Shown here: positions 1-64,000 of the stretch, one piece after another | How the letters are laid out: each line of letters begins with the position of its first letter | Numbering within the stretch: position 1 is the first letter of the stretch | Origin: a candidate division FCPU426 bacterium | GTDB taxonomy: Bacteria > Oederibacteriota > JAAXVQ01 > JAUVAV01 | Assembly: GCA_030591525.1 (NCBI GenBank) | Contig: JAUVAV010000008.1 | Coordinates: 15,839-79,838 of the forward strand | Length of the DNA: 64,000 bases | Reading direction: 5' to 3' | Position numbers and translations under genes: made by a program | The notes under the pieces: model-generated | Database searches by the model: none | What the model was told of the DNA's origin: nothing | Seen by the model: only the letters and a program-made list of their open reading frames with translations

Positions 1-919
1 AGCCATGAGCGTGGGCGGCATGGAGCTTTATCACCGCCTGTATGCGCCTTTGCGCTTTAAATCCCTTCAGGCGCGTTCCCCAAATTGCCGGAGCTGTACT
101 CACAGAAAAACCGAGTTTACTTTTACTGCCCAAAACCCAGGCTGCCAACTGGAGTGCTTCTCCTCCATGGAGAAAATCCTGCGCCAGGAAAAAGACCGTC
201 TCGCAGCCGTGATTGTGGAACCCCTGATGCAGGGCGCCGGTGGTATATCATTTTATCCGGCGCAATATTTAAAGCAGTTGCGGGCCCTTACTTCGCAACT
301 GAATATTCTCTTAATTTTCGATGAAGTCGCCACCGGCTTTGGCCGGACCGGATCTATGTTTGCCTTTCAGCAGGCCAAGGTGGTGCCGGATTTCATCTGC
401 CTTTCCAAAGGCCTCACAGCCGGGTATCTGCCCCTGGCTCTGACCGTGACCCGTGAAAAAATTTACCAGGCCTTTTATTCGGATGACACCTCGGCCAAGA
501 CTTTTTTTCACGGCCACACCTACACAGCCAATCCTCTGGCCTGCGCGGCTGGCATTGAAAATTTAAAGCTTTTCAAACAAAAAAAACTCCCAGCCTCTCA
601 GGCCGCAGTAATGCGGCATTTCCATGGGAAACTGCGCGCTTTTAAAGACCTGGACTTTATTGGAGATATCCGCTATCTTGGCTTTATCGGCGCTGTGGAT
701 ATAGTCCGCAGCCGGAAAACTAAGACTCTTTTTGCTCCGGAATCCCGGATCGGATTCCAAATCTATGTCCAAGCTTTGAAAAACGGGCTGCTTTTGCGGC
801 CCCTGGGCGATACGATTTACTGGTTCCTGCCCCTGGTGGTCACACGAAAAGACATTGATATCATCATGACCAAAAGCCGGGAGTCCCTGCTGGCGGCCAT
901 CGCATCTGCAGACCGCTAA
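1..919 (+). CDS. bioA: Adenosylmethionine-8-amino-7-oxononanoate aminotransferase (class III PLP aminotransferase), 5'-truncated at the window edge
   Basis: The translation carries the PLP-aminotransferase class III core (DEVATGFGRTGSMFAFQ...LSKGLTAGYLPLA...THGHTYTANPLA). It is followed by bioF, bioG and bioC. The ORF runs to the window start, so the N-terminus is missing. Confidence 0.85.
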   Translation, partial: AMSVGGMELYHRLYAPLRFKSLQARSPNCRSCTHRKTEFTFTAQNPGCQLECFSSMEKILRQEKDRLAAVIVEPLMQGAGGISFYPAQYLKQLRALTSQLNILLIFDEVATGFGRTGSMFAFQQAKVVPDFICLSKGLTAGYLPLALTVTREKIYQAFYSDDTSAKTFFHGHTYTANPLACAAGIENLKLFKQKKLPASQAAVMRHFHGKLRAFKDLDFIGDIRYLGFIGAVDIVRSRKTKTLFAPESRIGFQIYVQALKNGLLLRPLGDTIYWFLPLVVTRKDIDIIMTKSRESLLAAIASADR

Positions 920-951
920 TTTATTAGCCGTTCGTTATGGCACCGGCAGTT

Positions 952-979
952 GTAGGGCGTTTAATTAAACGCCCCTACG
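952..979. terminator. Perfect GC-rich palindrome GTAGGG(G)CGTTTAATTAAACGCCCCTAC immediately 3' of bioA. It is a member of a recurring palindrome family.
   Basis: Inverted repeat read directly from the sequence. A nearly identical copy lies at 5649-5677. It sits 33 nt after the bioA stop codon. Confidence 0.5.
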
Positions 980-1083
980 TTTCGGTGGTGGACATCTCAG
1001 CTTTCGAGGGATTGAAAAAACAGCATGAAATATTTACGTGCAGAAAAGCGAATGGCTAATATATTACATGAAAGGTCAAGTTT

Positions 1084-2292
1084 ATGACATCACATTCTGA
1101 CCGCTATCAGGAATTCCACGCCGAACTGGAGCAGCTCAAAAGCCAAGACCAGTATCGCAGTTTGCGCCCCATAGAAAAACGAGAAGGTAAATACGTTTTT
1201 CTTAACAGCCAACCGCTGATTAATCTTTCTTCCAATGATTACCTTGGCCTGGCCACAGACCAGTCCTTGCACTTCCGGTTCTTCAGCGGCATCAATAATA
1301 ATAACGTAATCAATCATTTTGGGCTGGGCGCTTCGGCTTCCCGGCTTTTAACCGGCAGCCATGCCCCGTATGCCGCGCTGGAGCAAACTATTGCCACCCT
1401 TTACCAGCGCGAAGCGGCCCTGGTCTTTAATTCCGGTTATCACGCCAACCTGGGAATACTCCCCTCACTATTGGGACGGAAGGATGTCATTTTCTCTGAC
1501 CGGCTGAACCATGCCAGTCTGCTGGACGGCGCCCGGCTGTCCGGAGCCAAACTATATCGCTATCGCCATCTGGATTATAATCATCTTGAAAAACTTCTCT
1601 CCCAACACCGGGGAAATTTCAAGCGGGCCATAATTATATCGGAAAGCATTTTCAGCATGGACGGCGATCTGGTGGATTTGGCCAAACTGGTGGAACTAAA
1701 AACCCGGCATGATGCCTGGCTCTATATTGACGAAGCCCATGCCATGGGCGTACGCGGCCCCAGGGGGTTGGGTCTCTGCGAGGAACAAAATCTTATCCCA
1801 AAAATAGATCTTATCATGAGCACATTCGGCAAGGCCCTGGCTTCCCTGGGCGCTTTCGTGGCCGGAGACCGGGTAATTATAAATTACCTGGTCAATAAAA
1901 TGCGCCCGTTTATTTTTACCACTGCGCTGCCGCCCATTATAGTCTACTGGAATCTTCACCTGCTGCAGCAGGTCCCGGGATTTCAGGCTAAACGGGTCCA
2001 TTTGCGTCAATTAGCCTTACGTCTGCGGACCGCTTTCCAGGAAGCAGGCTTATCGACCTTGGGCGAGAGTCAGATTATCCCCCTGATAATCGGGGAGAGC
2101 TACCGGACTATAACCGCGGCGGAGAAACTGAAGGAAAAGGGCTTTCTGCTTTTCCCTATCCGGCCGCCCACGGTGCCGGTCAATACTTCCCGGCTCCGGA
2201 TTTCCCTGACAGCTAATTTAGACTGGGATGATGTCAAGGACCTGCCGGGCCTTGCGGCCCAAGCACTTCAGGAGGGAAAGAATACACCTTGA
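1084..2292 (+). CDS. bioF: 8-amino-7-oxononanoate synthase (alpha-oxoamine synthase family)
   Basis: 402 aa. PLP-dependent alpha-oxoamine synthase motifs are present (SNDYLGL, TGSHAPYAALEQ, FNSGYHANLG, DEAHAMG, STFGKALAS). It lies in the biotin cluster. Confidence 0.85.
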   Translation: MTSHSDRYQEFHAELEQLKSQDQYRSLRPIEKREGKYVFLNSQPLINLSSNDYLGLATDQSLHFRFFSGINNNNVINHFGLGASASRLLTGSHAPYAALEQTIATLYQREAALVFNSGYHANLGILPSLLGRKDVIFSDRLNHASLLDGARLSGAKLYRYRHLDYNHLEKLLSQHRGNFKRAIIISESIFSMDGDLVDLAKLVELKTRHDAWLYIDEAHAMGVRGPRGLGLCEEQNLIPKIDLIMSTFGKALASLGAFVAGDRVIINYLVNKMRPFIFTTALPPIIVYWNLHLLQQVPGFQAKRVHLRQLALRLRTAFQEAGLSTLGESQIIPLIIGESYRTITAAEKLKEKGFLLFPIRPPTVPVNTSRLRISLTANLDWDDVKDLPGLAAQALQEGKNTP

Positions 2293-2327
2293 AAGAACTG
2301 TCTTCCATAAGCCTTTTCTTCCAACCA

Positions 2328-2411
2328 TGTCATTCCGAGCAAAGCGAGGAATCTCTAAAATCCCTGGTTTTCGAGAAGATTCCTCGGTCGCTTCGCTTCC
2401 TCGGAATGACA
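2328..2411. repeat. Imperfect ~84-bp inverted-repeat hairpin element with arms TGTCATTCCGAGCAAAGCGAGGAATCT / AGATTCCTCG...CGGAATGACA (family A)
   Basis: Arms are read directly. Related copies lie at 5416-5505 and 61843-61934. It sits in the bioF-bioG spacer. The six-frame ORFs through it (e.g. 2228-2431, '..MSFRAKRGIS..') are produced by the repeat. Confidence 0.8.
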
Positions 2412-2455
2412 AAACCGGGGGAATGCTCTGAAAACCTGCTTGGGAGGTCTCTCCC

Positions 2456-3139
2456 TTGAACTCCTGCTGGCAAATCCGGGAAAACAGAAAAAAACTCCTG
2501 GTTTTTTTCAATGGCTGGGGTATGGACAGCCGCCCTTTTGCGCACCTGCGTAGCGGAAGTTTTGATGTTTTGATATTATACGACTATCGTTCTCTCTCCC
2601 TCCCGCTGGAATTCAGCCGGGATTTAGAGAACTACCAGGAAATATATATTCTGGCCTGGTCTCTGGGCGTCTGGGTCTGCCAAGCCTTGGGCGATATTTT
2701 CCCGAGCCAGCCGGTTTTTTCCCTGGCGCTTAACGGCACCGGCTCTCCCATCCATCCGCGTTATGGGATTCCGCCTGCCATCTTCAACACTACGCTTAAG
2801 AAACTTTCCCCCGCGGTCCTCGAAAATTTTTATGGCCGCATGTTTTCCCGGACGGAAGAAACCATAGGTTTCCTGCAAAATCCTCCGGAACGTCCCCTGT
2901 CCGAGCAAAGGGAAGAACTCGAATTCCTCCAACAGAGAATTTTAGCCGTTCCAACTTCCGGCCAAGAACAGCACTTTGACGCCGTGCTTATCTCTAAACA
3001 GGATCTTATCATGCCCGCACAAAACCAGCTGCGTTTCTGGAATAGCCGCTGCCCCTGCCATCTCCTGACTTCCGGTCATTTTCCTTTTTTTCGGTGGCAG
3101 CAATGGGAGTCTATTCTCGCTGAGGCCGGGTATGGATAA
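2456..3139 (+). CDS. bioG: Pimeloyl-ACP methyl ester esterase-like alpha/beta hydrolase (BioG/DUF452-like)
   Basis: 227 aa. Its N-terminus (LLVFFNGWGMDSRPFAHL) and a GxSxG-like nucleophile elbow (AWSLGVW) fit the small biotin-pathway esterases. It is positioned between bioF and bioC and overlaps bioC by 8 nt. The BioG versus BioH family assignment is uncertain. Confidence 0.5.
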   Translation: MNSCWQIRENRKKLLVFFNGWGMDSRPFAHLRSGSFDVLILYDYRSLSLPLEFSRDLENYQEIYILAWSLGVWVCQALGDIFPSQPVFSLALNGTGSPIHPRYGIPPAIFNTTLKKLSPAVLENFYGRMFSRTEETIGFLQNPPERPLSEQREELEFLQQRILAVPTSGQEQHFDAVLISKQDLIMPAQNQLRFWNSRCPCHLLTSGHFPFFRWQQWESILAEAGYG

Positions 3140-3881
3140 GGCCCGCATCCAACAGCGTTTTAAAAAATCCCTTTTGACATATAATACGCATGCCAAGGTT
3201 CAGGCACAAATGGCCGAGTGTTTAATTGAGCTTTTGATTAAAACCACAGGGCATACTTATAATCGTATTCTGGAGATCGGCTGCGGACCCGGCTTATTAA
3301 CCCGGAAACTTATGCAGCACTTCCGGGGAGCCCGCTTGTTCGCCAATGATCTGGTAGATGATTTTCAGGATCACATCCACCAAACTATTTCCCCGAATAT
3401 TCAATTCATTCCCGGCGATGCCGAGACCATCTCCGGTTTCCCCGGACAGCTTGACCTGGTTGTTTCCAATGCCGCTTTTCAATGGATGATTTCTCTGGAA
3501 ACCCTGCTGAAAAAACTCGAGCCCTTGCTCATGCCTAAAGGAATTATCGCCTTTTCTTCCTTTGGGCCGGGTCATTTTCCCGAGATTGCCCGGCTTCTGG
3601 GCCCCGGGCTCACATACCCGGATCCGGAGAATATGCCGGCACTTTGCGGATCAGCTTTTGATATTCTCTTCCGTCGCAGCGAGAGCATTGTCTTGTATTT
3701 TCCGAACGGCCTCGCGATGCTGCGGCATCTCAAGTCCACGGGCGTGAACAGCTTATACCAGACCGCCTGGTCAAAATCCGCGTTGCTCGCTTTTGCCGCT
3801 GATTACGAGCGCCGGTATAAATGCCCTCAAGGTGTATCTCTCACTTATCATCCTTTTTATTGTCTGCTGAGGAAAAAATAA
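3132..3881 (+). CDS. bioC: Malonyl-ACP O-methyltransferase (class I SAM methyltransferase)
   Basis: A SAM-binding motif I is present (ILEIGCGPGLLT). The protein is 249 aa, follows bioG with an overlapping start, and lies in a biotin operon context. Confidence 0.75.
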   Translation: MDKARIQQRFKKSLLTYNTHAKVQAQMAECLIELLIKTTGHTYNRILEIGCGPGLLTRKLMQHFRGARLFANDLVDDFQDHIHQTISPNIQFIPGDAETISGFPGQLDLVVSNAAFQWMISLETLLKKLEPLLMPKGIIAFSSFGPGHFPEIARLLGPGLTYPDPENMPALCGSAFDILFRRSESIVLYFPNGLAMLRHLKSTGVNSLYQTAWSKSALLAFAADYERRYKCPQGVSLTYHPFYCLLRKK

Positions 3882-3934
3882 CGGGCTATCCCAACAAAAT
3901 ATCGTTTCCATTTTTAAGTAATTATATTTATAAT

Positions 3935-4333
3935 ATGACCATGAATAAAGAAACAATAAACTGGCTTGATATGGTTGATTATGATATTACTACGGCTGAA
4001 GAAATGCTTAAAACTGGCCGGTATGTTTATGTTATTTTTATGTGCCATTTGGCAATAGAAAAAGCTCTTAAAGCTGTAGTGTGTGAAGCAACCAATAAAT
4101 TTCCTCCTAAAACCCATGATTTAATCCTGCTGGTTACTCTTAGTAAAATTGAGTTCGCCGATGTTTTATTGGATTTCATTGGGAAGATAAACAATGTTGC
4201 TATAGTTACCTGGTACCCCGAAGAATTATCAAAACTGGTTTCAAGTTACCCTAAAGAAATTGCTAAACAATATTTGGATAAAACCCTGGAGGCGATACGA
4301 TGTATAAAGCAGGATCCCAGGTTAAAGAGATAG
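3935..4333 (+). CDS. HEPN-domain protein (putative toxin of a HEPN/MNT pair)
   Basis: The sequence is helical and carries a conserved HEPN-like segment (HLAIEKALKAVV...KTHDL). The start was moved to ATG 3935 (MTMNKE...), downstream of the bioC stop. It overlaps the following MNT gene by 34 nt. Confidence 0.65.
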   Translation: MTMNKETINWLDMVDYDITTAEEMLKTGRYVYVIFMCHLAIEKALKAVVCEATNKFPPKTHDLILLVTLSKIEFADVLLDFIGKINNVAIVTWYPEELSKLVSSYPKEIAKQYLDKTLEAIRCIKQDPRLKR

Positions 4334-4623
4334 TAGAAAAATACAAAGAGACCCTGCAAAAGCGCGGTATTAAAGTTGACCGCATAATTCTCTATGGCTC
4401 TTTTGCGCAAGGCAGAGAAAGAGAGCATAGCGATATTGATCTGGTTGTGGTATCTGAAAATTTCCAAAAAATGAATCTTCGGGAAAGACTGGAAGTATTA
4501 GGCATGGCTGCCGCCAGGATTATGCAGCCTATTGAAGCAAAAGGTTATACTGCCGAGGAAATAGCATCTGCTCCTAACATTAGTTTTCTAAGTGAAATTT
4601 TAAAAGCGGGAGTTAACGTATAA
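4300..4623 (+). CDS. Minimal nucleotidyltransferase (MNT, Pol-beta superfamily) - putative antitoxin
   Basis: A GS...DxD nucleotidyltransferase signature is present (RIILYGSFAQGREREHSDIDLVVV). The protein is 107 aa and is translationally coupled to the upstream HEPN gene. Confidence 0.75.
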   Translation: MYKAGSQVKEIVEKYKETLQKRGIKVDRIILYGSFAQGREREHSDIDLVVVSENFQKMNLRERLEVLGMAAARIMQPIEAKGYTAEEIASAPNISFLSEILKAGVNV

Positions 4624-5205
4624 TCGGCTGATTCCATACTCACGAGCCAGTGCCAAAGAATCCGGATGTGCGGCCAGGCCGCGGCGCTTGAGATAATTAA
4701 GTTTGGCCCGGGCCACCGCGCTGACCGCGGCATCCAAATCCTTAAACGCCAGGACCCGGACGCGTTCTGCCGCGGCATGGGTGCGCAATTCTTCGCAATA
4801 GTCGGCAACATAGATTAACTTATCCAGCGGATGCATGCCCGGTCCTCCAATCGAGTGACGGGCTATGGCTCTTAATACTCCCGGATCTTTTACTCCGAAT
4901 TTGTGAAAAGCCAGGTAAGCGCCCACCGGATTATGCCACAGCTTAGGCTCGGCCCGAATGCCCGCATCCAGATAACGACCACTATATCTGTTTAAGAGTT
5001 TTTTCATCCGGCAATGATCTAAATCACGCGCGCAATCATGCAGTAGACCTGCCAGGTAAGCCCTCTGGCAGCCCACCCCAACTGCGGGAGCAAGTTCTGT
5101 TGCCAAACGAGCTGTGCTCAGGGAGTGCGCGTAGCGCCGGGCGGACAATAACGTCCGGAGTTTACGCTTAATACCGGAAAGGCCCTCCGGGTGGGCCGGG
5201 TTCAC
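4600..5205 (-). CDS. yqeK: HD-domain hydrolase YqeK (bis(5'-nucleosyl)-tetraphosphatase-like)
   Basis: An HD motif context is present (RYAHSLSTARLATELA...LAGLLHDCARD). The start was reassigned from the long ORF (5286) to an in-frame GTG at 5205. This GTG overlaps (GTGA) the stop of an upstream RBS-supported small ORF, and the upstream segment has no YqeK-like sequence. Confidence 0.75.
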   Translation of the reverse strand: MNPAHPEGLSGIKRKLRTLLSARRYAHSLSTARLATELAPAVGVGCQRAYLAGLLHDCARDLDHCRMKKLLNRYSGRYLDAGIRAEPKLWHNPVGAYLAFHKFGVKDPGVLRAIARHSIGGPGMHPLDKLIYVADYCEELRTHAAAERVRVLAFKDLDAAVSAVARAKLNYLKRRGLAAHPDSLALAREYGISRLYVNSRF

Positions 5206-5381
5206 CGCCCCAGGGCCAGCCACCCCAAAGCGCTGAGCAGAATACCCGCCGCCAACCAGATAATCAGTTTTCTTAGGGTATCCCAAGGTCCTACCGGAAT
5301 AGCCCGCAATTTGGCTGCATGTTCAGCAATGTCGAGTTCCTGCTTAACCGGCTTTTTAACCCGGGACTTCCTTCGAGCCAT
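5202..5381 (-). CDS. Small (59 aa) tail-anchored membrane protein, hypothetical
   Basis: The ATG is preceded by a perfect AGGAGG at a 5-nt spacing. The N-terminus is basic (MARRKSRVKKPVK) and one C-terminal transmembrane helix follows (LIIWLAAGILLSALGWLAL). The stop overlaps the yqeK GTG start. It falls below the cutoff of the supplied ORF track. Confidence 0.4.
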   Translation of the reverse strand: MARRKSRVKKPVKQELDIAEHAAKLRAIPVGPWDTLRKLIIWLAAGILLSALGWLALGR

Positions 5382-5415
5382 ATTAGCCTCCTAAAAAATG
5401 TTGTAAACGTATGCA

Positions 5416-5505
5416 TGTCATTCCGAGCGTTAGCGAGGAATCTCCACGAAAACGTTGAATTCAAGAGGCCGGTTGGAGATTTCTCGGCTGCGCCTCGAAA
5501 TGACA
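5416..5505. repeat. Family A inverted-repeat element (TGTCATTCCGAGCGTTAGCGAGGAATCTCC ... GGAGATTTCTCGGCTGCGCCTCGAAATGACA)
   Basis: It shares its termini with the copy at 2328-2411. It is adjacent to a half-copy of family C (5557-5600) and to the palindrome at 5649-5677. Confidence 0.8.
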
Positions 5506-5648
5506 AACTTGGTAAAATTGCTTAAAAATATTATTATGACACAGTCTCTCGAAGGAGAGGAATTATTTATATCTAAACCGACTAAATGCTCAGGCTCCTA
5601 CAACATGGAAATGTTGCATGCAACGTCTCTTCTATGCCACTCACGGGG

Positions 5649-5677
5649 TGTAGGGGCGTTTAATTAAACGCCCCTAC
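5649..5677. terminator. Palindrome GTAGGGGCGTTTAATTAAACGCCCCTAC (family D) downstream of the convergent ABC permease gene
   Basis: A perfect 11-bp stem read directly. It is identical to the copy at 952-979. Confidence 0.5.
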
Positions 5678-5702
5678 AAATGCCGGTGAAGTAAACCCGT
5701 TT

Positions 5703-6587
5703 TTAAACCTGCAGACCGTTGAAAACCACGCCCCGGACAATGTATCTTTGAAAAATAAAATATAGAAAAATCGTGGGCAGGGTAGTCAAGGTAACCACTG
5801 CCATAACCACGTTCCAGGGCTCACCGCCTTCGACCATCTTCTGTATCCCAACCATGAGAGTGTACATTTTAGGATCATTGAGCACGATCAAAGGCCAAAA
5901 GAAACTATTCCAGGTGGTTATAAACCCGAAAATCCCCAAGACCACCAGGATGGGTACCGATATCGGTAGAACGATTTTCCAAAATATCGTCCATTCGGAA
6001 CAACCGTCCAGGCGCCCGGCATCAATTAAATCCTTGGGTAAACGCCCAAAAAAGCTTTTCAATATTAAAATATTAAAAGCCGAGACCACGGTAGGAAGTA
6101 TCAAACCCCAGAAGGTGGAGATTAAGTTGGCATGCGGAAGATTCTGCGCTGGAAAACTCTTCATCACGAGATAAAGCGGAATTAGCAGGCTCTCGGCCGG
6201 AATCATTAAGGTGGACAGAAAAAGAATGAGCAGCAACTTGCCCCCGGGAGGACTCAATTTCGCCAGGGCATAAGCCGCCATAGCGGAAAGCAGCAATTGA
6301 CTGGCCACCACCCCGAAGCAATGTATCAGGGAGTTGAAAATATAGGTCGCAAACGGCACATACTTCCAGGCAATCATATAGGAAGTCCAGTCCAGATGAC
6401 CATAGAACCAGCGGGGCGGCCAACTAAACATGGCCTGGGCCGGAGCCAAAGAAGATGCCACCATCCAACTGAACGGGACCAGCGTCACTCCAGCGCCCAG
6501 GATGATAAACAAAATACCCAGCCCAAAAAATATTTTTACGGTTAGCCGTTTACGGTCGCTGACCGAGATCAGCCCGCTTGTCGCCAT
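5703..6587 (-). CDS. Carbohydrate ABC transporter permease (MalG/CUT1-type, 6 TM)
   Basis: A BPD-transporter inner-membrane component with the EAA-like region (LIDAGRLDGCSEWTIFWKIVLP). It is the last gene of the binding protein-permease-permease operon. Confidence 0.85.
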   Translation of the reverse strand: MATSGLISVSDRKRLTVKIFFGLGILFIILGAGVTLVPFSWMVASSLAPAQAMFSWPPRWFYGHLDWTSYMIAWKYVPFATYIFNSLIHCFGVVASQLLLSAMAAYALAKLSPPGGKLLLILFLSTLMIPAESLLIPLYLVMKSFPAQNLPHANLISTFWGLILPTVVSAFNILILKSFFGRLPKDLIDAGRLDGCSEWTIFWKIVLPISVPILVVLGIFGFITTWNSFFWPLIVLNDPKMYTLMVGIQKMVEGGEPWNVVMAVVTLTTLPTIFLYFIFQRYIVRGVVFNGLQV

Positions 6588-6590
6588 GGC

Positions 6591-8492
6591 TTATCCTCCT
6601 TCCGTTTCCAGCCGACGCAGCCGGAAAACCGTTATGAACAACAGCATAATCAAGAGCAGGATGGACAAGGCCGAAGCGTAACCTATATCCATATTAAAGA
6701 AAGCCTGTTTATATATGTACGTAGCGATGAATTCCGTGGAATTCATGGGCCCGCCATTGGTCATGATATAGACCTCGGTAAAGAGCTGCAGGGTGTTGAT
6801 GATGGTAATAATCAGCATAACGGCGATAACGCCCCGGAGGGCGGGAAAAGTTACATGCCGTACCTTATCCCATATGGAAGCACCATCGATCTCGGCTTCT
6901 TCATATATTGTCTCGTCAATATTTCCGAGCGCCGCAGAGTAAATTAAAATCGCCCATCCGGTGTTTTTCCAAATATATAACAGTACGAGAGAGAGCAGCG
7001 CCAGCTTGGGATTGGTCAGCCAGCCGATATGCGGATCCGCCACCCCGAGTAAGGCCACCAAGGCGTTAATCAGTCCATACCCTTGATCCATCATCCATTT
7101 CCAAAGAATCGCCGCGGGTACGGTAGGCATTAAAAATGGCAGAAAAAACAGGAATTTCAGCAGGCCTTTTCCCCAGCGAAGCTCATTAATAAAAATAGCC
7201 AGCACAATGGGAATCCAGAATCCCATGCCTAATGCCAAGACACAAAATCCCGTGGCATGCCACAAGGTACCCCAAAACATCTCATCCTGAAAAGCCCGGA
7301 CATAATTATCTATTCCGATAAACAGCGATTGTCCGGCCGGTTGGTAATCAAGAAATGAAAGCATCAGACCCTTTAGCATGGGATACCATGAAAAAAGAGA
7401 AAAAGCTATAAAGGCCGGCAAAAGGAAGAGCAGCGCAGCCCGGCGAATCCCGGACATGGTTTTCCGCCACTCCCCGGCCGGTCGCGCTCCCAGGTAATCA
7501 TCCAGCAGGGCCAGTTTGGAAGGCTTGACCGTTATTGACGGTACGGCTTTTGCCATCTTGGGAAGTTTAGGTTTGCGCTGCGGTCTTTCCCAACGCGCCT
7601 GCATCCGTTTACGCCGGAGTTCTTTCTGCGTAAGAAAAACCGGGGAGGGAGCAACCGGTGGTTTAGTTGCCGGCTCAGCCGGGGCCTGATCCTCCGGCCG
7701 CCCAACCTCTTCCGCCTTAGCGGAAACTTTAGCTATTCCAGGTGAAGTCTCAGCTGGCGGCGGCATGGGAGCTTCCGGCAGTTTAGAAACCTCGGTAATC
7801 TTCGGGGTTTCAGGAGCGCCGTGCACTCCGGGAGGCGGCGCACTGACAATTTTTGATATGGTTTCTTCCTCCGCCGCATCAATTTTCTCTGAAATCCGGA
7901 CGTCAGGTTCCAGCTGATTTTGATCGCGCAAATCAATAGTGGGCGGGGTTAGCTCAGTCTCGGTCTGCAAAAATTTATTTTTTAAAACCTGATCAGCGGA
8001 CGATTCCACCTCCTCAACCTCGGGGGGTAATCCTTCCGGCGGCATCGTCCCCAGCGGTTCCGGCGGTTCCGGCACTCCCGGCGGCTGGAAGGCATCGGGC
8101 GGTTCCGGCACTCCCGGCGGCTGGAAGGCATCGGGCTGCTCCGGCGACTCAACACTCGGCTCGATTTCATGAGTTTGCATCTGCCGCGTTCGGGGAATCA
8201 AGTCTTCCCAGGACGATTCCTCGTCTAAAACCGGCGTTTCTTCTTTTAGTTCTTCATCCCGGGTAACAATCGCCTCCTCTATTTTTCCCGACTGCATTCC
8301 TTTCCGATAACCCGCGCCCGCGATTGCCGGAGCCGGAGGACTTGGCGGTTCTTCCGGAACCATTTCTGAAGCCGAAGATATCTGTTCATCAACCAGAGAG
8401 CTGAGAAAATCATTTATTTGATTATCCGTTTGGTTGGACAGCAAACGATCAAAAAAATCCGTGGGTAATCTTTTTCTTCTTTGGGCTGACAT
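6591..8492 (-). CDS. Carbohydrate ABC transporter permease (MalF/CUT1-type) fused in frame to a ~340-aa Pro/Glu-rich disordered N-terminal extension
   Basis: The C-terminal ~290 aa form a typical permease (EAEIDGASIWDKVRHVTFP). The N-terminal 340 aa are acidic and proline-rich with a tandem QPDAFQPPGVPEPP repeat. Alternative internal starts (MAKAVPS / MSGIRRA) are possible. Confidence 0.8.
   Translation of the reverse strand: MSAQRRKRLPTDFFDRLLSNQTDNQINDFLSSLVDEQISSASEMVPEEPPSPPAPAIAGAGYRKGMQSGKIEEAIVTRDEELKEETPVLDEESSWEDLIPRTRQMQTHEIEPSVESPEQPDAFQPPGVPEPPDAFQPPGVPEPPEPLGTMPPEGLPPEVEEVESSADQVLKNKFLQTETELTPPTIDLRDQNQLEPDVRISEKIDAAEEETISKIVSAPPPGVHGAPETPKITEVSKLPEAPMPPPAETSPGIAKVSAKAEEVGRPEDQAPAEPATKPPVAPSPVFLTQKELRRKRMQARWERPQRKPKLPKMAKAVPSITVKPSKLALLDDYLGARPAGEWRKTMSGIRRAALLFLLPAFIAFSLFSWYPMLKGLMLSFLDYQPAGQSLFIGIDNYVRAFQDEMFWGTLWHATGFCVLALGMGFWIPIVLAIFINELRWGKGLLKFLFFLPFLMPTVPAAILWKWMMDQGYGLINALVALLGVADPHIGWLTNPKLALLSLVLLYIWKNTGWAILIYSAALGNIDETIYEEAEIDGASIWDKVRHVTFPALRGVIAVMLIITIINTLQLFTEVYIMTNGGPMNSTEFIATYIYKQAFFNMDIGYASALSILLLIMLLFITVFRLRRLETEGG
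8055..8140. repeat. Perfect 39-bp tandem duplication (ggcggttccggcactcccggcggctggaaggcatcgggc x2) inside the permease N-terminal extension
   Basis: Read directly from the sequence. It encodes the repeated peptide PDAFQPPGVPEPP. Confidence 0.85.
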
Positions 8493-8504
8493 CTCGATAC
8501 TCCC

Positions 8505-8632
8505 CTAGGAGTTTGAGCAATTGAAAATTGAACAATAGAAAATAGACCGCAATTGAGTTTTTTTATTGCTCTATTGTTCAATTTTCAATTGCTCAGAAAT
8601 AAAAAAATCAGACTAAATGCTCAGGCTCCTAT
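8505..8632. repeat. Family C miniature inverted-repeat element (variant copy) between the binding-protein gene and the permease gene
   Basis: Termini are CTAGGAGTTTGAGCAATTGA... and ...GACTAAATGCTCAGGCTCCTA, with an internal palindrome (aattgaaaattgaacaatag / ctattgttcaattttcaatt). They match the ends of the copies at 45685, 54633, 58511 and 61658. Confidence 0.8.
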
Positions 8633-9939
8633 GGCCTGGAAAAAAAATCCCGGTTTATCTGATAATTGAAATCCCGTATATAGGTCTCCAGGTCCAAATC
8701 CTTATCCACAAAAATGGCCTGGAGCGGTCCGTTATTCAACGCATCTTTGACTAAAATCCATTGCTCCAAATGCGGCTCATTGCGGACATATTGCAGTTCT
8801 TCCTTAACCATGGCGAATTCCGGCATATTTATAAGGTTGGCAGAAGCTGAAAAAGCCCCTGGAAATATCGTCATTTTCAACTCATTCATCCGTACCCATT
8901 TCCAGAGCTGATTGGCCGGAGAGATCTCAAATTCTATGTATTTCCAGGCAGCGGCCTGGCGTTCAGGAGAAATGGCGGAATTAATAATATACACTTTCCC
9001 GCCGGCATGCGAAGCCCGCAGCCCTCCGGGGCCGGCCGGCAAGGGAGCGATTCCGGCGGCTTTAAAATCCAATCCATATTTGTTAATCAGAGTGGGAAGT
9101 TGATTGGCCACCCCCATCATCATGGCCACGCGCCCCAGCGCGAACATCTGTGAAACGTCCTCATGGCTGGTTAAATCACTCGGCGGCAATACTCCGTACT
9201 TCAATTTCAAGTCCCGTAAAAACTCCAGCGTCTCGATCACCGGGGTGGTATCCAGAGTGGCCCGCCACCCGCCATGCGGAATACGCGCCACCAATTCTCC
9301 GCCGTTCTGCCAAACAAAATCCATAAAATTCCAGGTGCGGGACGGCCAGCCGAAACCGTATTGTCCCTTTTCGGGAAGCGTAAGGATTTCCGCGTATCGC
9401 ACCAATTCCTTCCAGTTGCGGGGCGGCCGTTCAGGATCCAGCCCGGCCCGGCGAAACAAGTCCTTACGGTAAAATAAAACCGTAAAATAAGTGTCCCGGG
9501 GTATCCCGTAAGTTTTCCCATCCACCCTGGCCGGCTGCCAGACCCTTTCGGGAATATAGTCCTTCTGATCCCAGTCCGTGATATATTCATCCAGAGGAGC
9601 AATAAAACCTTTGCGGGCCAATACGGGAAGAGTTCCCAGCCATATATGCATCACGTCCGGCCCTTTACCGCCGGCCATGGCGGTTATAAATTCCTGAGGT
9701 GAAAATTTACGTTCCAAACCCTTAATTTTAATGTCCGGAAATTCCTGTTCGAAACGCAGCAAGGTTTCCTTCCATAGTTTACGCGCTTTAACCTGCCGCG
9801 CGGAAGGTTTATTCCAGACCTCTAGAACCAGCCCTTCCCGGGGAAACTCGGTCACGAAATAGTAATTCTGTAACCAAACCGCTGCCATAAAAATGAATAA
9901 GCAGAACAGCCCTAAACTCCAGATTATCTTTTTAAGCAT
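8629..9939 (-). CDS. Extracellular solute-binding protein, family 1 (sugar ABC transporter substrate-binding protein)
   Basis: 436 aa. It has an N-terminal signal/anchor (MLKKIIWSLGLFCLFIFMAA) and family-1 SBP-like sequence. It is the first gene of the transporter operon. Confidence 0.8.
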   Translation of the reverse strand: MLKKIIWSLGLFCLFIFMAAVWLQNYYFVTEFPREGLVLEVWNKPSARQVKARKLWKETLLRFEQEFPDIKIKGLERKFSPQEFITAMAGGKGPDVMHIWLGTLPVLARKGFIAPLDEYITDWDQKDYIPERVWQPARVDGKTYGIPRDTYFTVLFYRKDLFRRAGLDPERPPRNWKELVRYAEILTLPEKGQYGFGWPSRTWNFMDFVWQNGGELVARIPHGGWRATLDTTPVIETLEFLRDLKLKYGVLPPSDLTSHEDVSQMFALGRVAMMMGVANQLPTLINKYGLDFKAAGIAPLPAGPGGLRASHAGGKVYIINSAISPERQAAAWKYIEFEISPANQLWKWVRMNELKMTIFPGAFSASANLINMPEFAMVKEELQYVRNEPHLEQWILVKDALNNGPLQAIFVDKDLDLETYIRDFNYQINRDFFSRP

Positions 9940-9990
9940 TCATAACCTTTCAACTTCATATTCATAAAAATCCGTGAAATTTATTCTATC

Positions 9991-10164
9991 CAGGAGCCTG
10001 AGCAATTAGTCCAGAATTCAAGTATTCCCCTCCCTTTTTGACGGGAGGGGACAAAGGGGAGGGTGATAAAAGTCTTTAAAAACGCACCCTCACCTAACCT
10101 CTCCCCTCAAGGGAGAGGAATTATTTATATTATATTAAAACCGACTAATTGCTCAAACTCCTAG
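9991..10164. repeat. Family C element with the same terminal inverted repeats (CAGGAGCCTGAGCAATTAGTC ... GACTAATTGCTCAAACTCCTAG) but a different 130-bp core
   Basis: The termini are shared with the other family C copies. The core contains its own inverted repeats (tcccctccc...gggagggg). The 3' sub-motif (gagaggaattatttatat...aaaccgactaa) recurs at 5557-5600. Confidence 0.75.
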
Positions 10165-10424
10165 TGCCGGGGCTTTTTACCCACGTGCCTGATTGCTTTG
10201 GTAAGCGCTACGACTACATCGGCATTAAATTGCTGTGCCATTTCCGCCACCCGGGTATAGGTGTGCCCCTTGTCCGTTACAACATACTTGGCCGGCAGAT
10301 GATTCAAGGCATAGGCTACTATATCCAGGCGGCAACGGCTGCACTTGCAGATACAATTTGTTTTATCCAATAATTCATCCAAAACATTTTGAACCGCGGT
10401 CTCCATATAATTCTTTAATTTCAT
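10161..10424 (-). CDS. comFB: ComFB-like late competence protein family (four-Cys motif)
   Basis: 87 aa. The pattern VxNVLDELL...CxCxxCxxDIxAxALNxLPxxY (CICKCSRCRLDIVAYALNHLPAKY) is characteristic of the ComFB family. Confidence 0.55.
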   Translation of the reverse strand: MKLKNYMETAVQNVLDELLDKTNCICKCSRCRLDIVAYALNHLPAKYVVTDKGHTYTRVAEMAQQFNADVVVALTKAIRHVGKKPRH

Positions 10425-10747
10425 GCTTCCTCCGTCCCCCGGTTTTTTACCATCCCTTAATACATCCCCGCGAATTCCCCGGGAAAATATACGCCTTGCT
10501 CCCTAATCATAGCGGAAATACTTTTCCGGGCCGTATTATATCATATAACTTTATTTTTTTTATAAAAAACATCTTTCCATTTATTTTTTTATCCCTCAAA
10601 TTTTCGCAATAAATTGACTAAAATTCTCTGATTAAATGGAAGATGTGTATGTTTTTTGTAGGGGGCAGGCCCCCTTGTCCTGCCTGTCCTGAGCGTAGCC
10701 GAAGGGTGTGCCTGCGCTGTATTATGTTTTTCGTAGGGGGCCGGCAC

Positions 10748-11122
10748 CTATTCTTTCTTCAGAATTTCTAAAACCTGCTCGCTCAGTTCGTAGGGATCGA
10801 AAGGCTTTATAATATAATCATCCGCACCGACTTTTAAACCCTGCATGGCATCTCCCCTCTGCCCTTTAGCCGTAAGCATAATCACTGGTATATGCCGGGT
10901 CGGGGTGTCGGCCTTGAGTCTTTGGCAGACTTCGAAACCGTTGATATCCGGCATCATAATATCCAGGAGAATAAGATCCGGCTTGGTACCCTGGACCTTA
11001 TCCAGAGCTTCCTGTCCGGAAAAAGCTTCGATAACCTCGAAATTCGCCAGCTCCAACGAAATTTTTACCAGTTTAACAATATCCGGTTCATCATCCACTA
11101 TCATAACTTTGTGTTTTTTCAT
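10748..11122 (-). CDS. Single-domain response regulator (CheY-like receiver)
   Basis: It has the DD...D...T...K receiver signature: VMIVDDEPDIV, LILLDIMMPDINGFEV, MLTAKG, DDYIIKPF. Confidence 0.85.
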   Translation of the reverse strand: MKKHKVMIVDDEPDIVKLVKISLELANFEVIEAFSGQEALDKVQGTKPDLILLDIMMPDINGFEVCQRLKADTPTRHIPVIMLTAKGQRGDAMQGLKVGADDYIIKPFDPYELSEQVLEILKKE

Positions 11123-11132
11123 TTCAACCTCC

Positions 11133-11417
11133 TCAGTTCCTGATCCGGTAATTATGACCTCTACCGCCTAGCGGAACTTCACGTGTCGTGTTGTCCCATA
11201 TCGCCTTGATAATCCGGCCGGAAGATACTCGGGTATCCCGGGCAGGCTCAAAGCAGGGTGAAGCCTCTAAAATCAGATTTTTAATTTCTTCCTTCCCCTG
11301 ACAATATTCCCCGGAAATTTCTTCCAGCATTTTAAAGCGAAAAATGCCTTTGCGCAATAATAAAAGGTTGCGCACCTTATGTTTAGGCTTGCCCGGGGGA
11401 TGACCGGTTCCCGCCAA
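11133..11417 (-). CDS. Hypothetical protein upstream of and co-directional with the receiver gene (start uncertain)
   Basis: The ORF ends 11 nt before the response regulator start. No motif was recognised. Confidence 0.25.
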   Translation of the reverse strand: MAGTGHPPGKPKHKVRNLLLLRKGIFRFKMLEEISGEYCQGKEEIKNLILEASPCFEPARDTRVSSGRIIKAIWDNTTREVPLGGRGHNYRIRN

Positions 11418-11501
11418 GCGGCCCTCCTGGGCTGATTAATTCCGGTTGTGGAAACGACAAATTCAAGCAACCTGAGCCAACCGCCAGGTTTTGAAGTGTC
11501 C

Positions 11502-11636
11502 GTCATTCCGGCATGGTTTTAGCCCTGGACTAAACTATCCCCTGGACTAATTCATCCCGGACAGGCAGGACAGGCCGGAATCCAGCGACTTTATAAGTAA
11601 AATCAGGCCTGGACCCCGGCTTTCGCCGGGGTGACG
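11502..11636. repeat. Family B element (GTCATTCCGGCATGGTTTTAGCCCTGGACTAAAC ... CCTGGACCCCGGCTTTCGCCGGGGTGACG)
   Basis: A near-identical copy lies at 41234-41343 and a shorter relative at 54511-54604. All begin with TGTCATTCCGGCATG and end with an inverted ...GGTGAC(G). Confidence 0.8.
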
Positions 11637-11805
11637 TAATGGGGATGCATTTGCCCGAAATTGCCTTTCCGCAATAGAAACTAATTAAGCTCCGAAAAAA
11701 CATTGCGCAAAATAACTGAATAACTGACCGGCTGTTTTTTTCTTTAAACTCTTCTATTTTTTAGTTTCGGATGAAAAATCAAGGAACTTGAGTCGCGGGG
11801 ATTCA

Positions 11806-12408
11806 CTATTTATAATAAAGGTTATGGCTGCGCAGATACCTGATTACCGGCTCCGGAACCAGGTAGCGTACCTCACGGCCGGTTCGGAGCAGTTTTCGGA
11901 TATTCGAAGCCGAGATGTCCAGCAGGCTGACCTGAAGAAAAATCGGTTCTTTACTCCATGACCGGAAGACCGGGGAGGCCGGTTTTCTTTTTACGGCTGA
12001 TATTTTCACTCCGGGACGCGAGATTACCACCAAACGGGCGTACTCGGAAATTTTATGCGGCTGGCGCCATTTATCCAGCTTGGCTATCTGGTCGATTCCC
12101 ACGATTAAAAATAATTCATTAAAAGGAGCTGAGCGGGCGAGTTCGGCCAGGGTATCCACGGTGTAGGATTTCCCGGCCCGCCGGATTTCCATATCCGAAA
12201 CCTCAAAAAGCGGATTATCCGCCACTGCCCGTTTGACCATGGCCAGACGGTGGGCCGCGGAAGCCTGGGGCGCACGGCGGTGCGGCGGACATCCGGCGGG
12301 AATAAACAGGACCCGGTCCAGTTCCAGTTTATCCGCCGCTTCCTGGGCGGCCCGTAAGTGACCTAGGTGAACGGGATCAAAAGTCCCGCCGAAGATTCCC
12401 ATGCGCAT
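11806..12408 (-). CDS. nadD: Nicotinate-nucleotide adenylyltransferase
   Basis: The (H/T)xGH motif is present (GIFGGTFDPVHLGHL). The start is chosen at MRMGIFGG. It follows proA as in the conserved obg-proB-proA-nadD arrangement. Confidence 0.85.
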   Translation of the reverse strand: MRMGIFGGTFDPVHLGHLRAAQEAADKLELDRVLFIPAGCPPHRRAPQASAAHRLAMVKRAVADNPLFEVSDMEIRRAGKSYTVDTLAELARSAPFNELFLIVGIDQIAKLDKWRQPHKISEYARLVVISRPGVKISAVKRKPASPVFRSWSKEPIFLQVSLLDISASNIRKLLRTGREVRYLVPEPVIRYLRSHNLYYK

Positions 12409-12424
12409 AGTTTCCGCCTTTACT

Positions 12425-13681
12425 CTATTCCCGTATCTGTCCCTGGCCGCGGACAATAAATTTCGTGGTTGTCAGTTCGCGAATCCCCATCGGTCCGCGG
12501 GCGTGCAGCTTTTGGGTGGAAATGCCGATCTCCGCTCCCAGGCCGAATTGCCCGCCATCCGTAAAACGCGTCGAGGCGTTTACCAGCACTGAGGAGGCGT
12601 CCACTTCGCGCAGCCAGCGTTCGGCATGCATATAATCCGAGGTAACTATCGCTTCCGAGTGTCCGCTTCCATACCGGTCGATATGTTCCATGGCCGCCGT
12701 CTGATCCTCTACCACGCGCACCGCTAAAATCAGGTCCAGGTATTCCGTTCTCCAATCATCCTCTTTGGCCGGTTGGGCGGCCGGATAAATTTCACGCGTA
12801 CGTTGGCATCCCCGCAGTTCCACTCCGGCCTCGTTAAAGCGGGATAGGAGGACCGGAAGAATCCGGGACGCAACCTCGGCATGCACCAGCAAAGTCTCAG
12901 CCGCATTGCACACCCCGGGACGCTGGAGCTTGGAATTAAGGGCGATTTTTTCCGCCATCGCCATGTCGACCGGCGAATCAATATAGACATGGCAATTGCC
13001 ATCGCCGTGGCGGATCACCGGAACCGTGGCCGTATGCGCCACCCACTGCAGGAATGATTTTCCGCCCCGCGGGATGACGCAGTCAATCAACCCTTCCAAA
13101 GTGATTAATTCGGTCACAGCCTGACGGTCAGTGGTCGCTACTACCTGAACCGCTTCGGCCGGTAGTCCGGCCGCCTGGACCGCTTCGGATACGCATTGCC
13201 CAATCGCCCGGCAGCTCCGGAGCGCTTCACTCCCGCCGCGCAGAATGACCGCATTCCCGGATTTAACGCAAAGCCCGGCGGCATCTGCCGTAACATTAGG
13301 CCGGGCCTCATAAACCATGCCCAGCACACCCAGGGGTACGCGCATTCGCCCCACGCGCAGGCCGTTAGGCCTTACCGTCTCCAACTCCACCTCGCCTATG
13401 GGATCCGGCAACCCCATCATCTCCCGCAGCCCTTTAACCATCTCTTGGATGCGCGTCTGGTTTAAGGTTAAGCGATCCAGCAAGGCGCCGGATATTCCCG
13501 CCTGCCGGGCAGCCGCCAGATCTTCCTCATTAGCCTTTAAAATTTCGGCCTGGCGGCGTTCAATAACTTGAGCCATATTCTGCAATGCCTGGTTTTTAGC
13601 CGCGGTTCCGGCGGCCGCCATTATTCTTGCCGCTTTTTTCGCTTTCCCGGCCATGGTTTGCAATTCTTCGCGAATGCTCAT
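12425..13681 (-). CDS. proA: Gamma-glutamyl phosphate reductase (glutamate-5-semialdehyde dehydrogenase)
   Basis: 418 aa of the aldehyde-dehydrogenase family with ProA-like sequence (NASTRFTDGGQFGLGAEIGIST). It lies in the proB-proA operon. Confidence 0.9.
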   Translation of the reverse strand: MSIREELQTMAGKAKKAARIMAAAGTAAKNQALQNMAQVIERRQAEILKANEEDLAAARQAGISGALLDRLTLNQTRIQEMVKGLREMMGLPDPIGEVELETVRPNGLRVGRMRVPLGVLGMVYEARPNVTADAAGLCVKSGNAVILRGGSEALRSCRAIGQCVSEAVQAAGLPAEAVQVVATTDRQAVTELITLEGLIDCVIPRGGKSFLQWVAHTATVPVIRHGDGNCHVYIDSPVDMAMAEKIALNSKLQRPGVCNAAETLLVHAEVASRILPVLLSRFNEAGVELRGCQRTREIYPAAQPAKEDDWRTEYLDLILAVRVVEDQTAAMEHIDRYGSGHSEAIVTSDYMHAERWLREVDASSVLVNASTRFTDGGQFGLGAEIGISTQKLHARGPMGIRELTTTKFIVRGQGQIRE

Positions 13682-13712
13682 GAATAACCTCCTACTCTAA
13701 TGTTGGCATGGT

Positions 13713-14840
13713 TTACTTCAGCAGCGCCAGGTCGTTGCGGTGAATTATTTCATCATTGCTCTTATATCCCAGAATACGTTCAATCTCCTGGGTCTTCACT
13801 CCGCACAGCCGCCCGATCTCGTCCGAGGCATAGTTTACCAGGCCGCGCGCAAATTCGCGGCCCGCCTGATCTTTCAGGCCCACGCAATCCCCCTGTTTAA
13901 ATTGTCCTTCCACGGATAAAATCCCTGAAGGCAGAAGGCTTCGGCCCTGTTTCTTAACAGCCGTGCCGGCGCCGGCATCCAGCAGCAGCACTCCCTTCTT
14001 GCGCAGGGCAAACGCAATCCAGCGTTTGCGCGCTCCCAGTTTATCGCCCTGGGGATAAAAAATAGTGCCGATCTCCCGGCCGGAAAGAATAAGCGGCAGA
14101 ACACGCTTCTGCCGGCCATTGGCTATCACCAATTCCTCTCCCATGCCGGTAACCATCTTGGCCGCTTGCAGCTTAGTCACCATGCCCCCGGTGCCTAAAT
14201 GATTGGTGGCAGCCGCAGCCATGCTCTCGATTTCCCGGGTGACCTTATCCACCTTGGAAATTAAAACAGCATCCGGATAATAACGTGGGTCCCGGGAATA
14301 TAAACCGTCTACGTTGGTCAGCACCACCAGGCAATCCGCTTCCGCCATATTGGTGATATGCGCAGACAGCACGTCATTATCGCCGAATTGTATCTCCTCC
14401 ACCGCGACTGTGTCATTCTCATTGAAAATGGGAATCGCACCTTGTTTTAAAATCGCTGACAAGGCGTTGCGGGCGTGGGAATACCGCTGTCGATTATGAA
14501 TATCTTCCGCGGTCAGAAGCACCTGGGCAATGATCAAGCCTTGACGCCCGAAAACCGCGGCATAAGCCTGCATTAAACGCGGCTGTCCGATGGCGGCCAG
14601 GGCCTGTTTAGCAGGAATCGTACGCGGACGTTCCTTGCTTTTCAAAACCGTCATGCCCGCGCCAATCGCGCCGGAGCTGACTAATATCACTTCCCGGCCC
14701 TGGCGGTGTAATTCCGCGATCTCCCGGGCCAATTTAGAAAGAAAAGCGGTATTCACTCCGCCGCTCTCCCGGCTCAGCAGTGCGCTGCCGATCTTAATGA
14801 CCAGGCGTTTAGCTTTTTTCAAAAGTTTCCTGCGATGCAT
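13713..14840 (-). CDS. proB: Glutamate 5-kinase with C-terminal PUA domain
   Basis: An amino-acid kinase fold is present (LVIKIGSALL...GDNDVLSA). The protein is 375 aa and lies in the operon. Confidence 0.9.
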   Translation of the reverse strand: MHRRKLLKKAKRLVIKIGSALLSRESGGVNTAFLSKLAREIAELHRQGREVILVSSGAIGAGMTVLKSKERPRTIPAKQALAAIGQPRLMQAYAAVFGRQGLIIAQVLLTAEDIHNRQRYSHARNALSAILKQGAIPIFNENDTVAVEEIQFGDNDVLSAHITNMAEADCLVVLTNVDGLYSRDPRYYPDAVLISKVDKVTREIESMAAAATNHLGTGGMVTKLQAAKMVTGMGEELVIANGRQKRVLPLILSGREIGTIFYPQGDKLGARKRWIAFALRKKGVLLLDAGAGTAVKKQGRSLLPSGILSVEGQFKQGDCVGLKDQAGREFARGLVNYASDEIGRLCGVKTQEIERILGYKSNDEIIHRNDLALLK

Positions 14841-14911
14841 GTTTTTCTCCGAATATAATTTCAGCCGATTTTTTCCGCACGTAAATATTTAGTGCTGTTT
14901 TTCCCACGCGT

Positions 14912-14940
14912 TGTAGGGGCGACGCATGCGTCGCCCCTAC
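14912..14940. repeat. Family D palindrome TGTAGGGGCGACGCATGCGTCGCCCCTAC between obg and proB
   Basis: Perfect inverted repeat read directly from the sequence. Confidence 0.6.
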
Positions 14941-14981
14941 CGGTGATACAATAACCCACGGCCAATCTTTTACGCATTATA

Positions 14982-16268
14982 TTACATATCTTCCCTATAA
15001 TAAAATTCTTCTTTACCCACCTTTACCGTATCTCCGGAAACCGCTCCCTGTTCCTTAAATGCCGCAGTTATTCCCAGACGGTAAAAAATATTTTTAAGCT
15101 TAGCTACTGCTTCTTCATTATTAAAATCCGTCATGGCGACCCATTTTTCCGCTTCACGCCCCTTAAGCCGCCAGCATCCCGAACCCATGGATTCCAGGAT
15201 AAACCGGGGTTGGGGTCCGGTCCGCGGTTCAACCGCCCGTGGAAAAAACGGAGCTTCAGTTGGAAGCGATTTGAGCAGGGTATAAGCCCGGCGGGCCAAA
15301 TCCAGAACACCTTGGCGCGCCGCCGCCGAGATAACAAAAACTTCGCGCCCGCCTTTTTTAAACCGGCGCACCAGCGCGTCAAGCTCCCCCGGCTTAATAA
15401 CCAGGTCGGCTTTATTCAGGGCAATTATCTGGGGACGTTTGGCTAAATCCGGGTGGTAACGCTCCAGTTCCAGATTTATGGTCTTAAAAGCCTGCAGCGG
15501 CTTTACTTCCGGGAATCCGATGTCCACCAGGTGGATAAGTAATCTAGTGCGTTCCACATGCCGAAGAAACTCATGACCCAATCCCTGACCCTGGGAAGCC
15601 TTCTCTATCAGGCCCGGAATATCCACCATTAAAAAACCCGCTTCCCCTCCGATTTTTACCTGCCCGAGATGCGGGGTCAGGGTCGTGAAGGGGTAAGCCG
15701 CAATTTTCGGCCGGGCCGCAGAAAGGGAGGATAAAAGCGTGGATTTCCCGGAATTGGGAAGGCCGATTAGTCCTACATCAGCCAGCAATTTTAATTCCAG
15801 TATGAGTTCCCGTTCTTCCCCGGGCTCGCCTTTCTCCGCCAATTTCGGCGCGCGCCGCAGAGCAGTGGCAAAGTGTACATTCCCACGGCCGCCGCGTCCG
15901 CCCTTGGCTATTACCTCGCGCTGGCCGGGCCGTGTCAAATCCGCAACCAGTTCGCCTTCCCGCGTCAGCACCACTGTCCCTACCGGCACCTGGACTACCC
16001 GATCCTGTCCCTGTTTCCCGTATTTTTTCTTTCCCATACCCGGATTGCCCGGCTGCGCCTTATGCTCTCTGCGATAAGAAAAATCCAGCAGCGTGTTTAA
16101 TCCTTCCTCCGCAATAAAAATCACGCTTCCCCCATGCCCGCCATCTCCGCCGTCCGGCCCGCCCAAGGGAACATATTTTGCCCGGTAAAAATGCGAAGCG
16201 CCGTTTCCTCCGTCCCCAGCCTGCACACTAATTACAGCCCGGTCGATAAAATTTTTTTTTATACTCAT
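14982..16268 (-). CDS. obg: GTPase Obg/CgtA
   Basis: An N-terminal Obg fold glycine-rich region is present (GDGGNGASHF...GGPDGGDGGHGGSV). G1 to G4 motifs follow (GLPNSGKST, DIPGLIE, NKAD). Confidence 0.9.
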   Translation of the reverse strand: MSIKKNFIDRAVISVQAGDGGNGASHFYRAKYVPLGGPDGGDGGHGGSVIFIAEEGLNTLLDFSYRREHKAQPGNPGMGKKKYGKQGQDRVVQVPVGTVVLTREGELVADLTRPGQREVIAKGGRGGRGNVHFATALRRAPKLAEKGEPGEERELILELKLLADVGLIGLPNSGKSTLLSSLSAARPKIAAYPFTTLTPHLGQVKIGGEAGFLMVDIPGLIEKASQGQGLGHEFLRHVERTRLLIHLVDIGFPEVKPLQAFKTINLELERYHPDLAKRPQIIALNKADLVIKPGELDALVRRFKKGGREVFVISAAARQGVLDLARRAYTLLKSLPTEAPFFPRAVEPRTGPQPRFILESMGSGCWRLKGREAEKWVAMTDFNNEEAVAKLKNIFYRLGITAAFKEQGAVSGDTVKVGKEEFYYREDM

Positions 16269-16334
16269 AAAAAACTCCTAAAAATAAAAAGAGCCCCAAG
16301 GCTTTCCTCGGGGCTCCGGAAAATATTTCAGATC

Positions 16335-16700
16335 CTAGGTATTCTGGATCCCCTCGGCGGCTGATGCTTCCGCCGAAACGCCGGGAGATCCGGCCGGCGA
16401 CGAAAGGGTTTCAGGGGCCACGGATGCCATCTCGGGTTTGGGCGCTTCCCTGGTAATAACCGAAATAAAGCGCCGCCCTTTCTCCTGGCCCAGATATTGC
16501 ACTTCACCGCTTATCTTAGCGTACAAGGTATCGTCCTTGCCTTGGCCCACATTCATGCCGGGTTTAAACCTCATGCCCCGCTGGCGGACCAGAATACTGC
16601 CGGCGCTTACTATTTGCCCGCTGAAGCGCTTGCATCCCAGTCTTTGGCCGGCTGAATCCCGGCCATTATGTGAAGAACCCTGTCCTTTTTTATGCGCCAT
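16335..16700 (-). CDS. rpmA: 50S ribosomal protein L27 with a ~35-aa low-complexity C-terminal extension
   Basis: The L27 signature is at the N-terminus ([22 protein letters not shown]). The C-terminal [16 protein letters not shown] tail lies beyond the conserved domain. Confidence 0.85.
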
Positions 16701-16710
16701 GAAAAACCTC

Positions 16711-17028
16711 CTACTTTCCTGTTATTACATCGAGAATCTTGAGCTGGGTATAATACTGGCGATGCCCCCGCAGCGTGGCCGAATGCTTGCGGGGTTTATA
16801 TTTATAAATCATCACCTTGGCGGCCCGGGCCTGACGCACCACCTCGCCGATCACTTTGGCGCCCTCTACAACCGGGCGTCCAATCGTAACCTTCTCCCCG
16901 TCATGCAGGAGCAGGACCTTATCCAACTCAACCGTTTTACCGCGCTCGGTATCCAACCGCTCTACTTTAAGCAAAGCCCCTTTATCGGCCTTATACTGCT
17001 TTCCCCCGGTTTCAATTACTGCATACAT
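16711..17028 (-). CDS. rplU: 50S ribosomal protein L21
   Basis: The protein begins [13 protein letters not shown]. The start was trimmed from the longer ORF to this conserved N-terminus. Confidence 0.85.
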
Positions 17029-17261
17029 AATTAATCTCCTCAAAACCCGGACAGGTCATCCGGAATTATCCTGATCCATCCTGTGGGCAACTATTTTTAC
17101 TCTTCCAAAAAGAGAAAAGGTAATATACTTTAAATACCATAGTTAGTCAAGACCTGAAAACTTCTTTTTTTATATCCGGCCGGTTATTCCCAAAGCTTTT
17201 CCGCCGCTACCTTGCGTTCGATTTCATTTAAATGACCGGCGGTCATCCGTCTATCAAACAT

Positions 17262-17717
17262 CTAAGGCCCTTCAATCATCAGTTGCAGTTCCAGGGCCTC
17301 CCGGGAATCCGGTCTTACTTTTAGCACGGAATTAATGTGAGTCCGGGCTTTTGCTTTATTGTTAATCGCTGCCTGCGCCTTGGCCATTTCTATTAATGAA
17401 TCCGGATTCTTGATTTCTCGGCGTTCCAGCTTTGAAAGTTTTTCAGCCAGCGCGGCACGAGCTTCAACGTTGTTTGGATTGCCTTTGACCTCATCAGTAA
17501 GTTTTTCAATGTTAAGCATGCCATTAGCTATTTTAACTTCTTGTATGCTGGGGTAGCCTATCATTATAATGGGAATAATAAAAAAAGGTAAGAGATTTTT
17601 AATCGCTTGCTTTTTGATGACTGAGTAGACAAGCACAAATAAAAGCACTATAAAAAACAAGACCCCTAAAACCAGAAGAACTATCTCATAAAAGTGGAGC
17701 CCATCAAAAAGATTCAT
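17262..17717 (-). CDS. Hypothetical membrane protein (two N-terminal TM helices plus a helical C-terminal domain)
   Basis: Hydrophobic segments (IVLLVLGVLFFIVLLFVLVY, LLPFFIIPIIMIGY) are followed by an Ala/Lys-rich helical tail. No family was recognised. Confidence 0.45.
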   Translation of the reverse strand: MNLFDGLHFYEIVLLVLGVLFFIVLLFVLVYSVIKKQAIKNLLPFFIIPIIMIGYPSIQEVKIANGMLNIEKLTDEVKGNPNNVEARAALAEKLSKLERREIKNPDSLIEMAKAQAAINNKAKARTHINSVLKVRPDSREALELQLMIEGP

Positions 17718-17976
17718 CTCCGCCGCCTTTCATTAAGGAATTATTTTCCGGGAAAAGTGTAACAACCTTCGGAGTAATACGTCAATGGCTAAAATACGGA
17801 TAGTAATCAGTTGCCAATTTCGCAGAAATCTCATACCGGTATCCACCTGGTTACTCAGAAAACAAAAAATTAAGACTTGACTAATTCAACCGTGAAGCAT
17901 AAAAAAATTACACTTTTTAATCTTCCCGGTGTCTGATTAACTAGTTAGTTCCTGTTGCGGAAAAAAGGAGATCATC

Positions 17977-18672
17977 ATGCTGCTTAAAATATACCTGCCA
18001 TTACTGATAGCATTCTTCAGCTTTTCCGCCCCGGCGTGGGCTCTGACCGGCAACGCCTCCGGGTTCCCCCTTTTCGCGCTTTTTACTCTGGGCGGACCCT
18101 TTATGTGGATCCTGCTGGTTTTCGCCATTATCTCCCTGGCTTATATTCTGGAACGCTTCTGGCATTTCTCCCAGCATAAATTCAAGATCGAGAGAGACGT
18201 CGGCGATTTTATTGAAAACTTTAAAAACGGCGGAAGCAGCGAGCGGCTTGAGCCTTGGGCGGCAAAGCACCCTAAAAATGATTTGATGCAAATTTTGGCA
18301 TTTGCCAATTCCAAACGGCACGGAGGGAGTGAGAAAGTCGAGAAAATTATTGCAGCCAAACTAGGGGTTGTCATCTCCCGGCTGGAACGCGGGTTAAACG
18401 TGCTCTCCTCCATCGGAAGCCTGGCGCCGCTCACCGGCTTCCTGGGCACGGTTTCCGGCATGATCAACGCCTTTCGGACGATTGCCAATGCCGACCAGGT
18501 CAACGCGCGCATGGTGGCCGGTGGTATATTCGAGGCCCTGATCACAACCGCTTTTGGCCTGATCATCGCCATCATTACCATCTCAGCTTACAACTACTTT
18601 GTTCATAAGATCAGCAACTTTACAAAAACCTGCGAGGAACTGGCTAATGAGTTTCTGGAAAACCTCGATTAA
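17977..18672 (+). CDS. exbB: MotA/TolQ/ExbB proton-channel family protein
   Basis: The conserved TolQ/ExbB C-terminal helices are present (APLTGFLGTVSGMINAF...GIFEALITTAFGLIIAI). Confidence 0.85.
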   Translation: MLLKIYLPLLIAFFSFSAPAWALTGNASGFPLFALFTLGGPFMWILLVFAIISLAYILERFWHFSQHKFKIERDVGDFIENFKNGGSSERLEPWAAKHPKNDLMQILAFANSKRHGGSEKVEKIIAAKLGVVISRLERGLNVLSSIGSLAPLTGFLGTVSGMINAFRTIANADQVNARMVAGGIFEALITTAFGLIIAIITISAYNYFVHKISNFTKTCEELANEFLENLD

Positions 18673-18735
18673 TTGCAATAAACCAGCCGTTCGACATGGC
18701 CGGACCATAACCGCCGGCCCCGAGACGGCCCCATC

Positions 18736-19137
18736 GTGAAAATTAAGCGCTTCGCCCAAATATCATCCGAAATCCCGGTAGCCTCCATGTCGGACATTGC
18801 CTTTTTGCTCATTGTCTTCTTCATGATTGTGGCCGTCTTCTCCATTGAGGCGGGTTTCTCGCTCAAACTGCCGGCCAAGGATAAACCGCCCTTGGAAGTT
18901 TCAGACCAAAGGATTATCGAACTGCGAATTTCCAGGGATAATTCCCTTACCTTGAATGGGAAATCGGTTTCCCCGGAAGAATTAGGCGCGCATCTTTCTC
19001 AACCCGGCTTTCGCAACCGCCAATTCGTTTCCATCAAGGCTCATGCCAAAAGCCGATACAAAACCGCGGTCCTGGTGATAGAACAGTTCAAGCGAAACGG
19101 TTTTGAAAAAATATCCTTGAAAAAGCTGAAACCATGA
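18736..19137 (+). CDS. exbD: ExbD/TolR biopolymer transport protein
   Basis: It has the ExbD N-terminus (IPVASMSDIAFLLIVFFMI) and is 133 aa. Confidence 0.8.
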   Translation: MKIKRFAQISSEIPVASMSDIAFLLIVFFMIVAVFSIEAGFSLKLPAKDKPPLEVSDQRIIELRISRDNSLTLNGKSVSPEELGAHLSQPGFRNRQFVSIKAHAKSRYKTAVLVIEQFKRNGFEKISLKKLKP

Positions 19138-19550
19138 AACTTAAAAACAGTTACCGCATCGTGAGTATCATTCCCGTGGCCAGTATGTCGGACATAGCTT
19201 TCCTGCTCCTGATATTCATGCTCCTGTCCTCTCTCCTCACTCCGCAGCCGCCCCTGCAAGTAGCGCCGCCTCAGGTGCCGAACACGGCTGAAGTCAAGGA
19301 GGAAAAAGGCACACGGATTTACCTTGACGCTTCCGGTCATATTGCGGTCAATGAGGAGCTGGGCCGCCTGGAAGATATAGCCGCTTTACTGGCCCGGCTC
19401 TCTGTTCCTAAAGATCAAATATACCTCTACGCCGACGCTGAATGTGCTTTTGAGAAAATCGATGAGGTCCTGGCCGCTTTAAAAGCCCAAGCCTTTGAAA
19501 AAGCCACCTTGATCTGCCGGGAAACCCCGAAAGGGAAAAAGCGTGATTAG
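19134..19550 (+). CDS. exbD: ExbD/TolR biopolymer transport protein (second paralog)
   Basis: It has the same ExbD N-terminus (IPVASMSDIAFLLLIFML). Its start overlaps the previous stop. Confidence 0.8.
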   Translation: MKLKNSYRIVSIIPVASMSDIAFLLLIFMLLSSLLTPQPPLQVAPPQVPNTAEVKEEKGTRIYLDASGHIAVNEELGRLEDIAALLARLSVPKDQIYLYADAECAFEKIDEVLAALKAQAFEKATLICRETPKGKKRD

Positions 19551-20142
19551 GCTGAACCCGGGAGAGAGAACGCGCTGGCCCGGGAGGATCGGCCTTTGCC
19601 TTAACGAAAACAAGCTGCGTATCACCCTGGCCCTTTCGGCCTTGCTTCACATAACTTGCCTCTTTTCATTTAAAATGCAGGCTCCCGCTAGCCGGCTGCG
19701 GCCTCTGCAAACCACGATTGAATTAATGGACCTGCGCGAAGATATTCCCACACCCCCTAAACCCCGTGAAATCGTGAAAAAAACCAGTGATGAACCGGCC
19801 AAAGAAATCGTCGAGCAAAAAGCCGCAATTCCTCCCGCTCCCCAAAAAATGATTTTTCTGCCTTTTTATAAAGTTGAGCAGCTTCCGGTTTTCAAAAACC
19901 GCATCCTGCCGGTATACCCGGATAAAGCGCGGAAATTAGGGCGAACCAGCCGGGTAATCCTGGAAGCTTATATTGACGCCCAGGGCCTGGTACGGCAGGT
20001 ACGGGTTTTAAAAAGCGGCGGCGAACATTTCGACCGGGCCGCCATGGCGGCTCTGAAAAAATCGAGTTTTACTCCGGCAAAAATAATGGGCCGGACCGTT
20101 TCGGTCTATATCCGTGTGCCCTATGATTTTTCCATAGAATAA
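19543..20142 (+). CDS. tonB: TonB-family energy transducer (C-terminal TonB domain)
   Basis: It has a Pro-rich linker and a TonB C-terminal domain (PVYPDKARKLGRTSRVILEAYIDAQGLV...FTPAKIMGRTVSVYIRVPYDF). Confidence 0.75.
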   Translation: MIRLNPGERTRWPGRIGLCLNENKLRITLALSALLHITCLFSFKMQAPASRLRPLQTTIELMDLREDIPTPPKPREIVKKTSDEPAKEIVEQKAAIPPAPQKMIFLPFYKVEQLPVFKNRILPVYPDKARKLGRTSRVILEAYIDAQGLVRQVRVLKSGGEHFDRAAMAALKKSSFTPAKIMGRTVSVYIRVPYDFSIE

Positions 20143-20165
20143 CCGGAAAGGAAGGTATCCCCAAC

Positions 20166-22409
20166 ATGCGCTTTACGATTTTAGCCATCCTACTTCTGGG
20201 AATCCCGTGCTTGCTCCAGGCCCATGCCTATTCCGGCCGGGTGATCGATAAAATAACCGGTGAAGGACTGCCCGGAGCCTCCCTTTCCGGCCTCTCGGGC
20301 GAGAGCGCGCGAACCGATGAGCAGGGATTTTTCACTTTGGATTGTGAACAACCAAAAGTACTGATACAAATGCCCGGATTCCAGGATAAATCCCATATCC
20401 TCCGGAAAAAAGATAATCTCATAGCGTTGGAATTACAGGGCGTTTATGATATCCCGGCCGTGGAAGTCAAGGCCAAACCGGATGCCAAAAAAGTAATTGT
20501 GAGTAAACAATCCCTGGAAAAAGAGGCGATTCAAAAAACCACTACCTCGCTTTTTCCTGACGTGGCCAAGGTCGTGCAAACCCTGCCCGGCGTAACCACG
20601 AACAGCGACTTTTCCAGCTTGCTCTACGTTCGGGGCGGAAATCCGGACGAGGTGGTCGCCATTTTGGATGACATGCTGATTATGAGTCCCTATATCTGGG
20701 GGGGCCGGCTCTCGGTCTTTAACCCCAACCTGGTGGAATCCGTGGATTTTTACGCCGGCGGATTTCCGGCCGAGGCCAACCAGGCTATGTCGGCCCTGCT
20801 TGATGTCAAAAACAAGACCGGCAACCCCAGGAAGTACGCCGGATTTATGGATTTATCCGCAGCCACGGCCGAGGCGCTGGCAGAAGGCCCCCTGGGAATC
20901 ACGGAAAACAGCTCGTTCATTCTCGGCCTGCGGCGCACCCATTACGACCTGATCATCAACTCTTTCGCTGATGACAACACGGTTTACCCCTACTTCTGGG
21001 ACGGCCAGGCTAAATTGACTCTGCCCTTACCTCACGGCGCCCTGACTTTCCAATCTCTTTACTCCTATCAAGGCATGCATCTTTTATTGTCTGAGACTGA
21101 AGGTTTCGGCGACGACCACGGGGTAGAAACCAGCTCTCAGTATCTTAACAAGAAATGCGACTCCAGCCTGGCTTATAATCACCAATGCTCCGATACCATT
21201 AGTGTCATGACGCTCCTGGGTCTATCCCTGGAAAGCGGGTTTTTCACTCTTACGGATTTTTATTCCCCTTTGGAAGCGAACTTTGATCAATCCTTGCTGC
21301 AGTTGCGTCATGTCTGGCAAATACTCCTGGGCGATAACCATATCGTTAAGGCCGGGCTATATGCCATTACCGGCCACGCCCTGGCCAAGGTGGATATAAC
21401 CCGCAAAATACCGACCCGGGACGGATATTATATCAAGCATATCGCAACTGATTTTAATTTTGATTGGCCGGTCTTCGCCGGCGGCTTTATACAGGATGAT
21501 ATGGAACTGCTCAAGGATTCCCTTTATCTTAATCCCGGAATAAATCTCCAGTATTATTCAGGAAACCAACAAATGGTAGTCAATCCCCGTTTGGGCGTTA
21601 AGTGGCAGGTCCTGCCGGATTGGGAATGGCACGCCGCTGCGGGAATCTACAGTCAGCACCCCATGGAGCCGAGCCGGTTGGATCAGGAGTACGGCAATCC
21701 CGGACTTCTGGCCCAGGAGGCCGTTCATTATATCCTGGGATCGAGAATAGATCTGGGCAGGGATTTCTTTATCCAAGGCGAGTTTTTTTACAAGGATTAT
21801 AACCACCTTATGGTCAGCGACGCGGATCCGGACATTAACTACACTAATAACGGCGAGGGTTATGCTTATGGATTTGATATCATTTTCCAGAAGAAACTCG
21901 GCGGCCCCTGGGACGGCTGGCTGACCTACAGCTACGTCTCTTCCCAACGAAAGATCACGGCCCGAAGTGATCCCCTGGATTTCGGAATGAATCAGGCCGT
22001 GGTCCCCCTGAATGAGTGGTATACCCCGGAAAGCGAACGGCCGCACGCCCTGAGCCTGGTCCTGAATTATACGGTTTCCGGAGACTGGAAGCTTGCCCTC
22101 ACCCAAAAATATATGTCCGGCTGTCCTTACACGCCGGTCACGGGGGCGTACTATGTGGCAGCAATTGATGAATACGTTCCGGAGTACGGCGATATAAACA
22201 GCGCGCGCCTGCCGGACTTTTTTACCACGGATATTAAACTGTCCATGCCTTTCTTCGGGCTTAAGGGGTGGAGCTCTTATGTTCAGACCTCTAACCTGTT
22301 TGGCAATAAAAACGTGGATTCCTATTATTACAACGAGGATTATTCGGAAAAACGCGCGCTTTACCAGCTGCCCCGCATGATAATCGGCGGTATTCGCTGG
22401 GAATTTTAA
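20166..22409 (+). CDS. TonB-dependent receptor-like outer-membrane protein with an N-terminal carboxypeptidase-regulatory-like domain
   Basis: It has a signal peptide, a CarbopepD_reg-like start (YSGRVIDKITGEGLPGASL) and a plug-like region. It is 747 aa with a C-terminal aromatic end (RWEF). It lies directly downstream of exbBDD-tonB. Confidence 0.7.
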   Translation: MRFTILAILLLGIPCLLQAHAYSGRVIDKITGEGLPGASLSGLSGESARTDEQGFFTLDCEQPKVLIQMPGFQDKSHILRKKDNLIALELQGVYDIPAVEVKAKPDAKKVIVSKQSLEKEAIQKTTTSLFPDVAKVVQTLPGVTTNSDFSSLLYVRGGNPDEVVAILDDMLIMSPYIWGGRLSVFNPNLVESVDFYAGGFPAEANQAMSALLDVKNKTGNPRKYAGFMDLSAATAEALAEGPLGITENSSFILGLRRTHYDLIINSFADDNTVYPYFWDGQAKLTLPLPHGALTFQSLYSYQGMHLLLSETEGFGDDHGVETSSQYLNKKCDSSLAYNHQCSDTISVMTLLGLSLESGFFTLTDFYSPLEANFDQSLLQLRHVWQILLGDNHIVKAGLYAITGHALAKVDITRKIPTRDGYYIKHIATDFNFDWPVFAGGFIQDDMELLKDSLYLNPGINLQYYSGNQQMVVNPRLGVKWQVLPDWEWHAAAGIYSQHPMEPSRLDQEYGNPGLLAQEAVHYILGSRIDLGRDFFIQGEFFYKDYNHLMVSDADPDINYTNNGEGYAYGFDIIFQKKLGGPWDGWLTYSYVSSQRKITARSDPLDFGMNQAVVPLNEWYTPESERPHALSLVLNYTVSGDWKLALTQKYMSGCPYTPVTGAYYVAAIDEYVPEYGDINSARLPDFFTTDIKLSMPFFGLKGWSSYVQTSNLFGNKNVDSYYYNEDYSEKRALYQLPRMIIGGIRWEF

Positions 22410-22578
22410 AAATCAGGCCCATAGAGTTGGGGCGATTCACGAAGCGCCCAATAAATGTAGGGGTAGGCCCCTGTGCCTACCCAATAGTATTAACCACAAA
22501 ACCTATAGGGGGCGTGTTGATCCTCCCCGAATACACAATTGCAAATCCAAATACCACGCTAAAAGGATAGAACACCGG

Positions 22579-22773
22579 ATGAATGGACAAAGAAGAGAGC
22601 ATATAAAACCCGGATTGAAGGTCGCGATTGTTTTGAAGCAGGATCAGCGAAGCGGAAGATTAACCGAGGGTGTGGTAAGCGGGTTGTTGACAAAATCAGC
22701 ATTTCATCCTCATGGTATAAAGGTTCGATTAACGGATGGACAGGTCGGCCGGGTTCAAAAGATTCTGGAGTAG
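22579..22773 (+). CDS. YwbE-like small conserved protein (DUF2196-like)
   Basis: 64 aa with the characteristic pattern GLKVAIVLKQDQRSGRLTEGVV...HPHGIKVRL.DGQVGRVQ. Confidence 0.5.
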   Translation: MNGQRREHIKPGLKVAIVLKQDQRSGRLTEGVVSGLLTKSAFHPHGIKVRLTDGQVGRVQKILE

Positions 22774-22806
22774 TTCTTTACTAATTGCTCAGACTTCTAT
22801 TCGCTC

Positions 22807-25290
22807 CTACTGTTTAATATATTTTTTATTCCTGGGATTATCGGGCCAGTGGTGTTTGGGGTATTTTCCTTCGAATTCTTTTTTAACTTCCGGATAGGTT
22901 TTCTCCCAAAAACTCTCAAGATCGCGGGTTAACTGCAGGGTGCGATTGGCCGGGCTGAGGATATCCAGCACCAATGGCTGATTGCATACAGTGGGTGTGG
23001 TCTGGCATCCGAAGAATTCCTGCAATCGCGCTGATAGTTTTGGGGTATCAGCGGTCTGGTAATTCAGGCTTTTCTTAAAGCCTGCGGCCAGGCGAATGAC
23101 TTCCGGCGCAAGTTCATTGAGCAGAGCTTGCTGCGCGGGTTTCAAATAACGTTTCAATCCATTAAGCAGTGATTGTTCGGTCCAGACATCACCACCGGTC
23201 CAGTTGCCGGCCGGTAATAACCATTGCCCGGCCTGGGCTAATAAGCGCTCTTCACTGAAAGCCGGCCAGTCCGGTTGGGTCCCCCATTTTTCTATAAAGC
23301 GGCAGCGGGCTAAATAACGTTCCGTCGCCGCGTTCCAGGGCAATTGGGAAAACCCTTTGGCGCCGAGTTTTTTCAATGCTTCTGCTTGAAGTACTTCTTT
23401 GGCAGGCAGACCGCCTGGTTCTTCTTTTAAAACAATGGAGCCGATTTTTATTTCTGACTTGCCTTTGGGTTTCCAGCCTTTCCAATCAATACGCCAGCAT
23501 TCTTTAACGGCAACCGCCGGACTGGCTAATAACTCTTTTTGCGTAATGGGAGCAGCTGAAAAGATTTTGGCGTTTTGCTGACCACCATCCAGATCGGCTA
23601 CCACCAAATAATCCTCTTGAGAGAGGCTGCCTGTGAGCAAACCACCTCTGCCGGTTGCCAGCAGCCACCGGGATGTAATGGGATCATCGCGCCGGGTCCG
23701 CTTGGCCAAGCGGTCGGGATAGGCAGCTAAAAGCAGACGGCCGATAACATGAACATTGATATGCAATGCTTTCGGTGCATGAACCTGTTTGCCTAGCGTG
23801 CGTAAAATACGGTAACATTCTTCCCAAATACGCTTTAACAAGCCTATATTGCTATGCGGTTCTTTACCATCGGACCAATCCTTAAATAGTTGAACTCTTT
23901 CACGAAAATCAGGATCTTTACGGGACAATAAATCATCGCTTTCCAATAAAGCGGCAATCAACGCAGCGGTATCGATAAAATTGGTATCCTTAAAAGTAAG
24001 GACCATTCTGGCTAAGCGGGGATGTATGGAAAATCGATTGGTGCGGCGGCCTAACTCGGTAATTTTGCCTTGAGCATCGAGAAGATCAAGCTCTTTTAAT
24101 AATCCCGTTGCCTGGGAAAGCGCGGCCGCCGGCGGCACTGTGAGCCAGGAAAGATCTGTCGGTGAAGCGGCTCCCCAGGCAGCGGTTTCCAGTACAAGTG
24201 GCGCCAGATCAGCTTCGGCTATTTCGGGAAGAGCAAAAGGTTCGCGAAAATCGGTTTCCTTCCACCAGCGAAAGCAAATGCCCGGGCCTAAGCGTCCGGC
24301 CCGGCCTTTGCGCTGCTCAGCCGAAGCCAGGCTGATGGGCAGTGTATCCCAGTGATCCATTCCCGTACGAGGTAAAAAACGCACCCGCCTTTCAAGACCA
24401 ATATCTACCACCGCTTTAACGCCGGGAATAGTGAGACTGGTCTCTGCCACATTGGTGGCAAGTATGATGCGGTGGTTATTGGCATTGGCAGGATCAAGCA
24501 CCACCCGCTGTTCCTGAGGCGGCATCTGTCCATGTAAAAGGTGAATAGCGTTTTTCAGGGCAGGACATTTTTCTCTCAAAATAGCATAGGCTTGATGCAT
24601 CTCATAGTAACCGGGCAAAAAACAGAGAATGGTGGCCGGTGAGTTTGATGACACGTGTTGTAGCGCTTCCCGGCTGAGCCGGGCAGCAGCCTGCCAGGGT
24701 TTTTCCTGGGATGAAACCGGTGGCCGGTAAAAAAGCTTTATGGGATGCACTCTGCCGGGTACTGCGATTAAGGGGAAGCCCGGGAAAACCTCTGAAATAT
24801 CTTTTGCCGGCAAGGTCGCAGAGAGCAGGGCGATTTTCAAATCCGGCCGCAGAAGTTTTCTGGTCTCCCAAGCCAGTGCCAGTCCCAGATCACCTTGCAG
24901 GCTGCGGGTATGAAATTCATCGAATAAAAGCGTACCATAGCCCGACAAGGCGGGATCATTCTGCAGCAAACGGGTCAGGACACCTTCGGTAACCACTTCC
25001 AAACGTGTCCGGGAACTTACCCGGGTCTCAAGACGGGTGCGAATTCCCACGCTCTGCCCGACGGATTCTGATAAAAAGGATGCGATTCTCTCCGCGGCCG
25101 CCCTGGCTGCCAGGCGGCGCGGCTCCAATAAAAGAATTTTCTCCTGGTTGCATTCGGGATGTTGCATTAATTTCCAGGGAAACAGGGTGGTTTTACCGGC
25201 ACCGGTCTCGGCCATGAGGAGAAGCAGGCCGTCTTTGAGAAATAATCCGGTAATTTCATCCAGCTTGGAAAATATGGGCAGCTTATCCAT
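22807..25290 (-). CDS. hrpB: ATP-dependent RNA helicase HrpB (DEAH/DExH-box)
   Basis: Motif I (AETGAGKTT), DEFH (LLFDEFHTR), SAT and QRKGRAGR are present. The protein is 827 aa with the HrpB C-terminal domain. Confidence 0.85.
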   Translation of the reverse strand: MDKLPIFSKLDEITGLFLKDGLLLLMAETGAGKTTLFPWKLMQHPECNQEKILLLEPRRLAARAAAERIASFLSESVGQSVGIRTRLETRVSSRTRLEVVTEGVLTRLLQNDPALSGYGTLLFDEFHTRSLQGDLGLALAWETRKLLRPDLKIALLSATLPAKDISEVFPGFPLIAVPGRVHPIKLFYRPPVSSQEKPWQAAARLSREALQHVSSNSPATILCFLPGYYEMHQAYAILREKCPALKNAIHLLHGQMPPQEQRVVLDPANANNHRIILATNVAETSLTIPGVKAVVDIGLERRVRFLPRTGMDHWDTLPISLASAEQRKGRAGRLGPGICFRWWKETDFREPFALPEIAEADLAPLVLETAAWGAASPTDLSWLTVPPAAALSQATGLLKELDLLDAQGKITELGRRTNRFSIHPRLARMVLTFKDTNFIDTAALIAALLESDDLLSRKDPDFRERVQLFKDWSDGKEPHSNIGLLKRIWEECYRILRTLGKQVHAPKALHINVHVIGRLLLAAYPDRLAKRTRRDDPITSRWLLATGRGGLLTGSLSQEDYLVVADLDGGQQNAKIFSAAPITQKELLASPAVAVKECWRIDWKGWKPKGKSEIKIGSIVLKEEPGGLPAKEVLQAEALKKLGAKGFSQLPWNAATERYLARCRFIEKWGTQPDWPAFSEERLLAQAGQWLLPAGNWTGGDVWTEQSLLNGLKRYLKPAQQALLNELAPEVIRLAAGFKKSLNYQTADTPKLSARLQEFFGCQTTPTVCNQPLVLDILSPANRTLQLTRDLESFWEKTYPEVKKEFEGKYPKHHWPDNPRNKKYIKQ

Positions 25291-25298
25291 CCGGAGGA

Positions 25299-25967
25299 TC
25301 AGATACTCGTTGGGAGAATGTGCTGTGCTTCGGCCGGATTGATGACTTTGAATTTATTTTCATCCCGGTTAAAAGCATAAATTTCCACCTCTGCAATGTC
25401 AAACCACCAGGCGTGCAGCGACGTCTGCTTTTGCCGCAATGCGGATTGAACTATCTCATACGTTTTTAAATGCTCGAGTTGGAGGAGGACGTTTTTTTGC
25501 GAGATGCGGTCGGAAGGAGACCAGTCTTTGTCATACGTGAGCGGATAATCAAAGGTGTCGAGCGCCGCCTTGGCATGGCCAAGCCAGGATTTCAAATGGG
25601 GAGCGGTGGGCATGGGCGTGTTCTCGCAAATGGCCTGGATGGCGCCGCAATTGGAATGACCGCAGATAATGATATCTTTGACTTTAAGGTATTGGAGAGC
25701 ATATTCCAGCGCTGCAATTTCCGAGTCGTCTGTCTGGGAATAACCCGAGTGATCGCAGCAGGGCGGCACCACATTACCTACATTGCGTATGACAAAGAGA
25801 TCACCCGGATTGGTTGAGGCCAGGAGATTGGGCACCACCCGGCTGTCACTGCAGGTAATGAAAAGCGCATCAGGGTTCTGCTGTTTGGCCAGAGGGTTGA
25901 ATAATAGATCAAAACCAGCCTCGCGCTTAGTGTGGAAATCCAGAATGCCGGCCAGTAATTTCCGCAT
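25299..25967 (-). CDS. Beta-class carbonic anhydrase
   Basis: The zinc ligands CSDSR...HxxCG (CSDSRVVP, GHSNCGAI) are diagnostic for beta-carbonic anhydrases. Confidence 0.8.
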   Translation of the reverse strand: MRKLLAGILDFHTKREAGFDLLFNPLAKQQNPDALFITCSDSRVVPNLLASTNPGDLFVIRNVGNVVPPCCDHSGYSQTDDSEIAALEYALQYLKVKDIIICGHSNCGAIQAICENTPMPTAPHLKSWLGHAKAALDTFDYPLTYDKDWSPSDRISQKNVLLQLEHLKTYEIVQSALRQKQTSLHAWWFDIAEVEIYAFNRDENKFKVINPAEAQHILPTSI

Positions 25968-26053
25968 TATTCCTCCGGAGAATCATATCAGATGATGATA
26001 GCAACCTGGACAAGCATGATACCCAGAACCGGGAGTGTAAACCATAAAGCGGG

Positions 26054-26413
26054 CTAATTGGTTTTGTCGCTTGTGTCGCTCCGGTAGGCCCATACCTTTA
26101 CCTTTTCCAGGGTGATCATCCCCTCTTGCATCATGCCGTCCAGCCGGGGTAAAAAGGCGTGTATTTTATCCGCCTGGTCCACGATTTCGACCACTAGGGG
26201 CAAGTCCTCGGACAAACGCAGGATTTTCGCGGAGTGTAAGTGGCTTTCCGCCCCGAATCCCATAATTCCGCGCAACACCGTGGCCCCGGCCAGACCGGCC
26301 TCGCGGGCCGCGGCCACAATGGCCGTTGACAAGGGCTGCCCCTGAAACCTGTCCTTTTCCCCGAAAAAGATTCTTAACAACGCCGCATCTTGGGGGGCTT
26401 TCATGGCTGACAC
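26054..26413 (-). CDS. DUF190 (PII-like) protein that commonly accompanies CrcB
   Basis: 119 aa with a DUF190-like sequence (LLRIFFGEKDRFQGQPL...ATVLRGIMGFG). It is immediately 3' of crcB with a 4-nt spacer. Confidence 0.65.
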   Translation of the reverse strand: MSAMKAPQDAALLRIFFGEKDRFQGQPLSTAIVAAAREAGLAGATVLRGIMGFGAESHLHSAKILRLSEDLPLVVEIVDQADKIHAFLPRLDGMMQEGMITLEKVKVWAYRSDTSDKTN

Positions 26414-26417
26414 TCTC

Positions 26418-26795
26418 CTATATCCAGCGGCCCATGGTCAACCCTGCAAACAGGCATACCAGGCCCGCGCCATTTTGTACCGCTAAATTGCCCAGGGCTT
26501 TCCACCATTCCGCAGCCTGCATCAGCGTGCCGCATTCGAAAATAAACGTCGAGAAGGTGGTAAACGCTCCCATAAATCCCACCAGGATAATCGCCCTGAC
26601 TTCACCTGTAATGGTGTACCGCATTTCCATAAGCGACCACAACACGCCAAAAACAAAGCAGCCGATCAGATTGACCGTCAGCGTCCCCCAGGGAAAAGCG
26701 CCGCCGGTCCATCGCTGTACCAGCCCGGCCAGTCCGTACCGGCTCAGCGTACCCAAGCTTCCGGCCAATGCCAGAAGTAATACTTTCTGCAACAC
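26418..26795 (-). CDS. crcB: Fluoride ion channel CrcB/Fluc
   Basis: 125 aa with 4 TM helices and the conserved motif GxLGxxxRY (GSLGTLSRYG), GAFTTFSTF. Confidence 0.85.
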   Translation of the reverse strand: MLQKVLLLALAGSLGTLSRYGLAGLVQRWTGGAFPWGTLTVNLIGCFVFGVLWSLMEMRYTITGEVRAIILVGFMGAFTTFSTFIFECGTLMQAAEWWKALGNLAVQNGAGLVCLFAGLTMGRWI

Positions 26796-27124
26796 GGATA
26801 TCTCCCCTCCTGCGAATTGCCTTGATTATGGCCCTGAATGACCGCAAAAGTCAAGCCGCGATATTATCGGGCAGGAACAGGTGAGAATTATGGGATGCTT
26901 GCCAGATTAAGTCGCAACTATTGCAGTTAAGTTTACAAAGTTGACACCGTCCCCCATTCCACAAGTTTAATTCTAAAATCAAGATTGGTATGGTTTATTG
27001 TAATTTGACAAGCTGGTGGCAGAAAGGAGGGATAACAGCTTTGGGAATCGCGGGGGCGATATTATAATGGCCTGCGGGAACCGCCGTGAAAATGTAATCG
27101 CTAACCCCGTCCCCTGCTTGGCTT

Positions 27125-28099
27125 TTAAAACCGAAACATGAAGCCGGCGACCATGTACAAGCCGCCCAAATCCACGGTAACCAGCTCTCCATCGCTTAAC
27201 AGCGGCTGGGAAAAACCGGTTGCGCTATTTTCATCCACATACGCCAGATCCACTTCAAGTATCCTTAGACCCATATCCACATTCACTCCAAAGTTCTCTC
27301 CGAACATCAGGTCCAAGCCCCCGGCTATGCCGAATCCGAAACCAGGCGAGGGCGTAAATTCCAGATCATACCAGGGCGAGGTATAATAACCGCTGACCCA
27401 GCCCATCAACATGCTGGGAACCAGCTTGAGCCACAATCCGGTCTCATCTCCCAGCGAGAACCTCACGGGCATATTGACGGAAATGATCTGAGGATCCAGG
27501 ACCACTTCCTGCCGGCCGCCGTAAAAAAGATAACTGCCCCACAAAGAATGGGACGCCGGAAAAATCATATCCAAACCAGTGCCTATCTCAACTCCCGCAT
27601 CTAGCTCAAAATCCAGCTCCAGGCCTGCTTTGAAAAAAGTCGTCGCCCCGGCGTCCACAGCATTATTCGGAATGCCGGTACGTTCGGCAAACCATTGATC
27701 TAATTTGCCCCGGTTGTAAGAATTCATCAGCGTGCCTTGCACATACATGACAAAATGCTGCTCTTTCTTTCCCGCTTGCGGAAAGGCCGGCGGTTTGACC
27801 GGTGCCGGTTGATCCTGTCCCATGGTTCTGTCCGGCTGGGCGCTCGTGGCTGCGCCGGTTTTCAATAATTGCTCGTATTCCAGTTTGGCTTTGCTCTCAG
27901 TGTCAAAGATCTCCTTAATTTGACTGCGCAATATGTTTCGGGCTTTTTGCTCCACAGCCAGCACCAATTTTTCCTCCGTGACTCCCAGTAAATTGCCCTG
28001 TAAAACCACCGCATCGTTTAAAACGACTGTCAATATTTTAGCCTGCAGTGGCATAGCCCATAACAGCATTGCAATTACAATGAATTTTAAGGTGCGCAT
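27125..28099 (-). CDS. Hypothetical outer-membrane beta-barrel protein
   Basis: It has a signal peptide (MRTLKFIVIAMLLWAMPLQA), a C-terminal half rich in alternating Gly and aromatic residues, and a terminal Phe (..GFMFRF). Confidence 0.45.
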   Translation of the reverse strand: MRTLKFIVIAMLLWAMPLQAKILTVVLNDAVVLQGNLLGVTEEKLVLAVEQKARNILRSQIKEIFDTESKAKLEYEQLLKTGAATSAQPDRTMGQDQPAPVKPPAFPQAGKKEQHFVMYVQGTLMNSYNRGKLDQWFAERTGIPNNAVDAGATTFFKAGLELDFELDAGVEIGTGLDMIFPASHSLWGSYLFYGGRQEVVLDPQIISVNMPVRFSLGDETGLWLKLVPSMLMGWVSGYYTSPWYDLEFTPSPGFGFGIAGGLDLMFGENFGVNVDMGLRILEVDLAYVDENSATGFSQPLLSDGELVTVDLGGLYMVAGFMFRF

Positions 28100-28571
28100 T
28101 TTAGCCCTCCTGAATAAAATCTTGATCGGCTTGAGCTGCCGGGAATTAACTTTAACTGAGGTGAGTGGGCCAAAGGAACTTCCTTTATCAATTTATGCAG
28201 CTTATCTGCGGGGCATTAGAAATTTTCTTTTCAAAACAAACTTATCATTCCTGCCAAAAAGCGTCAATTAGTTTATTCCGCACCATCCCCAACCTACTAA
28301 AACCGACTTTCTCCTTTCCGGCTTTTGGTTGTCCTTCGCCGGTTTAAGCTAAGCTTCACGCGTATGGAATATTTTTTTAAGATGGTTCTTTCCTATCCGC
28401 AGGCTGATTCCTCTTCCGGTTAATAAATCATGTCGTCATCCTTCGGATCATCAAAATTCATTGCCCTGCTCCCCAAGTACCTCCTAGTTTAAATTTTAGG
28501 ATTTTTTTCTAGTAATAATAGCATTAAATGCTGTATAGTTTGATCTTTAATTAAAATGGGAGGATATAAAC

Positions 28572-29258
28572 ATGGAAAATAACACTGCAACCAATAACCT
28601 GCCGCTCATCGGAGATCCGGCACCGCAATTCAAGGCCAGCACAACCCAAGGCCCGATTGATTTTCCCAAGGATTACAAGGACAAGTGGGTTATTTTATTC
28701 TCCCACCCTGCTGACTTCACCCCGGTCTGCACGACCGAGTTTATGACCTTCGCCACCATGCAAGAGGATTTCAAGGCCCTCAACTGTGAACTGATCGGAC
28801 TTTCCATTGACAGCCATTTTAGTCATATCGCCTGGCTGAGAACCATAAAAGAAAAAATCGAATATAAAGGCATGAAAAATGTGGAAGTGAATTTTCCGGT
28901 TATCGCGGATTTAAAGATGGAAGTAGCTAAAGCTTTTGGTATGCTTCAGCCCAGTGCCAGCGATACGCAAGCTGTACGGGCCGTGTTTATTATAGATCCC
29001 AAATCCAAAGTTCGTGCCATTCTTTATTATCCTTTATCCAACGGCCGAAATATGGAGGAAATTAAACGGTTGTTGACGGCTATGCAGCGCTCTGACGCCC
29101 ATCAGATTGCCACGCCGGCCAATTGGCAGCCAGGTGAAGACGTGATTGTGCCGCCCCCGGGTTCCTGTGGCGCCGCCAAAGACCGCATGGCAGAAAGCGG
29201 CAAAGACTTTCACTGTTTGGATTGGTTCTTATGCCTGAAAAAAGATCCCGGGAAATAG
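28572..29258 (+). CDS. Peroxiredoxin (1-Cys Prx/Prx6-like, AhpC-TSA family)
   Basis: It has the peroxidatic-cysteine motif FTPVCTTE and thioredoxin-fold context (FSHPADFTPVCTTEF...GLSIDSHFSHIAW). Confidence 0.85.
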   Translation: MENNTATNNLPLIGDPAPQFKASTTQGPIDFPKDYKDKWVILFSHPADFTPVCTTEFMTFATMQEDFKALNCELIGLSIDSHFSHIAWLRTIKEKIEYKGMKNVEVNFPVIADLKMEVAKAFGMLQPSASDTQAVRAVFIIDPKSKVRAILYYPLSNGRNMEEIKRLLTAMQRSDAHQIATPANWQPGEDVIVPPPGSCGAAKDRMAESGKDFHCLDWFLCLKKDPGK

Positions 29259-29398
29259 GCAAGTCAAAAAATATAGGACATTATGGGAAACATAATGTCC
29301 TATTCTAAACCCGGCAGCTTAAAGAAACTAGACGCTGGTGGGGTGAATATTATTTCAAATAAAGCAGGGTATGCTTAAATTATTACATAACCGTATTA

Positions 29399-30976
29399 CT
29401 ACTTTAAAATGGCTATTTTTTGCATGGGATGGACTGTTACCGCGCCGCTGGTCGTGGTTATCATCCGGCAGAAATAAATGCCCGGCGCGATCCCCTGCAA
29501 AGACCAGACCACAGCTTGGCCTGGATTGTCCTGCTTGACTTCCATCACCTGCTCTCCCAAAACATTGAACACCTTGATTTGTATGGACGTCACCCCAACG
29601 GTTTGCCAGGTGAAGCGGACCTCGTTTTGGGCGGGATTGGGATAGGCCAGGATGACCCGCGTGGATAATGCGCCTAGTACCGTCGGGGTCGGCGTGGGCG
29701 AAACCGTCGTGACTGGCGTGGATGAAACCGCCGGGGTCGGCGTGGACGAAACCGTCGTGACTGGCGTGGATGAAACCGCCGGGGTCGGCGTGGACGAAAC
29801 TGTCGTGACTGGCGTGGACGAAACTGTCGTGACTGGCGTGGGCGAAACCGTCGTGACTGGCGTGGATGAAACCGCCGGGGTCGGCGTGGACGAAACCGTC
29901 GTGACTGGCGTGGATGAAACCGCCGGGGTCGGCGTGGACGAAACCGTCGGAGTCGGCGTGGACGAAACTGTCGTGACTGGCGTGGACGAAACTGTCGTGA
30001 CTGGCGTGGACGAAACCGCCGGGGTCGGCGTATACGGCTTGGTATTGGCCGTGTATATCACCGTGTCCATGACCGTGCCGTCCGCCCGGATATGGCGCAA
30101 GGTGGCTTGGGCGCCGTTTACGCTGATTTCCGTGTATCCATAATAGGCGGGTTGCGCCTCATCGAACGAATAGGCGACCATATAGCCATTGTTGTCGTGA
30201 TTCTCGTCCACGGCGTACAGCGGCGCGCCGCCATTGCCTGTGACGATCTGTGCAGTGCCGGCGAGCGGATCGAGCGGCGGATTCTTGTCCCCGTTAAGGT
30301 CGAGTTTAAGCGTGCGAACGTAATAATGCGCATGCCCGGCAAAAATGACGTCACAGCCGCCTTGATACAGCGGTACGCCCCAGGTGGTGTGGAGGGTGCT
30401 TTCGTACACCTTGGGCCCGAAATCAAAGATCGGTGGATGCCAGATCGCGAACAGCCAGTCCTGCGGATTATTCTGAATGGCCTGCTGAAGCATGGTGTAT
30501 TGCGCACCGGTCAGGGACTCGTAGGGATTCAGAATGATGAAGCGGGCGTTCTCGTAATCAAAAGTAAAAAACGTGCCGTTGTTGCCAAATTGGCTGTTCT
30601 GGCCAGGCAGGTAAGTGTTCCAGTTGGCCAGCCCGGCCGGCACGGTAACTTGATCGTGATTCCCCGGCACGGACATATACTTTGGGGGAACCGCGCTCTG
30701 GCCAGTGCCACCCAGGGTCTCATTACAGGCTTGCTGCCAAATATTCCACTGGGACGCTTGCGTGCCGTCCTCAACCACGTCGCCCACGCTGATGATGAAG
30801 CAGTAGTCGGGCGTGTTGGCCTGGATGGCGTTGAGTACGCTGCGGTGAGCTGTATCGTCCGTGCGCGTGTCCCCGTATACCACGAATTTCCAGGGGGTCG
30901 CGGCCTGGGCTTGTGCGCCTGTTAATATCAGCAGCGCCAGCAGTGCCAGCGCCCTGGGTGTAACTTTCCTACGCAA
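29399..30976 (-). CDS. Secreted calcineurin-like metallophosphoesterase with a Thr/Pro/Val-rich repeat linker and a T9SS-type C-terminal sorting domain (CTD)-like tail
   Basis: It has a signal peptide (MRRKVTPRALALLALLILTGAQAQA) and metallophosphatase motifs (GDTRTDD, GDVVEDG, GNHD, AGHAHYY). The linker is (SSTPVTTV/SSTPTPAV)n. The tail has YPNPAQNEVRF...GIYFC...ILK. The start is TTG at 30976. Confidence 0.7.
   Translation of the reverse strand: MRRKVTPRALALLALLILTGAQAQAATPWKFVVYGDTRTDDTAHRSVLNAIQANTPDYCFIISVGDVVEDGTQASQWNIWQQACNETLGGTGQSAVPPKYMSVPGNHDQVTVPAGLANWNTYLPGQNSQFGNNGTFFTFDYENARFIILNPYESLTGAQYTMLQQAIQNNPQDWLFAIWHPPIFDFGPKVYESTLHTTWGVPLYQGGCDVIFAGHAHYYVRTLKLDLNGDKNPPLDPLAGTAQIVTGNGGAPLYAVDENHDNNGYMVAYSFDEAQPAYYGYTEISVNGAQATLRHIRADGTVMDTVIYTANTKPYTPTPAVSSTPVTTVSSTPVTTVSSTPTPTVSSTPTPAVSSTPVTTVSSTPTPAVSSTPVTTVSPTPVTTVSSTPVTTVSSTPTPAVSSTPVTTVSSTPTPAVSSTPVTTVSPTPTPTVLGALSTRVILAYPNPAQNEVRFTWQTVGVTSIQIKVFNVLGEQVMEVKQDNPGQAVVWSLQGIAPGIYFCRMITTTSGAVTVHPMQKIAILK
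29682..30040. repeat. Tandem ~30-nt periodic repeats (gtggacgaaaccgtcgtgactggc / gtggatgaaaccgccggggtcggc variants) encoding the TP-rich linker
   Basis: Read directly from the sequence. At least 12 units with two alternating variants. Confidence 0.85.
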
Positions 30977-31095
30977 CCTGCACTCCCCCCCCCTTATACT
31001 TGCCGGCTGTCCGGTTCATTGTGATGAATTATACTCCACAGGCGCCCCTGTTACTAGCTTTTTTCCGGCTGCAGGGTGATTTGGGTTTGACGACT

Positions 31096-31167
31096 GAAAA
31101 TCATTATAAAGCGGTTCATATGCAATATCCGGGGCAACAGGTTCTGGCGAGGCACGCGTTCTATTCC
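31096..31167. repeat. Left copy of a 72-bp direct repeat bounding a ~3.5 kb island
   Basis: The sequence GAAATCATTATAAAGCGGTTCATATGCAATATCCGGGGCAACAGGTTCTGGCGAGG(C/T)ACGCGTTCTATTCC is identical, apart from one mismatch, to 34562-34632. Confidence 0.85.
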
Positions 31168-31300
31168 AGAACAGAATCAGTCCAGAGATTAAATTACTCC
31201 ACCCCAAGGGCGGAGAATTTGATCCGAGATGTAGAAAGTCATTATTTTTATAGCCGCTTCATCCCCGCCTTGAACATGCATATCAATAATAATCTTCATC

Positions 31301-32013
31301 TCATGTCACGAAGTCAAGGCGGGGAATTCGCGGTGACGTATTAAGATGCCTAAGTATCTTTTCTACGATTTCGCTGTCATCCAGCAAAGCTATTATTTTC
31401 ATCTCTCCACCACAAGCGGGAGAGATGAGAGGATCAACCTCCCAGATTTTTTTGATCAATTCCCGCCATTGCTTTGACGGCACTTGCGGTGCTTGGTATG
31501 CCGATATGTCTATTAAATTTTTGAGCATTTGAGCAGGTGATCAGTTGACCGCAGCTTTTCTACTGCTCTCCTGATCAACTGTTCGGCTGCTCTGATTTTC
31601 GCAAAGCGAAAATCAGGTATGTGCTGCGTTATCGCTCCTATGAATTCCCCTGCAGTAAATACTTTGAAGTTTCCTTTGACCTTGGGTTTTGGTTTGGAGC
31701 AGTATATCACACTTCCTGTCTTTTCATTATAAATCATCTTTTCTTCTGAAAATGGATTTCGAATTATATACTGTGCCAATCGTTCCAGGCCTGACCTTTC
31801 TTCCCTTTTGACCGGTTCTCCCTTATGCACACTGAAGCCGCTATGTTGCCAGGCACGCAGTTTCCTGGCTAAATCTTCTATCGGTCTCAAATAGCCATGG
31901 CTTTTTTCATACTTCTCTTTATAATGCTTAAGGTAATCGGCAAAGTGAGCATGCAAACATTGCCACAACTTTGTTCTTTTAGGCTGGCGGGGTTTATAGA
32001 CTTTTTCTTCCAT
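31301..32013 (-). pseudogene. Degraded IS91/ISCR-family (HUH Y2 rolling-circle) transposase, C-terminal portion only, frameshifted
   Basis: Two frames carry the fragments. Frame A (31513-32013) has LAQYIIRNPFSEEKMIY. Frame B (31301-31528) has the characteristic C-terminal zinc ribbon ..ISPACGGEMKIIALL.DSEIVEKILRHL. No HUH N-terminal domain was found upstream. Confidence 0.5.
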
Positions 32014-32374
32014 GTCTTTTTAGACATGGGATTCAGCTTTTTCTTGCTGAAAATATTACCAAACACTGAAGTTGTATGCATCGTGCCAAGACGGTCGGCC
32101 ATTACGATTCATGGCGGCCACTTTTTCTTAAGATAAGAGGTCAGAAAGATTTGCCGGGCGCTTAAGCTGAAATTCGGGGATTTCATTCAGGAATTCAAGC
32201 GGGAATTAAAATAAGTTAATTTGTTATTTTAGCTAATGGACTTCACCCAGAATTACATCAATTACGCAATCAGGGACAGGAGCCGTTTGGTTTCTTTTGT
32301 ATCGTGGATCACGAGCGGGACCGCCCCCTGAAGCCTTGAAGCTTTTTTATTGTTGAAAGAGACACGAGGGATCA

Positions 32375-33199
32375 ATGATCGACCAACTATGCGTCCAATT
32401 CTTGAAATGGTGTTTACCGAATCTGCGCCTGAAATGGTCAGGGTTCCAAAAAGTCCGAAGGCATGTCTGCAAGCGGATTTACTCTCGCTGTCACGAAATT
32501 GGCATTTCCACGCTTTTGGAGTATCAAAAATATCTTGAAAACCATGGCCAAGAGTGGGAAATTCTTGACACCCTCTGCCGAATTACCATCTCCCGTTTCT
32601 ACCGCGATCGTCAAGTGTTCGAGACCTTGCGTAACCAGGCGCTGCCCCTCCTCATTCAAAAAGCCGTCGCCGGAGGAGAACAAGCACTTTATGGCTGGAG
32701 TCTCGGATGTTGTAATGGTGAAGAGGCTTATTCCCTGCAGATCCTCTGGCAGCTGGGAATTAAGCCGAACTTTCCAGAAGATTTACGGCTTCGACTGATA
32801 GCTACCGATGTGAATGCACATTTGCTGGAACGCGCTTCCCAAGGCTGTTATGTTCAAAGCAGCCTGAAGGACCTTCCACCAGAATGGATTGACCAGGCTT
32901 TTGAACAAACCGGGAGGCAGTATTGCATCAAGGAAAGTTACAAAGAGAATCTTCAATTTGTAAAGCAGGATATTCGGCACCAACTGCCTGAAGGCCGGTT
33001 TCATCTTATCCTTTGTCGCAATCTGGTTTTTACCTATTTTGAAAAAAGCCTCCAACTGGCAATACTGGCCAAATTGGTAGAAAAGCTTATCCCCGGAGGT
33101 TTTTTAGTGATTGGAAGTCATGAGAAACTGCCTGGAGGAAGCCCTGATCTACAATCTTCCCCGGCGATGCCAAGTATTTATCAAAAAACGATTATCTAA
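32375..33199 (+). CDS. CheR-type SAM-dependent methyltransferase (protein-glutamate O-methyltransferase-like), orphan
   Basis: The CheR N-terminal helical domain (ISRFYRD) and a class I MTase core (YGWSLGCCNGEEAYSL, IATDVNAHLLERA) are present. There are no neighbouring chemotaxis genes. Confidence 0.65.
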   Translation: MIDQLCVQFLKWCLPNLRLKWSGFQKVRRHVCKRIYSRCHEIGISTLLEYQKYLENHGQEWEILDTLCRITISRFYRDRQVFETLRNQALPLLIQKAVAGGEQALYGWSLGCCNGEEAYSLQILWQLGIKPNFPEDLRLRLIATDVNAHLLERASQGCYVQSSLKDLPPEWIDQAFEQTGRQYCIKESYKENLQFVKQDIRHQLPEGRFHLILCRNLVFTYFEKSLQLAILAKLVEKLIPGGFLVIGSHEKLPGGSPDLQSSPAMPSIYQKTII

Positions 33200-33330
33200 G
33201 AATGCTTCGAAACCACCCGGCGCGCTAGGGAAACCTGCCCCTGCTTCTGAATTAATGCCGCAAAACAGCCAGCGAACCAAGACCCGTTTTTTAGATTGAA
33301 ATTTATATAAGGGTTCCAATTTGAATGATC

Positions 33331-34062
33331 CTACTTCGGGACCGGAGGCTTTCTCTGGGACAGGTTCAGGATTTTATTCTTTAATTCACGATTAATTGGG
33401 AAACCCAGAATATTAACCACTGGCCATCTCACATCTTGACTCTCGTTCCCCGCATAGACGATCCCGGCCAGACGATAAGATCCATCCTTCCCAATGCGAA
33501 AAATCGGGCTTCCGCTCAAGCCCCCTAAATTCCATCTTTTCTCCCGGGGGTTTAAACGAGATTCCAGCCAGATTTTCCGATCCGAAAAAAGCCGACACGT
33601 GGCCCAGAGATGTTTCGCCTTTGACGGAGATCTCTTATTCCCTGGGAACCCCACCACCAAGACTTCTTCGTCCTCTTGGATTCGGGGGCTGTCTTCTTCG
33701 AGCTGATAGAAATTCTTGCCCCCGCTGAGAATCACATCTCTATCCAGCCCAAAGACAGCGATGTCAAACGGAAGATCAAAATCTTTGCGTTGGGAGGAAA
33801 AGATGAGGCGACCGGGAAGCGGGCGAGGTCTTGGCAGGGCCAGTGTGAAGAGGAGTTGTTGGGAATTCCAGCGATATTTTTCAGCAACCACATGTTGGTT
33901 GGTGATGCCCAAGCAGCGGCCCTTCCATTCCACAAAAGTCAAGGTGGCGTTGGTCAGTCGGGACTTCGGGCCGGCTTCAAGCTTGCTTATCCTCAGTTCG
34001 GCACAAAACTTAGCCGTTGCCGAAGAAAGCTTGGTTTCAAAACGCGCATCCTGGTTTAACAT
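33331..34062 (-). CDS. Cytoplasmic trypsin/chymotrypsin-fold serine peptidase (no signal peptide)
   Basis: A His-Asp-Ser triad is in the usual context (GITNQHVV ... DIAVFGLD ... GLSGSPIF). The protein is 243 aa and convergent with the CheR-like gene inside the island. Confidence 0.55.
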   Translation of the reverse strand: MLNQDARFETKLSSATAKFCAELRISKLEAGPKSRLTNATLTFVEWKGRCLGITNQHVVAEKYRWNSQQLLFTLALPRPRPLPGRLIFSSQRKDFDLPFDIAVFGLDRDVILSGGKNFYQLEEDSPRIQEDEEVLVVGFPGNKRSPSKAKHLWATCRLFSDRKIWLESRLNPREKRWNLGGLSGSPIFRIGKDGSYRLAGIVYAGNESQDVRWPVVNILGFPINRELKNKILNLSQRKPPVPK

Positions 34063-34561
34063 CTTTCGACCCCGACGTTAAGATAAAGTTGAAGCGAGAG
34101 CTAGAGAAATTTGGGCTTTCTACCTCGATCGCTTCATTCCTCTGACGATCAACTGCGGGTTTGCAAAAAAAGAAAGCCAATCTGCGGTTTAGAGGAACAA
34201 TTGTTTAGTCGGGTTTAATATCGCGGCCTTTCACCGAAGATCAAAGGGATACGAATAAAATGATGGCAGAGAAATTTATTCTAATCCCCGGAAGAAGATG
34301 CCTTAGGTTTAATTCGTTCTGCTCTCAGCTGATAAGAATTTACTTTTGAAGGATAGTGTAACAAAGGCTGAAATAGTACGTCAACGGCAAAATTTCGGGC
34401 TGAGGATGTTATACTCAGACTGGTAAAAACTCTAATCTCGTGTTGGGCAAAGATTTTCCAGCGGCTTTTCTACAATTTCCGGTAAAAATGGCCTTTCTGA
34501 TAGACTGTTGAGACAGTTCTTTCCTATTCCCCCTAGCTACCGATTCTTCCGGATCTAACTG

Positions 34562-34632
34562 GAAATCATTATAAAGCGGTTCATATGCAATATCCGGGGC
34601 AACAGGTTCTGGCGAGGTACGCGTTCTATTCC
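34562..34632. repeat. Right copy of the 72-bp direct repeat. It overlaps the last two codons and the stop of phoR.
   Basis: See 31096-31167. Sequence identity stops exactly at the phoR stop codon. Confidence 0.85.
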
Positions 34633-36398
34633 GGCAGCTTAATCGTAAAAACACTGCCTTGGCCCGGAGCGCTCTCTACGGATACGGAACCGCCGTGCGC
34701 CTGCGCGATATGCTTGACAATGGCCAGGCCTAAACCAGTTCCGCCCAGCTCGCGGCTGCGGGCCCTGTCGACCCGGTAAAAACGCTCAAAAATCCGGACG
34801 AGGTGCTGGCTCTCGATTCCGCATCCCTGGTCGCGAACGCGCACTATTACTTCTCTTTCTCCGCGCTCCGCCTCCACGGTTATTACTTTGCCCGGCTCGC
34901 TGTATTTGACGGCATTATCAATTAAATTGATAAGTGCCTGCTCCAGGAGAGGTATATTGGCTTGCGTGCCAAGGTCTTCCGGGCAGTCAATCTTAATTTC
35001 ATGCTTTTGGCTTGCCGTCCGGGCTTCGTAAAGCAGGATGACCGATTTTAGAACATCCTTTATCTTACAGCTTTCCAGGCGAATCTCTTTTTTTTCAGCT
35101 TCCTGTTCAATCCGCGAGAGATTTAAAAGATCTTCAATAATGGCATTTAGCCGCTCAGCGTATTTTAAGATTATTTCCAGGAATCGTCGGCTCTCCTGGG
35201 GCTTGTTTATGGCCCCGTCCAGCAGAGTTTCCACAAAACCCTGGATACCGGTAATCGGCGTTTTAAGTTCATGGGAAACATTGGCCACAAAATCCCGGCG
35301 CATTCTTTCCAAACGGCGCAGACGGGTAATATCATTTAATACTATCAGCGCGCCTATGCCTTTTCCCTGCTCATCCCGCAGAGTAGTGCCGTGAACATGC
35401 ATGATGCATTCGGTGTTATATTTATAAAGAACGATCTCGTCTTCCAGCACAGTTTGCGAGGCCAGGGTTTTGGTCACAAAACGCTGGAGATCAGTATTCC
35501 GCACAACTTCCTGGAGGCTCCGCCCTCTGACCCGGCCGGTCTGGATCCCGAACATATCCGCGGCCGCGCTGTTTATATTGAGAAGGCATTCATCAGCATC
35601 CACTGCCAGAACACCCTCCACCATGCTGGACAAAACCGCTTCCTGCTCATGACGCTGCCGCAGTATGGTCCGGATGCGCTCATCCAGCTGGCCGGCCATC
35701 TGGTTTAAAGTCTCGGCCAGTCCGCCGATCTCCTCTGAATTGGGGATGGGTAATTTATGGTCCAAATCCCCCCTGGCAAAACGTTCTGCACCATTTTTCA
35801 TTTCCCTTAAGGGGCGGCTGATTTGATAGGAAACCGCCAGGCTGACAGCCGCTGCCAATAAGGCAATCAACAGTCCTGCCAGAGCCAGCTTCAGATAAAT
35901 TCCTTTTAGTGACTGCCGGATAGAGGTTATGGGGATTGCCAGCCGGATAACCGCCGGTATGCTATTGCCGCGGATATGGGGAATAGCAAGATACATCATG
36001 TCTTTCCGCAAGGTATGGCTGAACCGGTTGGATATTCCCACCTGGCCGTCCAGGGCTGCCATGACCTCGGGCCGGTCAGCGTGATTATCCATGCGAACGG
36101 GATCCTCTTGGGAGTCGCCCATGACCTTTCCGGATGGAAGGATTATTGTGAGGCGGGCGCCCACGGTTTGGCTTAATTCCCGGCAGAGCCGGTTAACCGC
36201 AGCACTGTCTCCGGCAGATATGATTCCCTGCATCTCTCTTTCTATCAAGCCGGCTTGAGATTTAAGATGCTGCCTGATTTCCGTTAAATATAATTGGCGC
36301 AGAAAGCCGGCGGCAATCCAGCTGACTGCCAGGAGAGACATAAGTATAATCAGCAGGTAGGATGGATAAAGCTGCCAGAGGAGACGTTTTTTTCGCAT
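34626..36398 (-). CDS. phoR: Phosphate-regulon sensor histidine kinase (TM-HAMP-PAS-HisKA-HATPase)
   Basis: It has an H-box (FVANVSHELKTP), and N, G1 and G2 boxes (DNAVKYS, DQGCGI, GGTGLGLAI). It is the last gene of the pst-phoU-phoB-phoR array. Confidence 0.85.
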   Translation of the reverse strand: MRKKRLLWQLYPSYLLIILMSLLAVSWIAAGFLRQLYLTEIRQHLKSQAGLIEREMQGIISAGDSAAVNRLCRELSQTVGARLTIILPSGKVMGDSQEDPVRMDNHADRPEVMAALDGQVGISNRFSHTLRKDMMYLAIPHIRGNSIPAVIRLAIPITSIRQSLKGIYLKLALAGLLIALLAAAVSLAVSYQISRPLREMKNGAERFARGDLDHKLPIPNSEEIGGLAETLNQMAGQLDERIRTILRQRHEQEAVLSSMVEGVLAVDADECLLNINSAAADMFGIQTGRVRGRSLQEVVRNTDLQRFVTKTLASQTVLEDEIVLYKYNTECIMHVHGTTLRDEQGKGIGALIVLNDITRLRRLERMRRDFVANVSHELKTPITGIQGFVETLLDGAINKPQESRRFLEIILKYAERLNAIIEDLLNLSRIEQEAEKKEIRLESCKIKDVLKSVILLYEARTASQKHEIKIDCPEDLGTQANIPLLEQALINLIDNAVKYSEPGKVITVEAERGEREVIVRVRDQGCGIESQHLVRIFERFYRVDRARSRELGGTGLGLAIVKHIAQAHGGSVSVESAPGQGSVFTIKLPE

Positions 36399-36401
36399 AA
36401 C

Positions 36402-37091
36402 TTATTCCTGAAAGCGGTAACCTACGCCGCGCACGGTTTCAATATGCTTCCCGGCCGTACCGAGTTTCCGGCGTAAGCCGACAATCTGGACATCCACCGA
36501 ACGCTCGGTGACTGAGTAGTCTTCCCCGCGCACGGCATCTACCATTTGGTAGCGGGTAAATACCCGGCCGCGGTTTTTAGCTAAAAAATGGAGCAGGCGG
36601 AATTCCGTGAGTGTCAGGTTAAGGGGTTTTCCCTTAACCATTACCTCATGCCGGGCTTGGTTGATACTCAACTCGTGGATGGTAAGCGGGCCGGCCTCAT
36701 CCGCCTCCCGGCTTTGGTCCCTGCGCCGCAAAACCATGCGCAGACGCGCAATTAAAACCCGGGGACTAAAGGGCTTGGTAATATAATCCTCTGCTCCCAA
36801 CTCCAACCCGGCAATAATATCCGATTCCTCGCCCTTGGCTGTCAGCATGATAATTGGAATATACCGGGTCCGGTCGTCTCTTTTCAGTATCCGGCAGATT
36901 TCCAAACCATCCATGCCCGGCAGCATTAAATCCAGAATAATAAGGTCCGGAACTTTTGACTTGATCAGCTTAAGACCCTCTTCGCCGCTCCGGGCGCTAC
37001 TGACCTGATAGCCTTCCTGTCCCAGATTATACTTGAGCAATTCCCGGATATGTTCATCATCTTCAATCACAAGTATCCTGGCTTTTGGCAT
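36402..37091 (-). CDS. phoB: Phosphate regulon response regulator (OmpR/PhoB family, winged helix)
   Basis: It has a receiver domain (ILVIEDDEHI..DLIILDLMLPGMDG) and a trans_reg_C domain (LTLTEFRLLHFLAKNRGRVFTRYQM...VDVQIVGLRRKL). Confidence 0.9.
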   Translation of the reverse strand: MPKARILVIEDDEHIRELLKYNLGQEGYQVSSARSGEEGLKLIKSKVPDLIILDLMLPGMDGLEICRILKRDDRTRYIPIIMLTAKGEESDIIAGLELGAEDYITKPFSPRVLIARLRMVLRRRDQSREADEAGPLTIHELSINQARHEVMVKGKPLNLTLTEFRLLHFLAKNRGRVFTRYQMVDAVRGEDYSVTERSVDVQIVGLRRKLGTAGKHIETVRGVGYRFQE

Positions 37092-37099
37092 TCCTTACC

Positions 37100-37771
37100 T
37101 CAATCCTCTTTTTCAACCTCGGCTTGGTGCCGGATGATCCGGCCTTCGATCAGGTAAATCACATCCTCTGCGATGTTGGTGGCGTAATCCGCAATGCGTT
37201 CCAACTGGCGGGAGACGGATAAGAGCCGGAGCAAAGCCGGCGTCCGGTCGGTTTTTTTCCGGATTCCCTCCTGCACCTGTACATACATTTGACGGTTAAT
37301 GGCATCCACCTCATCGTCAGAGCCTAATACTTTCCGGGCCAGCCCGGCATCCAGGTTAACCAGGGCATCCAGGCTGGTTCTGAGCATGGCCTGGGTTTTC
37401 CGGGCCATGCCAATAAAATCAAAAGGCATGCCCACCGGTTCCTGCCCGGCCAGGGCGCATGCCTGCTCGGCAATGTTTACCGCTAAATCCCCGATTCTTT
37501 CCAGATCATTGTTGACCTTCAACACTGCTATAACATAGCGCAGATCAATGGCCACCGGCTGGTGCAGGGCCAGGATTTTCAGGCATTCCTCCTCGACCTC
37601 TACCTCCATCTCATCGATCCCGGCATCCGCCTCTATTACCTGCCGGGCCAGTTCTGTATTCCGCGTGCCGACTGATTTGACGGCTTTTTGAAAACTCTCT
37701 TCCACTATGGCGCAGAGCGAGAGAATCTTTTTTTTGAGTTTTGCGATCTCGGTTTGCAAATGCTGAGACAC
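37100..37771 (-). CDS. phoU: Phosphate transport system regulator PhoU
   Basis: It has two PhoU repeats (..NNDLERIGDLAVNIAE.. / ..SVSRQLERIADYATNIAED..). Confidence 0.9.
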   Translation of the reverse strand: MSQHLQTEIAKLKKKILSLCAIVEESFQKAVKSVGTRNTELARQVIEADAGIDEMEVEVEEECLKILALHQPVAIDLRYVIAVLKVNNDLERIGDLAVNIAEQACALAGQEPVGMPFDFIGMARKTQAMLRTSLDALVNLDAGLARKVLGSDDEVDAINRQMYVQVQEGIRKKTDRTPALLRLLSVSRQLERIADYATNIAEDVIYLIEGRIIRHQAEVEKED

Positions 37772-37788
37772 CTTATTCTTCTCCTTTC

Positions 37789-38571
37789 TTACCCGAAACG
37801 TCCGGTAATATAATCTTCGGTTTGTTTTTGATCCGGTTTGGTAAATATTTTCTGCGTCTCGCCAAATTCGATTAGCCGGCCTTCATAGAAAAAACCGGTA
37901 TAATTCGAGACCCGGGCCGCCTGTTGCATATTATGCGTGACAATCACAATAGTATATTTTTTTCGCAGCTCCCCGATCAGGTCCTCGACTTTGGCGGTCG
38001 AGCGCGGGTCCAGGGCCGAGGCCGGCTCATCCATAAGGATAATTTCCGGATTAATGGCCAAGGCCCGCGCAATGCATAAGCGCTGCTGCTGTCCGCCCGA
38101 GAGCGCCAGGGCGCTGCCCTCCAGCCGGTCTTTTACCTCGTCCCAGAGGTTGGCGCGAACCAGGCTATTTTCCACGATTTCCGCCAGTACCTGCCTATCC
38201 CGGGTTCCATGAATTCTGGGCCCATAGCACACGTTCTCAAATATTGATTTGGGAAAGGGGTTGGATTTTTGAAAAACCATGCCCACGGTTTTACGCAAAC
38301 CAACCACGTCAATGCCGTTCTTATAAATATCCTGGTTGTCAATTATAACCCGCCCTTCCTGCCGGGTGTTTTCGATTATATCATTCATGCGGTTAAGTGT
38401 GCGCAAAAAGGTCGATTTTCCGCATCCCGAAGGACCGATCAGAGCCGTAACCTGGCAGGCGGGAATCTCCATATCCACTCCGAACAGGGCCTGGGTGGGA
38501 CCGTAATAGAAATTAAGCTTTTCAACCTTTATCTTTACTTCCATAGAGATCTCCTTGTTTGGCATACCCAC
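37789..38571 (-). CDS. pstB: Phosphate ABC transporter ATP-binding protein
   Basis: It has Walker A (GPSGCGKST), the signature LSGGQQQR, Walker B (ILMDEP) and a PstB-type N-terminus. Confidence 0.9.
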
Positions 38572-38574
38572 ACT

Positions 38575-39426
38575 TTACCATTTATATTTTTTCCGGAAAT
38601 GGCTTCGCAGAAAAATAGCAAACAGATTGATTCCCAACACCAAAGCGATCAGCACCAGCGCGGTTCCGTACTGCAAAGGCCGGACCAGATCCATTTCGTG
38701 GTGCTGGGTGGCTAAAATGTACAAGTGATACGGCAGAACCATTACCTGATCGAATATGGACCCGGGCAACCTGGGCAGATAAAAAGCCGCTACAGTCAGC
38801 AAAATAGGCGCGGTCTCGCCGGCCACACGTCCAACCCCCAGAATCGAGCCGGTCAGCATGCCGGACACGGAATAAGGCAGCACGTTCTTATATATGGTCT
38901 GCCATTTGGTCGCGCCCAAGGCCAGGCTGCCCTCGCGCAGCCCCAGGGGCACTGCCCGCAGCGCCTCTTCGCTGGATACAATAATCGTAGGCAGAATCAT
39001 GCAAGCCAGGGTCAGTATCCCTGCCAGGATGGAGGTGCCGAAATTCAAAAAAATCACGAATAATCCCAATCCGAATAAACCGAAAACAATCGAGGGCACC
39101 CCGGCCAGGGTTACAATCGCCAGGCGGATAGCACGTGTAAAACGGCCGGGCTTGGCGTACTCGGAAAGATATACCGCGCTCAACATTCCCAAGGGCAAGG
39201 CTATCAGTATGGTACCCAAAACCAGGCAGAGAGTGCCTATAATCGCCGGAAAAATGCCGCCCTTGGTTCCGCCTCCGCTGGGCGCGGTAAACAGGAATTC
39301 CCAGCTGATGACCGGCAGTCCTTTTATTACAATATCAAAAATAATCCAACTGATAGTTAAAATTATAAAATAGGTGGTAATCCGGAATGCCCAGTAGATC
39401 CATTTTTCCGTCCATCGGCTTTTCAT
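38575..39426 (-). CDS. pstA: Phosphate ABC transporter permease PstA
   Basis: It has 6 TM helices and the second permease position of the pst operon. Confidence 0.85.
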   Translation of the reverse strand: MKSRWTEKWIYWAFRITTYFIILTISWIIFDIVIKGLPVISWEFLFTAPSGGGTKGGIFPAIIGTLCLVLGTILIALPLGMLSAVYLSEYAKPGRFTRAIRLAIVTLAGVPSIVFGLFGLGLFVIFLNFGTSILAGILTLACMILPTIIVSSEEALRAVPLGLREGSLALGATKWQTIYKNVLPYSVSGMLTGSILGVGRVAGETAPILLTVAAFYLPRLPGSIFDQVMVLPYHLYILATQHHEMDLVRPLQYGTALVLIALVLGINLFAIFLRSHFRKKYKW

Positions 39427-39433
39427 TTATGCT

Positions 39434-40309
39434 TCACCTTTGTTGGTAAGTATGCAAAACCTTTTGCGCAATATAATTGATAATGAAAGTCGCAAAAAGC
39501 AGAACCAGCCCGACCCAGAACAAGGCCCCGTAATGTTCCGACCCAAAAGCCACCTCGCCCATTTCCGACGCAATTACGGCAGTCATGGTATAAACCGGCT
39601 CAACCGGGGACAACGTAACAATCGGCGCATTGCCCGTACACATAAGCACTGCCATGGTCTCGCCGATGACCCGGCCCATGCCCAGCATAACCGCGGCAAT
39701 TATGCCGGAAAGTGCGGCTGGAACAATGACCTTGATAATGGTCTGCATCCGGGTAGCTCCCATGGCCAGGGAGGCTTCCTTGTAAGATTGGGGAACGCTT
39801 TTAATCGCGTCCTCGGAAATAGTAATTATAGTTGGGATTGACATCAGGGCCAGGAGCAGGGCGCCGGTTAGCGCGGTGAGCCCGGAACTCAGGCCGAATA
39901 TTTCCTTTATAATCGGCCCGAGCACAATCAGTCCGAAAAAGCCTATTACCACCGAGGGTATGCCGGCCAGCAGTTCAATAAAAGGCTTGAAAATTTCGCG
40001 CTCCCAGGGAGCGGCAATCTCGGCAATATAAATGGCTCCGCACACGCCGAACGGAATTGCGATCAAGGTAGCCACCATGGTTACCACCAGTGATCCGGTA
40101 ACCAGGGGCAGCAATCCAAACCGTTCTTGAACAAACGAGACCGGCGCCCAGCGGCTGTCCAGCAGTTTCCCCAGTCCGGGCTCCTGCAAAAAAGGGACGG
40201 CCTCTTTGCCCAGGAAACCGAATATCAGCAGCACTATAAGAATGCTGGTGGAGGCCGCCCCTAAAAAGCAGTATTTGATAAGCTTGTCTTTAACCGGACC
40301 GGGAAGCAT
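39434..40309 (-). CDS. pstC: Phosphate ABC transporter permease PstC
   Basis: It has 6 TM helices and the first permease position after pstS. Confidence 0.85.
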   Translation of the reverse strand: MLPGPVKDKLIKYCFLGAASTSILIVLLIFGFLGKEAVPFLQEPGLGKLLDSRWAPVSFVQERFGLLPLVTGSLVVTMVATLIAIPFGVCGAIYIAEIAAPWEREIFKPFIELLAGIPSVVIGFFGLIVLGPIIKEIFGLSSGLTALTGALLLALMSIPTIITISEDAIKSVPQSYKEASLAMGATRMQTIIKVIVPAALSGIIAAVMLGMGRVIGETMAVLMCTGNAPIVTLSPVEPVYTMTAVIASEMGEVAFGSEHYGALFWVGLVLLFATFIINYIAQKVLHTYQQR

Positions 40310-40312
40310 TAT

Positions 40313-41149
40313 TTATTTAACCGCTACAAATCCTGCCTGGGTAACTACCTGCTGGCCCGTTTCGCTCAGGATTAAATCCAAATACTTTTTCGCCGTGCCT
40401 TTGGGTTTGCCAACTGTGTAAAGGTAGAGCGGGCGATTTATGACATACGAATTATCCACCACGGTTTTCTGGGAAGGCGCCACGCCCTCTACCTTGAGTC
40501 CCTTAACTTTGTCTTTGTTTTTAGCCAGGTAGCCCAGGCCTACATAACCAATAGCCCATTTATCCTGGGTAATTGTCTGTATAATGGCGGAATTGGAGGC
40601 CAGGTTCATCATTCTATCCGAATAATCCTCTTTTTCGCAGACCTTCTTATTAAAGAAAGCATACGTACCTGAAGCGGTATTGCGGCCGGTCAGAACGATC
40701 TTTTTGTTCGGTCCGCCCACTTTTTTCCAATTGGTATACGCTCCCACATATATCTTCTTGAGCTGCTCCAGGCTGAGATCGCTTACCGGATTCTTGGGAT
40801 TTACAATTACGGCTATGCCGTCACGCGCCACTGTATGTTCCTTGATATCCAGACCTTTCTTTTTCGCGAGTTTTAATTCCTTGGCTTTAATCTTGCGTGA
40901 GGCATTGGCAATATCAGCCGTGCCATTAAGCAGGGCCGCTATCCCGGTTCCGGAGCCGCCGCCGGTTACCGCGATATCCGCGCTCTTATTCTCCTGCATG
41001 AATATTTCCGCCCACTCGGTCGCCATATGTACTATTGTGTCCGAGCCCTTCACCTGCAGGCTCGTTTTTTTTGCGGCCGCGTTATCCACTGCCAGACCGC
41101 TTCCCATTAAAAGTGCTGCGCTTAGCATTACTGCCAGTCTTTTTTTCAT
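40313..41149 (-). CDS. pstS: Phosphate-binding protein PstS
   Basis: It has a signal peptide and periplasmic-binding-protein sequence (GSDTIVHMATEWAE...TGGGSGTGIAAL). It is the first gene of the pst operon. Confidence 0.85.
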   Translation of the reverse strand: MKKRLAVMLSAALLMGSGLAVDNAAAKKTSLQVKGSDTIVHMATEWAEIFMQENKSADIAVTGGGSGTGIAALLNGTADIANASRKIKAKELKLAKKKGLDIKEHTVARDGIAVIVNPKNPVSDLSLEQLKKIYVGAYTNWKKVGGPNKKIVLTGRNTASGTYAFFNKKVCEKEDYSDRMMNLASNSAIIQTITQDKWAIGYVGLGYLAKNKDKVKGLKVEGVAPSQKTVVDNSYVINRPLYLYTVGKPKGTAKKYLDLILSETGQQVVTQAGFVAVK

Positions 41150-41233
41150 TTTTTCTCTCCTTTTTTTAATTTAAGTTGCGAATCGCAACCCCTGTCTTAT
41201 TTCTTCTGCAATTCAGACAGTAGCAAAACCTTC

Positions 41234-41343
41234 TGTCATTCCGGCATGATTTTAGCCCTGGACTAAACCCTCCAGGACAGGCCGGAATCCAGGGAATTTA
41301 TCGGTCAAATCCATCCTGGACCCCGGCTTTCGCCGGGGTGACG
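41234..41343. repeat. Family B element (second copy) between the porin and pstS genes
   Basis: Near-identical to 11502-11636, including the CCTGGACCCCGGCTTTCGCCGGGGTGACG terminal hairpin. Confidence 0.8.
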
Positions 41344-41451
41344 ACTATAGAAGGCCCAAAGATAGTTACTGTCCGAACCGCAGTTATTTCGTTTATATAT
41401 TACTTTTCTAATGTTAGGATTTGGTTAGCATTCTATTAGCTTTTCATAAGT

Positions 41452-42582
41452 TTAAAACACATACTGGGTCTGAACGAACAACTCATTCATATTATTGCCG
41501 TCCACCCCATCCCGGTTTTTGCCCATCTGGTAAGTAAGCTGCAATTTAACGTCATGCTTTAATATAAAATAGTTTAACCCCACTGACGAAGCAGACCAAA
41601 TAAACTCATATCCGGCCGCGTCCTGGACTTGATATCCCAGCACAATTTCCAGGGTCTTTGGCAGGATCATGTAACCTGCTTCAATGGCCGCATTTTTCAA
41701 CTCGGTTCCACTGTCCAGGTATATACCGCTGTCAATGCCCGGTTCTATCAGTCCGGCCTGGAAATAATTATACTCGGCATCCAGGGAAATCCCAAATCCC
41801 CGGAAACCGGCATGGCCTTCAAAAGCGCCGACATAATCCACGTCCTTTTTGCTTCTGCCTGCGTCCAGGTTGTCCCCATCATTTTTCCAATTGAAACCGG
41901 CCACGCCGATGAGCACTTTGGGCTCGCCTTTAAAATCGCCCTGTTTGGCCTTAAAATGCCCCAAAGGATACCAGTCAATATTGGCGCCGCCTATGACGCC
42001 CTGGCTCCAATCACTGCCCGCACCGATGTGAATCGGAGTGTCAAAATCCAGCTTTTTATTATCCGGATCAACCGCGCCCATGGCCACGGAAGCCGCCCAG
42101 TTGATGGTCTTTTCCTCAAAATGACCGCTTACATGAATACCCGGCTGCCGGTCTGGCGTTCCATAGTTATGATCGCCGACAAAGGTACGCTCAACCAACT
42201 GCTGATATTTTGAGGAAGTACGCCCTTCCAGGGAAAACGGAAAGACCATATTGCCAATACCAACATTGATATCTTCCCAGCCTTTATATTGGAAATAAGC
42301 ATCCTTAATACTGACGCCGCCTTTTCCCATGTCCCACTGAAACTTTCCTTTCCAGTTTTTGTGTACGCTCCCTTCGATATAAGGCCGCAAGCGCCGGAAT
42401 AATATCTTGTCACTGCGCTCGCCGCCCTCGGGATCTTTCCAATGATATTGCAGCTGGATCCGGCCCCCGAGTTTGACATAATCGCCCTCCTCGGTCTTGT
42501 ATTTCACCCCGCCGGCAATGGCCGCCTGCCAACCCGCCAGGCTGAACATTAACCCTAAAGTTATTACTATAATTCTTTTCAT
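41452..42582 (-). CDS. Phosphate-selective porin O/P family outer-membrane protein
   Basis: It has a signal peptide, a beta-strand-rich sequence and a C-terminal Phe (..QTQYVF). Its position heads the pst locus, as in OprO/OprP. Confidence 0.65.
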   Translation of the reverse strand: MKRIIVITLGLMFSLAGWQAAIAGGVKYKTEEGDYVKLGGRIQLQYHWKDPEGGERSDKILFRRLRPYIEGSVHKNWKGKFQWDMGKGGVSIKDAYFQYKGWEDINVGIGNMVFPFSLEGRTSSKYQQLVERTFVGDHNYGTPDRQPGIHVSGHFEEKTINWAASVAMGAVDPDNKKLDFDTPIHIGAGSDWSQGVIGGANIDWYPLGHFKAKQGDFKGEPKVLIGVAGFNWKNDGDNLDAGRSKKDVDYVGAFEGHAGFRGFGISLDAEYNYFQAGLIEPGIDSGIYLDSGTELKNAAIEAGYMILPKTLEIVLGYQVQDAAGYEFIWSASSVGLNYFILKHDVKLQLTYQMGKNRDGVDGNNMNELFVQTQYVF

Positions 42583-42903
42583 GCAATTTTCCTCCTCAGA
42601 TTATTTGTAATTAGTAATAGTAGCTTTGCCTTAGGTAATTATTAACTCTTTACTATCATTCCCGCCCTTCTTCTATTGTCACCTCCCTTAAGTTGTTTTC
42701 CTTCCCGCTTTCGCTGATCTCGGCGGATAATATATTTTCGTGATTAGGATTTTGTTAGGGAAGTGCTAAAATTATGTAAGCTTTTTGACCTTTCAGCACC
42801 GACCGGCGCAAACCGGCTAAATGTTTTTGTGAATTATAGCAGAACTCAAATCAGGTTTTCGTGAGGAATGAATGTTTTTCGTTAAAATTGCAGGTAAAGG
42901 GAG

Positions 42904-43596
42904 TCATTTATTTCTCCGCTTGGTGCTCCGCACCCGGTAAAGGCGTTCGGTAAAACCACCCTCGTTTTCAAAATCCGCAGCCAGTCTCACAATCTGACGA
43001 TCGAGAAAATAGCAGGCTAAATTCAACAAAGAGAGCGTGGCATTAGCAACCAGGCAGGCAGATGACAAGGACTCGCACGGACCATCACTGACATTCACAG
43101 ACTCCTTAACTTGCAAGACCGGCCGATTCACATTGGTGTCCGTGTTCGTCCGTGAGTCTCTGTCAGTCTGTGTCTGTCCCTGTTTGTCCGTGTCTATCCC
43201 ATTTCGGCGTTCCTCCGCAACCCACTGTTGCAATTCGTCCAGTGTCTGGCAACGTCGCTCCTTAAACCGGATCAGAACCGGGTGCTGCGGTTCCAGCATC
43301 TCCAGTCCGCGCTGCCTTAAAAAATCCTCATAGTCCAGCTTCAATTCCTCCAGGCTGGCCCGCGCTACACTTGTCAACTTCAGTTCAAATTTTTTCGATG
43401 TACCCGACGCCTGGCTCCCCTCGGCGATATTCTGCACGCCTGAGCGTGCCGCCTGCACCATCTGATCATGCGTGCGGCTTCGTCTGTCGATGTAACGGTC
43501 ACAAAACCGCACTGTTACGTCATAGGCAAGTTGCGCAATCTGAAAGCTCTTCAGCTTCCGGTAACCGCCGTGTTTCGGGATTAATGGTTCAGACAT
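42904..43596 (-). CDS. Four-helix-bundle protein (23S rRNA intervening-sequence protein family) with a C-terminal suffix domain and a low-complexity insert
   Basis: It has the family core ..QIAQLAYDVTVRFCDRY...QMVQAARSGVQNIAEGSQ...ARASLEEL. It is 230 aa with a TD/TN-rich insert encoded by the gtc(c/t)gtgtct repeats at 43125-43200. Confidence 0.6.
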   Translation of the reverse strand: MSEPLIPKHGGYRKLKSFQIAQLAYDVTVRFCDRYIDRRSRTHDQMVQAARSGVQNIAEGSQASGTSKKFELKLTSVARASLEELKLDYEDFLRQRGLEMLEPQHPVLIRFKERRCQTLDELQQWVAEERRNGIDTDKQGQTQTDRDSRTNTDTNVNRPVLQVKESVNVSDGPCESLSSACLVANATLSLLNLACYFLDRQIVRLAADFENEGGFTERLYRVRSTKRRNK

Positions 43597-43687
43597 TTAT
43601 TTTTCTCCATGCTTGTCAATGTTTCCCTGTTGGGTTCAATTTGTAGATGCTCCAGGTTTCAAGTCCTTGAATTTATCAATGATTGTG

Positions 43688-43873
43688 TCAAGCACTTAAG
43701 ACCCTTCTCCTTGACCCCTCCTGCTTCTCTGCCGCCATCAGCTTCTGTGTCAGCCAGACAGTTTTATCTTCATATCGAACCTCAATGCTCTCTTCCCCGC
43801 TTTGGGCAGTAAAAATAATAAATTCAGCCGTGCTATTGTGTATTTGCAATTTGTTACGAGCTTTCTTTTTCAT
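43688..43873 (-). pseudogene. Remnant of a RhuM-family (virulence protein RhuM-like) gene, N-terminal ~45 aa only
   Basis: The segment IIFTAQSGEESIEVRYEDKTVWLTQKLMA matches the conserved RhuM N-terminus. The frame then diverges and terminates after 61 aa. Confidence 0.4.
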
Positions 43874-43977
43874 CTCTAAATCTCCTTTAGTTACTCCGCC
43901 ACTCTCAGTGTCTGTAAACCAAGCACCCGGTACAGGTATCCATAACTATTATTTCATCCACATAAAACAATCAAAAC

Positions 43978-45270
43978 TTACCGCATTTTTCGCATTTTAC
44001 CTTCCCAAGCCAGCACTAACGCTTTATTGCCTCTTGATGCTTCAGAAATAACAGCAGACAATATTTGAGTTTCTGCACGATGAGTGCCAATATAACCGGA
44101 ACGAATCAGACCAACAATATCTGCTTCCCTCAAGTATATACCCTTCAAGGCATTATAACTCAAACGTATTCCACCTCTTGGCCCCGCGGCCACAGGAGAC
44201 TCCAGTATCTGATTTAAGTGGTGAAGGGAAATCACAAAAGACTGGCAGGAATCTTGTTCAACGCTTCTTTTCACAAATTTAAAGAAAAAAGGGTTACTAT
44301 TCAGACGGTAGTCTGATATTTTAGTTTTAAAATCCGGAAATTTCATCCTTTTAATTTCATTTTTTAACTGTTTATCAGGTCTAAACACCCAGTCTTTATT
44401 TCCGGATTCACTTCGCGCTTTTTCCAACATTTTATATTGGATCATAACAATATTTCCGCTGATTTCGTTAACATAGATCAGATCCACTCCAAACATCTTT
44501 TCCAAAGGCAACTTGTTCGCTGTATAAATCACGAGCCGTTCATCGCGCTTCTCGAAAACAGCCCTCCCCGTAATATCTTGTTCAATCGCATCAAACCCTG
44601 GCAGCTGGCAGGCATCTTTCCGAATAACATTGTCTTCATATAAATAAGATCCAATCGAGCTAACTTCTGACGCTGCATTTGTTTTTACTGCAACGTCGGT
44701 CGGGATTTGGTTTGCATGAAGACCGAAAGCTGACATTGCAGAACGAATGGCATTCTCCTGAGCCCAATTTATATTTGGAGTACGTACTAACTGAGGCAAT
44801 TGCTTAGCTGCGGTTTCCATTGCACTTTGATTTCTCTGGTCTTTTGCGAGCATATCTATCAATTGAACGCTCAACTTTGGCGTGAGCGCAGAAAAAAGAA
44901 CCTCGTCTGATATTTTTCTATTAAATAAGTTGCGAAAGCGGTTATTTGATAATTTTTGTCCAATTGCTTTAAGCGCAGAGGGCTTAATCAATCTGAGCTT
45001 TTTTATCGTTAGGCGAGAGTCAAAAGTGCTTACCGCTTTTTTTACCTTTGCAGTTCCAAGGTAACACTTGGTTTTGTTCTGCTCTTGAGTCTCCAGCAAA
45101 CATAATGTCGGCAGTTTAAAATCACCAAAAACCAAGTGTGATCGCGCAATGGTTAGATGCTCAAATCCTTGTCGCGACTCATTTAGAAAGTTTGATAATC
45201 CTTCATCAAACCTAATCAGAACAACAGGTTTCTTTTCAACCCACCTGGAAATTTCGTTTGCAATGTTCAT
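43978..45270 (-). CDS. Hypothetical protein with a C-terminal PD-(D/E)xK-like nuclease motif (candidate Shedu/DUF4263-like defence nuclease)
   Basis: 430 aa with no TM or signal peptide. The motif ..ERLVIYTANK..GVDLIYVNEISGNIVMIQYK.. has the spacing of the PD-(D/E)xK motifs II and III. ATG 45270 is preferred over the tool's TTG at 45276. Confidence 0.45.
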   Translation of the reverse strand: MNIANEISRWVEKKPVVLIRFDEGLSNFLNESRQGFEHLTIARSHLVFGDFKLPTLCLLETQEQNKTKCYLGTAKVKKAVSTFDSRLTIKKLRLIKPSALKAIGQKLSNNRFRNLFNRKISDEVLFSALTPKLSVQLIDMLAKDQRNQSAMETAAKQLPQLVRTPNINWAQENAIRSAMSAFGLHANQIPTDVAVKTNAASEVSSIGSYLYEDNVIRKDACQLPGFDAIEQDITGRAVFEKRDERLVIYTANKLPLEKMFGVDLIYVNEISGNIVMIQYKMLEKARSESGNKDWVFRPDKQLKNEIKRMKFPDFKTKISDYRLNSNPFFFKFVKRSVEQDSCQSFVISLHHLNQILESPVAAGPRGGIRLSYNALKGIYLREADIVGLIRSGYIGTHRAETQILSAVISEASRGNKALVLAWEGKMRKMR

Positions 45271-45684
45271 TAACAATACACTCCTTCAATTTCTCCGCCA
45301 TCTTCACTTTTCAGATAAATAACATTCAGGTCTATTAGCTTGCATTTGGCACCTAACCCTATTTCAACCATCCCGAGGAAGTCCTTAAAATGGTCTGCAA
45401 CATCATATCCACTGTTTGTACACATTTCTTTAGCTCACTCAATAACAGCGTGGTTGCATTCATCTCTGAATTCCCTGGAGCTTCTTCTTCATTTCCACCT
45501 TAACCCCAACCAGCTCTTTTTCCAGTGTATCAATTTCTGCTTCTTCCTCAAAAGGCTGAATTGTAACTCATATTGTGACAAATTCAACTCAAATTCCTTC
45601 TGCTATGTGTAAATTGCAAAACCATTTTATCAGCTAATTTATAGCCCAATATTTTATAGGAGACATGGTGCTTTCTCCTTTTTT

Positions 45685-45822
45685 CCAGGAGCTTGAGCAT
45701 TTAGTCTGCTTTTTGAGAGTAGATAGTAGAAAGTAGACCGCATTTGAGATATTTTATCTAATTTCTACTATCGAATCTCAAATGCTCTGAAGCCTGAGTA
45801 ACTAGTTGCTCAGGCTTCTAGG
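45685..45822. repeat. Family C miniature inverted-repeat element (canonical copy). Its right terminal inverted repeat overlaps the stop codon of the giant gene.
   Basis: The sequence is CCAGGAGCTTGAGCATTTAGTC-...AGTAGATAGTAGAAAGTAGACCGCATTTGAGATATTTTATCTAATTTCTACTATCGAATCTCAAATGCTC...-GAGCCTGAGTAACTAGTTGCTCAGGCTTCTAGG. Confidence 0.85.
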
Positions 45823-48800
45823 CCGCGCCGGCGTATGACAAAGACATTTCCCGGATACGACGAGGCGGACGTAACTGCTGCCCATTGGAGTGAAAGATTT
45901 CGTCGTCGTACAAGGTCATCAACTGTTCCTTGAGAAGATCGTCTTTCAAAAGCCGGGCGGGTATTACGCGCTTGATCAAACCTGCCTGGCCGGCGCGAAA
46001 TTGAAGGACTTGCTGGTTGGCCGGGTCAATATGCCGGAAGATCAGTAAAATATGGTCGCGATATGCCAGATCACCCGCCAGCTTGGCACGCCGCATTTCT
46101 TTCATAAGATGGTGCATGATGGATGTGAGAATCTCGCCGTTTTGCGGCGAGTTATCCAACCGGTGCAGGGTACGCATCAGCCAGGCGTCCTGGTTCAAGC
46201 AGCGTTCCCGGATCCGGCGGGAAATAACCGATTTATCATGCAGTTCGGGATCTGCGGCCAGGACTTCTTGTAAGTAACGGCCGGGCGCCAGGTAAAAAGC
46301 GGTTCCATTGATTTTATTCGCATGGTAAATGATCATCTTCAAATGATGATCGATTTCATCAGCTTGAGTATGGGTTATCCGCAGTATCCATAGGAAAACA
46401 GGCGAACGATTCATCAATTTCCGGCCGTCGTGCCATTGCTTTTTTATATGGTCATTCTCCGGAACCGCGTGCCAGGCGCGGCCGTTAACCACTTTTAAGA
46501 TGTCTTTTATGGCTTTCCAAAAAGCCGGCTGCCGCATAAGAAGAATAACCAACAGGATTCCGGGAAGCTTGCGTTGGGAAACGCCAAGCTTCAGGTGCAG
46601 GGAATGTTGTCCGGCCTTTTTAAGCGCCCGGGATCCCATCACCAGTGCCAAGACGAAAAGCACCAGCCGTGATACTTTTTTGCGGGCGGCTATGGCGGTA
46701 TCAGCGCCGGTTTCCTCTCCCGGCAGGCGAATTCCTTCTTTTTCAAGGCCGGAGAATCCGGCAGACCGTCCCGCCACGCCGGCCGCCGCGCTTCGGAAAT
46801 CCGCAAAGGGTGCCTGCAGCGCTTCTTCAGAAATTACCGGTACCGGGCCTTGGCGGAAAACAGCTATACGATAAAGATCATCGCGGTAATGTGTCCGCCG
46901 GATGGCTTCCGCTTCATCCTTTGAAAAGTCCAACCGCCCGGAACTCTGTTCCTCCCGGACGCGCTGTTCAAAGGCGGCCTGCGCGGCTTGATTATCCGCC
47001 AAACCGGCTGCCGCCTCTCCCACCGAGGCGTGCATATCGGATGCCAGACTTTGCTTTTTTGCCCACCAGGCCAGGCGGTCCAGATCTACACCGTCTTTCC
47101 ACCCGTGGGCTCCAGGGCAATAATTAATAAACATGATACTGCCGGCCTTCAATTTGCGGGAAGCTTGCGTCATAACTTGGTAAGGAGTAAACCAGCAGAC
47201 TGCCACGCCGTCCTGGGCCTTACGGGCTTGGGCCTGCAAAATCTTCCGGCGTTCTTTGAAATAAGCGTTCAGCCCGGGTATGCCATCTAACTCAACCTCC
47301 CGGTTATCCGCCGCAATAAACCGAACCTTACCGGCACTGTTCATTTCTATCCGGACTGTGTTTTGATATTGCCCGCTCAGGATAATCATGCCTTTGAAAG
47401 CAGCCATGCTCTCCAGAGCGGCCGGCGTTTGCTCTCCCGCGGGAATATTAACCAGGCGCATATTCTTTAAAAAATCCCGATAGGTTTGCGCCGCCCCGGG
47501 ACGGATTTCCATGCGCTGGTTGAAGTAAGCTGTAATATCTTCCTGCAAACCGTCAATGTCCGTAACCAAGGTATATTTGCCCTTAAATTTCGCCGGGCCG
47601 CCTAATTGTTTCCACTGCCGGAAGGCGTACTCGGCAATCGCCGGACCCTGCCCCCGGTGCAGAATCCGCTGGTATGCGCTGTAGCCGGCTTGCAATCGTT
47701 CTTCCGCCTCCTGACTTGCCAGAGAATCAGGCTCCGGGTAAAACGTATCTGCCCGGGCTGCCAGGAAACCCAAATGTACCAGCCCCGCAGACACGCCGTT
47801 GCCAATAACCCGGCCTCCCAGCCAGCCGGCCGCAGCGCTCCAGACGGCCGCCAATCCGGTTAAGATCCACTCTTTCCGGCGGAAGCGTTTGAACCCGGAT
47901 CCAATCAAGGATAAGAATAGGCGCTGGTCCGGCTGAATTGGTTCCAGCATAAACCGCAACTTTTGGCCCAGAGGGCTGGTTTTAAAACGGAGCCAGGGCC
48001 GGATCAGAAAGAAACGCTGCCATTGGCCGGACCCCGGGGGTTGAGGTTTGATATTAAGCTCACGGTGGCGTTCCATAAGATTTATCAAAGACGCAGATTC
48101 TTCCTGCCTGAGCTGCTGCGCCATAGTCCCCGGAGACTTCCGGCTCCACTTCTGAAGCCAATCATCAGCCAGTCTTCCGGCGATCCCGCGAAACCTCTCA
48201 CGCGCTGCTTCCAGCTGGCCGGAATCGTAGACAGCATACGGTTCCGGCCAGGGATGAGCCAGCCGGGTGATTCCCGCCTTCTGGATTAAACGGCTGAATC
48301 CTTCCTCTTTGGTCAAGTCCTTGCTAGGGCAGTTGCTGGAGACCGCGGAAAGAGTAATCGGAACTTTGGAATAGCGGTTAATACGTTCCTTCAGAGTCTG
48401 CAGAAACAGAGGCGCCGCCTGGTTTAAATTCCGGACAACCAGCAAGCGTCCCAACTGCTCCTCCTCAATATGCATAAGCAGCGCGGGCAGCACCCAAGGA
48501 TGACAGGAATTTATTTCGGGCGCTTCTATTTTATATTCAATATCCAAAAGATGTGTGATTTCCGGGCAAACCACAACGATTCGGATTTTTTCCTTGTCAT
48601 AGACATGCCGGGGAGGCGCCCGGCTGATGAAAACCGCGGGTTCAAATTTTTTCAGCCGGCCTAAAAAGCTCAGTCGTTCAATAACTAACCGCTCCAAGCC
48701 GAAAAAACTCAACACCCAGGGGGCCGCTTTTTCATAAAGCAGATAGCCATCGGCATTTTTAACCTCAGAATTAATCGCATAGCGTTTTTGCAGAGCCCTG

Positions 48801-51800
48801 ATTTTTTTTAAATAATGAAAACTGAAAAGATTTTTACCTCCTCCGGAAAGTCTGTGCGGCATGGCTATAGGCTTTAATTTGCCCTGGTCTATCACAACTT
48901 TTTTATGTTGGTTCGCCTGGGCCCGGCACAGAAAATAACGGGCCCGGAATAAGCTGGCCTCGACCCACTCGGCCATTTCCCGGGAAGTAATCTGTTGTTC
49001 TCTTTGCTTCCGATTTAATTCCCGGCGTCTTGGTTCGGAATACACCAAGGAGGCCTTGGTAACTCCAAAAATGATTTCCGGAACAGGGAGAAATTCGCCG
49101 CATCCGGCCGGTGAACTTATCGGTTTTTCCGGGCCGGGTTGACTTATGGCCTGAAGCGTAATCGGCTCCAACTTCAGACCCAGGCTCTGTTCGGTCACCT
49201 GGTGCAGCAACCGGCCCGGCCGGGGACGCCATGCCCTATTTTGCAGGATATTTGCTTTTTCGGACCAAGGTAAGCTTTCAAGATAATTCTGGACTAAGTC
49301 GTGCCGATTGACGCGCAACAAAAGACGTACGCCGTGGAGCTCATCCTGCAACACCCTGACCAACTGATCGTCTCCCATGGTTTTACAAAGCCGGGCGGCG
49401 GCTTCTTCTACCTGTTGCAAAGTCATGGTTTTCTCCCAATCGCTTGCCGGGCGTACCAGGACGTACTTCTCCTCAAATTCCTGAGCCAGGATGCTTCGGA
49501 CATGCTGCAGAGCTGCGCTCACGCTATCGGCTGATAAGGTATGATCCATTAAAAAGGCCGCCCGTCCGTGAATGCCAAAACGCTCAATTTCCTGAAAACC
49601 TCTCCGGCCGTTCAGCCGGCGCATGAACTCCGTGTTTAGTATCCGGTGGATGTGGTCTGAAATATCCTGTTCGAGCATGCAGGCCACATCTTTCCCATAG
49701 ACTTGCTTGATGCTGAGGATATTCTCCAGTCCGGCCAGACCGATCCAGGCATCGCCTTTTTTCTGCAGGATACCGCGAAAGCGCGCGGTTTTTGTCTCTG
49801 GTTTCTTCCGAAGCAGAGCTTGATTAACCAACTTGATCGCTTCCGGAACTGGCAGGTACCGCATATCCAACAGTATGGCATCCGGATGAGGGTGAGCCGC
49901 TTCCTTGGGATTATGGTCGATTACATAAAATCGCGCGGCTTTTTCCGCCTGGTTCTCGAATAATCTAAATGATGGCGTCCGGCGGTGTCCCACTACAATG
50001 AGATTTTTTTCCTGGGCGGCATGATCCACCAAGCATTGATCTACCTGACCGCTGAAATGATCGCGGAGCATATCTTCTGTAAAAATCCGCTTTACCATAG
50101 CCTTGACTTCCGGCTGCATGATTTCTTCCATTTCCGGCTGATCGTGATGCGGTTTTCCGTTCGCGCCTTCATATTCTACCAGCATGCTGTTTTCACCTGT
50201 TCGGGAATTGAATTGAGGCGTGATATTTATTCGGGAGATGGTTTTTTGTATGCCGATCAGCCGGGCCGGAGTAAGCGGTGACCGGCCATCCAGACCTTTC
50301 TGCCGCTGTACGTCCAGCACTTTCCAGGCCAAGGCCCGGCGCATGAATTCCACGTTAACATAACTGTACCCATATTGGCGTGCCATCAGGGCCGCCAGTT
50401 GGTGCTTATGAAAAGTTCCCGGTCCGTCCAGGGTTATAATATGGCGTATTTGTTTATGGGAATAATTATAGGCACCCCAGATGGCCGTTAATCCGGCGGC
50501 GGCCGCTATCAACCAAGCCGCAGGCAAGCTCAAAATTATGCCTGAGACGCCGGCCCCCAGCCCTATGGCTCCCAGCACGAGCATACGGAGCGCGTCTCTC
50601 TGCCTCGGGTGCAAAAAGCCGCTCCAAATTCGATGAAATATGCGCGCCAGGGAAAGATACTCCAAAAAGGTAGCCGTATAATAGCTGCGGCCGACCTGGA
50701 TATCCAATAAATATTTGAGTACCGCCATTTGGCCATCGTGGGTTAATTTAAGCAAATTGGGATTCAACAAAATCTTGCCATCATCCCCAATATCGCCTAT
50801 GGTCCCAAAAGTCTGACCCCATTTTAGTTTCTCCGACGGCAGAACGCCGAAATGCGGCTTTTCCGGATACATCCCCGGATGCCGGGCCTGCAGTCCCGTA
50901 AAGAGCGGGGCCATGAACTCTACGATGTTTTCATTGGTTAAGCGGACCGCGTTCTTTTTTCTTTCTCTGAGTAAGGGTAACCTGTCCAGGCCGGGAATGC
51001 GGTTCAAGCTGGAATTCAGATAGGCGAATAAAAAACAGAAATAGTAATACATGCGAGGCCCGGAATTGAAAAACATATAGCCGCCGGATCCCAGGGACCA
51101 ACTGGTTGCAAATGTAAGGGATACCTGAGGCACAAAGAGCATGCCGAGCATTATTATAATAACCAAGGGAAAGAACAGCTTGACCATGCCGGTGCCATAG
51201 GCCTGTACCACGGCCTTGTGAAAAAGCGGGGGCGCGGTTTCACTCTTCCACGCAACCAAATATTTGTAGGTACCTTTGGTTAACTCGTAGACCAGTTTAA
51301 TCAGCACATGAACGGGAGACAAGGACAGATTACAGGGTCCTGACCACATGGCATCGGTAACCGACATGTCCAGCTTGGTGTGGGGATTGACTTTACGGAT
51401 AGCGTAAAAGTTTAGGGCCGCCATGCCTGCCACAAAAACCGCTGCCACCAAAATCCCGAGCGTAGGAAGTGCTGGGGATAACAAGGCCAGGATGAGACTT
51501 AAATACATGATGGTAAATATCCATCCGTAAGATTCGCTGATATGGCCTTTCCGGACCAAAGCTGCGGGATAAAACCAGGGCTCCAGGAGATGGGATAATC
51601 CTGCCGAAATGAAAATATTCCAAATATAATAACCCGGCGGTGGGCGCTGCAATTTTTCCTCAGCCTCTTGGGCTGCGGTCCGGTATGCCGCCAGACTGCG
51701 GTACTTGAAAAAACGGCTAATCGCAGGCCGGCGCAACAGCCCGTCGATCGCCTGATTAATAAAATAATGAGCATAAAGCTGGTAGGCCACGACAAAGAAC

Positions 51801-54223
51801 GGCGCTTCAATATTTTCCCGTAGCTTTTCCTGTCCGGCAGGCTGCGCGCCACGCAGCGGCTCCACCAGCGTGCCTTGTTCGTGATCCTCATAGACCACGG
51901 CTTCATCTATTTGTTCCAGACCGGCCAGCCCGTAGGTTTGATAAAGTTTGTAAACCACCCAGAAAAATCTCGATACGCTGACGACCAGATAAAAAACCAA
52001 GAAACCCGCCAATGCGGGCAAAAAGCTTCCCCCTATGCAAACCAAAACGGCTATAAGAACTGTTGCCCAGGTTTCCCGCAGGGTCATCCCTCCAGTATCG
52101 TATTTGTCTTTACTCCCACTGCCTCTCCGCATATTGAGCAAAGTAACTACCGTGGCGACGCTCCAAATTCCAAAAAAAATGCCCGGCAGGTTCGGTCCCA
52201 GAACCAAGACCGGCAGGATACCGGCCGCCATGGTCCCCAGGCCGTAGCGCGCTGACTTTGATGCGGATCGAAAAGAAAACCATTGCCGCCTCTTTTCATA
52301 TATTCCGGCCGCGATTTCCTTTCCTCTTTCCGCAAGCTGTTTGGTATAAGCTGCTGTGGGGGATAGCCGGGTTTGGTCCGGGGATTTCCATTTTTTCTTC
52401 GCAGTCCGGACGTGTGCCCATCCCGGCTTTTTCCCGTAAGCTCGCCGGCTTAGTCCCAGCATTTTGGCCAGAGTTTTTTCGTCACTCACTACATCGGCCT
52501 TCACAACATCAAAAACACTTCCCTTTCCCTCCAGGACCTGACTGTCTACGCAAGGGTAGGCGGGCGATTCCCGGGAAGGCCTCAAAATAATCCAGAAATA
52601 GTTTCCGTTCAATCTATCCTGGACCTTAAACGCAAATACCTTTCTGGCCGGGTCGCTCCAGGCTGAATCCATGTTCACTTGTACGGTTTCGTCGTTTTCT
52701 TTCCAGGACGTCAGGGTGCGTTGGAAATGACTTTTCAAGGTTTCTTTCCCGGTTTCGCCTTGGTTAATATGAAAATTCAAAATACTGATTTTACTGACTA
52801 CGTCCATAAGCCGCTGAGCCGTGAAGTCATTGAACAGGCTGGACGTCTTGAAATATTGCTCTTTTTCTTTCAGCAGCTTTTCCAGGGGTGTGCGCCGGCC
52901 ACGCAAAAGCGCAAAATAGGGATTCGATATATCCGGGCGCGTAAGCCGGGGTCTTACCGAAATAAAGGAAATATTGTGCCGCTTCAGCGCTTTCTCCACC
53001 AGAGCGGCATGAAAGCCGCCGGCGACCAGGGCGGCCAGACTCTGATTTTTCTTTTCCATTTTCTCCAGAAGATTTTGCACAAAGGCCTGGGAACGGGTAT
53101 CAGCCAGGGAATAAAAATTCATGGCGGACTCAAGATAGTGGTCCATCTCCCCCACACCGGGATCGAGATCCAAATCCAGGCCGCCGGTATATGACCATTT
53201 CTCCAGAAAAGCCAGCAGCGTCTTCACCGAGCATTCCTGCGGGTGGGACCGAAAATAATCCAACTCCTCCGGCTCAGCGCTGATGGCTATCATCTTTTCC
53301 ATGATCGTCAGCAGGTAAAGGCAATGATCCAGTTCGCGCTGTTGCGGGGATAGATAGGAAGCTTCCCGCAGCGCTTTTTCCAGGCATCGCAGTTTGACAC
53401 GCTCTTCCTCCGCATCCGGCCATCCGGAGTGCATCAGGTCCGCGCTGAACGCAAAGACGAGTCCTCTGCGCCGCGCTTCCTTCCGGAGAAAATTACCATA
53501 CTTTTTCAGGGAGATGCCTTGGCACTCATAACTTTCTTTCATATGGTCCAGCTTGGCCAAATCCAGGCTGTAAATGGAAGGCTTTATTTTTTGAAAAGCA
53601 TGGCGCAGGTCCGCGCACAGGCCTTGGCTGGCATAGTTTAAAAAACCGTCCAAGGCGCTCTTCTCAGCGGCGTAGAGTTCCGGTGATTCCACGCCTTGAA
53701 GCTCCAGAGGAAAATTGCTGGTAATGGCCGCATATTCCGCGCCGGTAATATACCCGCGTTTTAAAAAGTATTCAGCCACGTCCATCTTGACGCGCCTAAT
53801 CGGAAGGGTTGCTAGCTTGTCCACGTCTACCCGACGGCTGTCCCCTTCCACGCCTACCAGACGCAAATCATGGCCGCGGGCCAAACGCTCCAGAATTTTA
53901 GAGATGTGGCTTTGAATTTCATGATGACAATGCAGATCATGGACAAAAACCACCATCCGCCCGGCACTGCCCTGGTTACTGCTGGTGACACACCCCAGAT
54001 CCGGCAAGATATTCGAAGCCACAGATTGAAGGACGCGGGAAACATTTCCCCGTTCCCAACCAACTCCGGCACGGAAGGCGGACCCGTCAAAGGCAAAACC
54101 CAAAGTGGGAAAAATCAATCCCACGGCAAGCAGCAAAGTCAGGGCACGATTTAGACACTGCCCCATCGGACTTCTTCGCCAAAAGATCAATCCCGGCCGG
54201 GCTTTTTCCATTGGCTTTTTCAT
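45818..54223 (-). CDS. Giant (~2800 aa) multidomain membrane protein of unknown function
   Basis: It is an 8.4-kb uninterrupted ORF. The likely start, ATG 54223, is preceded by AAGAGAGG. A 28-codon upstream in-frame extension to 54307 is possible. Hydrophobic blocks lie at aa ~50-70, ~690-780, ~895-1100, ~1240-1280, ~2040-2075 and ~2560-2620. A degenerate cytidylate-kinase-like segment (IITLDGPGTFHK...YGYSYVNVEFMRRALAW) is present. A TraB/GumN-like pair of motifs occurs near the N-terminus (VVFVHDLHCHH ... LVAGGFHAAL). Confidence 0.8.
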   Translation of the reverse strand: MKKPMEKARPGLIFWRRSPMGQCLNRALTLLLAVGLIFPTLGFAFDGSAFRAGVGWERGNVSRVLQSVASNILPDLGCVTSSNQGSAGRMVVFVHDLHCHHEIQSHISKILERLARGHDLRLVGVEGDSRRVDVDKLATLPIRRVKMDVAEYFLKRGYITGAEYAAITSNFPLELQGVESPELYAAEKSALDGFLNYASQGLCADLRHAFQKIKPSIYSLDLAKLDHMKESYECQGISLKKYGNFLRKEARRRGLVFAFSADLMHSGWPDAEEERVKLRCLEKALREASYLSPQQRELDHCLYLLTIMEKMIAISAEPEELDYFRSHPQECSVKTLLAFLEKWSYTGGLDLDLDPGVGEMDHYLESAMNFYSLADTRSQAFVQNLLEKMEKKNQSLAALVAGGFHAALVEKALKRHNISFISVRPRLTRPDISNPYFALLRGRRTPLEKLLKEKEQYFKTSSLFNDFTAQRLMDVVSKISILNFHINQGETGKETLKSHFQRTLTSWKENDETVQVNMDSAWSDPARKVFAFKVQDRLNGNYFWIILRPSRESPAYPCVDSQVLEGKGSVFDVVKADVVSDEKTLAKMLGLSRRAYGKKPGWAHVRTAKKKWKSPDQTRLSPTAAYTKQLAERGKEIAAGIYEKRRQWFSFRSASKSARYGLGTMAAGILPVLVLGPNLPGIFFGIWSVATVVTLLNMRRGSGSKDKYDTGGMTLRETWATVLIAVLVCIGGSFLPALAGFLVFYLVVSVSRFFWVVYKLYQTYGLAGLEQIDEAVVYEDHEQGTLVEPLRGAQPAGQEKLRENIEAPFFVVAYQLYAHYFINQAIDGLLRRPAISRFFKYRSLAAYRTAAQEAEEKLQRPPPGYYIWNIFISAGLSHLLEPWFYPAALVRKGHISESYGWIFTIMYLSLILALLSPALPTLGILVAAVFVAGMAALNFYAIRKVNPHTKLDMSVTDAMWSGPCNLSLSPVHVLIKLVYELTKGTYKYLVAWKSETAPPLFHKAVVQAYGTGMVKLFFPLVIIIMLGMLFVPQVSLTFATSWSLGSGGYMFFNSGPRMYYYFCFLFAYLNSSLNRIPGLDRLPLLRERKKNAVRLTNENIVEFMAPLFTGLQARHPGMYPEKPHFGVLPSEKLKWGQTFGTIGDIGDDGKILLNPNLLKLTHDGQMAVLKYLLDIQVGRSYYTATFLEYLSLARIFHRIWSGFLHPRQRDALRMLVLGAIGLGAGVSGIILSLPAAWLIAAAAGLTAIWGAYNYSHKQIRHIITLDGPGTFHKHQLAALMARQYGYSYVNVEFMRRALAWKVLDVQRQKGLDGRSPLTPARLIGIQKTISRINITPQFNSRTGENSMLVEYEGANGKPHHDQPEMEEIMQPEVKAMVKRIFTEDMLRDHFSGQVDQCLVDHAAQEKNLIVVGHRRTPSFRLFENQAEKAARFYVIDHNPKEAAHPHPDAILLDMRYLPVPEAIKLVNQALLRKKPETKTARFRGILQKKGDAWIGLAGLENILSIKQVYGKDVACMLEQDISDHIHRILNTEFMRRLNGRRGFQEIERFGIHGRAAFLMDHTLSADSVSAALQHVRSILAQEFEEKYVLVRPASDWEKTMTLQQVEEAAARLCKTMGDDQLVRVLQDELHGVRLLLRVNRHDLVQNYLESLPWSEKANILQNRAWRPRPGRLLHQVTEQSLGLKLEPITLQAISQPGPEKPISSPAGCGEFLPVPEIIFGVTKASLVYSEPRRRELNRKQREQQITSREMAEWVEASLFRARYFLCRAQANQHKKVVIDQGKLKPIAMPHRLSGGGKNLFSFHYLKKIRALQKRYAINSEVKNADGYLLYEKAAPWVLSFFGLERLVIERLSFLGRLKKFEPAVFISRAPPRHVYDKEKIRIVVVCPEITHLLDIEYKIEAPEINSCHPWVLPALLMHIEEEQLGRLLVVRNLNQAAPLFLQTLKERINRYSKVPITLSAVSSNCPSKDLTKEEGFSRLIQKAGITRLAHPWPEPYAVYDSGQLEAARERFRGIAGRLADDWLQKWSRKSPGTMAQQLRQEESASLINLMERHRELNIKPQPPGSGQWQRFFLIRPWLRFKTSPLGQKLRFMLEPIQPDQRLFLSLIGSGFKRFRRKEWILTGLAAVWSAAAGWLGGRVIGNGVSAGLVHLGFLAARADTFYPEPDSLASQEAEERLQAGYSAYQRILHRGQGPAIAEYAFRQWKQLGGPAKFKGKYTLVTDIDGLQEDITAYFNQRMEIRPGAAQTYRDFLKNMRLVNIPAGEQTPAALESMAAFKGMIILSGQYQNTVRIEMNSAGKVRFIAADNREVELDGIPGLNAYFKERRKILQAQARKAQDGVAVCWFTPYQVMTQASRKLKAGSIMFINYCPGAHGWKDGVDLDRLAWWAKKQSLASDMHASVGEAAAGLADNQAAQAAFEQRVREEQSSGRLDFSKDEAEAIRRTHYRDDLYRIAVFRQGPVPVISEEALQAPFADFRSAAAGVAGRSAGFSGLEKEGIRLPGEETGADTAIAARKKVSRLVLFVLALVMGSRALKKAGQHSLHLKLGVSQRKLPGILLVILLMRQPAFWKAIKDILKVVNGRAWHAVPENDHIKKQWHDGRKLMNRSPVFLWILRITHTQADEIDHHLKMIIYHANKINGTAFYLAPGRYLQEVLAADPELHDKSVISRRIRERCLNQDAWLMRTLHRLDNSPQNGEILTSIMHHLMKEMRRAKLAGDLAYRDHILLIFRHIDPANQQVLQFRAGQAGLIKRVIPARLLKDDLLKEQLMTLYDDEIFHSNGQQLRPPRRIREMSLSYAGAA

Positions 54224-54510
54224 CAGGCCTCTCTTTGCTTTTTTAAAATATGCTCCTGTATTTTTTTGCAAACGCGGTAATAGAGAAATCCCATCACGCC
54301 TATGCAAAGTAAAACTATCAACCCTAAAACAATTTCCATTTTTCTATTCTCCTGTTTTTATTCAGATTAATTATAGCTTCTGTTGGTTAAGAAAATATTT
54401 CGGAAATGTGTTTTTTGTGTGAATATTTATCAGATGCTTTAGAGAGATCGCTGGAGAAAATACTAAATTGCACTAGTGTCGTGTTTCATAAGTACGTTGA
54501 ATTAATGTTT

Positions 54511-54604
54511 TGTCATTCCGGCATGCTCTAAGCCGGAATCCAGGGGCTTTGTCCTTGAAAAATAATGTTTTTCTGGGCCCCGGCTAAAATCATGCCAGGG
54601 TGAC
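54511..54604. repeat. Family B-related short element (TGTCATTCCGGCATG ... CATGCCAGGGTGAC)
   Basis: It shares the terminal inverted repeat of family B and is adjacent to a family C copy. Confidence 0.7.
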
Positions 54605-54632
54605 TTACTAATAGAATTTCTGAAACGCGACA

Positions 54633-54770
54633 CTAGGAGCTTGAGTATTTAGTCAGTTTTTTGAGAGTAGATAGTAGAAAGTTGACCGCATTTGAGATAT
54701 TTTATCTAATTTCTACTATCGAATCTCAAATGCTCTGGAGCCTGAGCAACTAATTGCTCAGGCTCCTGGG
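54633..54770. repeat. Family C miniature inverted-repeat element between the giant gene start and the PHP-GT4 gene end
   Basis: About 95% identical to 45685-45822 and 58511-58645. Confidence 0.85.
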
Positions 54771-54777
54771 TAATATA

Positions 54778-57159
54778 TTATTGTAAAACCTGATCCCGTT
54801 TTTGCTCCTCGCCGAATAAATTTCCCAGGCTCTTTTCCCAGGTGTATTTCCGCAGAACATTTTCGCGCGCCTTAGCCTGCATTATGGCAAAAGCTTTGGG
54901 ATGATTCTTTTTAATATCCAACAGTTTGTTTATTGCCAGGGTCCAGGCTTCCAGGTAATTGGCCGGCAAAACCATGCCGGTTTCCTGATGAATTACAATT
55001 TCCTTCGGACCACCTATGTTTGATACGACCGCCGGCAAACCGCAAGCTTGCGCTTCCAATACCGCCATACCGAAAGTATCCGTGGTGCTTGGAAAAACCA
55101 AAAGATCGGCGGAACAGTATAATTCCGGAAGAGCCTCCCGGGGCAAGCGTCCAAAAAATTTGATCCCCGGAATTTTAATATATTTACTTTTTAGCCTTTC
55201 CAGGCAAGGTCCGTCTCCGGCAATAATAAGCTGCATATCCGGATTAACTCCCGTTAATTCCTCGTAAATTTTGAACAGGAAATCAATATTTTTATCTTTA
55301 GAAACCCGGCCGGAGTATAAAAGCGTGGGTTTTACAGCCTTTTTCCCTCCAAACTTGCGCGTTTGAATTTCAGGCTTAAACACTGCCGTTTCCACAGCTT
55401 TATTATAGTATGCCAGTTTATGCAGCGGATAATTGCGTGCTTTAAGAATATCCAGATAGGCTTTGGTCGGCACTTTTATCTCATCCATAAGGGAATAGAA
55501 CCACTTTATATATTGTTCAACCGTGCCGGCCAAATCATCCTGTCCGCTGATTTGAATAATCTGCGAAGAAAAATCTGTATGGTAAATTCCAGAACATGGC
55601 AAATTCAGCAGCTTGGCTGCCAGCACTCCCAGTAAACCAATTGGCCCTGGCGCGGAAACAAGTATCCTGTCAGGTTCTGCCTGATAAATAAGTTCCACCG
55701 CTTTAAGCACTGACGGTATAAAAAGATAAAGATTTTCATAATACGGCAAAGAAAAGGTATGAAAATAAGGCAGTATAAGGGTGTTCGGCGGAAGGCAGGC
55801 TTTATCACTTTTAGCGTCTATCGCCGCAGCGATTTGCACCTCAAACATTTTTTCATGTGCCAGCCGGCCGGTTTGTTTAATCGTCTCCGCAACCCCGTTC
55901 ATGTCCAGCAGCGTATCCGTAAACCATAATATCTTTTTTCTGCCTTTCCGGGAAACCGGCACATACTCCCTTCGCATATGATTAATCATGGTCCGGCTGC
56001 GAAACATATGCCGCAAACTTGTAAAAAACGGGATTGAGATAAAAACCGCAGGAATTGCCGAGGAAACATCCCGGATTATCTTGCTGATATCACCCCTTTT
56101 AATGTCCTTTTCCAAGACCTTAAATAACTCCTTCAAAAAGCCATCCGCAGCATTGGCAATATATTGAAACATGATCTGAAACTTCCGCTCATAGTCATCC
56201 TTCCCCCCGCTTCTAAACTCTTCCATCAGCCTTAGGAACGCTTCCTGGCCTTCATCCTTGCTCTTTAACCACTTCCACCGGCTTAATGGCAGGCGGTCTT
56301 TCCAGGAAAACCTGGCTCCCTGGAAAAGGCTATTATGTAATTGTTCGAGCAAAGGCTGGGATATGATCAATTTTTTATCTTCAGAAAAATCGTAAGCTAT
56401 CTTGTATATAGTAAAAACAAAGGTCCGGTAATTATTATGGCGGCCGCCAACCGTGGTAAGTTTATCCTTCAAGCAGAAGAGGTATTCCTCCGGAGAGAAA
56501 GCACCGGCTGTGGTATGGGTCGCTCCAATGAAAAGACCGGCGTGATCATCGCTGCCTCCGGTTATACCCTTTACCCAGGAATCATCACTAATCGGGTTTA
56601 TGCCGTGTTTTTTCTGCAGTGTGGCCAGGCGCTCTGGCGTAAGATTTTTTAAAATTCCCATCCAGCCAAAGTTGCTCATTTTATCCCGGCTGCCGTTGAT
56701 TCCTTCAAAAATATCGAAAAGCAGAATCAGCTTTTCGAGGTGGCTCTGCGTCAGACGGTCGTTCACCGAATAAGCGGCATGCGCGACTGAATAGGCCAAA
56801 TCCCGGCGCTTAATATAATCGCGCAAGTTGTAGATGTTCTGCCGGAGCGAATCAATTTCTTCCCACTCCTGGCGGCTAAAACCGTAGATAAGCAAATGCA
56901 CTTTACACCCGTCTTCCGGGAAATAGGTAGTCGCCTCAACTCCGGTAAAGCAATCCTTTGGGTACTTATTTTTTAAATATAAGGCTCCCTCGATTTTATT
57001 GTGGTCAGTAAGCGTGACAAAACGCATGCCCTTGGCTTTGGCTTGGCAATAAACTTCATCCGGACTGGTATAGGATTCATAAGCCCCTAATTTCTTCAGG
57101 AACCAGTCCGCGGCATGACGCGAATGTATGGAATGAACGTGCAAATCGGCTTTGGCCAT
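54778..57159 (-). CDS. PHP-domain (polymerase/histidinol-phosphatase-like metallophosphoesterase) fused to a GT4 (group 1) glycosyltransferase
   Basis: The N-terminus carries the PHP signature (ADLHVHSIHSRHAAD...TDHN). The C-terminus carries the GT4 EX7E region (SADLLVFPSTTDTFGMAVLEAQACGLPAV). The protein is 793 aa. Confidence 0.7.
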   Translation of the reverse strand: MAKADLHVHSIHSRHAADWFLKKLGAYESYTSPDEVYCQAKAKGMRFVTLTDHNKIEGALYLKNKYPKDCFTGVEATTYFPEDGCKVHLLIYGFSRQEWEEIDSLRQNIYNLRDYIKRRDLAYSVAHAAYSVNDRLTQSHLEKLILLFDIFEGINGSRDKMSNFGWMGILKNLTPERLATLQKKHGINPISDDSWVKGITGGSDDHAGLFIGATHTTAGAFSPEEYLFCLKDKLTTVGGRHNNYRTFVFTIYKIAYDFSEDKKLIISQPLLEQLHNSLFQGARFSWKDRLPLSRWKWLKSKDEGQEAFLRLMEEFRSGGKDDYERKFQIMFQYIANAADGFLKELFKVLEKDIKRGDISKIIRDVSSAIPAVFISIPFFTSLRHMFRSRTMINHMRREYVPVSRKGRKKILWFTDTLLDMNGVAETIKQTGRLAHEKMFEVQIAAAIDAKSDKACLPPNTLILPYFHTFSLPYYENLYLFIPSVLKAVELIYQAEPDRILVSAPGPIGLLGVLAAKLLNLPCSGIYHTDFSSQIIQISGQDDLAGTVEQYIKWFYSLMDEIKVPTKAYLDILKARNYPLHKLAYYNKAVETAVFKPEIQTRKFGGKKAVKPTLLYSGRVSKDKNIDFLFKIYEELTGVNPDMQLIIAGDGPCLERLKSKYIKIPGIKFFGRLPREALPELYCSADLLVFPSTTDTFGMAVLEAQACGLPAVVSNIGGPKEIVIHQETGMVLPANYLEAWTLAINKLLDIKKNHPKAFAIMQAKARENVLRKYTWEKSLGNLFGEEQKRDQVLQ

Positions 57160-57270
57160 TGATTATCACCTGCTTGTATTTTTAAGCAGAGCTTACAGGC
57201 AAGGTGTTCGGATTTGATTAGTTTTTTATTAAATTTTGAATAGGCTTCTGAAGGGAAGGCGTGCGCTTTC

Positions 57271-58083
57271 TTAAGGCAATAAATCTTCCAGCCTCTGTCT
57301 GCTTTCCTTGATATATTCAAAATAGCGGGGCCTTACTTCCATTACCAGAAGGCAACCTGCCGGTTCTAATGCTTGAACGGCTTTTTCAAAAGGAATTTCT
57401 CCCCAGCCAGGCGGCATATGCATATCTCCCCGGCCGTGGGCGACCAGGAGATCCTGGTCTTTCTCCTGAAAATACGAGGGACGGCCGCAGTTATCCTGCA
57501 GGTGCATATGTTTAAGCCGAGGTTTTACTTTGGCAATGGTCCTTATAAAATCCTGGTTGTATAACATGGTTGAAAGATACGCATGTCCGATATCCAGGGT
57601 GATTCCTATATTTTCCTCGTCAATATCCTTTACCTGTTTTGCTAATTCCCCGATTTCTTCGGCATAAGTGTAACCTTTTTCGCCGATAAAAGGCCGGGCA
57701 TTCTCCATGCCAAGAATTACCTTCGCTTGCCTTAAAAGCACGGAGAATTCTTTTAGAATATTCCGCTCTCTCTTCTTCCCTTCCACCTTTTCCAAAGGGC
57801 TCAATCTTTTTCTCTGGCTTAACCGGATCTCAACCTCGGACTTAAATCTTCCCGGATGATAGACTAAAATACGCGAGCCAATCTCGTGTGAAAACTCAAC
57901 CAATGATTTAAACACTGCCTTTTCTGCGGCTATTTCCTCCCGGTTCATTAAATTAAGGCTTTCCGGACAGTGAACAGAATAAGCGAAAGGGTAATCTTTA
58001 AGAAGGTTTTTTATTGCTTTTAGTCTTTGGTCTCTGATTCTTCCTCCTACAATCACATCCAATCCATGAAGGGGAAGTTCCAC
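57271..58083 (-). CDS. Sugar-phosphate isomerase/epimerase (xylose-isomerase-like TIM barrel, AP-endonuclease 2 fold)
   Basis: It has the metal-ligand pattern typical of this fold (..VYHPG.. , ..DIGHAY.., ..MHLQDN..). It is 270 aa. Confidence 0.65.
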   Translation of the reverse strand: MELPLHGLDVIVGGRIRDQRLKAIKNLLKDYPFAYSVHCPESLNLMNREEIAAEKAVFKSLVEFSHEIGSRILVYHPGRFKSEVEIRLSQRKRLSPLEKVEGKKRERNILKEFSVLLRQAKVILGMENARPFIGEKGYTYAEEIGELAKQVKDIDEENIGITLDIGHAYLSTMLYNQDFIRTIAKVKPRLKHMHLQDNCGRPSYFQEKDQDLLVAHGRGDMHMPPGWGEIPFEKAVQALEPAGCLLVMEVRPRYFEYIKESRQRLEDLLP

Positions 58084-58510
58084 TACATCAAAACCGGCAT
58101 AACCGCAACCCTCCTGTCAGCCATGCAAACTGTGATGCATCAGGCACCAGGTCAGGAGTTGGGCCCGGCGTTCGTCTTCCAACCATGTAAGAAAGGTCTC
58201 CGGTTTTCCCATTCTGCGCTCCCCGGGATTTTCAGCTGCGGGCCGAGGTTTATTTTTGGATTTGTCTCGGCGCGGCAGAGGACGCGTTTTCGGCCCGTCC
58301 GGCCGGCAGCGGCTCAACGGTCGGCCACTGGGATAAAGATCCGTTCTTGTCCGCAATTTTCGCAAATCCGGGCAATCCATAACCGGCATGGTGTTTTTCT
58401 CCTTTCAATATTTTTGCGAAGTATAGCAGAACTCAGATAATGTTTCCGTAAGGAGGATGTTAGAATTGGATAATATTTTACGGGTATAATTGATTGGATT
58501 TATAGACGTA

Positions 58511-58645
58511 GGGGGCTGAGCAATTAGTCGGTTTTTTGAGAGTAGATAGTAGAAAGTAGACCGCATTTGAGATATTTTATCTAATTTCTACTATCGAATC
58601 TCAAATGCTCTGGAGCCTGAGCAACTAATTGCTCAGGCTCCTAGG
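58511..58645. repeat. Family C miniature inverted-repeat element between the TIM-barrel and ClC genes
   Basis: It ends in GAGCCTGAGCAACTAATTGCTCAGGCTCCTAGG, which is itself a perfect 12-bp-stem hairpin. Confidence 0.85.
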
Positions 58646-58668
58646 GGACATGGTAATCTTCCCCCAGG

Positions 58669-60507
58669 TTATAAATACCCGCCGCGCTTGGCGGTTTTTG
58701 TCCTGGCCAGGTTCAGAGCTTCCATTTTCTGATTATAGGTATAGATAACATCATGCTTAGTCAGCAACCCTCTGAGCTCGCCATGCTCGTTTTCCAGCAC
58801 CGGCAGTTCATCCATGCCGTATTGCGAAAACATCGTAATCGCCTGTTGCAGATTCTCATGCGGGGTAATAAAGGGGAAGTCGGTCTTGGCCACATCCGCG
58901 GCTATTACCAGGTTGAGATCCAAGTTTCCTTCAAAAAGCACTTCGCGCAAATCATCAAAGTAAATCATGCTGGTCACCAGGTTTTCCTGGTCAACCACGG
59001 GCACGGAATTCTGCTTGCGTCCGCTCATCAGTTTCAGCATTTCCGCGAGGGGGGTCACGGCTCTTATGCTGATTGGCCGGCTTTCCATAACCTTGGTATC
59101 CCGCAATGACAGGCCGGCTAAGAGGTCGATAATGAAATCCCCGCGGTGGGCGGGCGAATCAATCGTGCTTAAAGCCTGCTTTTCATACAGGCTGAAATGC
59201 CGGGTGAAAAGCACGGCAATGGCCGATACCAGCATCATGGGCACCAACAGTCCATAATCTCCCGTCATTTCCGAAACCATAATCAGGCTGGCTATCGGCA
59301 CCTTGGCGACTCCGGCAAAAAAGCCGCCCATGCCCACTATGACCATGGCGGTTGGATCTGGAACGAACTTCGGCGGTAAAATATCCGCGAGCAACATGCC
59401 GGTGGCTCCTCCCAGCATGGCTCCTATGAATAAAGAAGGAGCGAAGACGCCGCCTGATCCGCCGGAGCTGATGGTAAATGAGGTAGCGAATATTTTGCCC
59501 GCGACCAAAAGCAACATAAGCGAAATGGCCAGCTTGTGTTCCATGGCCTGCTGAATAAACTGATAACCGCCGCCCCATACCTGGGGAAGTGCAAGCACCA
59601 GCAGACCCAGCAGAAGACCGCCTAAAGCAGGCTTGGACCAGGCTGGGATAGGCAACGGCTTGAAAAACCGGTCCCGCATCCCATAAAATAATTTAATATA
59701 AACAATGCCGGCCAGCACGCAGAGCAAGCCCAGCACGGTATAGGCGAGCAACTCCTCGGCGCGCTCAAACCGCAAGGGCGGAATGTTAAAAAGCCGCTCC
59801 TGCCCCACCAGCCGGGTATATAATGAATAAGCGGTCAGGGAGGCAATGACGCTGGGAATCAGGGCCTCGGTTTCCAATTCGTGATTGCGGTAAAGCACCT
59901 CGGTGGTAAAAATCGCGCCGCCCAAGGGAGCCTGGAAAATTGCGGATATGCCCGCGGCCGCGCCTGCCAAAACCATGAGCCGCCGGTCCTTTACCGGGAC
60001 TTTAAGCAGCTTCCCCAGCAAAGATCCAAAACCCGCGCCAATCTGGGCAATGGGCCCTTCGCGGCCGGCCGAGCCGCCGGTTCCTATAACGGCCGCCGAG
60101 GCCAGCGTCTTAATGATTGGTACGCGGACCCTGATGTGTCCGCGATTATGATGAAAACTGTGAATGACTGCATCAGTTCCATGCCCCTCAGCCTCGGGCG
60201 CGCCAAAATATACCAGCAGGCCTGAAACCACTCCTCCGATTACCGGAATTAAAGGCACGAGCCACCATCCGGGGGCCTTAATCAAGGGCATGAAATGTCC
60301 GGGAAGATGTGCGGCCTGCGGAACTATATTGTAAAGCAATCCTTCGGTAAAGACGCCTCGGGAGAAATTTAAACAGAGCATAAAAATCCAGGCTCCCAGG
60401 CCTCCCACCAGGCCGATTAATATTCCATAAAAGATCCATTTTCCTATAACATTAATCTCTATTTTCTGCATGGCTTTCCGGAATTTTATAAAAATATCGT
60501 TAATCAT
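58669..60507 (-). CDS. ClC-family voltage-gated chloride channel/transporter with C-terminal tandem CBS domains
   Basis: It has the selectivity-filter motifs GSGIP-like, GREGP (GREGPIAQIG) and GxFxP (GGVFAPSLFIG). It is 612 aa with a CBS pair in the last ~150 aa. Confidence 0.85.
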   Translation of the reverse strand: MINDIFIKFRKAMQKIEINVIGKWIFYGILIGLVGGLGAWIFMLCLNFSRGVFTEGLLYNIVPQAAHLPGHFMPLIKAPGWWLVPLIPVIGGVVSGLLVYFGAPEAEGHGTDAVIHSFHHNRGHIRVRVPIIKTLASAAVIGTGGSAGREGPIAQIGAGFGSLLGKLLKVPVKDRRLMVLAGAAAGISAIFQAPLGGAIFTTEVLYRNHELETEALIPSVIASLTAYSLYTRLVGQERLFNIPPLRFERAEELLAYTVLGLLCVLAGIVYIKLFYGMRDRFFKPLPIPAWSKPALGGLLLGLLVLALPQVWGGGYQFIQQAMEHKLAISLMLLLVAGKIFATSFTISSGGSGGVFAPSLFIGAMLGGATGMLLADILPPKFVPDPTAMVIVGMGGFFAGVAKVPIASLIMVSEMTGDYGLLVPMMLVSAIAVLFTRHFSLYEKQALSTIDSPAHRGDFIIDLLAGLSLRDTKVMESRPISIRAVTPLAEMLKLMSGRKQNSVPVVDQENLVTSMIYFDDLREVLFEGNLDLNLVIAADVAKTDFPFITPHENLQQAITMFSQYGMDELPVLENEHGELRGLLTKHDVIYTYNQKMEALNLARTKTAKRGGYL

Positions 60508-60583
60508 CGCTTTTCTCTCACCATTTTTATTTCTGGTAATCCAGATGCTCGCAACGCGTCCGGACAGCGGTTTCCACGCCGGG

Positions 60584-61618
60584 TTAAACCACGACTTTCA
60601 ATGCCCGGGCTACCACCTTGATTTTCAGCGGCATACGGCCAAAATAGTCGCCGTCTATCTGGACATGCTGTTTCCGGTCCAGCACTTCAATTTTTCGGCA
60701 CTGTGAATATTCCACGTCCAGAAATTTGCCCAAGGCTCCGAGACGCAAACCCCAAAAGTAGGCCAAAAAACTGAAAAACCCCCGCTTTTTAAAAACACAG
60801 ACGTCCAACAAACCATCCTGCATATTCGCGTGGGGCAGGAGCACCGTATTGCCGCCGTAATACTTGATGTTTCCGATGATTAATAAATAACCTCTTTGAA
60901 TCGGCGCCTGGCCGTCAATCCGGAAATGCACATGTCGAAACGGGTACACAAATAAGCTGGCAACTCCGGCCACCAGGTAGGCCAGGGCCCCGATGATTTT
61001 TTTGAGCTTCCAATCAGTCTGTTTGATTACAAACGCATCAAAACCTACGCCCGTCCAGCAGGTAAAATACCGATTATCGACCTTTCCCAGATCAATGGTG
61101 ATTTGTCTGCCCTGGGCGATTCGCTGACAGGCGCCCGGTAAATCAGCGGGAATTTTCATTTGCAGGCCGAAGATGTTCGCGGTTCCGGTAGGGATGACTC
61201 CCATGGCGGTTTGGGAACCTGCCAGTCCGTTGGCAACGGCATTGATTGTACCGTCCCCCCCGGCCACAATAACCAGAGCATAATTTTCCCGGGCGCAATA
61301 ACGGGCCATGGCCGTGGCGGCAGCAGGCGACATGATCGTAGCCGGTTCAGGATCAATGCCGTGGACTTGAAGTTGTTTGAGGATTTTCCTCAGGTGTTCT
61401 CCCGGGCGAGTGATCTTGAACAACCGTTTTTTCTTATCGGGGAATAATAAATTCGAAAAAAGCGGCAGGATCAATCCCGAGCCGGATCGGGGATTAAAGA
61501 TCAGCTTTATTTTCGAGCTCTTCTTGGCCGCAGGGGATCCGGATTTGCGGCGAGGAGAAGATTTATGAATAATTTTTTTTTTGATCGGTTTTTTTTCTAA
61601 CATATTCATCTCCTGCAA
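60584..61618 (-). CDS. Diacylglycerol-kinase catalytic-domain lipid kinase (YegS/BmrU/DagK family) with a Lys-rich N-terminal tail
   Basis: DAGK_cat motifs are present (LIFNPRSGSG ... VIVAGGDGTINAVANGL). The N-terminal 40 aa are K/S-rich. Confidence 0.75.
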   Translation of the reverse strand: MQEMNMLEKKPIKKKIIHKSSPRRKSGSPAAKKSSKIKLIFNPRSGSGLILPLFSNLLFPDKKKRLFKITRPGEHLRKILKQLQVHGIDPEPATIMSPAAATAMARYCARENYALVIVAGGDGTINAVANGLAGSQTAMGVIPTGTANIFGLQMKIPADLPGACQRIAQGRQITIDLGKVDNRYFTCWTGVGFDAFVIKQTDWKLKKIIGALAYLVAGVASLFVYPFRHVHFRIDGQAPIQRGYLLIIGNIKYYGGNTVLLPHANMQDGLLDVCVFKKRGFFSFLAYFWGLRLGALGKFLDVEYSQCRKIEVLDRKQHVQIDGDYFGRMPLKIKVVARALKVVV

Positions 61619-61657
61619 TCCAGATGCTCCTAATACGTCGAGTTCGTTTAGTTAGTT

Positions 61658-61792
61658 TAGGAGTTTGAGCATTTAGTCGGTTTTTTGAGAGTAGATAGTA
61701 GAAAGTAGACCGCATCTGAGATGTTTTATCTAATTTCTACTCTCGAATCTCAAATGCTCTGGGGCCTGAGCAACTAATTGCTCAGGCTCCCA
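61658..61792. repeat. Family C miniature inverted-repeat element immediately 5' of the lipid-kinase gene
   Basis: It has the same terminal inverted repeats and core as the other copies, with a few substitutions. Confidence 0.85.
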
Positions 61793-61842
61793 GGCAAGCG
61801 GGACATACTTAATTTAAGATTCTGCTGCAAAACTCCCTAGAA

Positions 61843-61934
61843 GTCATTGCGAGCGACCGTAGGGAGCGCGGCAATCTGATTTTATCCTTATAAAATCGAG
61901 ATTGCTTCGTCGCTACCGCTCCTCGCAAAGACAG
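61843..61934. repeat. Family A-like inverted-repeat element (GTCATTGCGAGCGACC... / ...CCTCGCAAAGACA) nested in a longer inverted repeat (GATTCTGCTGCAAAAC ... GTTTTGCAGCAGAATC, 61818-61957)
   Basis: Read directly from the sequence. The six-frame ORF 61809-62114 lies inside it and is treated as spurious. Confidence 0.7.
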
Positions 61935-62076
61935 CAAAAAGGGTTTTGCAGCAGAATCATTTTTCAGCTTAATAAATAATAACTTAAGAGCGCTGAAAAA
62001 CAAAATTAAGCGGTGTTCTCCCTTCCGGGAGTTGGTGAAGTCAAGGTATACAAAGCAGGGTATCCCGCTTGGTCGA

Positions 62077-62790
62077 TTATGTAAAATATTTTTGTATGTC
62101 CAAAACCGTGACATAAATAATTATGCCAAAAAGCAGCAACAGACCGGCCAGTGTAACTGGAATTTGCCAACGCGGCACGCTGGGATGAATTTTTTCCAAA
62201 AGGTACAGCATAATTTTACCGCCATCCAGACCGGGAATCGGCAATAAATTTAGAACCGCTAAATTGAGACTTATAATAATTGTAAACCACAAAGCTTTTC
62301 CCATATCCGCGGCAATAAAATCCGCGCCTTGCGAAACAATCCCTACTATGCCGCTGAGTTGACCGGGGTGGGTAAACAAAAGCGGCAGGGACATGATAAT
62401 GTGATTAAACTGAAGAATCGTTTGGGACCAGGGATGGATAAACAGCCCGGCTAAAGTCATTCCTTCCTGGATAAAATTCACAACGCTAAAAAGCAGGACG
62501 GGTAATATCAGGTTAGCGAGCGGACCCCCGAGCGCAAATATCATGCGGCGACGTATCGGAATTTTAAAATATTCGGTTTCGGATGCCAGGGCCGGCAATA
62601 CATACCCGCCTAAAGGAATCCAGGAAATCCTAAATTCCGTCTCCCCGATTTTTCTCGACATAAGTTTGGGGCCAAACCCGATCGAAAAAACAGCTATGGG
62701 GATTTTCATAATTCGTCCGGCGATTAAATGTCCAATTTCATGCACCAATATCAAAATTCCGATAATGAAAATAATTATCAGGTAGTGCAT
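62077..62790 (-). CDS. Site-2-protease family zinc metalloprotease (peptidase M50), short form without a PDZ domain
   Basis: HExxH lies in the first TM helix (LVHEIGHLIAG). A second conserved region (NLAVLNLLPIPGLDGG) is present. It is a 237-aa polytopic membrane protein. Confidence 0.75.
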   Translation of the reverse strand: MHYLIIIFIIGILILVHEIGHLIAGRIMKIPIAVFSIGFGPKLMSRKIGETEFRISWIPLGGYVLPALASETEYFKIPIRRRMIFALGGPLANLILPVLLFSVVNFIQEGMTLAGLFIHPWSQTILQFNHIIMSLPLLFTHPGQLSGIVGIVSQGADFIAADMGKALWFTIIISLNLAVLNLLPIPGLDGGKIMLYLLEKIHPSVPRWQIPVTLAGLLLLFGIIIYVTVLDIQKYFT

Positions 62791-62833
62791 GCTGCCTCCT
62801 TTTTTATAGCTTCTCCATTTTTTTCTTTTGGCT

Positions 62834-63688
62834 CTAATTTATCGGCGGCCAATTTCCTTGGCGCACCGCCTGCTCAAAATCACTTGCCAGGTCGTGGAAA
62901 GATATTTTAAATGCAGCCAAAAACAGGGCTTTATGCTGTTCCGGCTTCTGGTTGGTTTTCCTGACATACTCCAGAACTGTCTTCTGGCTAAACCGGTGGA
63001 TGAGATAACTGAAAAAATATCCATATTCCGCATAGCGAAACCTGTGCCGTTTCTCAATTGGTATTTTTTCGGCCTCGCGCTCGTCCCCAATGCGAAACAA
63101 GTAGCCTTCCTCCAGGGCTAATTTACGGAACTCCTCCGGGCCGGGGTAGTCGGAAGCATTCCCGAAATACACTGCCACGCCTTCATCCAGCCAACCCAGT
63201 TCACGACTGATATGGAAGTAAGCCTGTAGCAAGTTGGTATTCTGATAACGAATCGCGTGGGAAAGCTCGTGTTTTAGCAGATTCCTGAGATTCCGGCCCG
63301 AATCCTTGAGTCCGGGCGAGAAATAAATCACTGTTCCGGTTGCTATTGCGCATGCCAAGGGACCGCCGGGACGCAGCCCCAGGGAACTTAACCGGCCCCT
63401 TTGGAATAGTCCCCAGGAATTGCAAAAAATAATCTTGATCCTGCCTTGAAACTCCAAGCCGTGGAACTCCTCTGCTTCGGACATTATTTCTTCTATCCCG
63501 ATACCTTTGCTCGGACAAATTGTATAGACCGGGAAATAGACCGAGGCCCGGGAAAACGCCTGCTTAACATAGCCGATTTTAATGGGAGACCAAGGGAAAA
63601 GCGGCCCGGAAAGGAAAGCCATACATATCAGGGTAATAATCAATAAAAGCAAAACTTTTAAGATCATCTTCCATGGCTTTTTAGTCAT
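62834..63688 (-). CDS. Membrane-anchored putative zinc metallopeptidase (HExxH, LKHELSHAI) of unknown family
   Basis: It has an N-terminal TM anchor (ILKVLLLLIITLICMAFL) and a single HExxH motif followed by a downstream Glu (..LDEGVAVYFG). Confidence 0.4.
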   Translation of the reverse strand: MTKKPWKMILKVLLLLIITLICMAFLSGPLFPWSPIKIGYVKQAFSRASVYFPVYTICPSKGIGIEEIMSEAEEFHGLEFQGRIKIIFCNSWGLFQRGRLSSLGLRPGGPLACAIATGTVIYFSPGLKDSGRNLRNLLKHELSHAIRYQNTNLLQAYFHISRELGWLDEGVAVYFGNASDYPGPEEFRKLALEEGYLFRIGDEREAEKIPIEKRHRFRYAEYGYFFSYLIHRFSQKTVLEYVRKTNQKPEQHKALFLAAFKISFHDLASDFEQAVRQGNWPPIN

Positions 63689-63740
63689 GACGCCTCCTAC
63701 ACCGTTCCGGGGTTCCCTTTGGGGGATAAAATCAATATTT

Positions 63741-64000
63741 TCAGTGTCCTCGTTTGTGGGCCAGGGCGTAAACCTCGGCCCGGGGCAGACCTCTCTCCCT
63801 GGCCGCTCTGGCCACGGCCTGGTTTAGGGTCAGTCCCTCGGCTTGTAAATTACCGAGATGATCGTGAAGTCTCTCGGGAAACTCCGTCCCGGATTTGCCG
63901 CCTCCGGCAATTACCAAGGTATACTCTCCGCGGGCCGGCTTCTCCCTGGCAGTGGCAACAAGTTCGGATAACCGGCCTTTTAAAAACTCTTCATGGATTT
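63741..64000 (-). CDS. rsmI: 16S rRNA (cytidine1402-2'-O)-methyltransferase, C-terminal ~86 aa (5' part beyond the window)
   Basis: The reverse-strand translation ..IHEEFLKGRLSELVATAREKPARGEYTLVIAGG...LTLNQAVARAARERGLPRAEVYALAHKRGH* matches the RsmI C-terminal region. It is not in the ORF track because no start lies inside the window. Confidence 0.55.
   Translation of the reverse strand, partial: IHEEFLKGRLSELVATAREKPARGEYTLVIAGGGKSGTEFPERLHDHLGNLQAEGLTLNQAVARAARERGLPRAEVYALAHKRGH

Follow-up and report, generated by a model that had tools for sequence, protein, structure and literature searches.

The question raised by this locus is how a 3.5-kb island bounded by direct repeats came to lie at the 3' end of a phoR-type gene, and whether the methyltransferase and serine protease genes inside it work as a pair. 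The window, i.e., the whole stretch of 64,000 nt that was analysed, carries this island between phoR and a phosphoesterase gene. The explanation that we favour, with some reserve, is a two-layer strain-specific insertion at a variable phoR 3' end, in which a unit carrying an IS91-family element was joined to the chromosome by Campbell-style recombination over 75 bp.

The direct repeat at the end of phoR

31093-31167, no strand: direct repeat copy 1; the phosphoesterase start codon lies 116 nt downstream of it
34558-34632, no strand: direct repeat copy 2, from which phoR takes its last sense codon and its stop codon
34626-36398, minus strand: phoR-type histidine kinase gene, PhoR/PnpS-like by profile score

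The initial annotation described a repeat-bounded insert at the phoR 3' end, and this was borne out by the two repeat copies (31093-31167 and 34558-34632). The repeat itself had been given as 72 bp with one mismatch (31096-31167 and 34562-34632), which is slightly trimmed. The copies are 75 nt long and differ at two positions, i.e., 31097 (A/G) and 31153 (C/T). The start-to-start spacing is 3465 bp, and the perfect core comprises 55 nt (31098-31152, equal to 34563-34617), for which no match arose in 100 shuffles. The identity had also been placed as ending exactly at the phoR TAG, but copy 2 reaches 7 nt into the phoR ORF, where it takes in the stop codon at 34626-34628, GAA as the final sense codon, and one further base. 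No third copy of the 55-nt core was found within the window. Searches of genome, metagenome, and viral collections gave no match to the 75-nt sequence, and it was not found behind phoR in any relative seen.

The repeat was also considered as an integron attC site, and this was rejected. Both of its strands fold no better than shuffles (z +0.8 and +1.2), it is without a GTTRRRY core, and no integrase is encoded in the island.

Two strain alleles may be joined by an assembler over a shared stretch of 55-75 nt, in which case the two repeats would never have stood on one chromosome. The contig is metagenome-derived, and alleles are polymorphic in the population, as the variant L002 shows. The sole independent contig, L001, covers repeat copy 2 and ends 195 nt before copy 1, and the junction at copy 1 is known from this one assembly alone. 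However, the copies differ at two positions and are therefore not one collapsed node, and L001 supports the order island, copy 2, phoR at 99.97% identity. A chimera would also require these 75 nt at the end of the island branch, and thereby a genuine second copy. An assembly artefact is considered very unlikely.

The allele without insert and the outer 5.3 kb

29273-29303, minus strand: terminator hairpin with T-run (13 pairs in the terminator scan), the pre-insertion end of phoR
29297-29323, minus strand: relic of the old phoR 3' end, TTTAAGCTGCCGGGTTTAGAATAGGAC
29399-30976, minus strand: secreted calcineurin-like / purple-acid-type phosphoesterase gene (Pfam Metallophos and NCBIfam matches; T9SS sorting tail)

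The phosphoesterase gene and the pho locus had been regarded as otherwise contiguous, and relatives were checked for an empty site in which a single repeat lies between the phosphoesterase gene and phoR. Another arrangement was found instead. In three related contigs (L019, L020, and L024, approximately 92.5% nucleotide identity), phoR is followed by a terminator and then by a peroxiredoxin gene. The homology of relatives to the window ends at 34628-34631, i.e., at the phoR end. The sequence directly 3' of phoR in these contigs aligns with the terminator at 29273-29303, which now sits behind the phosphoesterase gene of the window and adjoins the peroxiredoxin gene. The relic of the old phoR end is collinear with the single copy in the same three contigs. 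The 12-mer TTAAGCTGCCGG, found in this relic at 29311-29322, is repeated at 34631-34642; it has exactly these two occurrences in the window, and no shuffle reached two matches.

Because the old phoR end and terminator are kept at 29273-29323 and the relatives show the order phoR, terminator, peroxiredoxin, 5.3 kb was inserted here, the phosphoesterase gene included. The phosphoesterase gene is not present behind phoR in relatives, and the assumed contiguity was contradicted by them. Judged from these alignments, the larger 5.3-kb insertion has the 3.5-kb island as its inner layer. Relative to the empty allele, the incoming DNA entered the last codons of phoR. It supplied a new last codon and stop codon, and left the 12-nt phoR end and the old terminator by the peroxiredoxin gene. 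The phoR product ends in KLPE in the window, whereas it ends in KLPGL or KLPGLE in relatives.

Homologues of the phosphoesterase were found in other contexts, i.e., in L025, a candidate division FCPU426 MAG, and in L026; the closest homologue belongs to an FCPU426 MAG. The GC content is 58.7% in the phosphoesterase gene, 45.3% in the island, and 49.6% in the window, a composition that speaks for foreign DNA.

A further allele (L013-L016) holds other genes at the same place behind phoR, i.e., a ParE-toxin gene, an IS91 N-terminal relic, and HEAT and Amidase_6 genes. Its insert point is within about 12 nt of the insert point in the window. Direct repeats at both ends, one of which rebuilds the phoR end, are a trait of att-type islands (those of tyrosine or serine recombinases) that is present here. 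The island and phosphoesterase modules both start with the same 75 nt on the phoR side, and the 12-nt duplication of the phoR end flanks the whole insert; element DNA replaces the gene end, as it does in islands directed at the 3' ends of genes. The two modules could be unrelated cargo of one family of integrative elements that share a 75-bp arm, inserted in succession at an att site where phoR ends, through a recombinase whose gene lies elsewhere; the third allele, with its different insert at nearly the same point, is consistent with such tandem site-specific integration. However, no recombinase ORF or domain was found between 29324 and 34632, the far ends of the two modules are not alike by inspection, and the left flank of repeat copy 1 is unlike the phoR end (p 0.92). 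The repeat was found nowhere else, the L013-type insert does not begin with it, and no attC-type structure was seen. Tandem integration is regarded as distinctly unlikely.

The locus resembles integration hotspots at gene 3' ends in its strain-variable gene sets between two core genes, the rebuilt gene end, the relic of the old end, and the flanking direct repeats. Unlike these hotspots, it has no integrase, and most of its repeat lies downstream of phoR, outside any tRNA or coding core. The repeats are also nested here, with a 12-nt outer and a 75-nt inner repeat.

The IS91-family relic and the inner layer

31168-31300, minus strand: non-coding DNA that follows the transposase relic, where the oriIS side is expected (hairpin 31197-31215, fold z-score -2.9)
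31301-32013, minus strand: IS91-family (HUH-Y2) transposase relic (Pfam Y2_Tnp E 3.6e-12, above cut-off; NCBIfam IS91 match)
32010-32033, minus strand: probable terIS end, a perfect 8-bp palindrome CCATGTCT-TTTT-AGACATGG (fold z-score -6.4)

The transposase gene had been described as a frameshifted C-terminal portion of an IS91/ISCR transposase. The IS91 type and the frameshift stand, but N-terminal codons 1-45 are also kept. These codons are followed by a 537-nt in-frame deletion at 31877/31878 (approximately 179 internal codons), which takes out the Zn ribbon and the HUH motif. The Y2_Tnp C-terminal part comes next, with a frameshift near 31597 and stop codons, and the YY region is also lost. 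Comparison with P0197/L028 and with full-length homologues served to map the decay. P0197 carries the Zn_Tnp_IS91 domain as well as Y2_Tnp and shares 78-89% identity with the relic. In the population variant L002, which is 100% identical over 1,764 nt, an undeleted transposase gene continues without the 537-nt deletion. Therefore, the element was less decayed very recently.

The DNA homology with an independent copy (L028/L029) ends 4-5 nt past the putative terIS palindrome, as seen in an alignment of the 5' ends and in the extent of the BLAST match. A subterminal palindrome adjoining the terIS cleavage site is a feature of the IS91 family (PMC13181058). We infer that 31168-31300 is the oriIS side; no second copy with a 3' end fixes its limit, L028 ends short of it, and a metagenome scan for an intact IS copy with its 3' end was empty. 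In IS91-family elements, oriIS has its palindrome or palindromes downstream of tnpA. Read on the minus strand, 31169-31172 gives the tetranucleotide GTTC, 1 nt away from repeat copy 1; a match of 4 nt could be due to chance. GTTC/CTTG is the target tetranucleotide of the IS91 family and abuts oriIS, and no target-site duplication is made (PMC13181058). The 75-bp repeat is far too long for a transposition duplication.

The element is similar to IS91, IS801, IS1294, and ISCR1-type elements in its Y2_Tnp/IS91 homology, the passengers on the terIS side, and the lack of a short target duplication. Its two putative ends, unlike each other, and the GTTC on the ori side may be further points of likeness. 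Unlike them, it has a dead transposase that has lost the Zn ribbon and HUH motif and is broken by a frameshift and stop codons, and its putative terIS palindrome runs across the start codon of this gene. The island is bounded by a 75-bp direct repeat, a structure that IS91-type elements do not produce on their own, the cargo is without resistance genes, and the host belongs to an uncultured FCB-type lineage. One-ended rolling-circle transposition takes up DNA on the terIS side. The cargo genes of the island lie on this side, i.e., 5' of the transposase gene, and a rolling-circle IS91-type element was probably the vehicle of the island. Relics of the same IS family are found at the hotspot in a second lineage with other neighbours, so the IS may be an old resident and the cargo genes later arrivals that were not captured by it.

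In the favoured explanation, the second layer would be a unit of 3,465 bp. It would consist of the dead IS91-family element, i.e., the ori-side hairpin, the gutted transposase, and the terIS palindrome, and of terIS-side DNA with the CheR-like gene, the protease gene, and a promoter piece. Rolling-circle replication would have started from the ori end, run past a missed terIS, and continued through the neighbouring genes. Termination close to where phoR ends in a sister allele could then have given a circle that carried the 75-bp sequence from behind phoR. Campbell-style recombination of this circle with the 75 bp in a chromosome with the order phoR, 75 bp, phosphoesterase would leave one copy on each side, and the element would have decayed after integration. 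Neither the postulated recipient allele (phoR, repeat, phosphoesterase) nor the postulated donor allele (the unit alone) was found among the relatives seen.

The same unit could have been re-inserted by its transposase without homologous recombination. In IS801 and IS1294, GTTC serves both as target and as site of terIS cleavage (PMC13181058). A one-ended unit ending in the 75 bp could accordingly have entered a GTTC-type site of the phoR end, in a chromosome that also held the 75 bp, and a termination site equal to the target tetranucleotide would explain both events at one spot. The GTTC at the point where the ori side meets repeat copy 1, the cargo on the terIS side, and the family's transposition without target duplication (PMC13181058) are in agreement with this route. 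However, the present phoR end (CCGG/AATAG) has no GTTC, and GTTCTGGAATAGAAC shows no significant resemblance to GTTTAGAATAGGAC of the relic (p about 0.16). Donor and recipient alleles are missing, as they are for the Campbell-style integration. Re-insertion by the transposase is thought unlikely, and integration by recombination over the 75 bp is kept as the preferred reading.

The methyltransferase and protease genes

32375-33199, plus strand: orphan CheR-family SAM-dependent methyltransferase gene, 274 aa, full length (PF01739 E 5e-38)
33331-34062, minus strand: signal-less chymotrypsin-fold serine protease gene, 243 aa (Trypsin_2 E 8e-5; score 23.9, below the Pfam cut-off of 27.6)
33162-34206, minus strand: 1,046-bp segment shared with another genome (L003-L006) at 98.5% identity, by BLAST and junctions
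34327-34406, minus strand: 80-nt promoter-like piece, TTGACG-18-TACACT, directed at the protease gene and 92.5% identical to DNA that precedes a DUF4386 gene in L003

The methyltransferase was recognized as CheR-type by PF01739 (130.8 bits against a cut-off of 27), whereas the NCBIfam CheR model gave 66.6 bits against a cut-off of 435. It aligns with the CheR structures 5FTW, 5XLY, and 1AF7 over residues 28-266, with alignment starts at residues 28-34. As in these CheR methyltransferases, both the helical N-domain and the SAM-binding domain are present, and the C-terminus agrees with the family consensus. More than 2500 homologues of approximately 272-276 aa were found in many phyla. The clade is a large one of stand-alone proteins of approximately 274 aa with five invariant cysteines, whose gene neighbours are unrelated housekeeping genes. 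A scan of 27 ORFs from 14982 to 57159 showed no chemotaxis gene, i.e., no MCP, CheA, CheW, or CheB. The gene had been read as a CheR-type methyltransferase without a chemotaxis context, and the PF01739 match and the scanned ORFs agree with this.

The protease had likewise been described as a signal-less chymotrypsin-fold enzyme, and the AF2 model (pLDDT 86.7, pTM 0.87), the intact triad, and Foldseek agree with that description. The triad residues H57, D100, and S183 occupy columns that are invariant in 33 sequences, and S185 stands in place of a near-invariant Gly. By Foldseek, the protein is of HtrA/Spl type, with a probability of 1.00 to HtrA1, M. tuberculosis HtrA, and SplA. The family is rare; among 1.84 billion representatives, it forms 64 clusters at 50% identity. 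The double beta-barrel and the His-Asp-Ser triad in GxSGG are shared with HtrA, Spl, and 3C-like proteases, and with the LmuA protease and the retron RT-protease type XI. Unlike the HtrA/Spl/3C-like enzymes, the island protease stands alone with 243 aa, has no signal peptide or PDZ domain, and shows 13-20% identity to solved structures. Unlike Lamassu LmuA and retron type XI, it is accompanied by no SMC-like or reverse-transcriptase partner.

The 1,046-bp shared segment comprises the protease gene, 144 nt upstream of it, and 169 nt downstream, the latter with the last 38 nt of the CheR gene. The protease genes of the island and of L003-L006 differ by 7 synonymous and 5 non-synonymous changes. 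In L003-L006, the protease gene is intact and the CheR gene is absent save for the 38-nt relic of its 3' end. Compared piece by piece, the island is by its sequence a mosaic of shared pieces.

The two genes were proposed to form a modification/effector module, i.e., a defence or toxin system captured whole by an ISCR-like element. They are convergent and 131 nt apart. The lone L003 protease keeps the last 38 nt of CheR, so both genes were already neighbours in its source, and this neighbourhood is older than that transfer. Weak PADLOC matches at the domain level link the protease to LmuA (3.8e-8) and RT-Protease_XI (1.4e-3). However, an LmuB, SMC, or reverse-transcriptase partner is absent from the island, L003, and L022. 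Co-occurrence of the pair elsewhere was also checked, and the two genes were never neighbours in four homologue contexts. None of three CheR-homologue contexts (six or more contigs) has the protease, and the one distinct protease-homologue context, that of the closest homologue (L022), has no CheR; both samples are small. The protease also stays intact without CheR in L003-L006, and a CheR family of more than 2500 members against 64 protease clusters means that the two cannot be obligate partners. The proposed module found no support in recurrence and is highly improbable.

It is very doubtful, too, that the pair once travelled as a functional unit, e.g., with the methyltransferase modifying or licensing the protease or its target as a toxin- or defence-type effector. 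If it did, the lone L003 protease would be a broken half, and the 38-nt CheR relic is the sole positive sign. The CheR-like and protease genes look like unrelated, independent passengers and not a working pair.

The island is an unremarkable patchwork, specific to the strain, that was put together at a variable site around a dead insertion sequence of the rolling-circle type. Its significance is modest; the methyltransferase-protease module is unsupported, and the locus opens no long-standing question. The gene for the cytoplasmic serine protease, a rare stand-alone type, was transferred between genomes in the recent past. The old phoR end is a datable scar of the insertion, and the locus is a worked example of layered filling between the core genes phoR and peroxiredoxin in an uncultured FCB-type lineage.

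The island and its direct repeat

The 3.5-kb island lies at the 3' end of phoR, and the genes of this region were assigned as follows.

29399-30976, minus strand: phosphoesterase, i.e., a Metallophos/purple-acid-phosphatase-type enzyme with a T9SS sorting tail (domain matches)
31513-32013 and 31301-31528, minus strand: pieces of an IS91-family Y2 transposase (domain matches)
32375-33199, plus strand: CheR SAM domain protein (130.8 bits)
33331-34062, minus strand: protease (weak Trypsin_2 match)
34626-36398, minus strand: PhoR/PnpS-type kinase, heading a complete pst-phoU-phoB-phoR locus (domain matches)

Two direct copies of a 75-nt repeat were found at 31093-31167 and 34558-34632, i.e., with a start-to-start spacing of 3465 bp, and they differ by two mismatches (31097 A/G and 31153 C/T). 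Copy 2 overlaps the phoR ORF by 7 nt, i.e., the stop codon, the last sense codon GAA, and one base more. The direct repeat reported in the initial annotation was confirmed, with small corrections to its length, mismatches, and overlap into the phoR ORF. The 55-nt perfect core is present at only these two places in the window, and 0 matches were obtained in 100 shuffles. Because a 22-mer from the core had no match in genome, metagenome, or viral contig collections, the repeat could not be traced to another locus or element. On either strand it folds no better than shuffled sequence (z +0.8 and +1.2), and an integron attC reading was rejected because of this lack of structure. Extension of the repeat into phoR was ruled out by flank comparisons; the copy 1 flank showed no likeness to the phoR end (p 0.92), and its likeness to the relic of an old phoR end was not significant (p 0.16).

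A join made during assembly across the shared sequence is an alternative explanation for the two copies. An independent contig, L001, confirms the junction at repeat 2, which argues against such a join, although this contig ends 195 nt before repeat 1. Rfam and tRNA scans of the window gave no matches, so the island is not tRNA-targeting. Plasmid and phage collections contained nothing that matched the island or the protease at the DNA or protein level. Neither the phosphoesterase, tried with seven alternative starts, nor the small ORFs that overlap the repeats had an exact entry in the protein collection.

A variable hotspot behind phoR

The pho locus was whole and in the same order in contigs of approximately 92.5% DNA identity, and their homology to the window ends at 34628-34631, the phoR stop codon. 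In three related contigs (L019, L020, and L024), phoR is followed directly by a hairpin terminator and a convergent peroxiredoxin gene. The window keeps an old phoR end beside its own peroxiredoxin gene, i.e., TTTAAGCTGCCGGGTTTAGAATAGGAC (29297-29323, minus strand), after which comes the same terminator (29273-29303). The 12-mer TTAAGCTGCCGG, the last phoR codons, occurs exactly twice in the window (29311-29322 and 34631-34642) and once per relative. The old phoR end, the terminator, and the second 12-mer beside the peroxiredoxin gene together show an insertion of 5,320 bp, including the phosphoesterase gene, relative to the empty allele. The PhoR C-terminus reads KLPE* in the window, whereas the relatives have KLPGL* or KLPGLE*.

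The GC content of the phosphoesterase gene is 58.7%, against 49.6% for the window. Its closest homologues were found in L025, a candidate division FCPU426 MAG, and L026, neither of them near phoR. No allele with the phosphoesterase gene directly beside the pho locus was found among the relatives compared. The premise that these two were otherwise contiguous therefore has no support, since the relatives show phoR-terminator-peroxiredoxin and the phosphoesterase gene lies inside the insertion.

A third allele (L013-L016) carries a ParE-toxin gene, an IS91 N-terminal relic, and HEAT-repeat and Amidase_6 genes, and its insert begins within about 12 nt of the same phoR point. With the empty, window, and L013-L016 alleles meeting at one point, sequence comparison shows the phoR 3' site to be a variable hotspot of at least three alleles. 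The window insertion is composed of two layers with the old-end relic, i.e., an outer 5.3-kb insertion and the inner 3.5-kb island.

Several other features were seen around this site. In L013 (12500-13100), L015, and L016, the ParE-toxin gene is directly 3' of phoR, with a short unannotated ORF before it; further on, a membrane-like ORF is fused with the N-terminal part (about 70 codons) of the same IS91-like transposase. Two window stretches near the hotspot have no counterpart in the L019/L020 allele, i.e., 25342-25800, part of a carbonic-anhydrase gene, and the 1.6-kb stretch 26863-28457, whose 324-aa ORF (27125-28099) belongs to no known family. L020 has crcB and DUF190 genes in their place. 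In the phosphoesterase gene, a 24-nt unit is repeated head to tail at least 13 times (29631-30079) and encodes a Thr/Pro/Val/Ser-rich linker (TPVTTVSS/TPTPAVSS) from the catalytic domain to the T9SS sorting tail, and the similarity of the homologues ends before this repeat region. A 2,829-aa ORF (45818-54307) upstream of the phosphate porin gene has no recorded Pfam hit; it is conserved, at about 2,760-2,806 aa, in the relatives.

A recently decayed IS91-family element

The closest longer homologue of the transposase pieces was P0197, an IS91-family transposase with Zn_Tnp_IS91 and Y2_Tnp domains (L028/L029), with 93% and 85% DNA identity to the two relic parts. Relative to P0197, 537 nt (179 codons) are missing at 31877/31878, and the zinc ribbon and HUH motif are gone. 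Downstream of the deletion, the relic is further disrupted by stop codons and, near 31597, a frameshift. Over 31878-33641, contig L002 (another run) matches the window at 100% identity, yet left of 31878 it continues with normal transposase sequence, LRPIVLEVVKKYLECGDLSK. This comparison indicates that the 537-nt deletion is recent and polymorphic.

A perfect 8-bp palindrome at 32010-32029 (z -6.4) overlaps the transposase start codon, and the homology with L028 ends 4-5 nt beyond it. The terIS end is described as a subterminal palindrome beside the cleavage site (PMC13181058), a description that the putative terIS at 32010-32029 fits. Downstream of the transposase gene, a hairpin at 31197-31215 (z -2.9) is the candidate ori side. 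The transposase search of metagenome contigs gave no relatives, hence no intact copy with an ori end. The element is a recently decayed IS91-family member with a recognisable, probable terIS end.

Other transposase debris was also observed. L028 has a second, 70%-identical partial transposase copy just upstream (2585-2881 vs. 3048-3344) and starts with an rve-type integrase fragment, i.e., the contig is a nest of IS debris. In the window, a 26-nt match (92%) to the relic 3' end (31320-31345) is located at 10456-10481, within 1.9 kb devoid of long ORFs (9940-11805), where tblastn with full-length transposases detected no second relic.

Cargo genes and origin of the island

The CheR-like protein is full length and aligned to solved CheR structures across both domains. 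Its clade spans many phyla and numbers more than 2500 members, about 272-276 aa in length, which are 49-56% identical and have conserved cysteines. Chemotaxis genes were absent from the 27 ORFs scanned (14982-57159), and a literature search for characterised orphan CheR-like proteins gave nothing relevant. In three contexts, the homologues had unrelated neighbours, i.e., Na/H antiporter and thioesterase genes, Peptidase_M54 and nitroreductase genes, and an enolase-superfamily gene with URO-D.

The protease belongs to a rare family, for which 1.84 billion representatives yielded 64 clusters at 50% identity, and H57, D100, and S183 are invariant across the family alignment. A confident AF2 model (pLDDT 86.7) matched chymotrypsin folds of the HtrA/Spl/3C type; in the viral fold library, the matches were generic 3C/trypsin-like ones only. 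The N-terminus was modelled as a helix, and no signal-peptide-like hydrophobic stretch was seen there on inspection. PADLOC gave domain-level matches only (LmuA and RT-Protease_XI), and a single-protein search of viral contigs found no related loci. The closest distinct homologue is located behind a DUF2784 gene, with no CheR gene nearby. Residue 185 is Ser in the window, whereas at least 90% of the family have Gly (GG-M/L-S-G-G-P), as does the 98%-identical copy in L003. Lying beside the catalytic Ser, Ser185 may possibly be a mild defect.

A 1,046-bp segment (33162-34206) that holds the protease gene recurs at 98.5% identity in L003-L006, contigs of GCA_023139615.1 and three other assemblies, with 7 synonymous and 5 non-synonymous differences in its coding part. 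There the segment lies between that genome's own REP-like hairpins, beside a NosD-like gene. Its final 38 nt of CheR coding sequence, the family-typical ...PSIYQK end, indicate that in the source of this lone protease copy the two genes already stood next to each other in convergent orientation. L003 also shares an 80-nt promoter-like piece (34327-34406), which there is 5' of a DUF4386 gene. In the window, no terminator is predicted from phoR to the protease gene, both of which are on the minus strand.

The hairpin family flanking the transferred segment, GGGACACC(A/G)TACTTAATT ... AATTAAGTATGGTGTCCC, was found at L003 2139-2191, 5765-5806, and 6868-6920 and in L004-L006, and was absent from the window and all relatives' loci. 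An attC reading of the L003 hairpins was rejected, as they are that genome's own REP-like repeats outside the shared segment. The perfect palindrome GTAGGGGCGTTTAATTAAACGCCCCTAC is intergenic in the window (943-979 and 5650-5686) and occurs once in L003 (14523-14560). Such sharing of a REP- or terminator-like element hints at some relationship between the two genomes.

The CheR-protease pair did not recur in the homologue contexts compared (three CheR and one distinct protease). The proposed methyltransferase-protease module is unsupported, because the CheR homologues stand beside unrelated genes and the closest distinct protease homologue lacks CheR. The cargo is a mosaic with different histories. 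What holds of the initial interpretation is the repeat-bounded insert with an IS91-type relic, and not the module or the contiguity of the phosphoesterase gene and pho locus.

Both cargo genes are outside the IS proper, on the terIS side. One-ended transposition captures DNA from the terIS side. Alternatively, the transposase might have inserted the unit at a GTTC-type site; GTTC, the usual IS91-family target tetranucleotide (PMC13181058), sits 1 nt from repeat copy 1. Another alternative is site-specific integration in tandem, with a recombinase whose gene lies elsewhere. From what is present, we infer a circle and recombination as the simplest account of the 75-bp repeat. Rolling-circle replication would start at the ori end, run past the missed terIS and the cargo, and also take in the 75 bp lying behind phoR in a sister allele. 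The resulting circle would recombine with a chromosome of the order phoR-75 bp-phosphoesterase through the 75 bp common to both. This would account for the order seen in the window, for the junction of the ori side with repeat 1, and for the unaltered end of phoR. Both the decayed IS91-type transposition unit that forms the island and the integration hotspot in which it sits are of known kinds.

Follow-up and report, generated by a model that had tools for sequence, protein, structure and literature searches.

A 2.8-kaa membrane protein with a Tiki-type head, a probable compact member of a modular family of very long proteins

Analysis of the window (the whole 64,000-nt stretch of DNA) points to one gene rather than to the seven-gene system proposed in an initial annotation. 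We consider it likelier than any other reading, with a probability of about 0.6, that this gene encodes a compact (2.8-kaa) member of a Tiki-headed family, with an exported hydrolase head and a dead cassette. The gene, which had been described as an 8.4-kb single ORF for a multidomain membrane protein of ~2,800 aa, is real: its product (here, the giant protein) matches the database protein P0001 with 100% identity over 2,801 aa, and the three motifs singled out earlier (VVFVHDLHCHH, LVAGGFHAAL, and DGPGTFHKH) are all found in its translation. The earlier domain reading also proved correct, the remaining regions having no nameable family. Pfam gave one sub-threshold match only on the giant protein and no recognizable enzyme cargo, and no fold could be assigned to ~1,700 aa, composed of the membrane blocks and the modules past the cytidylate-kinase-like (CMK-like) domain. 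From the N terminus, the protein is organized as a hydrophobic segment, a head, a polytopic block, one cassette (a TM pair, a CMK fold, and a ~500-aa module), and a tail, and it would reside in the inner membrane (Table 1).

Table 1. Features of the giant gene and its surroundings (window positions)
Feature	Positions	Strand	Details
MITE-like repeat, copy 1 (downstream flank of giant gene)	45686-45822	+	
Giant ORF	45818-54223	-	2801 aa from ATG at 54223
Giant ORF, alternative start	45818-54307	-	2829 aa from TTG at 54307
Tail, aa 2501-2801	45821-46723	-	Two hydrophobic segments and ~235-aa C-terminal domain
Region aa 2031-2500	46724-48133	-	Seen in the three close orthologs only; weakly hydrophobic near aa 2140
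Module 2, aa 1476-2030	48134-49798	-	Rare conserved ~500-aa module; relatives' alignment
CMK-like domain (cytidylate-kinase fold), aa 1258-1475	49799-50452	-	Directly after TM pair; Pfam and Foldseek
Polytopic membrane region, aa 660-1255	50459-52246	-	Hydrophobicity scan
Head, aa 60-470	52814-54046	-	EreA/ChaN/TraB/Tiki-superfamily fold, large helical insertion
N-terminal hydrophobic segment, aa 20-45	54089-54166	-	After K/R-rich start; Kyte-Doolittle scan
MITE-like repeat, copy 2 (PHP-GT4/giant gene spacer)	54634-54770	+	
PHP-GT4 (PHP-like N terminus fused to GT4 glycosyltransferase)	54778-57159	-	Pfam Glycos_transf_1, 122.6 bits
AP_endonuc_2 xylose-isomerase-like TIM barrel gene	57271-58083	-	Pfam/NCBIfam
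MITE-like repeat, copy 3 (ClC/TIM barrel gene spacer)	58509-58645	+	
ClC channel with CBS pair	58669-60507	-	Pfam/NCBIfam
YegS/DagK-family lipid kinase (DAGK_cat/YegS_C)	60584-61618	-	Pfam/NCBIfam
MITE-like repeat, copy 4 (M50/DagK gene spacer)	61658-61794	+	
M50 site-2 protease, RseP-like, short	62077-62790	-	Pfam/NCBIfam
Membrane-anchored HExxH protein, putative metalloprotease	62834-63688	-	Weak family matches only

The N-terminal segment may be a signal peptide or a signal anchor, and cleavage may take place between GFA and FD. A hydrophobic segment near the N terminus is present in most relatives, and the motif [WFV]AF[EDSAN] occurs in 20 of the 114 family proteins. The module that follows, previously called TraB/GumN-like, indeed has the EreA/ChaN/TraB/Tiki fold and carries an essentially invariant residue set. 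The common TIKI fold consists of a core parallel beta-sheet with flanking helices (PMC6254334), and the head (pLDDT of 87.6 in its AF2 model) has such a parallel beta-sheet core flanked by helices; Foldseek E values were modest. The candidate catalytic residues are D96, H98, E126, R377, and H405. Of these, D96 is conserved in 110 of 112 aligned relatives, and H98, E126, R377, and GG-x-H405 are conserved in all 112. Active Tiki enzymes have a common 2His/2Glu site (PMC6254334), and the 28-residue spacing from D/E-x-H to E in the head is that of the catalytic E3900/H3902/E3930 of RRSP. Judged by order and spacing rather than by residue-level superposition, the invariant residues appear equivalent to the Tiki catalytic site.

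The superfamily comprises the erythromycin esterases EreA/B/C, Bcr135/136, ChaN, TraB/PrgY, TIKI, RRSP, and HopBA1. The giant head departs from these proteins by an Asp where the first Glu stands and by a ~200-aa helical insertion, and heads of the present family are fused to 1.2 to 9.5 kaa of extra modules. At the level of sequence profiles, the giant head had no match to PF04187, PF01963, or PF05139 at E<=0.1 and fell below every gathering score, a PDB search yielded no real match, and PF04187 was matched weakly by 8 of 37 relatives (best E, 3e-4). We propose that export brings the head into the periplasm, a placement suggested by the charge distribution and by analogy with PrgY/TraB and TIKI. 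There the head would be a hydrolase of the His/acid type, either a peptidase or an esterase, acting possibly on an envelope or exported substrate or on the giant polypeptide itself.

TM assignments in the giant protein come from a Kyte-Doolittle hydrophobicity scan only, which gave peaks at ~668-696, 712-740, 919-937, 1013-1031, and 1215-1251, separated by soluble loops. This membrane region is partly common to P0004 (q643-2024), P0136 (q803-2010), and P0132 (q713-947); a PDB sequence search with aa 660 to 1255 gave no match. The segment behind it had been recognized as cytidylate-kinase-like with a degenerate Walker A motif, and both points hold: CMP kinases occupied the first 19 places in Foldseek (TM[target], 0.44 to 0.59; E, 1e-5 to 8e-4), and homologous segments of relatives pass the Pfam threshold. 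Cytidylate_kin (PF02224) scores 16.4 to 20.7 bits on the giant protein, below the 26-bit gathering score, and 59 to 99 bits on the homologous segments of P0132, P0133, P0134, P0137, and P0138. The domain resembles Cmk (PF02224) in its fold, its N-terminal strand-loop-helix, and a YRA-like motif but, unlike Cmk, sits after a TM pair inside a very long protein. Its Walker A reads GPGTFHKH versus GxxxxGK[ST], with neither the second Gly nor the Ser/Thr; this motif is also degenerate in P0004 and P0136, and at least P0133 and P0135 have an intact GPDATGKT. Given the degenerate Walker A, the sub-threshold Pfam score, and the placement behind a TM pair in a giant, the domain is probably not a kinase.

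The CMK-like domain and module 2 form a cassette also present within other giants (P0132 to P0138). In a search of 1.84 billion representatives, aa 1255 to 2454 of the giant protein matched only 9 proteins. Outside the CMK part (aa ~1275-1415; pLDDT, 68 to 89), AF2 modeled aa 1255 to 2140 poorly. In relatives, module 2 contains SD[IV]D...YGK, IRxGGDE, and SIGAxK in this order, which resemble the DxD, GGDEF, and SxG motifs of GGDEF palm domains; PF00990 gave sub-threshold matches to it (E, 0.003 and 0.096), and hhalign against GGDEF, in which the motifs fell in register, gave a probability of 6.6%. A PDB profile search with module 2 found no GGDEF/nucleotidyl-cyclase palm match. In the alignment, the DxD/GGDE-like motifs of the relatives are replaced or deleted in the giant protein. 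The charge distribution and the analogy with PrgY/TIKI would place the cassette at the cytoplasmic side of the membrane; probably without catalytic activity in this protein, it could serve a structural or ligand-sensing role. The region downstream of the cassette (aa 2031 to 2500) had no match in a PDB sequence search. The tail ends in ...SYAGAA and is matched by the C terminus of P0014 (q2513-2796, 24%). A C-terminal Ala is present in 94 of the 114 family proteins, 40 of which end in AA.

The relatives extend far beyond the close orthologs, and the family is defined by the N-terminal hydrophobic segment and, behind it, the head of ~400 aa. We found 107 database proteins of 1.6 to 4.9 kaa that match the giant protein at aa 15 to 600 only, and the head HMM also matched the starts of 5.6- to 6.2-kaa proteins (5,599 to 6,244 aa) and of neighboring 4,027- and 9,861-aa genes in relatives' loci. 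Altogether, >100 relatives of 1.6 to 9.9 kaa share the Tiki-type head with variable enzyme domains and differ between head and tail in the number of TM blocks and in these domains, which, from precomputed Pfam, include PEP synthase, phosphoglucomutase, isocitrate lyase, malate synthase, glycogen synthase, kinases, and RelA/SpoT. The named members come mostly from MAGs of Omnitrophota and Elusimicrobiota, with Chlamydiota and others also represented. Tiki-headed very long membrane proteins are a lineage-restricted, modular, and largely undescribed family.

The initial annotation had considered the architecture undescribed, which stands in part. Giant or very long proteins of Omnitrophota, multi-enzyme membrane proteins among them, are already published and fall into "Archaeovorin," dockerin-type, and multi-enzyme classes, but no mention of a Tiki-type head or a CMK-like domain was found in these reports (bioRxiv 10.1101/2023.11.21.568195, bioRxiv 10.64898/2026.06.07.730766, PMC10066038). 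Giant genes of Omnitrophota and neighboring phyla have been reported repeatedly, and are described as sparsely annotated in domains, poorly conserved, and of unknown function. The relatives found here, several of them labeled Omnitrophota or Elusimicrobiota, resemble the Omnitrophota giants in being long, in having SP/TM segments, and in being tiled with enzyme domains that are unrelated to one another, and some adjoin genes for 4 to 10 kaa bearing the same head. Unlike those giants, for which thresholds of >=5 to 10 kaa and an ORF of >20 kb are used, the protein studied here has 2,801 aa (8.4 kb), is not tiled with enzyme Pfam domains, and shows none of the published SecA-DEAD and C39/S8 peptidase features.

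A broader proposal, which we regard as tentative, is that the head and an obligatory C-terminal Ala tail define an unrecognized superfamily, the "chassis" of Omnitrophota/Elusimicrobiota-like giants, in which the head either matures polyproteins or is a fixed envelope-acting activity; the giant protein would then be a minimal, cargo-free chassis with a pseudoenzyme cassette. The Tiki-type head, the recurrent CMK cassette, and the C-terminal Ala signature would give such giants a common, testable handle, and the giant protein (2.8 kaa, no enzyme cargo) would be a tractable model for the shared scaffold. This raises the questions of whether the polyproteins are processed, by which enzyme, and at which side of the membrane.

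We compared the locus with those of relatives to evaluate the neighboring genes. All seven minus-strand ORFs attributed to the cluster exist, but the end assigned to it, 62790, omits the seventh gene (HExxH). Their family assignments were recovered for the most part with Pfam/NCBIfam, the HExxH protein having weak matches only and the PHP part of PHP-GT4 scoring 30 bits on CehA/McbA (PHP), below its cutoff. PHP-GT4 adjoins the giant gene in the window, L001 (the locus of the 81%-identical ortholog), L002, and L003, and is the sole neighbor so kept in close relatives. A functional link to the giant gene may exist for PHP-GT4 only, for example, if the GT4 glycosylated the giant protein or a lipid that it handles. 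The position of PHP-GT4 immediately upstream in these four loci, a gap of only 143 to 302 nt in relatives without the repeat, and a moderately relaxed constraint on both genes (Ka/Ks, 0.18 for PHP-GT4 and 0.32 for the giant gene) favor such a two-gene unit. We nevertheless judge it rather unlikely, as these loci belong to relatives just 79 to 90% identical, in which adjacency may be inherited synteny, and as P0004 (32% identical) and the other family members examined have no GT4 neighbor and lie in unrelated gene contexts. Scanning metagenomes with PHP-GT4 brought up no additional relatives.

The seven genes had been read as a single operon for the pathway of an envelope glycolipid or glycoconjugate, the giant protein being its scaffold or translocase. 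The genes are indeed co-directional, the GT4, the YegS-type lipid kinase, the sugar-phosphate-isomerase-like TIM barrel, and the M50 protease are membrane-, lipid-, or sugar-related, and a CMK fold might conceivably be connected with the turnover of CMP/CDP during lipid synthesis. This reading is very improbable, since the seven-gene order is not kept in any of the relatives' loci compared (L001, L002, L003, L004, and L006 to L020), an outcome that the initial annotation itself had named as a refutation. L001 is 87 to 93% identical to the window locus, yet the HExxH, DagK, and TIM barrel genes are absent from it as clean single-gene gaps (window-only segments 62803-63752, 60561-61964, and 57273-58111, respectively). 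The ClC and M50 genes are syntenic with the giant gene in L001 only. In L002 and L003, an SLFN/AlbA gene lies upstream of PHP-GT4, which alone is kept with the giant gene, and we found none of the six neighbors close to the family members of L004 and L006 to L020. In one further close strain, the TIM barrel gene adjoins PHP-GT4 (P0123 and P0109, same 5.7-kb contig). Co-directionality is weak evidence for an operon, because the minus-strand run spans 17 genes, from phoR (34626) to 63688 and including pst/pho, and the GC skew is negative over almost the whole window, as expected from replication-strand bias. Three internal spacers of 458 to 585 nt hold strongly folding repeats, and the degenerate Walker A of the giant protein also argues against the pathway reading. 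The neighbors are housekeeping or envelope genes of an ordinary kind, in a region of frequent single-gene gain or loss and MITE insertion, and their apparent grouping into an envelope pathway would be a chance juxtaposition in a stretch shaped by these events.

We hold out equally little prospect for a secreted or delivered polymorphic effector like the MARTX or PMT toxins, with the Tiki fold as effector module and the variable domains as cargo: the head is the constant part and not the variable one, the variable domains are central-metabolism and signaling enzymes and not toxin domains, the many internal TM segments favor membrane retention, and no secretion-system or immunity genes are adjacent.

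The giant frame of 8.4 kb is uninterrupted in three diverged lineages, with equal length and an equal C terminus in the orthologs P0002 (81%) and P0003 (79%). Compared with L001, its Ka/Ks is 0.32 overall and 0.19 to 0.66 per 150 codons, thus <0.7 in every 150-codon window, and the CMK/module 2 cassette is among the most constrained parts (0.19 to 0.32). Purifying selection acts on the giant gene along its whole length. The least credible explanation, a former multi-enzyme gene heading to pseudogenization, could invoke the loss or deletion of Walker A, DxD/GGDE-like, and second palm-like motifs and the lower Ka/Ks of all neighbors (0.07 to 0.18), but it conflicts with this conserved frame, with the constraint on the degenerate cassette itself, and with the same degenerate motifs in P0004, which make the degenerate state old and maintained.

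The inverted repeat reported for nearly every spacer is real, but it occupies three of the six internal spacers, plus the downstream flank of the giant gene. Its four copies are 137 nt long, non-coding, and 93 to 100% identical, and have inverted termini (GGAGCYTGAGCA...TGCTCAGGCTCC). The orthologous sites in L001 and L002 lack the repeat, one copy being found elsewhere in L001, so that shortness, absence of coding capacity, inverted termini, near-identity, and insertion polymorphism together identify a MITE-like element. An Rfam search with the repeat matched no family, and no autonomous partner element was identified. The last bases of copy 1 (CTAGG) overlap the TAG stop codon of the giant ORF; this copy does not truncate the protein, as the orthologs have an equal C terminus. 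The repeats resemble MITE/REP-type elements (Correia, RUP, and ERIC/BIME) in being short and intergenic, with inverted termini and a strong predicted fold, and differ from them in that a TA target duplication is merely suggestive, not clear-cut, and that all four copies have the same orientation relative to transcription. The minus-strand RNA of copy 2 is predicted to fold with -49.3 kcal/mol (z, -7.0).

The initial annotation had described seven consecutive minus-strand genes, headed by the giant gene, as an envelope cluster. All seven ORFs were found and their families are backed by Pfam and NCBIfam, with the qualifications given in the table for the HExxH protein and the PHP part of the PHP-GT4 fusion, and the motifs quoted from the giant protein are present in its translation. 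The limits assigned to the cluster (45818-62790) leave out its seventh gene, which encodes the HExxH protein.

Positions of the seven genes, of the segments found in the window and not in L001 (a locus 87 to 93% identical to it), and of minor features
Feature	Position	Strand	Remark
Giant ORF	45818..54307	-	2829 aa from TTG; 2801 aa from ATG at 54223, identical to its database copy P0001
PHP-GT4	54778..57159	-	Pfam/NCBIfam; PHP part sub-threshold
Xylose-isomerase-like TIM barrel	57271..58083	-	Pfam/NCBIfam
ClC+CBS	58669..60507	-	Pfam/NCBIfam
YegS/DagK lipid kinase	60584..61618	-	Pfam/NCBIfam
Short M50 protease	62077..62790	-	Pfam/NCBIfam
HExxH protein	62834..63688	-	weak family matches only
Window only	62803-63752		HExxH gene
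Window only	60561-61964		DagK and one repeat copy
Window only	57273-58111		TIM barrel
Window only	58515-58668		one repeat copy
Window only	54469-54768		one repeat copy
Window only	42787-45815		3-kb low-GC insert (about 0.41), between porin and giant gene
Giant protein C terminus	45821-45826
Terminal CTAGG of 137-nt repeat copy 1	45818-45822
101-aa ORF	61809-62114	-	overlaps 3' end of M50 gene, abuts repeat copy 4
50-nt direct repeat	60511-60560, 61590-61639		imperfect, 70%
48-nt repeat	42820-42867, 58407-58454		first copy at insert edge
~140-nt intergenic repeat	11499-11636, 41232-41343		89-90% identical
75-nt direct repeat	31093-31167, 34558-34632		97%
Y2-type transposase fragment	31513-32013
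cheR	32375-33199
Trypsin-like protease gene	33331-34062
Calcineurin-like phosphoesterase ORF	29399-30976
Thirteen 24-nt tandem repeats	29631-30079		8-aa units, within the preceding ORF

About 100 database proteins of 1.6 to 4.9 kaa match the giant protein over aa 15 to 600 alone, a region that includes its head domain (aa 60 to 470). Used as a profile against a 5.8-billion-protein index, a 37-sequence head alignment retrieved 3 proteins, a number lowered by candidate dilution. The AF2 model built from the alignment of 37 head segments (pLDDT 87.6) had EreC and Bcr135 as its top three Foldseek matches, which supports at the fold level the earlier "TraB/GumN-like" description. Weak Pfam matches to PF04187 ("Tiki superfamily, ChaN") were obtained for 8 of the 37 relatives, and a PDB sequence search with the head profile gave no real match. 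Active enzymes of the Tiki superfamily have a 2His/2Glu site in common, and the site residues of RRSP are E3900, H3902, E3930, and H4030 (PMC6254334). When 114 long relatives were aligned to the head HMM, H98, E126, R377, G402-G403-x-H405, and P425 were kept in 112/112 and D96 in 110/112. RRSP and the head share an acid-x-His motif followed by a Glu 28 residues on. Judging from order and spacing, not superposition, the head residues would be equivalent to the Tiki catalytic site, and the head looks catalytically competent.

Hydrophobicity peaks delimit membrane blocks at approximately aa 660 to 760, 900 to 1070, and 1215 to 1251, and a cytidylate kinase (CMK)-like segment, which scores 16 to 21 bits in Pfam against a cut-off of 26, begins directly after the last TM pair. 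An AF2 model of aa 1255 to 2140 from four sequences (pLDDT 47.7) was confident in the CMK part alone; the best 19 Foldseek matches of this part were all CMP kinases, which, together with the degenerate P-loop, bears out the proposed cytidylate-kinase-like segment with a degenerate Walker A. When 1.84 billion representatives were searched exhaustively by HMMER with aa 1255 to 2454 as the query, only nine proteins matched, all of them long (1.7 to 6.2 kaa) and, in every case where the N terminus is intact, carrying the same head. The TM pair, the CMK domain, and a module of ∼500 aa (module 2, aa 1476 to 2030) constitute a cassette that lies at varying internal positions in these nine proteins. 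The CMK segments of the cassette relatives pass the Pfam cut-off (59 to 99 bits), with an intact GxxxxGKT in at least two, and the P-loop is degenerate in the giant protein, in its 32%-identical relative P0004, and in the cassette-sharing P0136. Alignment with aa 1464 to 2140 revealed SD[IV]D...YGK, IRxGGDE, and SIGAxK in a GGDEF-like order in module 2 of the relatives P0132 to P0138, and a second, similar block (ELEGxY...AGDxMI); in the giant protein and P0004, these motifs are replaced or deleted. GGDEF matched module 2 weakly in Pfam (E values of 0.003 and 0.096) and in hhalign (probability 6.6%), and kinship of the module with GGDEF or palm domains is only a lead. With aa 600 to 2801 as the query, three orthologs only were retrieved, and sequence searches of the PDB with module 2, the tail, and the membrane region yielded nothing credible beyond a weak CMK match.

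The last 300 aa consist of two hydrophobic segments and a soluble domain and match the C terminus of P0014, another head-bearing relative. Ala is the final residue in 94 of 114 long family proteins, compared to roughly 10 expected from a typical Ala frequency of 8 to 9%, and the terminal dipeptide is AA in 40, SA in 16, QA in 14, and NA in 8; the 20 non-Ala members may include truncated gene calls. This ending is a second hallmark of the family and recalls C-terminal recognition signals of the ssrA/Tsp type.

The gene product is shown to belong to a family of long, modular membrane proteins whose defining traits are the Tiki-fold head and the terminal Ala; it is a compact representative, and the larger ones contain varied enzyme domains. 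A K/R-rich N terminus followed by a hydrophobic segment suggests export of the head to the periplasm, which is also how PrgY/TraB and TIKI are arranged. In that compartment, it would function as a His/acid hydrolase whose target is an envelope or exported substrate or the polyprotein that contains it. The cassette is predicted to face the cytoplasm, given the basic residues right after the TM pair and the need for nucleotides; in the lineage of the giant protein, it would have lost catalysis and probably serves in structure or in ligand binding. We assign a probability of about 0.6 to this overall picture of a Tiki-headed family member with a periplasmic hydrolase head and a dead cytoplasmic cassette, and a much lower one to any specific substrate.

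Orthologs of the giant protein, at 79 to 81% identity, were found in three independent assemblies. The window and L001 have in common the pho/pst, O/P porin, giant gene, PHP-GT4, ClC, and M50 blocks, and the genes for the HExxH protein, DagK, and the TIM barrel each coincide with a clean single-gene presence/absence segment. In the close relatives L002 and L003, an SLFN/AlbA gene is located upstream of PHP-GT4; P0004 is flanked by peptide-transport genes, and the contexts of the head-bearing P0008, P0009, and P0014 differ again. A tblastn search with all window neighbors found none of them in 15 more distant head-containing loci, many of them on short contigs, and a metagenome scan with PHP-GT4 gave no matches. 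Elsewhere, head-bearing giant genes occur in tandem, with products of up to 9.9 kaa: proteins of 2229 and 4027 aa lie side by side in L006 (14251 onward), as do proteins of 2907 and 9861 aa in L007 (14825 onward), with further genes of 2.9 to 6.8 kaa upstream whose starts are off the locus.

PHP-GT4 and the giant gene are the sole pairing that persists. A two-gene unit, compatible with the Tiki-headed picture, would fit their adjacency in close relatives, but the pairing is limited to these, and we consider such a unit rather unlikely. That all seven genes serve one envelope pathway is highly improbable: their order is kept neither in L001 to L003 nor in the 15 distant loci, and since the initial annotation itself equated lack of synteny with accidental juxtaposition, the cluster is to be read as such. 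The same-strand run extends over 17 genes, from phoR through the HExxH gene, and GC skew is negative over nearly the entire window, so co-directionality is what replication-strand bias would produce, and we rejected an operon inferred from it. Three internal gaps of the seven-gene run measure 458 to 585 nt, and a promoter/terminator scan showed no difference from shuffles.

A delivered effector of the MARTX/PMT type is just as improbable, given a head that stays constant, cargo domains that are those of metabolic enzymes, and numerous TM segments. Ka/Ks between the giant gene and its L001 counterpart is 0.32 overall (0.19 to 0.66 in 150-codon windows), versus 0.07 to 0.18 for its neighbors; the gene is real, coding, and under relaxed but continuous purifying selection, degenerate cassette included. 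An assembly artifact was rejected as the source of the ORF, given the three independent assemblies and a Ka/Ks of <1 throughout. Least credible of all is a decaying relic, for three lineages keep the reading frame intact and under constraint, and P0004 shows the same degeneration.

A 137-nt repeat, reported earlier in nearly every spacer, does occur in multiple copies (four in the window, 93 to 100% identical, in a single orientation), but in only three of the six internal spacers, plus directly after the giant gene. There, the end of copy 1 overlaps the TAG stop; truncation of the ORF by this copy was rejected because orthologs without it have the same C terminus. The repeat has inverted termini and two internal hairpins, folds on the transcribed strand at -49.3 kcal/mol (z -7.0), and, like the rest of the window, has no Rfam match. 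Its orthologous sites in L001 and L002 are empty, and L001 carries a copy elsewhere. Its behavior is that of a MITE-like mobile element whose copies mark recent indels, and not that of a regulatory signal specific to the cluster. One copy of a second family, of ∼140 nt, lies between pstS and the O/P porin gene. The two copies of the 50-nt repeat that bracket the DagK segment coincide with the sequence immediately upstream of the start codons of ClC and DagK.

Giant ORFs of Omnitrophota reportedly show poor conservation and few annotated domains (PMC10066038), N-terminal regions were described as being without identifiable domains except C39/S8 peptidases (bioRxiv 10.1101/2023.11.21.568195), and a 2026 preprint reports long multi-enzyme proteins with a signal peptide and TM segments (bioRxiv 10.64898/2026.06.07.730766). 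Text searches of these three sources and of a huge-protein survey (PMC11573180), with terms that differed between papers, gave no mention of Tiki or TraB in any of the four, nor of cytidylate kinase, PF04187, GumN, ChaN, or erythromycin esterase. The architecture, initially not recognized as described, is therefore a variation on a type of protein already known and does not represent a new type of gene cluster: no mention of its head or CMK domain was found in these papers, but long multi-enzyme Omnitrophota proteins are already described.

The low-GC insert encodes a 230-aa four-helix-bundle protein (23S rRNA IVS/TIGR02436 plus a TIGR04258 suffix domain) and a 432-aa orphan ORF without a Pfam or NCBIfam match. 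PADLOC matched neither of these, nor the HExxH ORF, nor the 101-aa ORF, which lacks any family match and is unlikely to be a gene. The 75-nt direct repeat brackets the transposase fragment, cheR, and the trypsin-like protease gene, and this segment next to phoR is possibly a mobile insertion. The calcineurin-like phosphoesterase has a Por_Secre_tail (T9SS) sorting domain at its end, a hint of a type IX secretion system in the organism.

Follow-up and report, generated by a model that had tools for sequence, protein, structure and literature searches.

The window, a 64,000-nucleotide stretch of a contig from a candidate division FCPU426 bacterium, carries on its minus strand a giant gene in which a first-pass annotation had noticed a short segment resembling the P-loop of (d)CMP kinases. 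This raises the question of whether the segment belongs to a genuine cytidylate kinase (CMK) domain and, if so, what such a domain does in the middle of a very long protein. The mechanical ORF of the gene (45818-54307) reaches back to a TTG at 54307. Translation probably starts at the ATG at 54223, which has AGAGAGG ahead of it; the protein read from there matches a deposited entry of 2,801 aa (P0001) with 100% identity. We found full-length orthologues of P0001 with 81% and 79% identity (P0002, P0003) and a 3,870-aa homologue (P0004) with 32% identity over 49% of the query. P0001 is a multi-pass membrane protein, with at least seven hydrophobic segments in a hydropathy scan, and an enzyme-derived module (residues 1257-1474) is embedded in its middle (Table 1). 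This module is the sole recognisable foothold in an otherwise unannotatable sequence of 2,801 residues. The rest of the protein, compared with Pfam in seven pieces, gave no match at E < 0.1, and residues 1481-2100 and 2101-2801 had no sequence match in the PDB.

Table 1. Positions in the window of the giant gene, the parts of its product discussed here and the gene upstream
Feature	Position	Strand	Residues	Remarks
Giant gene	45818..54223	-		2,801 aa from the likely ATG at 54223; stop codon 45818-45820
N-terminal family-defining domain	52784..54088	-	46-480	EreA/ChaN/TraB/TIKI-like fold; invariant DxH...E...GGFH
Transmembrane hairpin	50468..50587	-	1213-1252	Directly before the CMK-like domain; hydropathy scan
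Complete CMK-fold domain, probable pseudokinase	49802..50455	-	1257-1474	
Peptide flagged at first, HIITLDGPGTFHKHQLAALMARQYGYSYVNVEFMRRALAWKVLD	50312..50443	-	1261-1304	b1/P-loop/a1/b2/a2 part of the domain
Degenerate Walker A, DGPGTFHKHQ	50399..50428	-	1266-1275	Gap-free against 1q3t, 3akc and 2h92
Remnant of NMP-binding motif, YVNVEFMRRAL	50330..50362	-		Y(I/L)D(S/T)GxxYRAL in true CMKs; 3akc alignment
Three-stranded beta insert, NMP-binding region	50141..50227	-	1333-1361	
GHRRT in place of the CMK core GRDxGT	49976..49990	-	1412-1416	hhalign
LID deletion site	49880..49915	-		12 residues, HNPKEAAHPHPD, between b4 (RFYVID) and b5 (AILLD)
GT4 glycosyltransferase	54778..57159	-		793 aa; directly upstream of the giant gene; Pfam Glycos_transf_1, E 1.6e-35

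The flagged peptide, HIITLDGPGTFHKHQLAALMARQYGYSYVNVEFMRRALAWKVLD, is real. Its positions had been given as 50320-50443, without a strand; stop codons crowd the plus strand in this region, and the peptide is encoded on the minus strand from a span that extends to 50312. The residue numbering of ~1288-1330 was sound, as the peptide covers residues 1289-1332 when counted from the first TTG and 1261-1304 when counted from the ATG at 54223. It accounts for a quarter of a complete cytidylate kinase domain, at the N-terminal end.

When the giant protein was compared with the 24,736 families of Pfam at E values up to 10, Cytidylate_kin was the sole match (E 0.0077 on the full 2,801-aa protein; for an excerpt of 270 aa, E 2.9e-4 with 21.1 bits). 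The 21.1 bits lie below the PF02224 gathering score of 26, and the match is limited to profile positions 1-44 of 211. In NCBIfam, the cmk model and three cmk-fusion models were matched and nothing else, TIGR00017 scoring 20.4 bits, below its threshold of 135.55. A single-sequence phmmer search of the PDB with residues 1257-1490 gave four matches, all of them cytidylate kinases. Each also aligned a second time, weakly but in collinear order, at the C-terminal PDAILLD/xDAxxLD strand, and a four-sequence profile reached a best E of 2.6e-4. A homologue search with the isolated domain returned no matches, the parent protein included, and was replaced by an exhaustive one, run with hmmsearch on 1.84 billion representative proteins. 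The full domain was found in only three 50%-identity clusters, those of P0001, P0004 and a 2,372-aa protein (P0108). The next matches after these giants (E about 1e-5 to 1e-3) were CMK-type sequences, including a genuine ~230-aa CMK (P0110), an AroA-Cmk fusion (P0117), a further CMK (P0118) and truncated CMK-type sequences (P0109, P0111, P0112). With CMKs alone recovered by Pfam, NCBIfam, the PDB and the exhaustive search, the CMK-like pattern first read from the sequence goes far beyond chance.

The first-pass annotation had staked its call of a nucleotide-kinase fold on a profile-profile match, and such a match was found. Compared by hhalign with four true CMKs, chosen for matching the N-terminal part of the domain, a profile of five pseudo-CMK domains aligned with 98.3% probability (E 2.2e-14), in 185 columns over CMK positions 6-222. 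Nearly all of the sequence-level signal sits in residues 1261-1304: the first ~47 columns alone gave E 8e-14, while the remainder of the domain alone was weak (P 6e-4), yet collinear and in the correct register. An AlphaFold2 model of the domain (pLDDT 73.5, pTM 0.74) used no templates, and its input alignment consisted of just four family sequences, none of them a CMK; the model was weakest around b4 and the LID site (pLDDT 50-60). Its elements run b1, P-loop, a1, b2, a2, a3, three-stranded sheet, two helices, b3, helix, b4, (no LID), b5, C-terminal helix, an order that agrees with that of CMK. Foldseek gave no significant match of the model in the PDB. A three-stranded insert distinguishes CMKs from other NMP kinases (PMC3813627), and the model predicts both the NMP-kinase core fold and this CMK-specific beta insert in P0001. 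We conclude that residues 1257-1474 have the CMK fold, the CMK-specific insert included.

We then compared the active site with that of T. thermophilus CMK, from whose complexes the residue roles were taken (PMC7259600). The 3akc alignment is gap-free; mid-domain residues were paired from hhalign and predicted secondary structure, because MAFFT, given pseudo- and true CMKs together, aligned this middle part wrongly. The CMK motif DGPxxxGK(S/G)(S/T) pairs without gaps, and at equal length, with DGPGTFHKHQ. The latter departs from the Walker A consensus GxxGxGK(S/G)(S/T), since of GK(S/G)(S/T) only the Lys is kept, in line with the original description of the Gly-Lys-Ser/Thr as replaced. Gly14 has become His1272 (Gln in P0004 and P0108), Ser16 the invariant His1274 and Ser17 Gln1275, while Lys15 is invariant as Lys1273. 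The family consensus reads DG[PV]xx[FL][HQ]KH[QR]; its K and the H after it are the same in all five sequences, even where identity falls to 25%.

In solved CMKs, cytosine and the phosphate of CMP are read by Ser33, Tyr37, Arg107, Arg126 and Asp127 (T. thermophilus numbering) together with Arg153, Arg171, Asp175 and Gln178 of the LID, and Arg38 is also listed among the CMP-contacting residues (PMC7259600). The domain of P0001 does not keep the set Ser33, Tyr37, Arg38, Arg107, Arg126 and Asp127. Ser33, Gly34 and Tyr37 correspond to Val1291, Glu1292 and Arg1295, and hhalign pairs Arg126 with His1413 and Asp127 with Arg1414. The latter two belong to GHRRT, whose G, H, R and T do not vary among P0001-P0004; P0108 reads DRGRT. 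Arg38 is retained as Arg1296 in P0001-P0004 and is Ser in P0108. At the position of Arg107, hhalign places Arg only in P0001-P0003, and P0004 and P0108 have Gly. Of the active-site residues compared, the P-loop Lys15 alone is kept in all the pseudo-CMK homologues. As a side observation, the retained P-loop Lys and several arginines may permit some binding of nucleotide or phosphate, and even residual activity is conceivable.

A direct comparison with the true CMKs P0110, P0117 and P0118 showed ~46 residues, catalytic arginines included, between b4 and b5, whereas P0001 has only the 12 residues listed in Table 1, flanked in the model by strands E181-187 and E200-203. A LID with Arg153, Arg171 and Asp175 is not present in the P0001 domain. 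With HKHQ for a Walker A, other residues at most of the CMP-contacting positions and neither the LID nor the catalytic arginines that it carries, the domain is in our view a pseudokinase. Judged from these residues, donor binding, acceptor recognition and transition-state stabilisation all appear compromised, and the loss of kinase function suggested at the outset seems correct. The domain is thus probably a CMK-derived pseudokinase with a non-catalytic role.

This domain is not a decaying relic and is under purifying selection. It has the highest identity of any region of P0001 (88%, 86% and 40% in three comparisons, with 72-84% and 30-37% for the other regions), and its dN/dS against the orthologue in locus L001 is 0.23. 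The core DG..K-H..LA..AR..G..Y.N is invariant down to 25% identity together with T1416 and D1453-M1454; K1273, H1274, T1416 and D1453 are thus all unchanged over this range. With no part of the protein more strongly conserved, the domain presumably does something, and something non-catalytic.

The membrane setting of the domain is also conserved. The same transmembrane hairpin lies directly ahead of it in P0001, P0004 and P0108. Both flanks of the hairpin are basic and its short turn is uncharged or acidic, and by the positive-inside rule both the CMK-like domain and the loop of ~180 aa ahead of the hairpin are inferred to be cytoplasmic; crude hydropathy and positive-inside counting serve here for this local hairpin argument only. 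The first-pass annotation had placed the domain inside a membrane machine, a phrase that fits only loosely, in that the protein is multi-pass and has a transmembrane hairpin ahead of the domain. The domain was probably taken over from a true bacterial cmk gene, with an in-frame fusion placing it after the hairpin. The conserved cassette around it would consist of a transmembrane block, the ~180-aa loop, the hairpin, the CMK-like domain and ~600 aa with no recognised fold, and the domain would most likely be a rigid membrane-proximal module of it. It could be a packing or interaction platform. Alternatively, its remodelled basic pocket (Lys1273-His1274, Arg1296, His1413-Arg1414) could hold a phosphate-bearing or other anionic ligand; such a pocket would have no specificity for cytosine. 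Either option would amount to a non-catalytic role, in binding or as a scaffold.

The surroundings of the gene were examined in the window and in related loci. Obg encoded in the window has 63-65% identity to proteins labelled candidate division FCPU426 and Firestonebacteria. Downstream of the giant gene are a phosphate porin and a pst operon, and the order GT4, giant gene, porin, pstS is repeated in L001 at 89-91% identity. By tblastn, the GT4 gene is directly upstream in L001 (89% identity) and was also found in L003 (42%), the locus of the distant P0108, where GT4 and pstS (40%) still flank the gene. The P0004 locus has an opp-type transporter as its flank instead. A DAG-kinase-like lipid kinase is encoded ~6 kb from the giant gene. 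PADLOC gave no match for two small genes downstream of the giant gene.

A different role had been proposed at first, namely recognition of a CMP or CDP headgroup. In its fuller form, the domain would still recognise CMP, CDP or a CDP-linked headgroup (e.g. CDP-diacylglycerol or a CMP-sugar) and hand it over to the membrane part or sense it on that part's behalf. We consider this unlikely. It could draw on the preserved CMK fold with its NMP-binding insert, on the P-loop Lys and Arg1296, and on Arg107, which may be kept in P0001-P0003, and a GT4 syntenic upstream in three loci and the lipid kinase nearby would suit it. However, the equivalents of Ser33, Tyr37 and Asp127 are Val, Arg and Arg, that of Arg126 is His, that of Arg107 is Gly in P0004 and P0108 and that of Arg38 is Ser in P0108. 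The LID residues that close over CMP or CDP are gone with the whole LID. Headgroup recognition is unsupported because the residues that read cytosine are those that changed. GT4 enzymes typically work without CMP-sugars, which also counts against it.

It is highly improbable that the domain is an active, if atypical, phosphotransferase or NTPase using the retained Lys, with His1274 standing in for Ser/Thr. Lys1273 is invariant, the P-loop has kept its length and catalytic signatures are kept elsewhere in the family (KKCGH of isocitrate lyase, TASHN of PGM), but the Gly before the Walker Lys is His or Gln in five of five sequences, neither of the two hydroxyl residues that should follow the Lys is left, and Arg153 and Arg171 of the LID, which stabilise the transferred phosphate, have no counterpart. 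That the resemblance is due to chance or to a generic P-loop, in a region not derived from CMK, is scarcely credible: the scores are below the Pfam and NCBIfam thresholds, Foldseek found no PDB match and the true CMKs for the profile comparison were picked by their N-terminal match, but CMKs were the sole family recovered by four independent routes, the alignment is collinear as far as the C-terminal xDAxxLD motif and the AlphaFold alignment contained no CMK sequences.

Taken as a CMK-derived pseudokinase, the domain shares with bacterial Cmk (PF02224, TIGR00017; 1q3t, 2h92, 3akc, 3r20, 4e22) the fold, the element order and the three-stranded insert, as well as the IxxDGP start, the P-loop length and its Lys, the LAxxLGxxY(I/V)(D/N) helix-strand, the xRALxW helix and the C-terminal PDAxxLD strand. 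It differs in having HKHQ, in the replacement of Ser33, Tyr37, Arg126 and Asp127, in the shortening of the LID from ~46 to 12 residues and in scoring below the family thresholds. Cmk is a free enzyme of ~220 aa, whereas the P0001 domain sits within a membrane protein of 2,801 aa, from residue ~1257 on. CMK modules are likewise fused to other proteins in AroA-Cmk, PanC-Cmk and Cmk-Der (PRK11860, PRK13477, PRK09518). These fusions keep GxGK(S/G)T, GRDxGT and the LID and are active and soluble, whereas the module of P0001 is degenerate and membrane-tethered. With P-loop pseudoenzymes that act in scaffolding or ligand sensing, it has in common a conserved fold, a degenerate Walker A and purifying selection. 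A search of the literature on cytidylate kinase-like proteins turned up nothing pertinent and no earlier-described pseudo-CMK.

The other end of P0001 places it in a wider family. Its N-terminal ~430 aa are common to ~100 other long proteins of 1.6-4.9 kaa. Among 103 homologues beyond P0001-P0004, all but one align somewhere within query residues ~60-470 (E down to 1e-109), the exception being P0103, which starts at query residue 353. This head domain, with ~400 homologous residues, comes after an N-terminal hydrophobic segment. It resembles EreA/ChaN/TraB/TIKI proteins in fold and has His/Glu in its N-terminal half and GxxH in its C-terminal half; D51, H53, Q59, E81, R332 and GGxH357-360 are invariant. 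Its profile had no sequence match in the PDB. Homologues with a source name, a minority of the ~100, come from Omnitrophota, Elusimicrobiota, Chlamydiota, Clostridia and Desulfosarcina. The enzyme modules found in relatives are PGM, PPDK/PEP synthase, isocitrate lyase, malate synthase and glycogen synthase, and several sit in mid-protein (PGM at 1337-1785, malate synthase with isocitrate lyase at 1074-1985, glycogen synthase at 798-1400).

A more specific and rather unlikely version of the non-catalytic role is that of a metabolite sensor, whose remodelled Lys-His pocket would pick up a nucleotide or phosphate signal and pass it on to the part in the membrane. The common EreA/ChaN/TraB-like head and transmembrane scaffold would then form a lineage-wide chassis into which housekeeping enzymes are plugged (CMK, PGM, isocitrate lyase, glycogen synthase and others), some active and some serving as ligand-binding switches. 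Such a sensor would fit the conserved neighbours of the gene, a GT4 glycosyltransferase and the pst phosphate-uptake operon.

Membrane-anchored multi-enzyme long proteins of Archaeovorin type have been catalogued in Omnitrophota (bioRxiv 10.1101/2023.11.21.568195, 10.64898/2026.06.07.730766). Like them, P0001 has a signal or anchor sequence, many transmembrane helices and an embedded housekeeping-enzyme domain. It differs in length, the published giants being far longer at 10 kaa and above, in its host, candidate division FCPU426 and not Omnitrophota, and in that its only recognisable module is a dead CMK. The 2026 preprint (10.64898/2026.06.07.730766) does not mention cytidylate kinase, and neither the 2023 nor the 2026 bioRxiv preprint mentions an EreA/ChaN/TraB-like fold for the head domain. 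The domain is best seen as a rare conserved pseudoenzyme module in a known class of modular long membrane proteins.

The embedded enzyme modules of the long proteins of Omnitrophota, Elusimicrobiota and related phyla are therefore not all working enzymes, as in one lineage at least, purifying selection maintains a cytidylate kinase stripped of its catalytic machinery. This calls for caution, as Pfam labels alone are insufficient for reading such proteins as 'metabolic clusters'. At ~220 aa, the domain is a small and tractable target for asking what embedded modules do. Otherwise, the case is one of fairly ordinary pseudoenzyme evolution, of modest wider importance. Finally, we considered whether all embedded modules of the family are dead and rejected this, since KKCGH of isocitrate lyase and TASHN of PGM are intact in relatives; one module among the relatives is degenerate, with HSGGI in place of KxGGL.

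The gene order around the giant gene was found to be conserved. GT4 glycosyltransferase, giant gene, porin O/P and pstS follow one another in the same order at L001, the locus of its close orthologue. At the distant locus L003, which encodes the 2,372-aa homologue P0108, the giant gene is still flanked by GT4 (42% identity) and pstS (40%). Conservation of this neighbourhood is a hint that the giant gene is tied, by function or regulation, to envelope glycosylation, phosphate uptake or both.

Coordinates of the features discussed
Feature	Sequence	Position	Strand
TonB-dependent receptor-like protein	window	20166-22409	+
Metallophosphoesterase with T9SS C-terminal sorting domain (Por_Secre_tail)	window	29399-30976	-
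Porin O/P and pstS side of the conserved order	window	37-42.6 kb	-
Two genes separating giant gene from phosphate porin	window	42904-45276	-
GT4 glycosyltransferase	window	54778-57159	-
Additional long gene (2,269 aa), P0108 locus	L003	1853-8662	
Pseudo-CMK gene (P0108), P0108 locus	L003	8760-15878	

Two genes separate the giant gene from the porin in the window. One encodes a 432-aa protein that matches nothing in Pfam or PADLOC, the other a 230-aa protein similar to 23S rRNA intervening-sequence protein. Neither was detected by tblastn in L001 (~13.8-14.2 kb), which is otherwise collinear with the window, so that the two loci differ here by an indel of ~2.8 kb, which may represent a small inserted element, mobile or accessory.

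At the P0108 locus, the pseudo-CMK gene has another long gene immediately upstream of it, which codes for 2,269 aa and matches Metallophos weakly. In P0108 itself the head domain is followed by a clear LysM peptidoglycan-binding motif, and that part of the protein is accordingly expected in the periplasm. The Por_Secre_tail metallophosphoesterase and the TonB-dependent receptor-like protein indicate that the envelope specified by this FCPU426/Firestonebacteria-like genome is diderm and that a type IX secretion system may be present.

When the isolated 241-aa domain was used as query, a word-indexed homologue search (E up to 10) returned zero matches, not even the parent protein, which an exhaustive search recovered at E 5.9e-139. 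This word-indexed search can overlook domain-level queries taken from very long proteins.

The enzyme modules embedded in P0015, P0043 and P0066, relatives from outside the window that share the head domain, differ in the state of their catalytic motifs. KKCGH is retained in the isocitrate lyase module and TASHN in the PGM module, but the KxGGL motif of the glycogen synthase module reads HSGGI. Within the head-domain family, embedded enzymes that look intact therefore occur alongside others that look degenerate.
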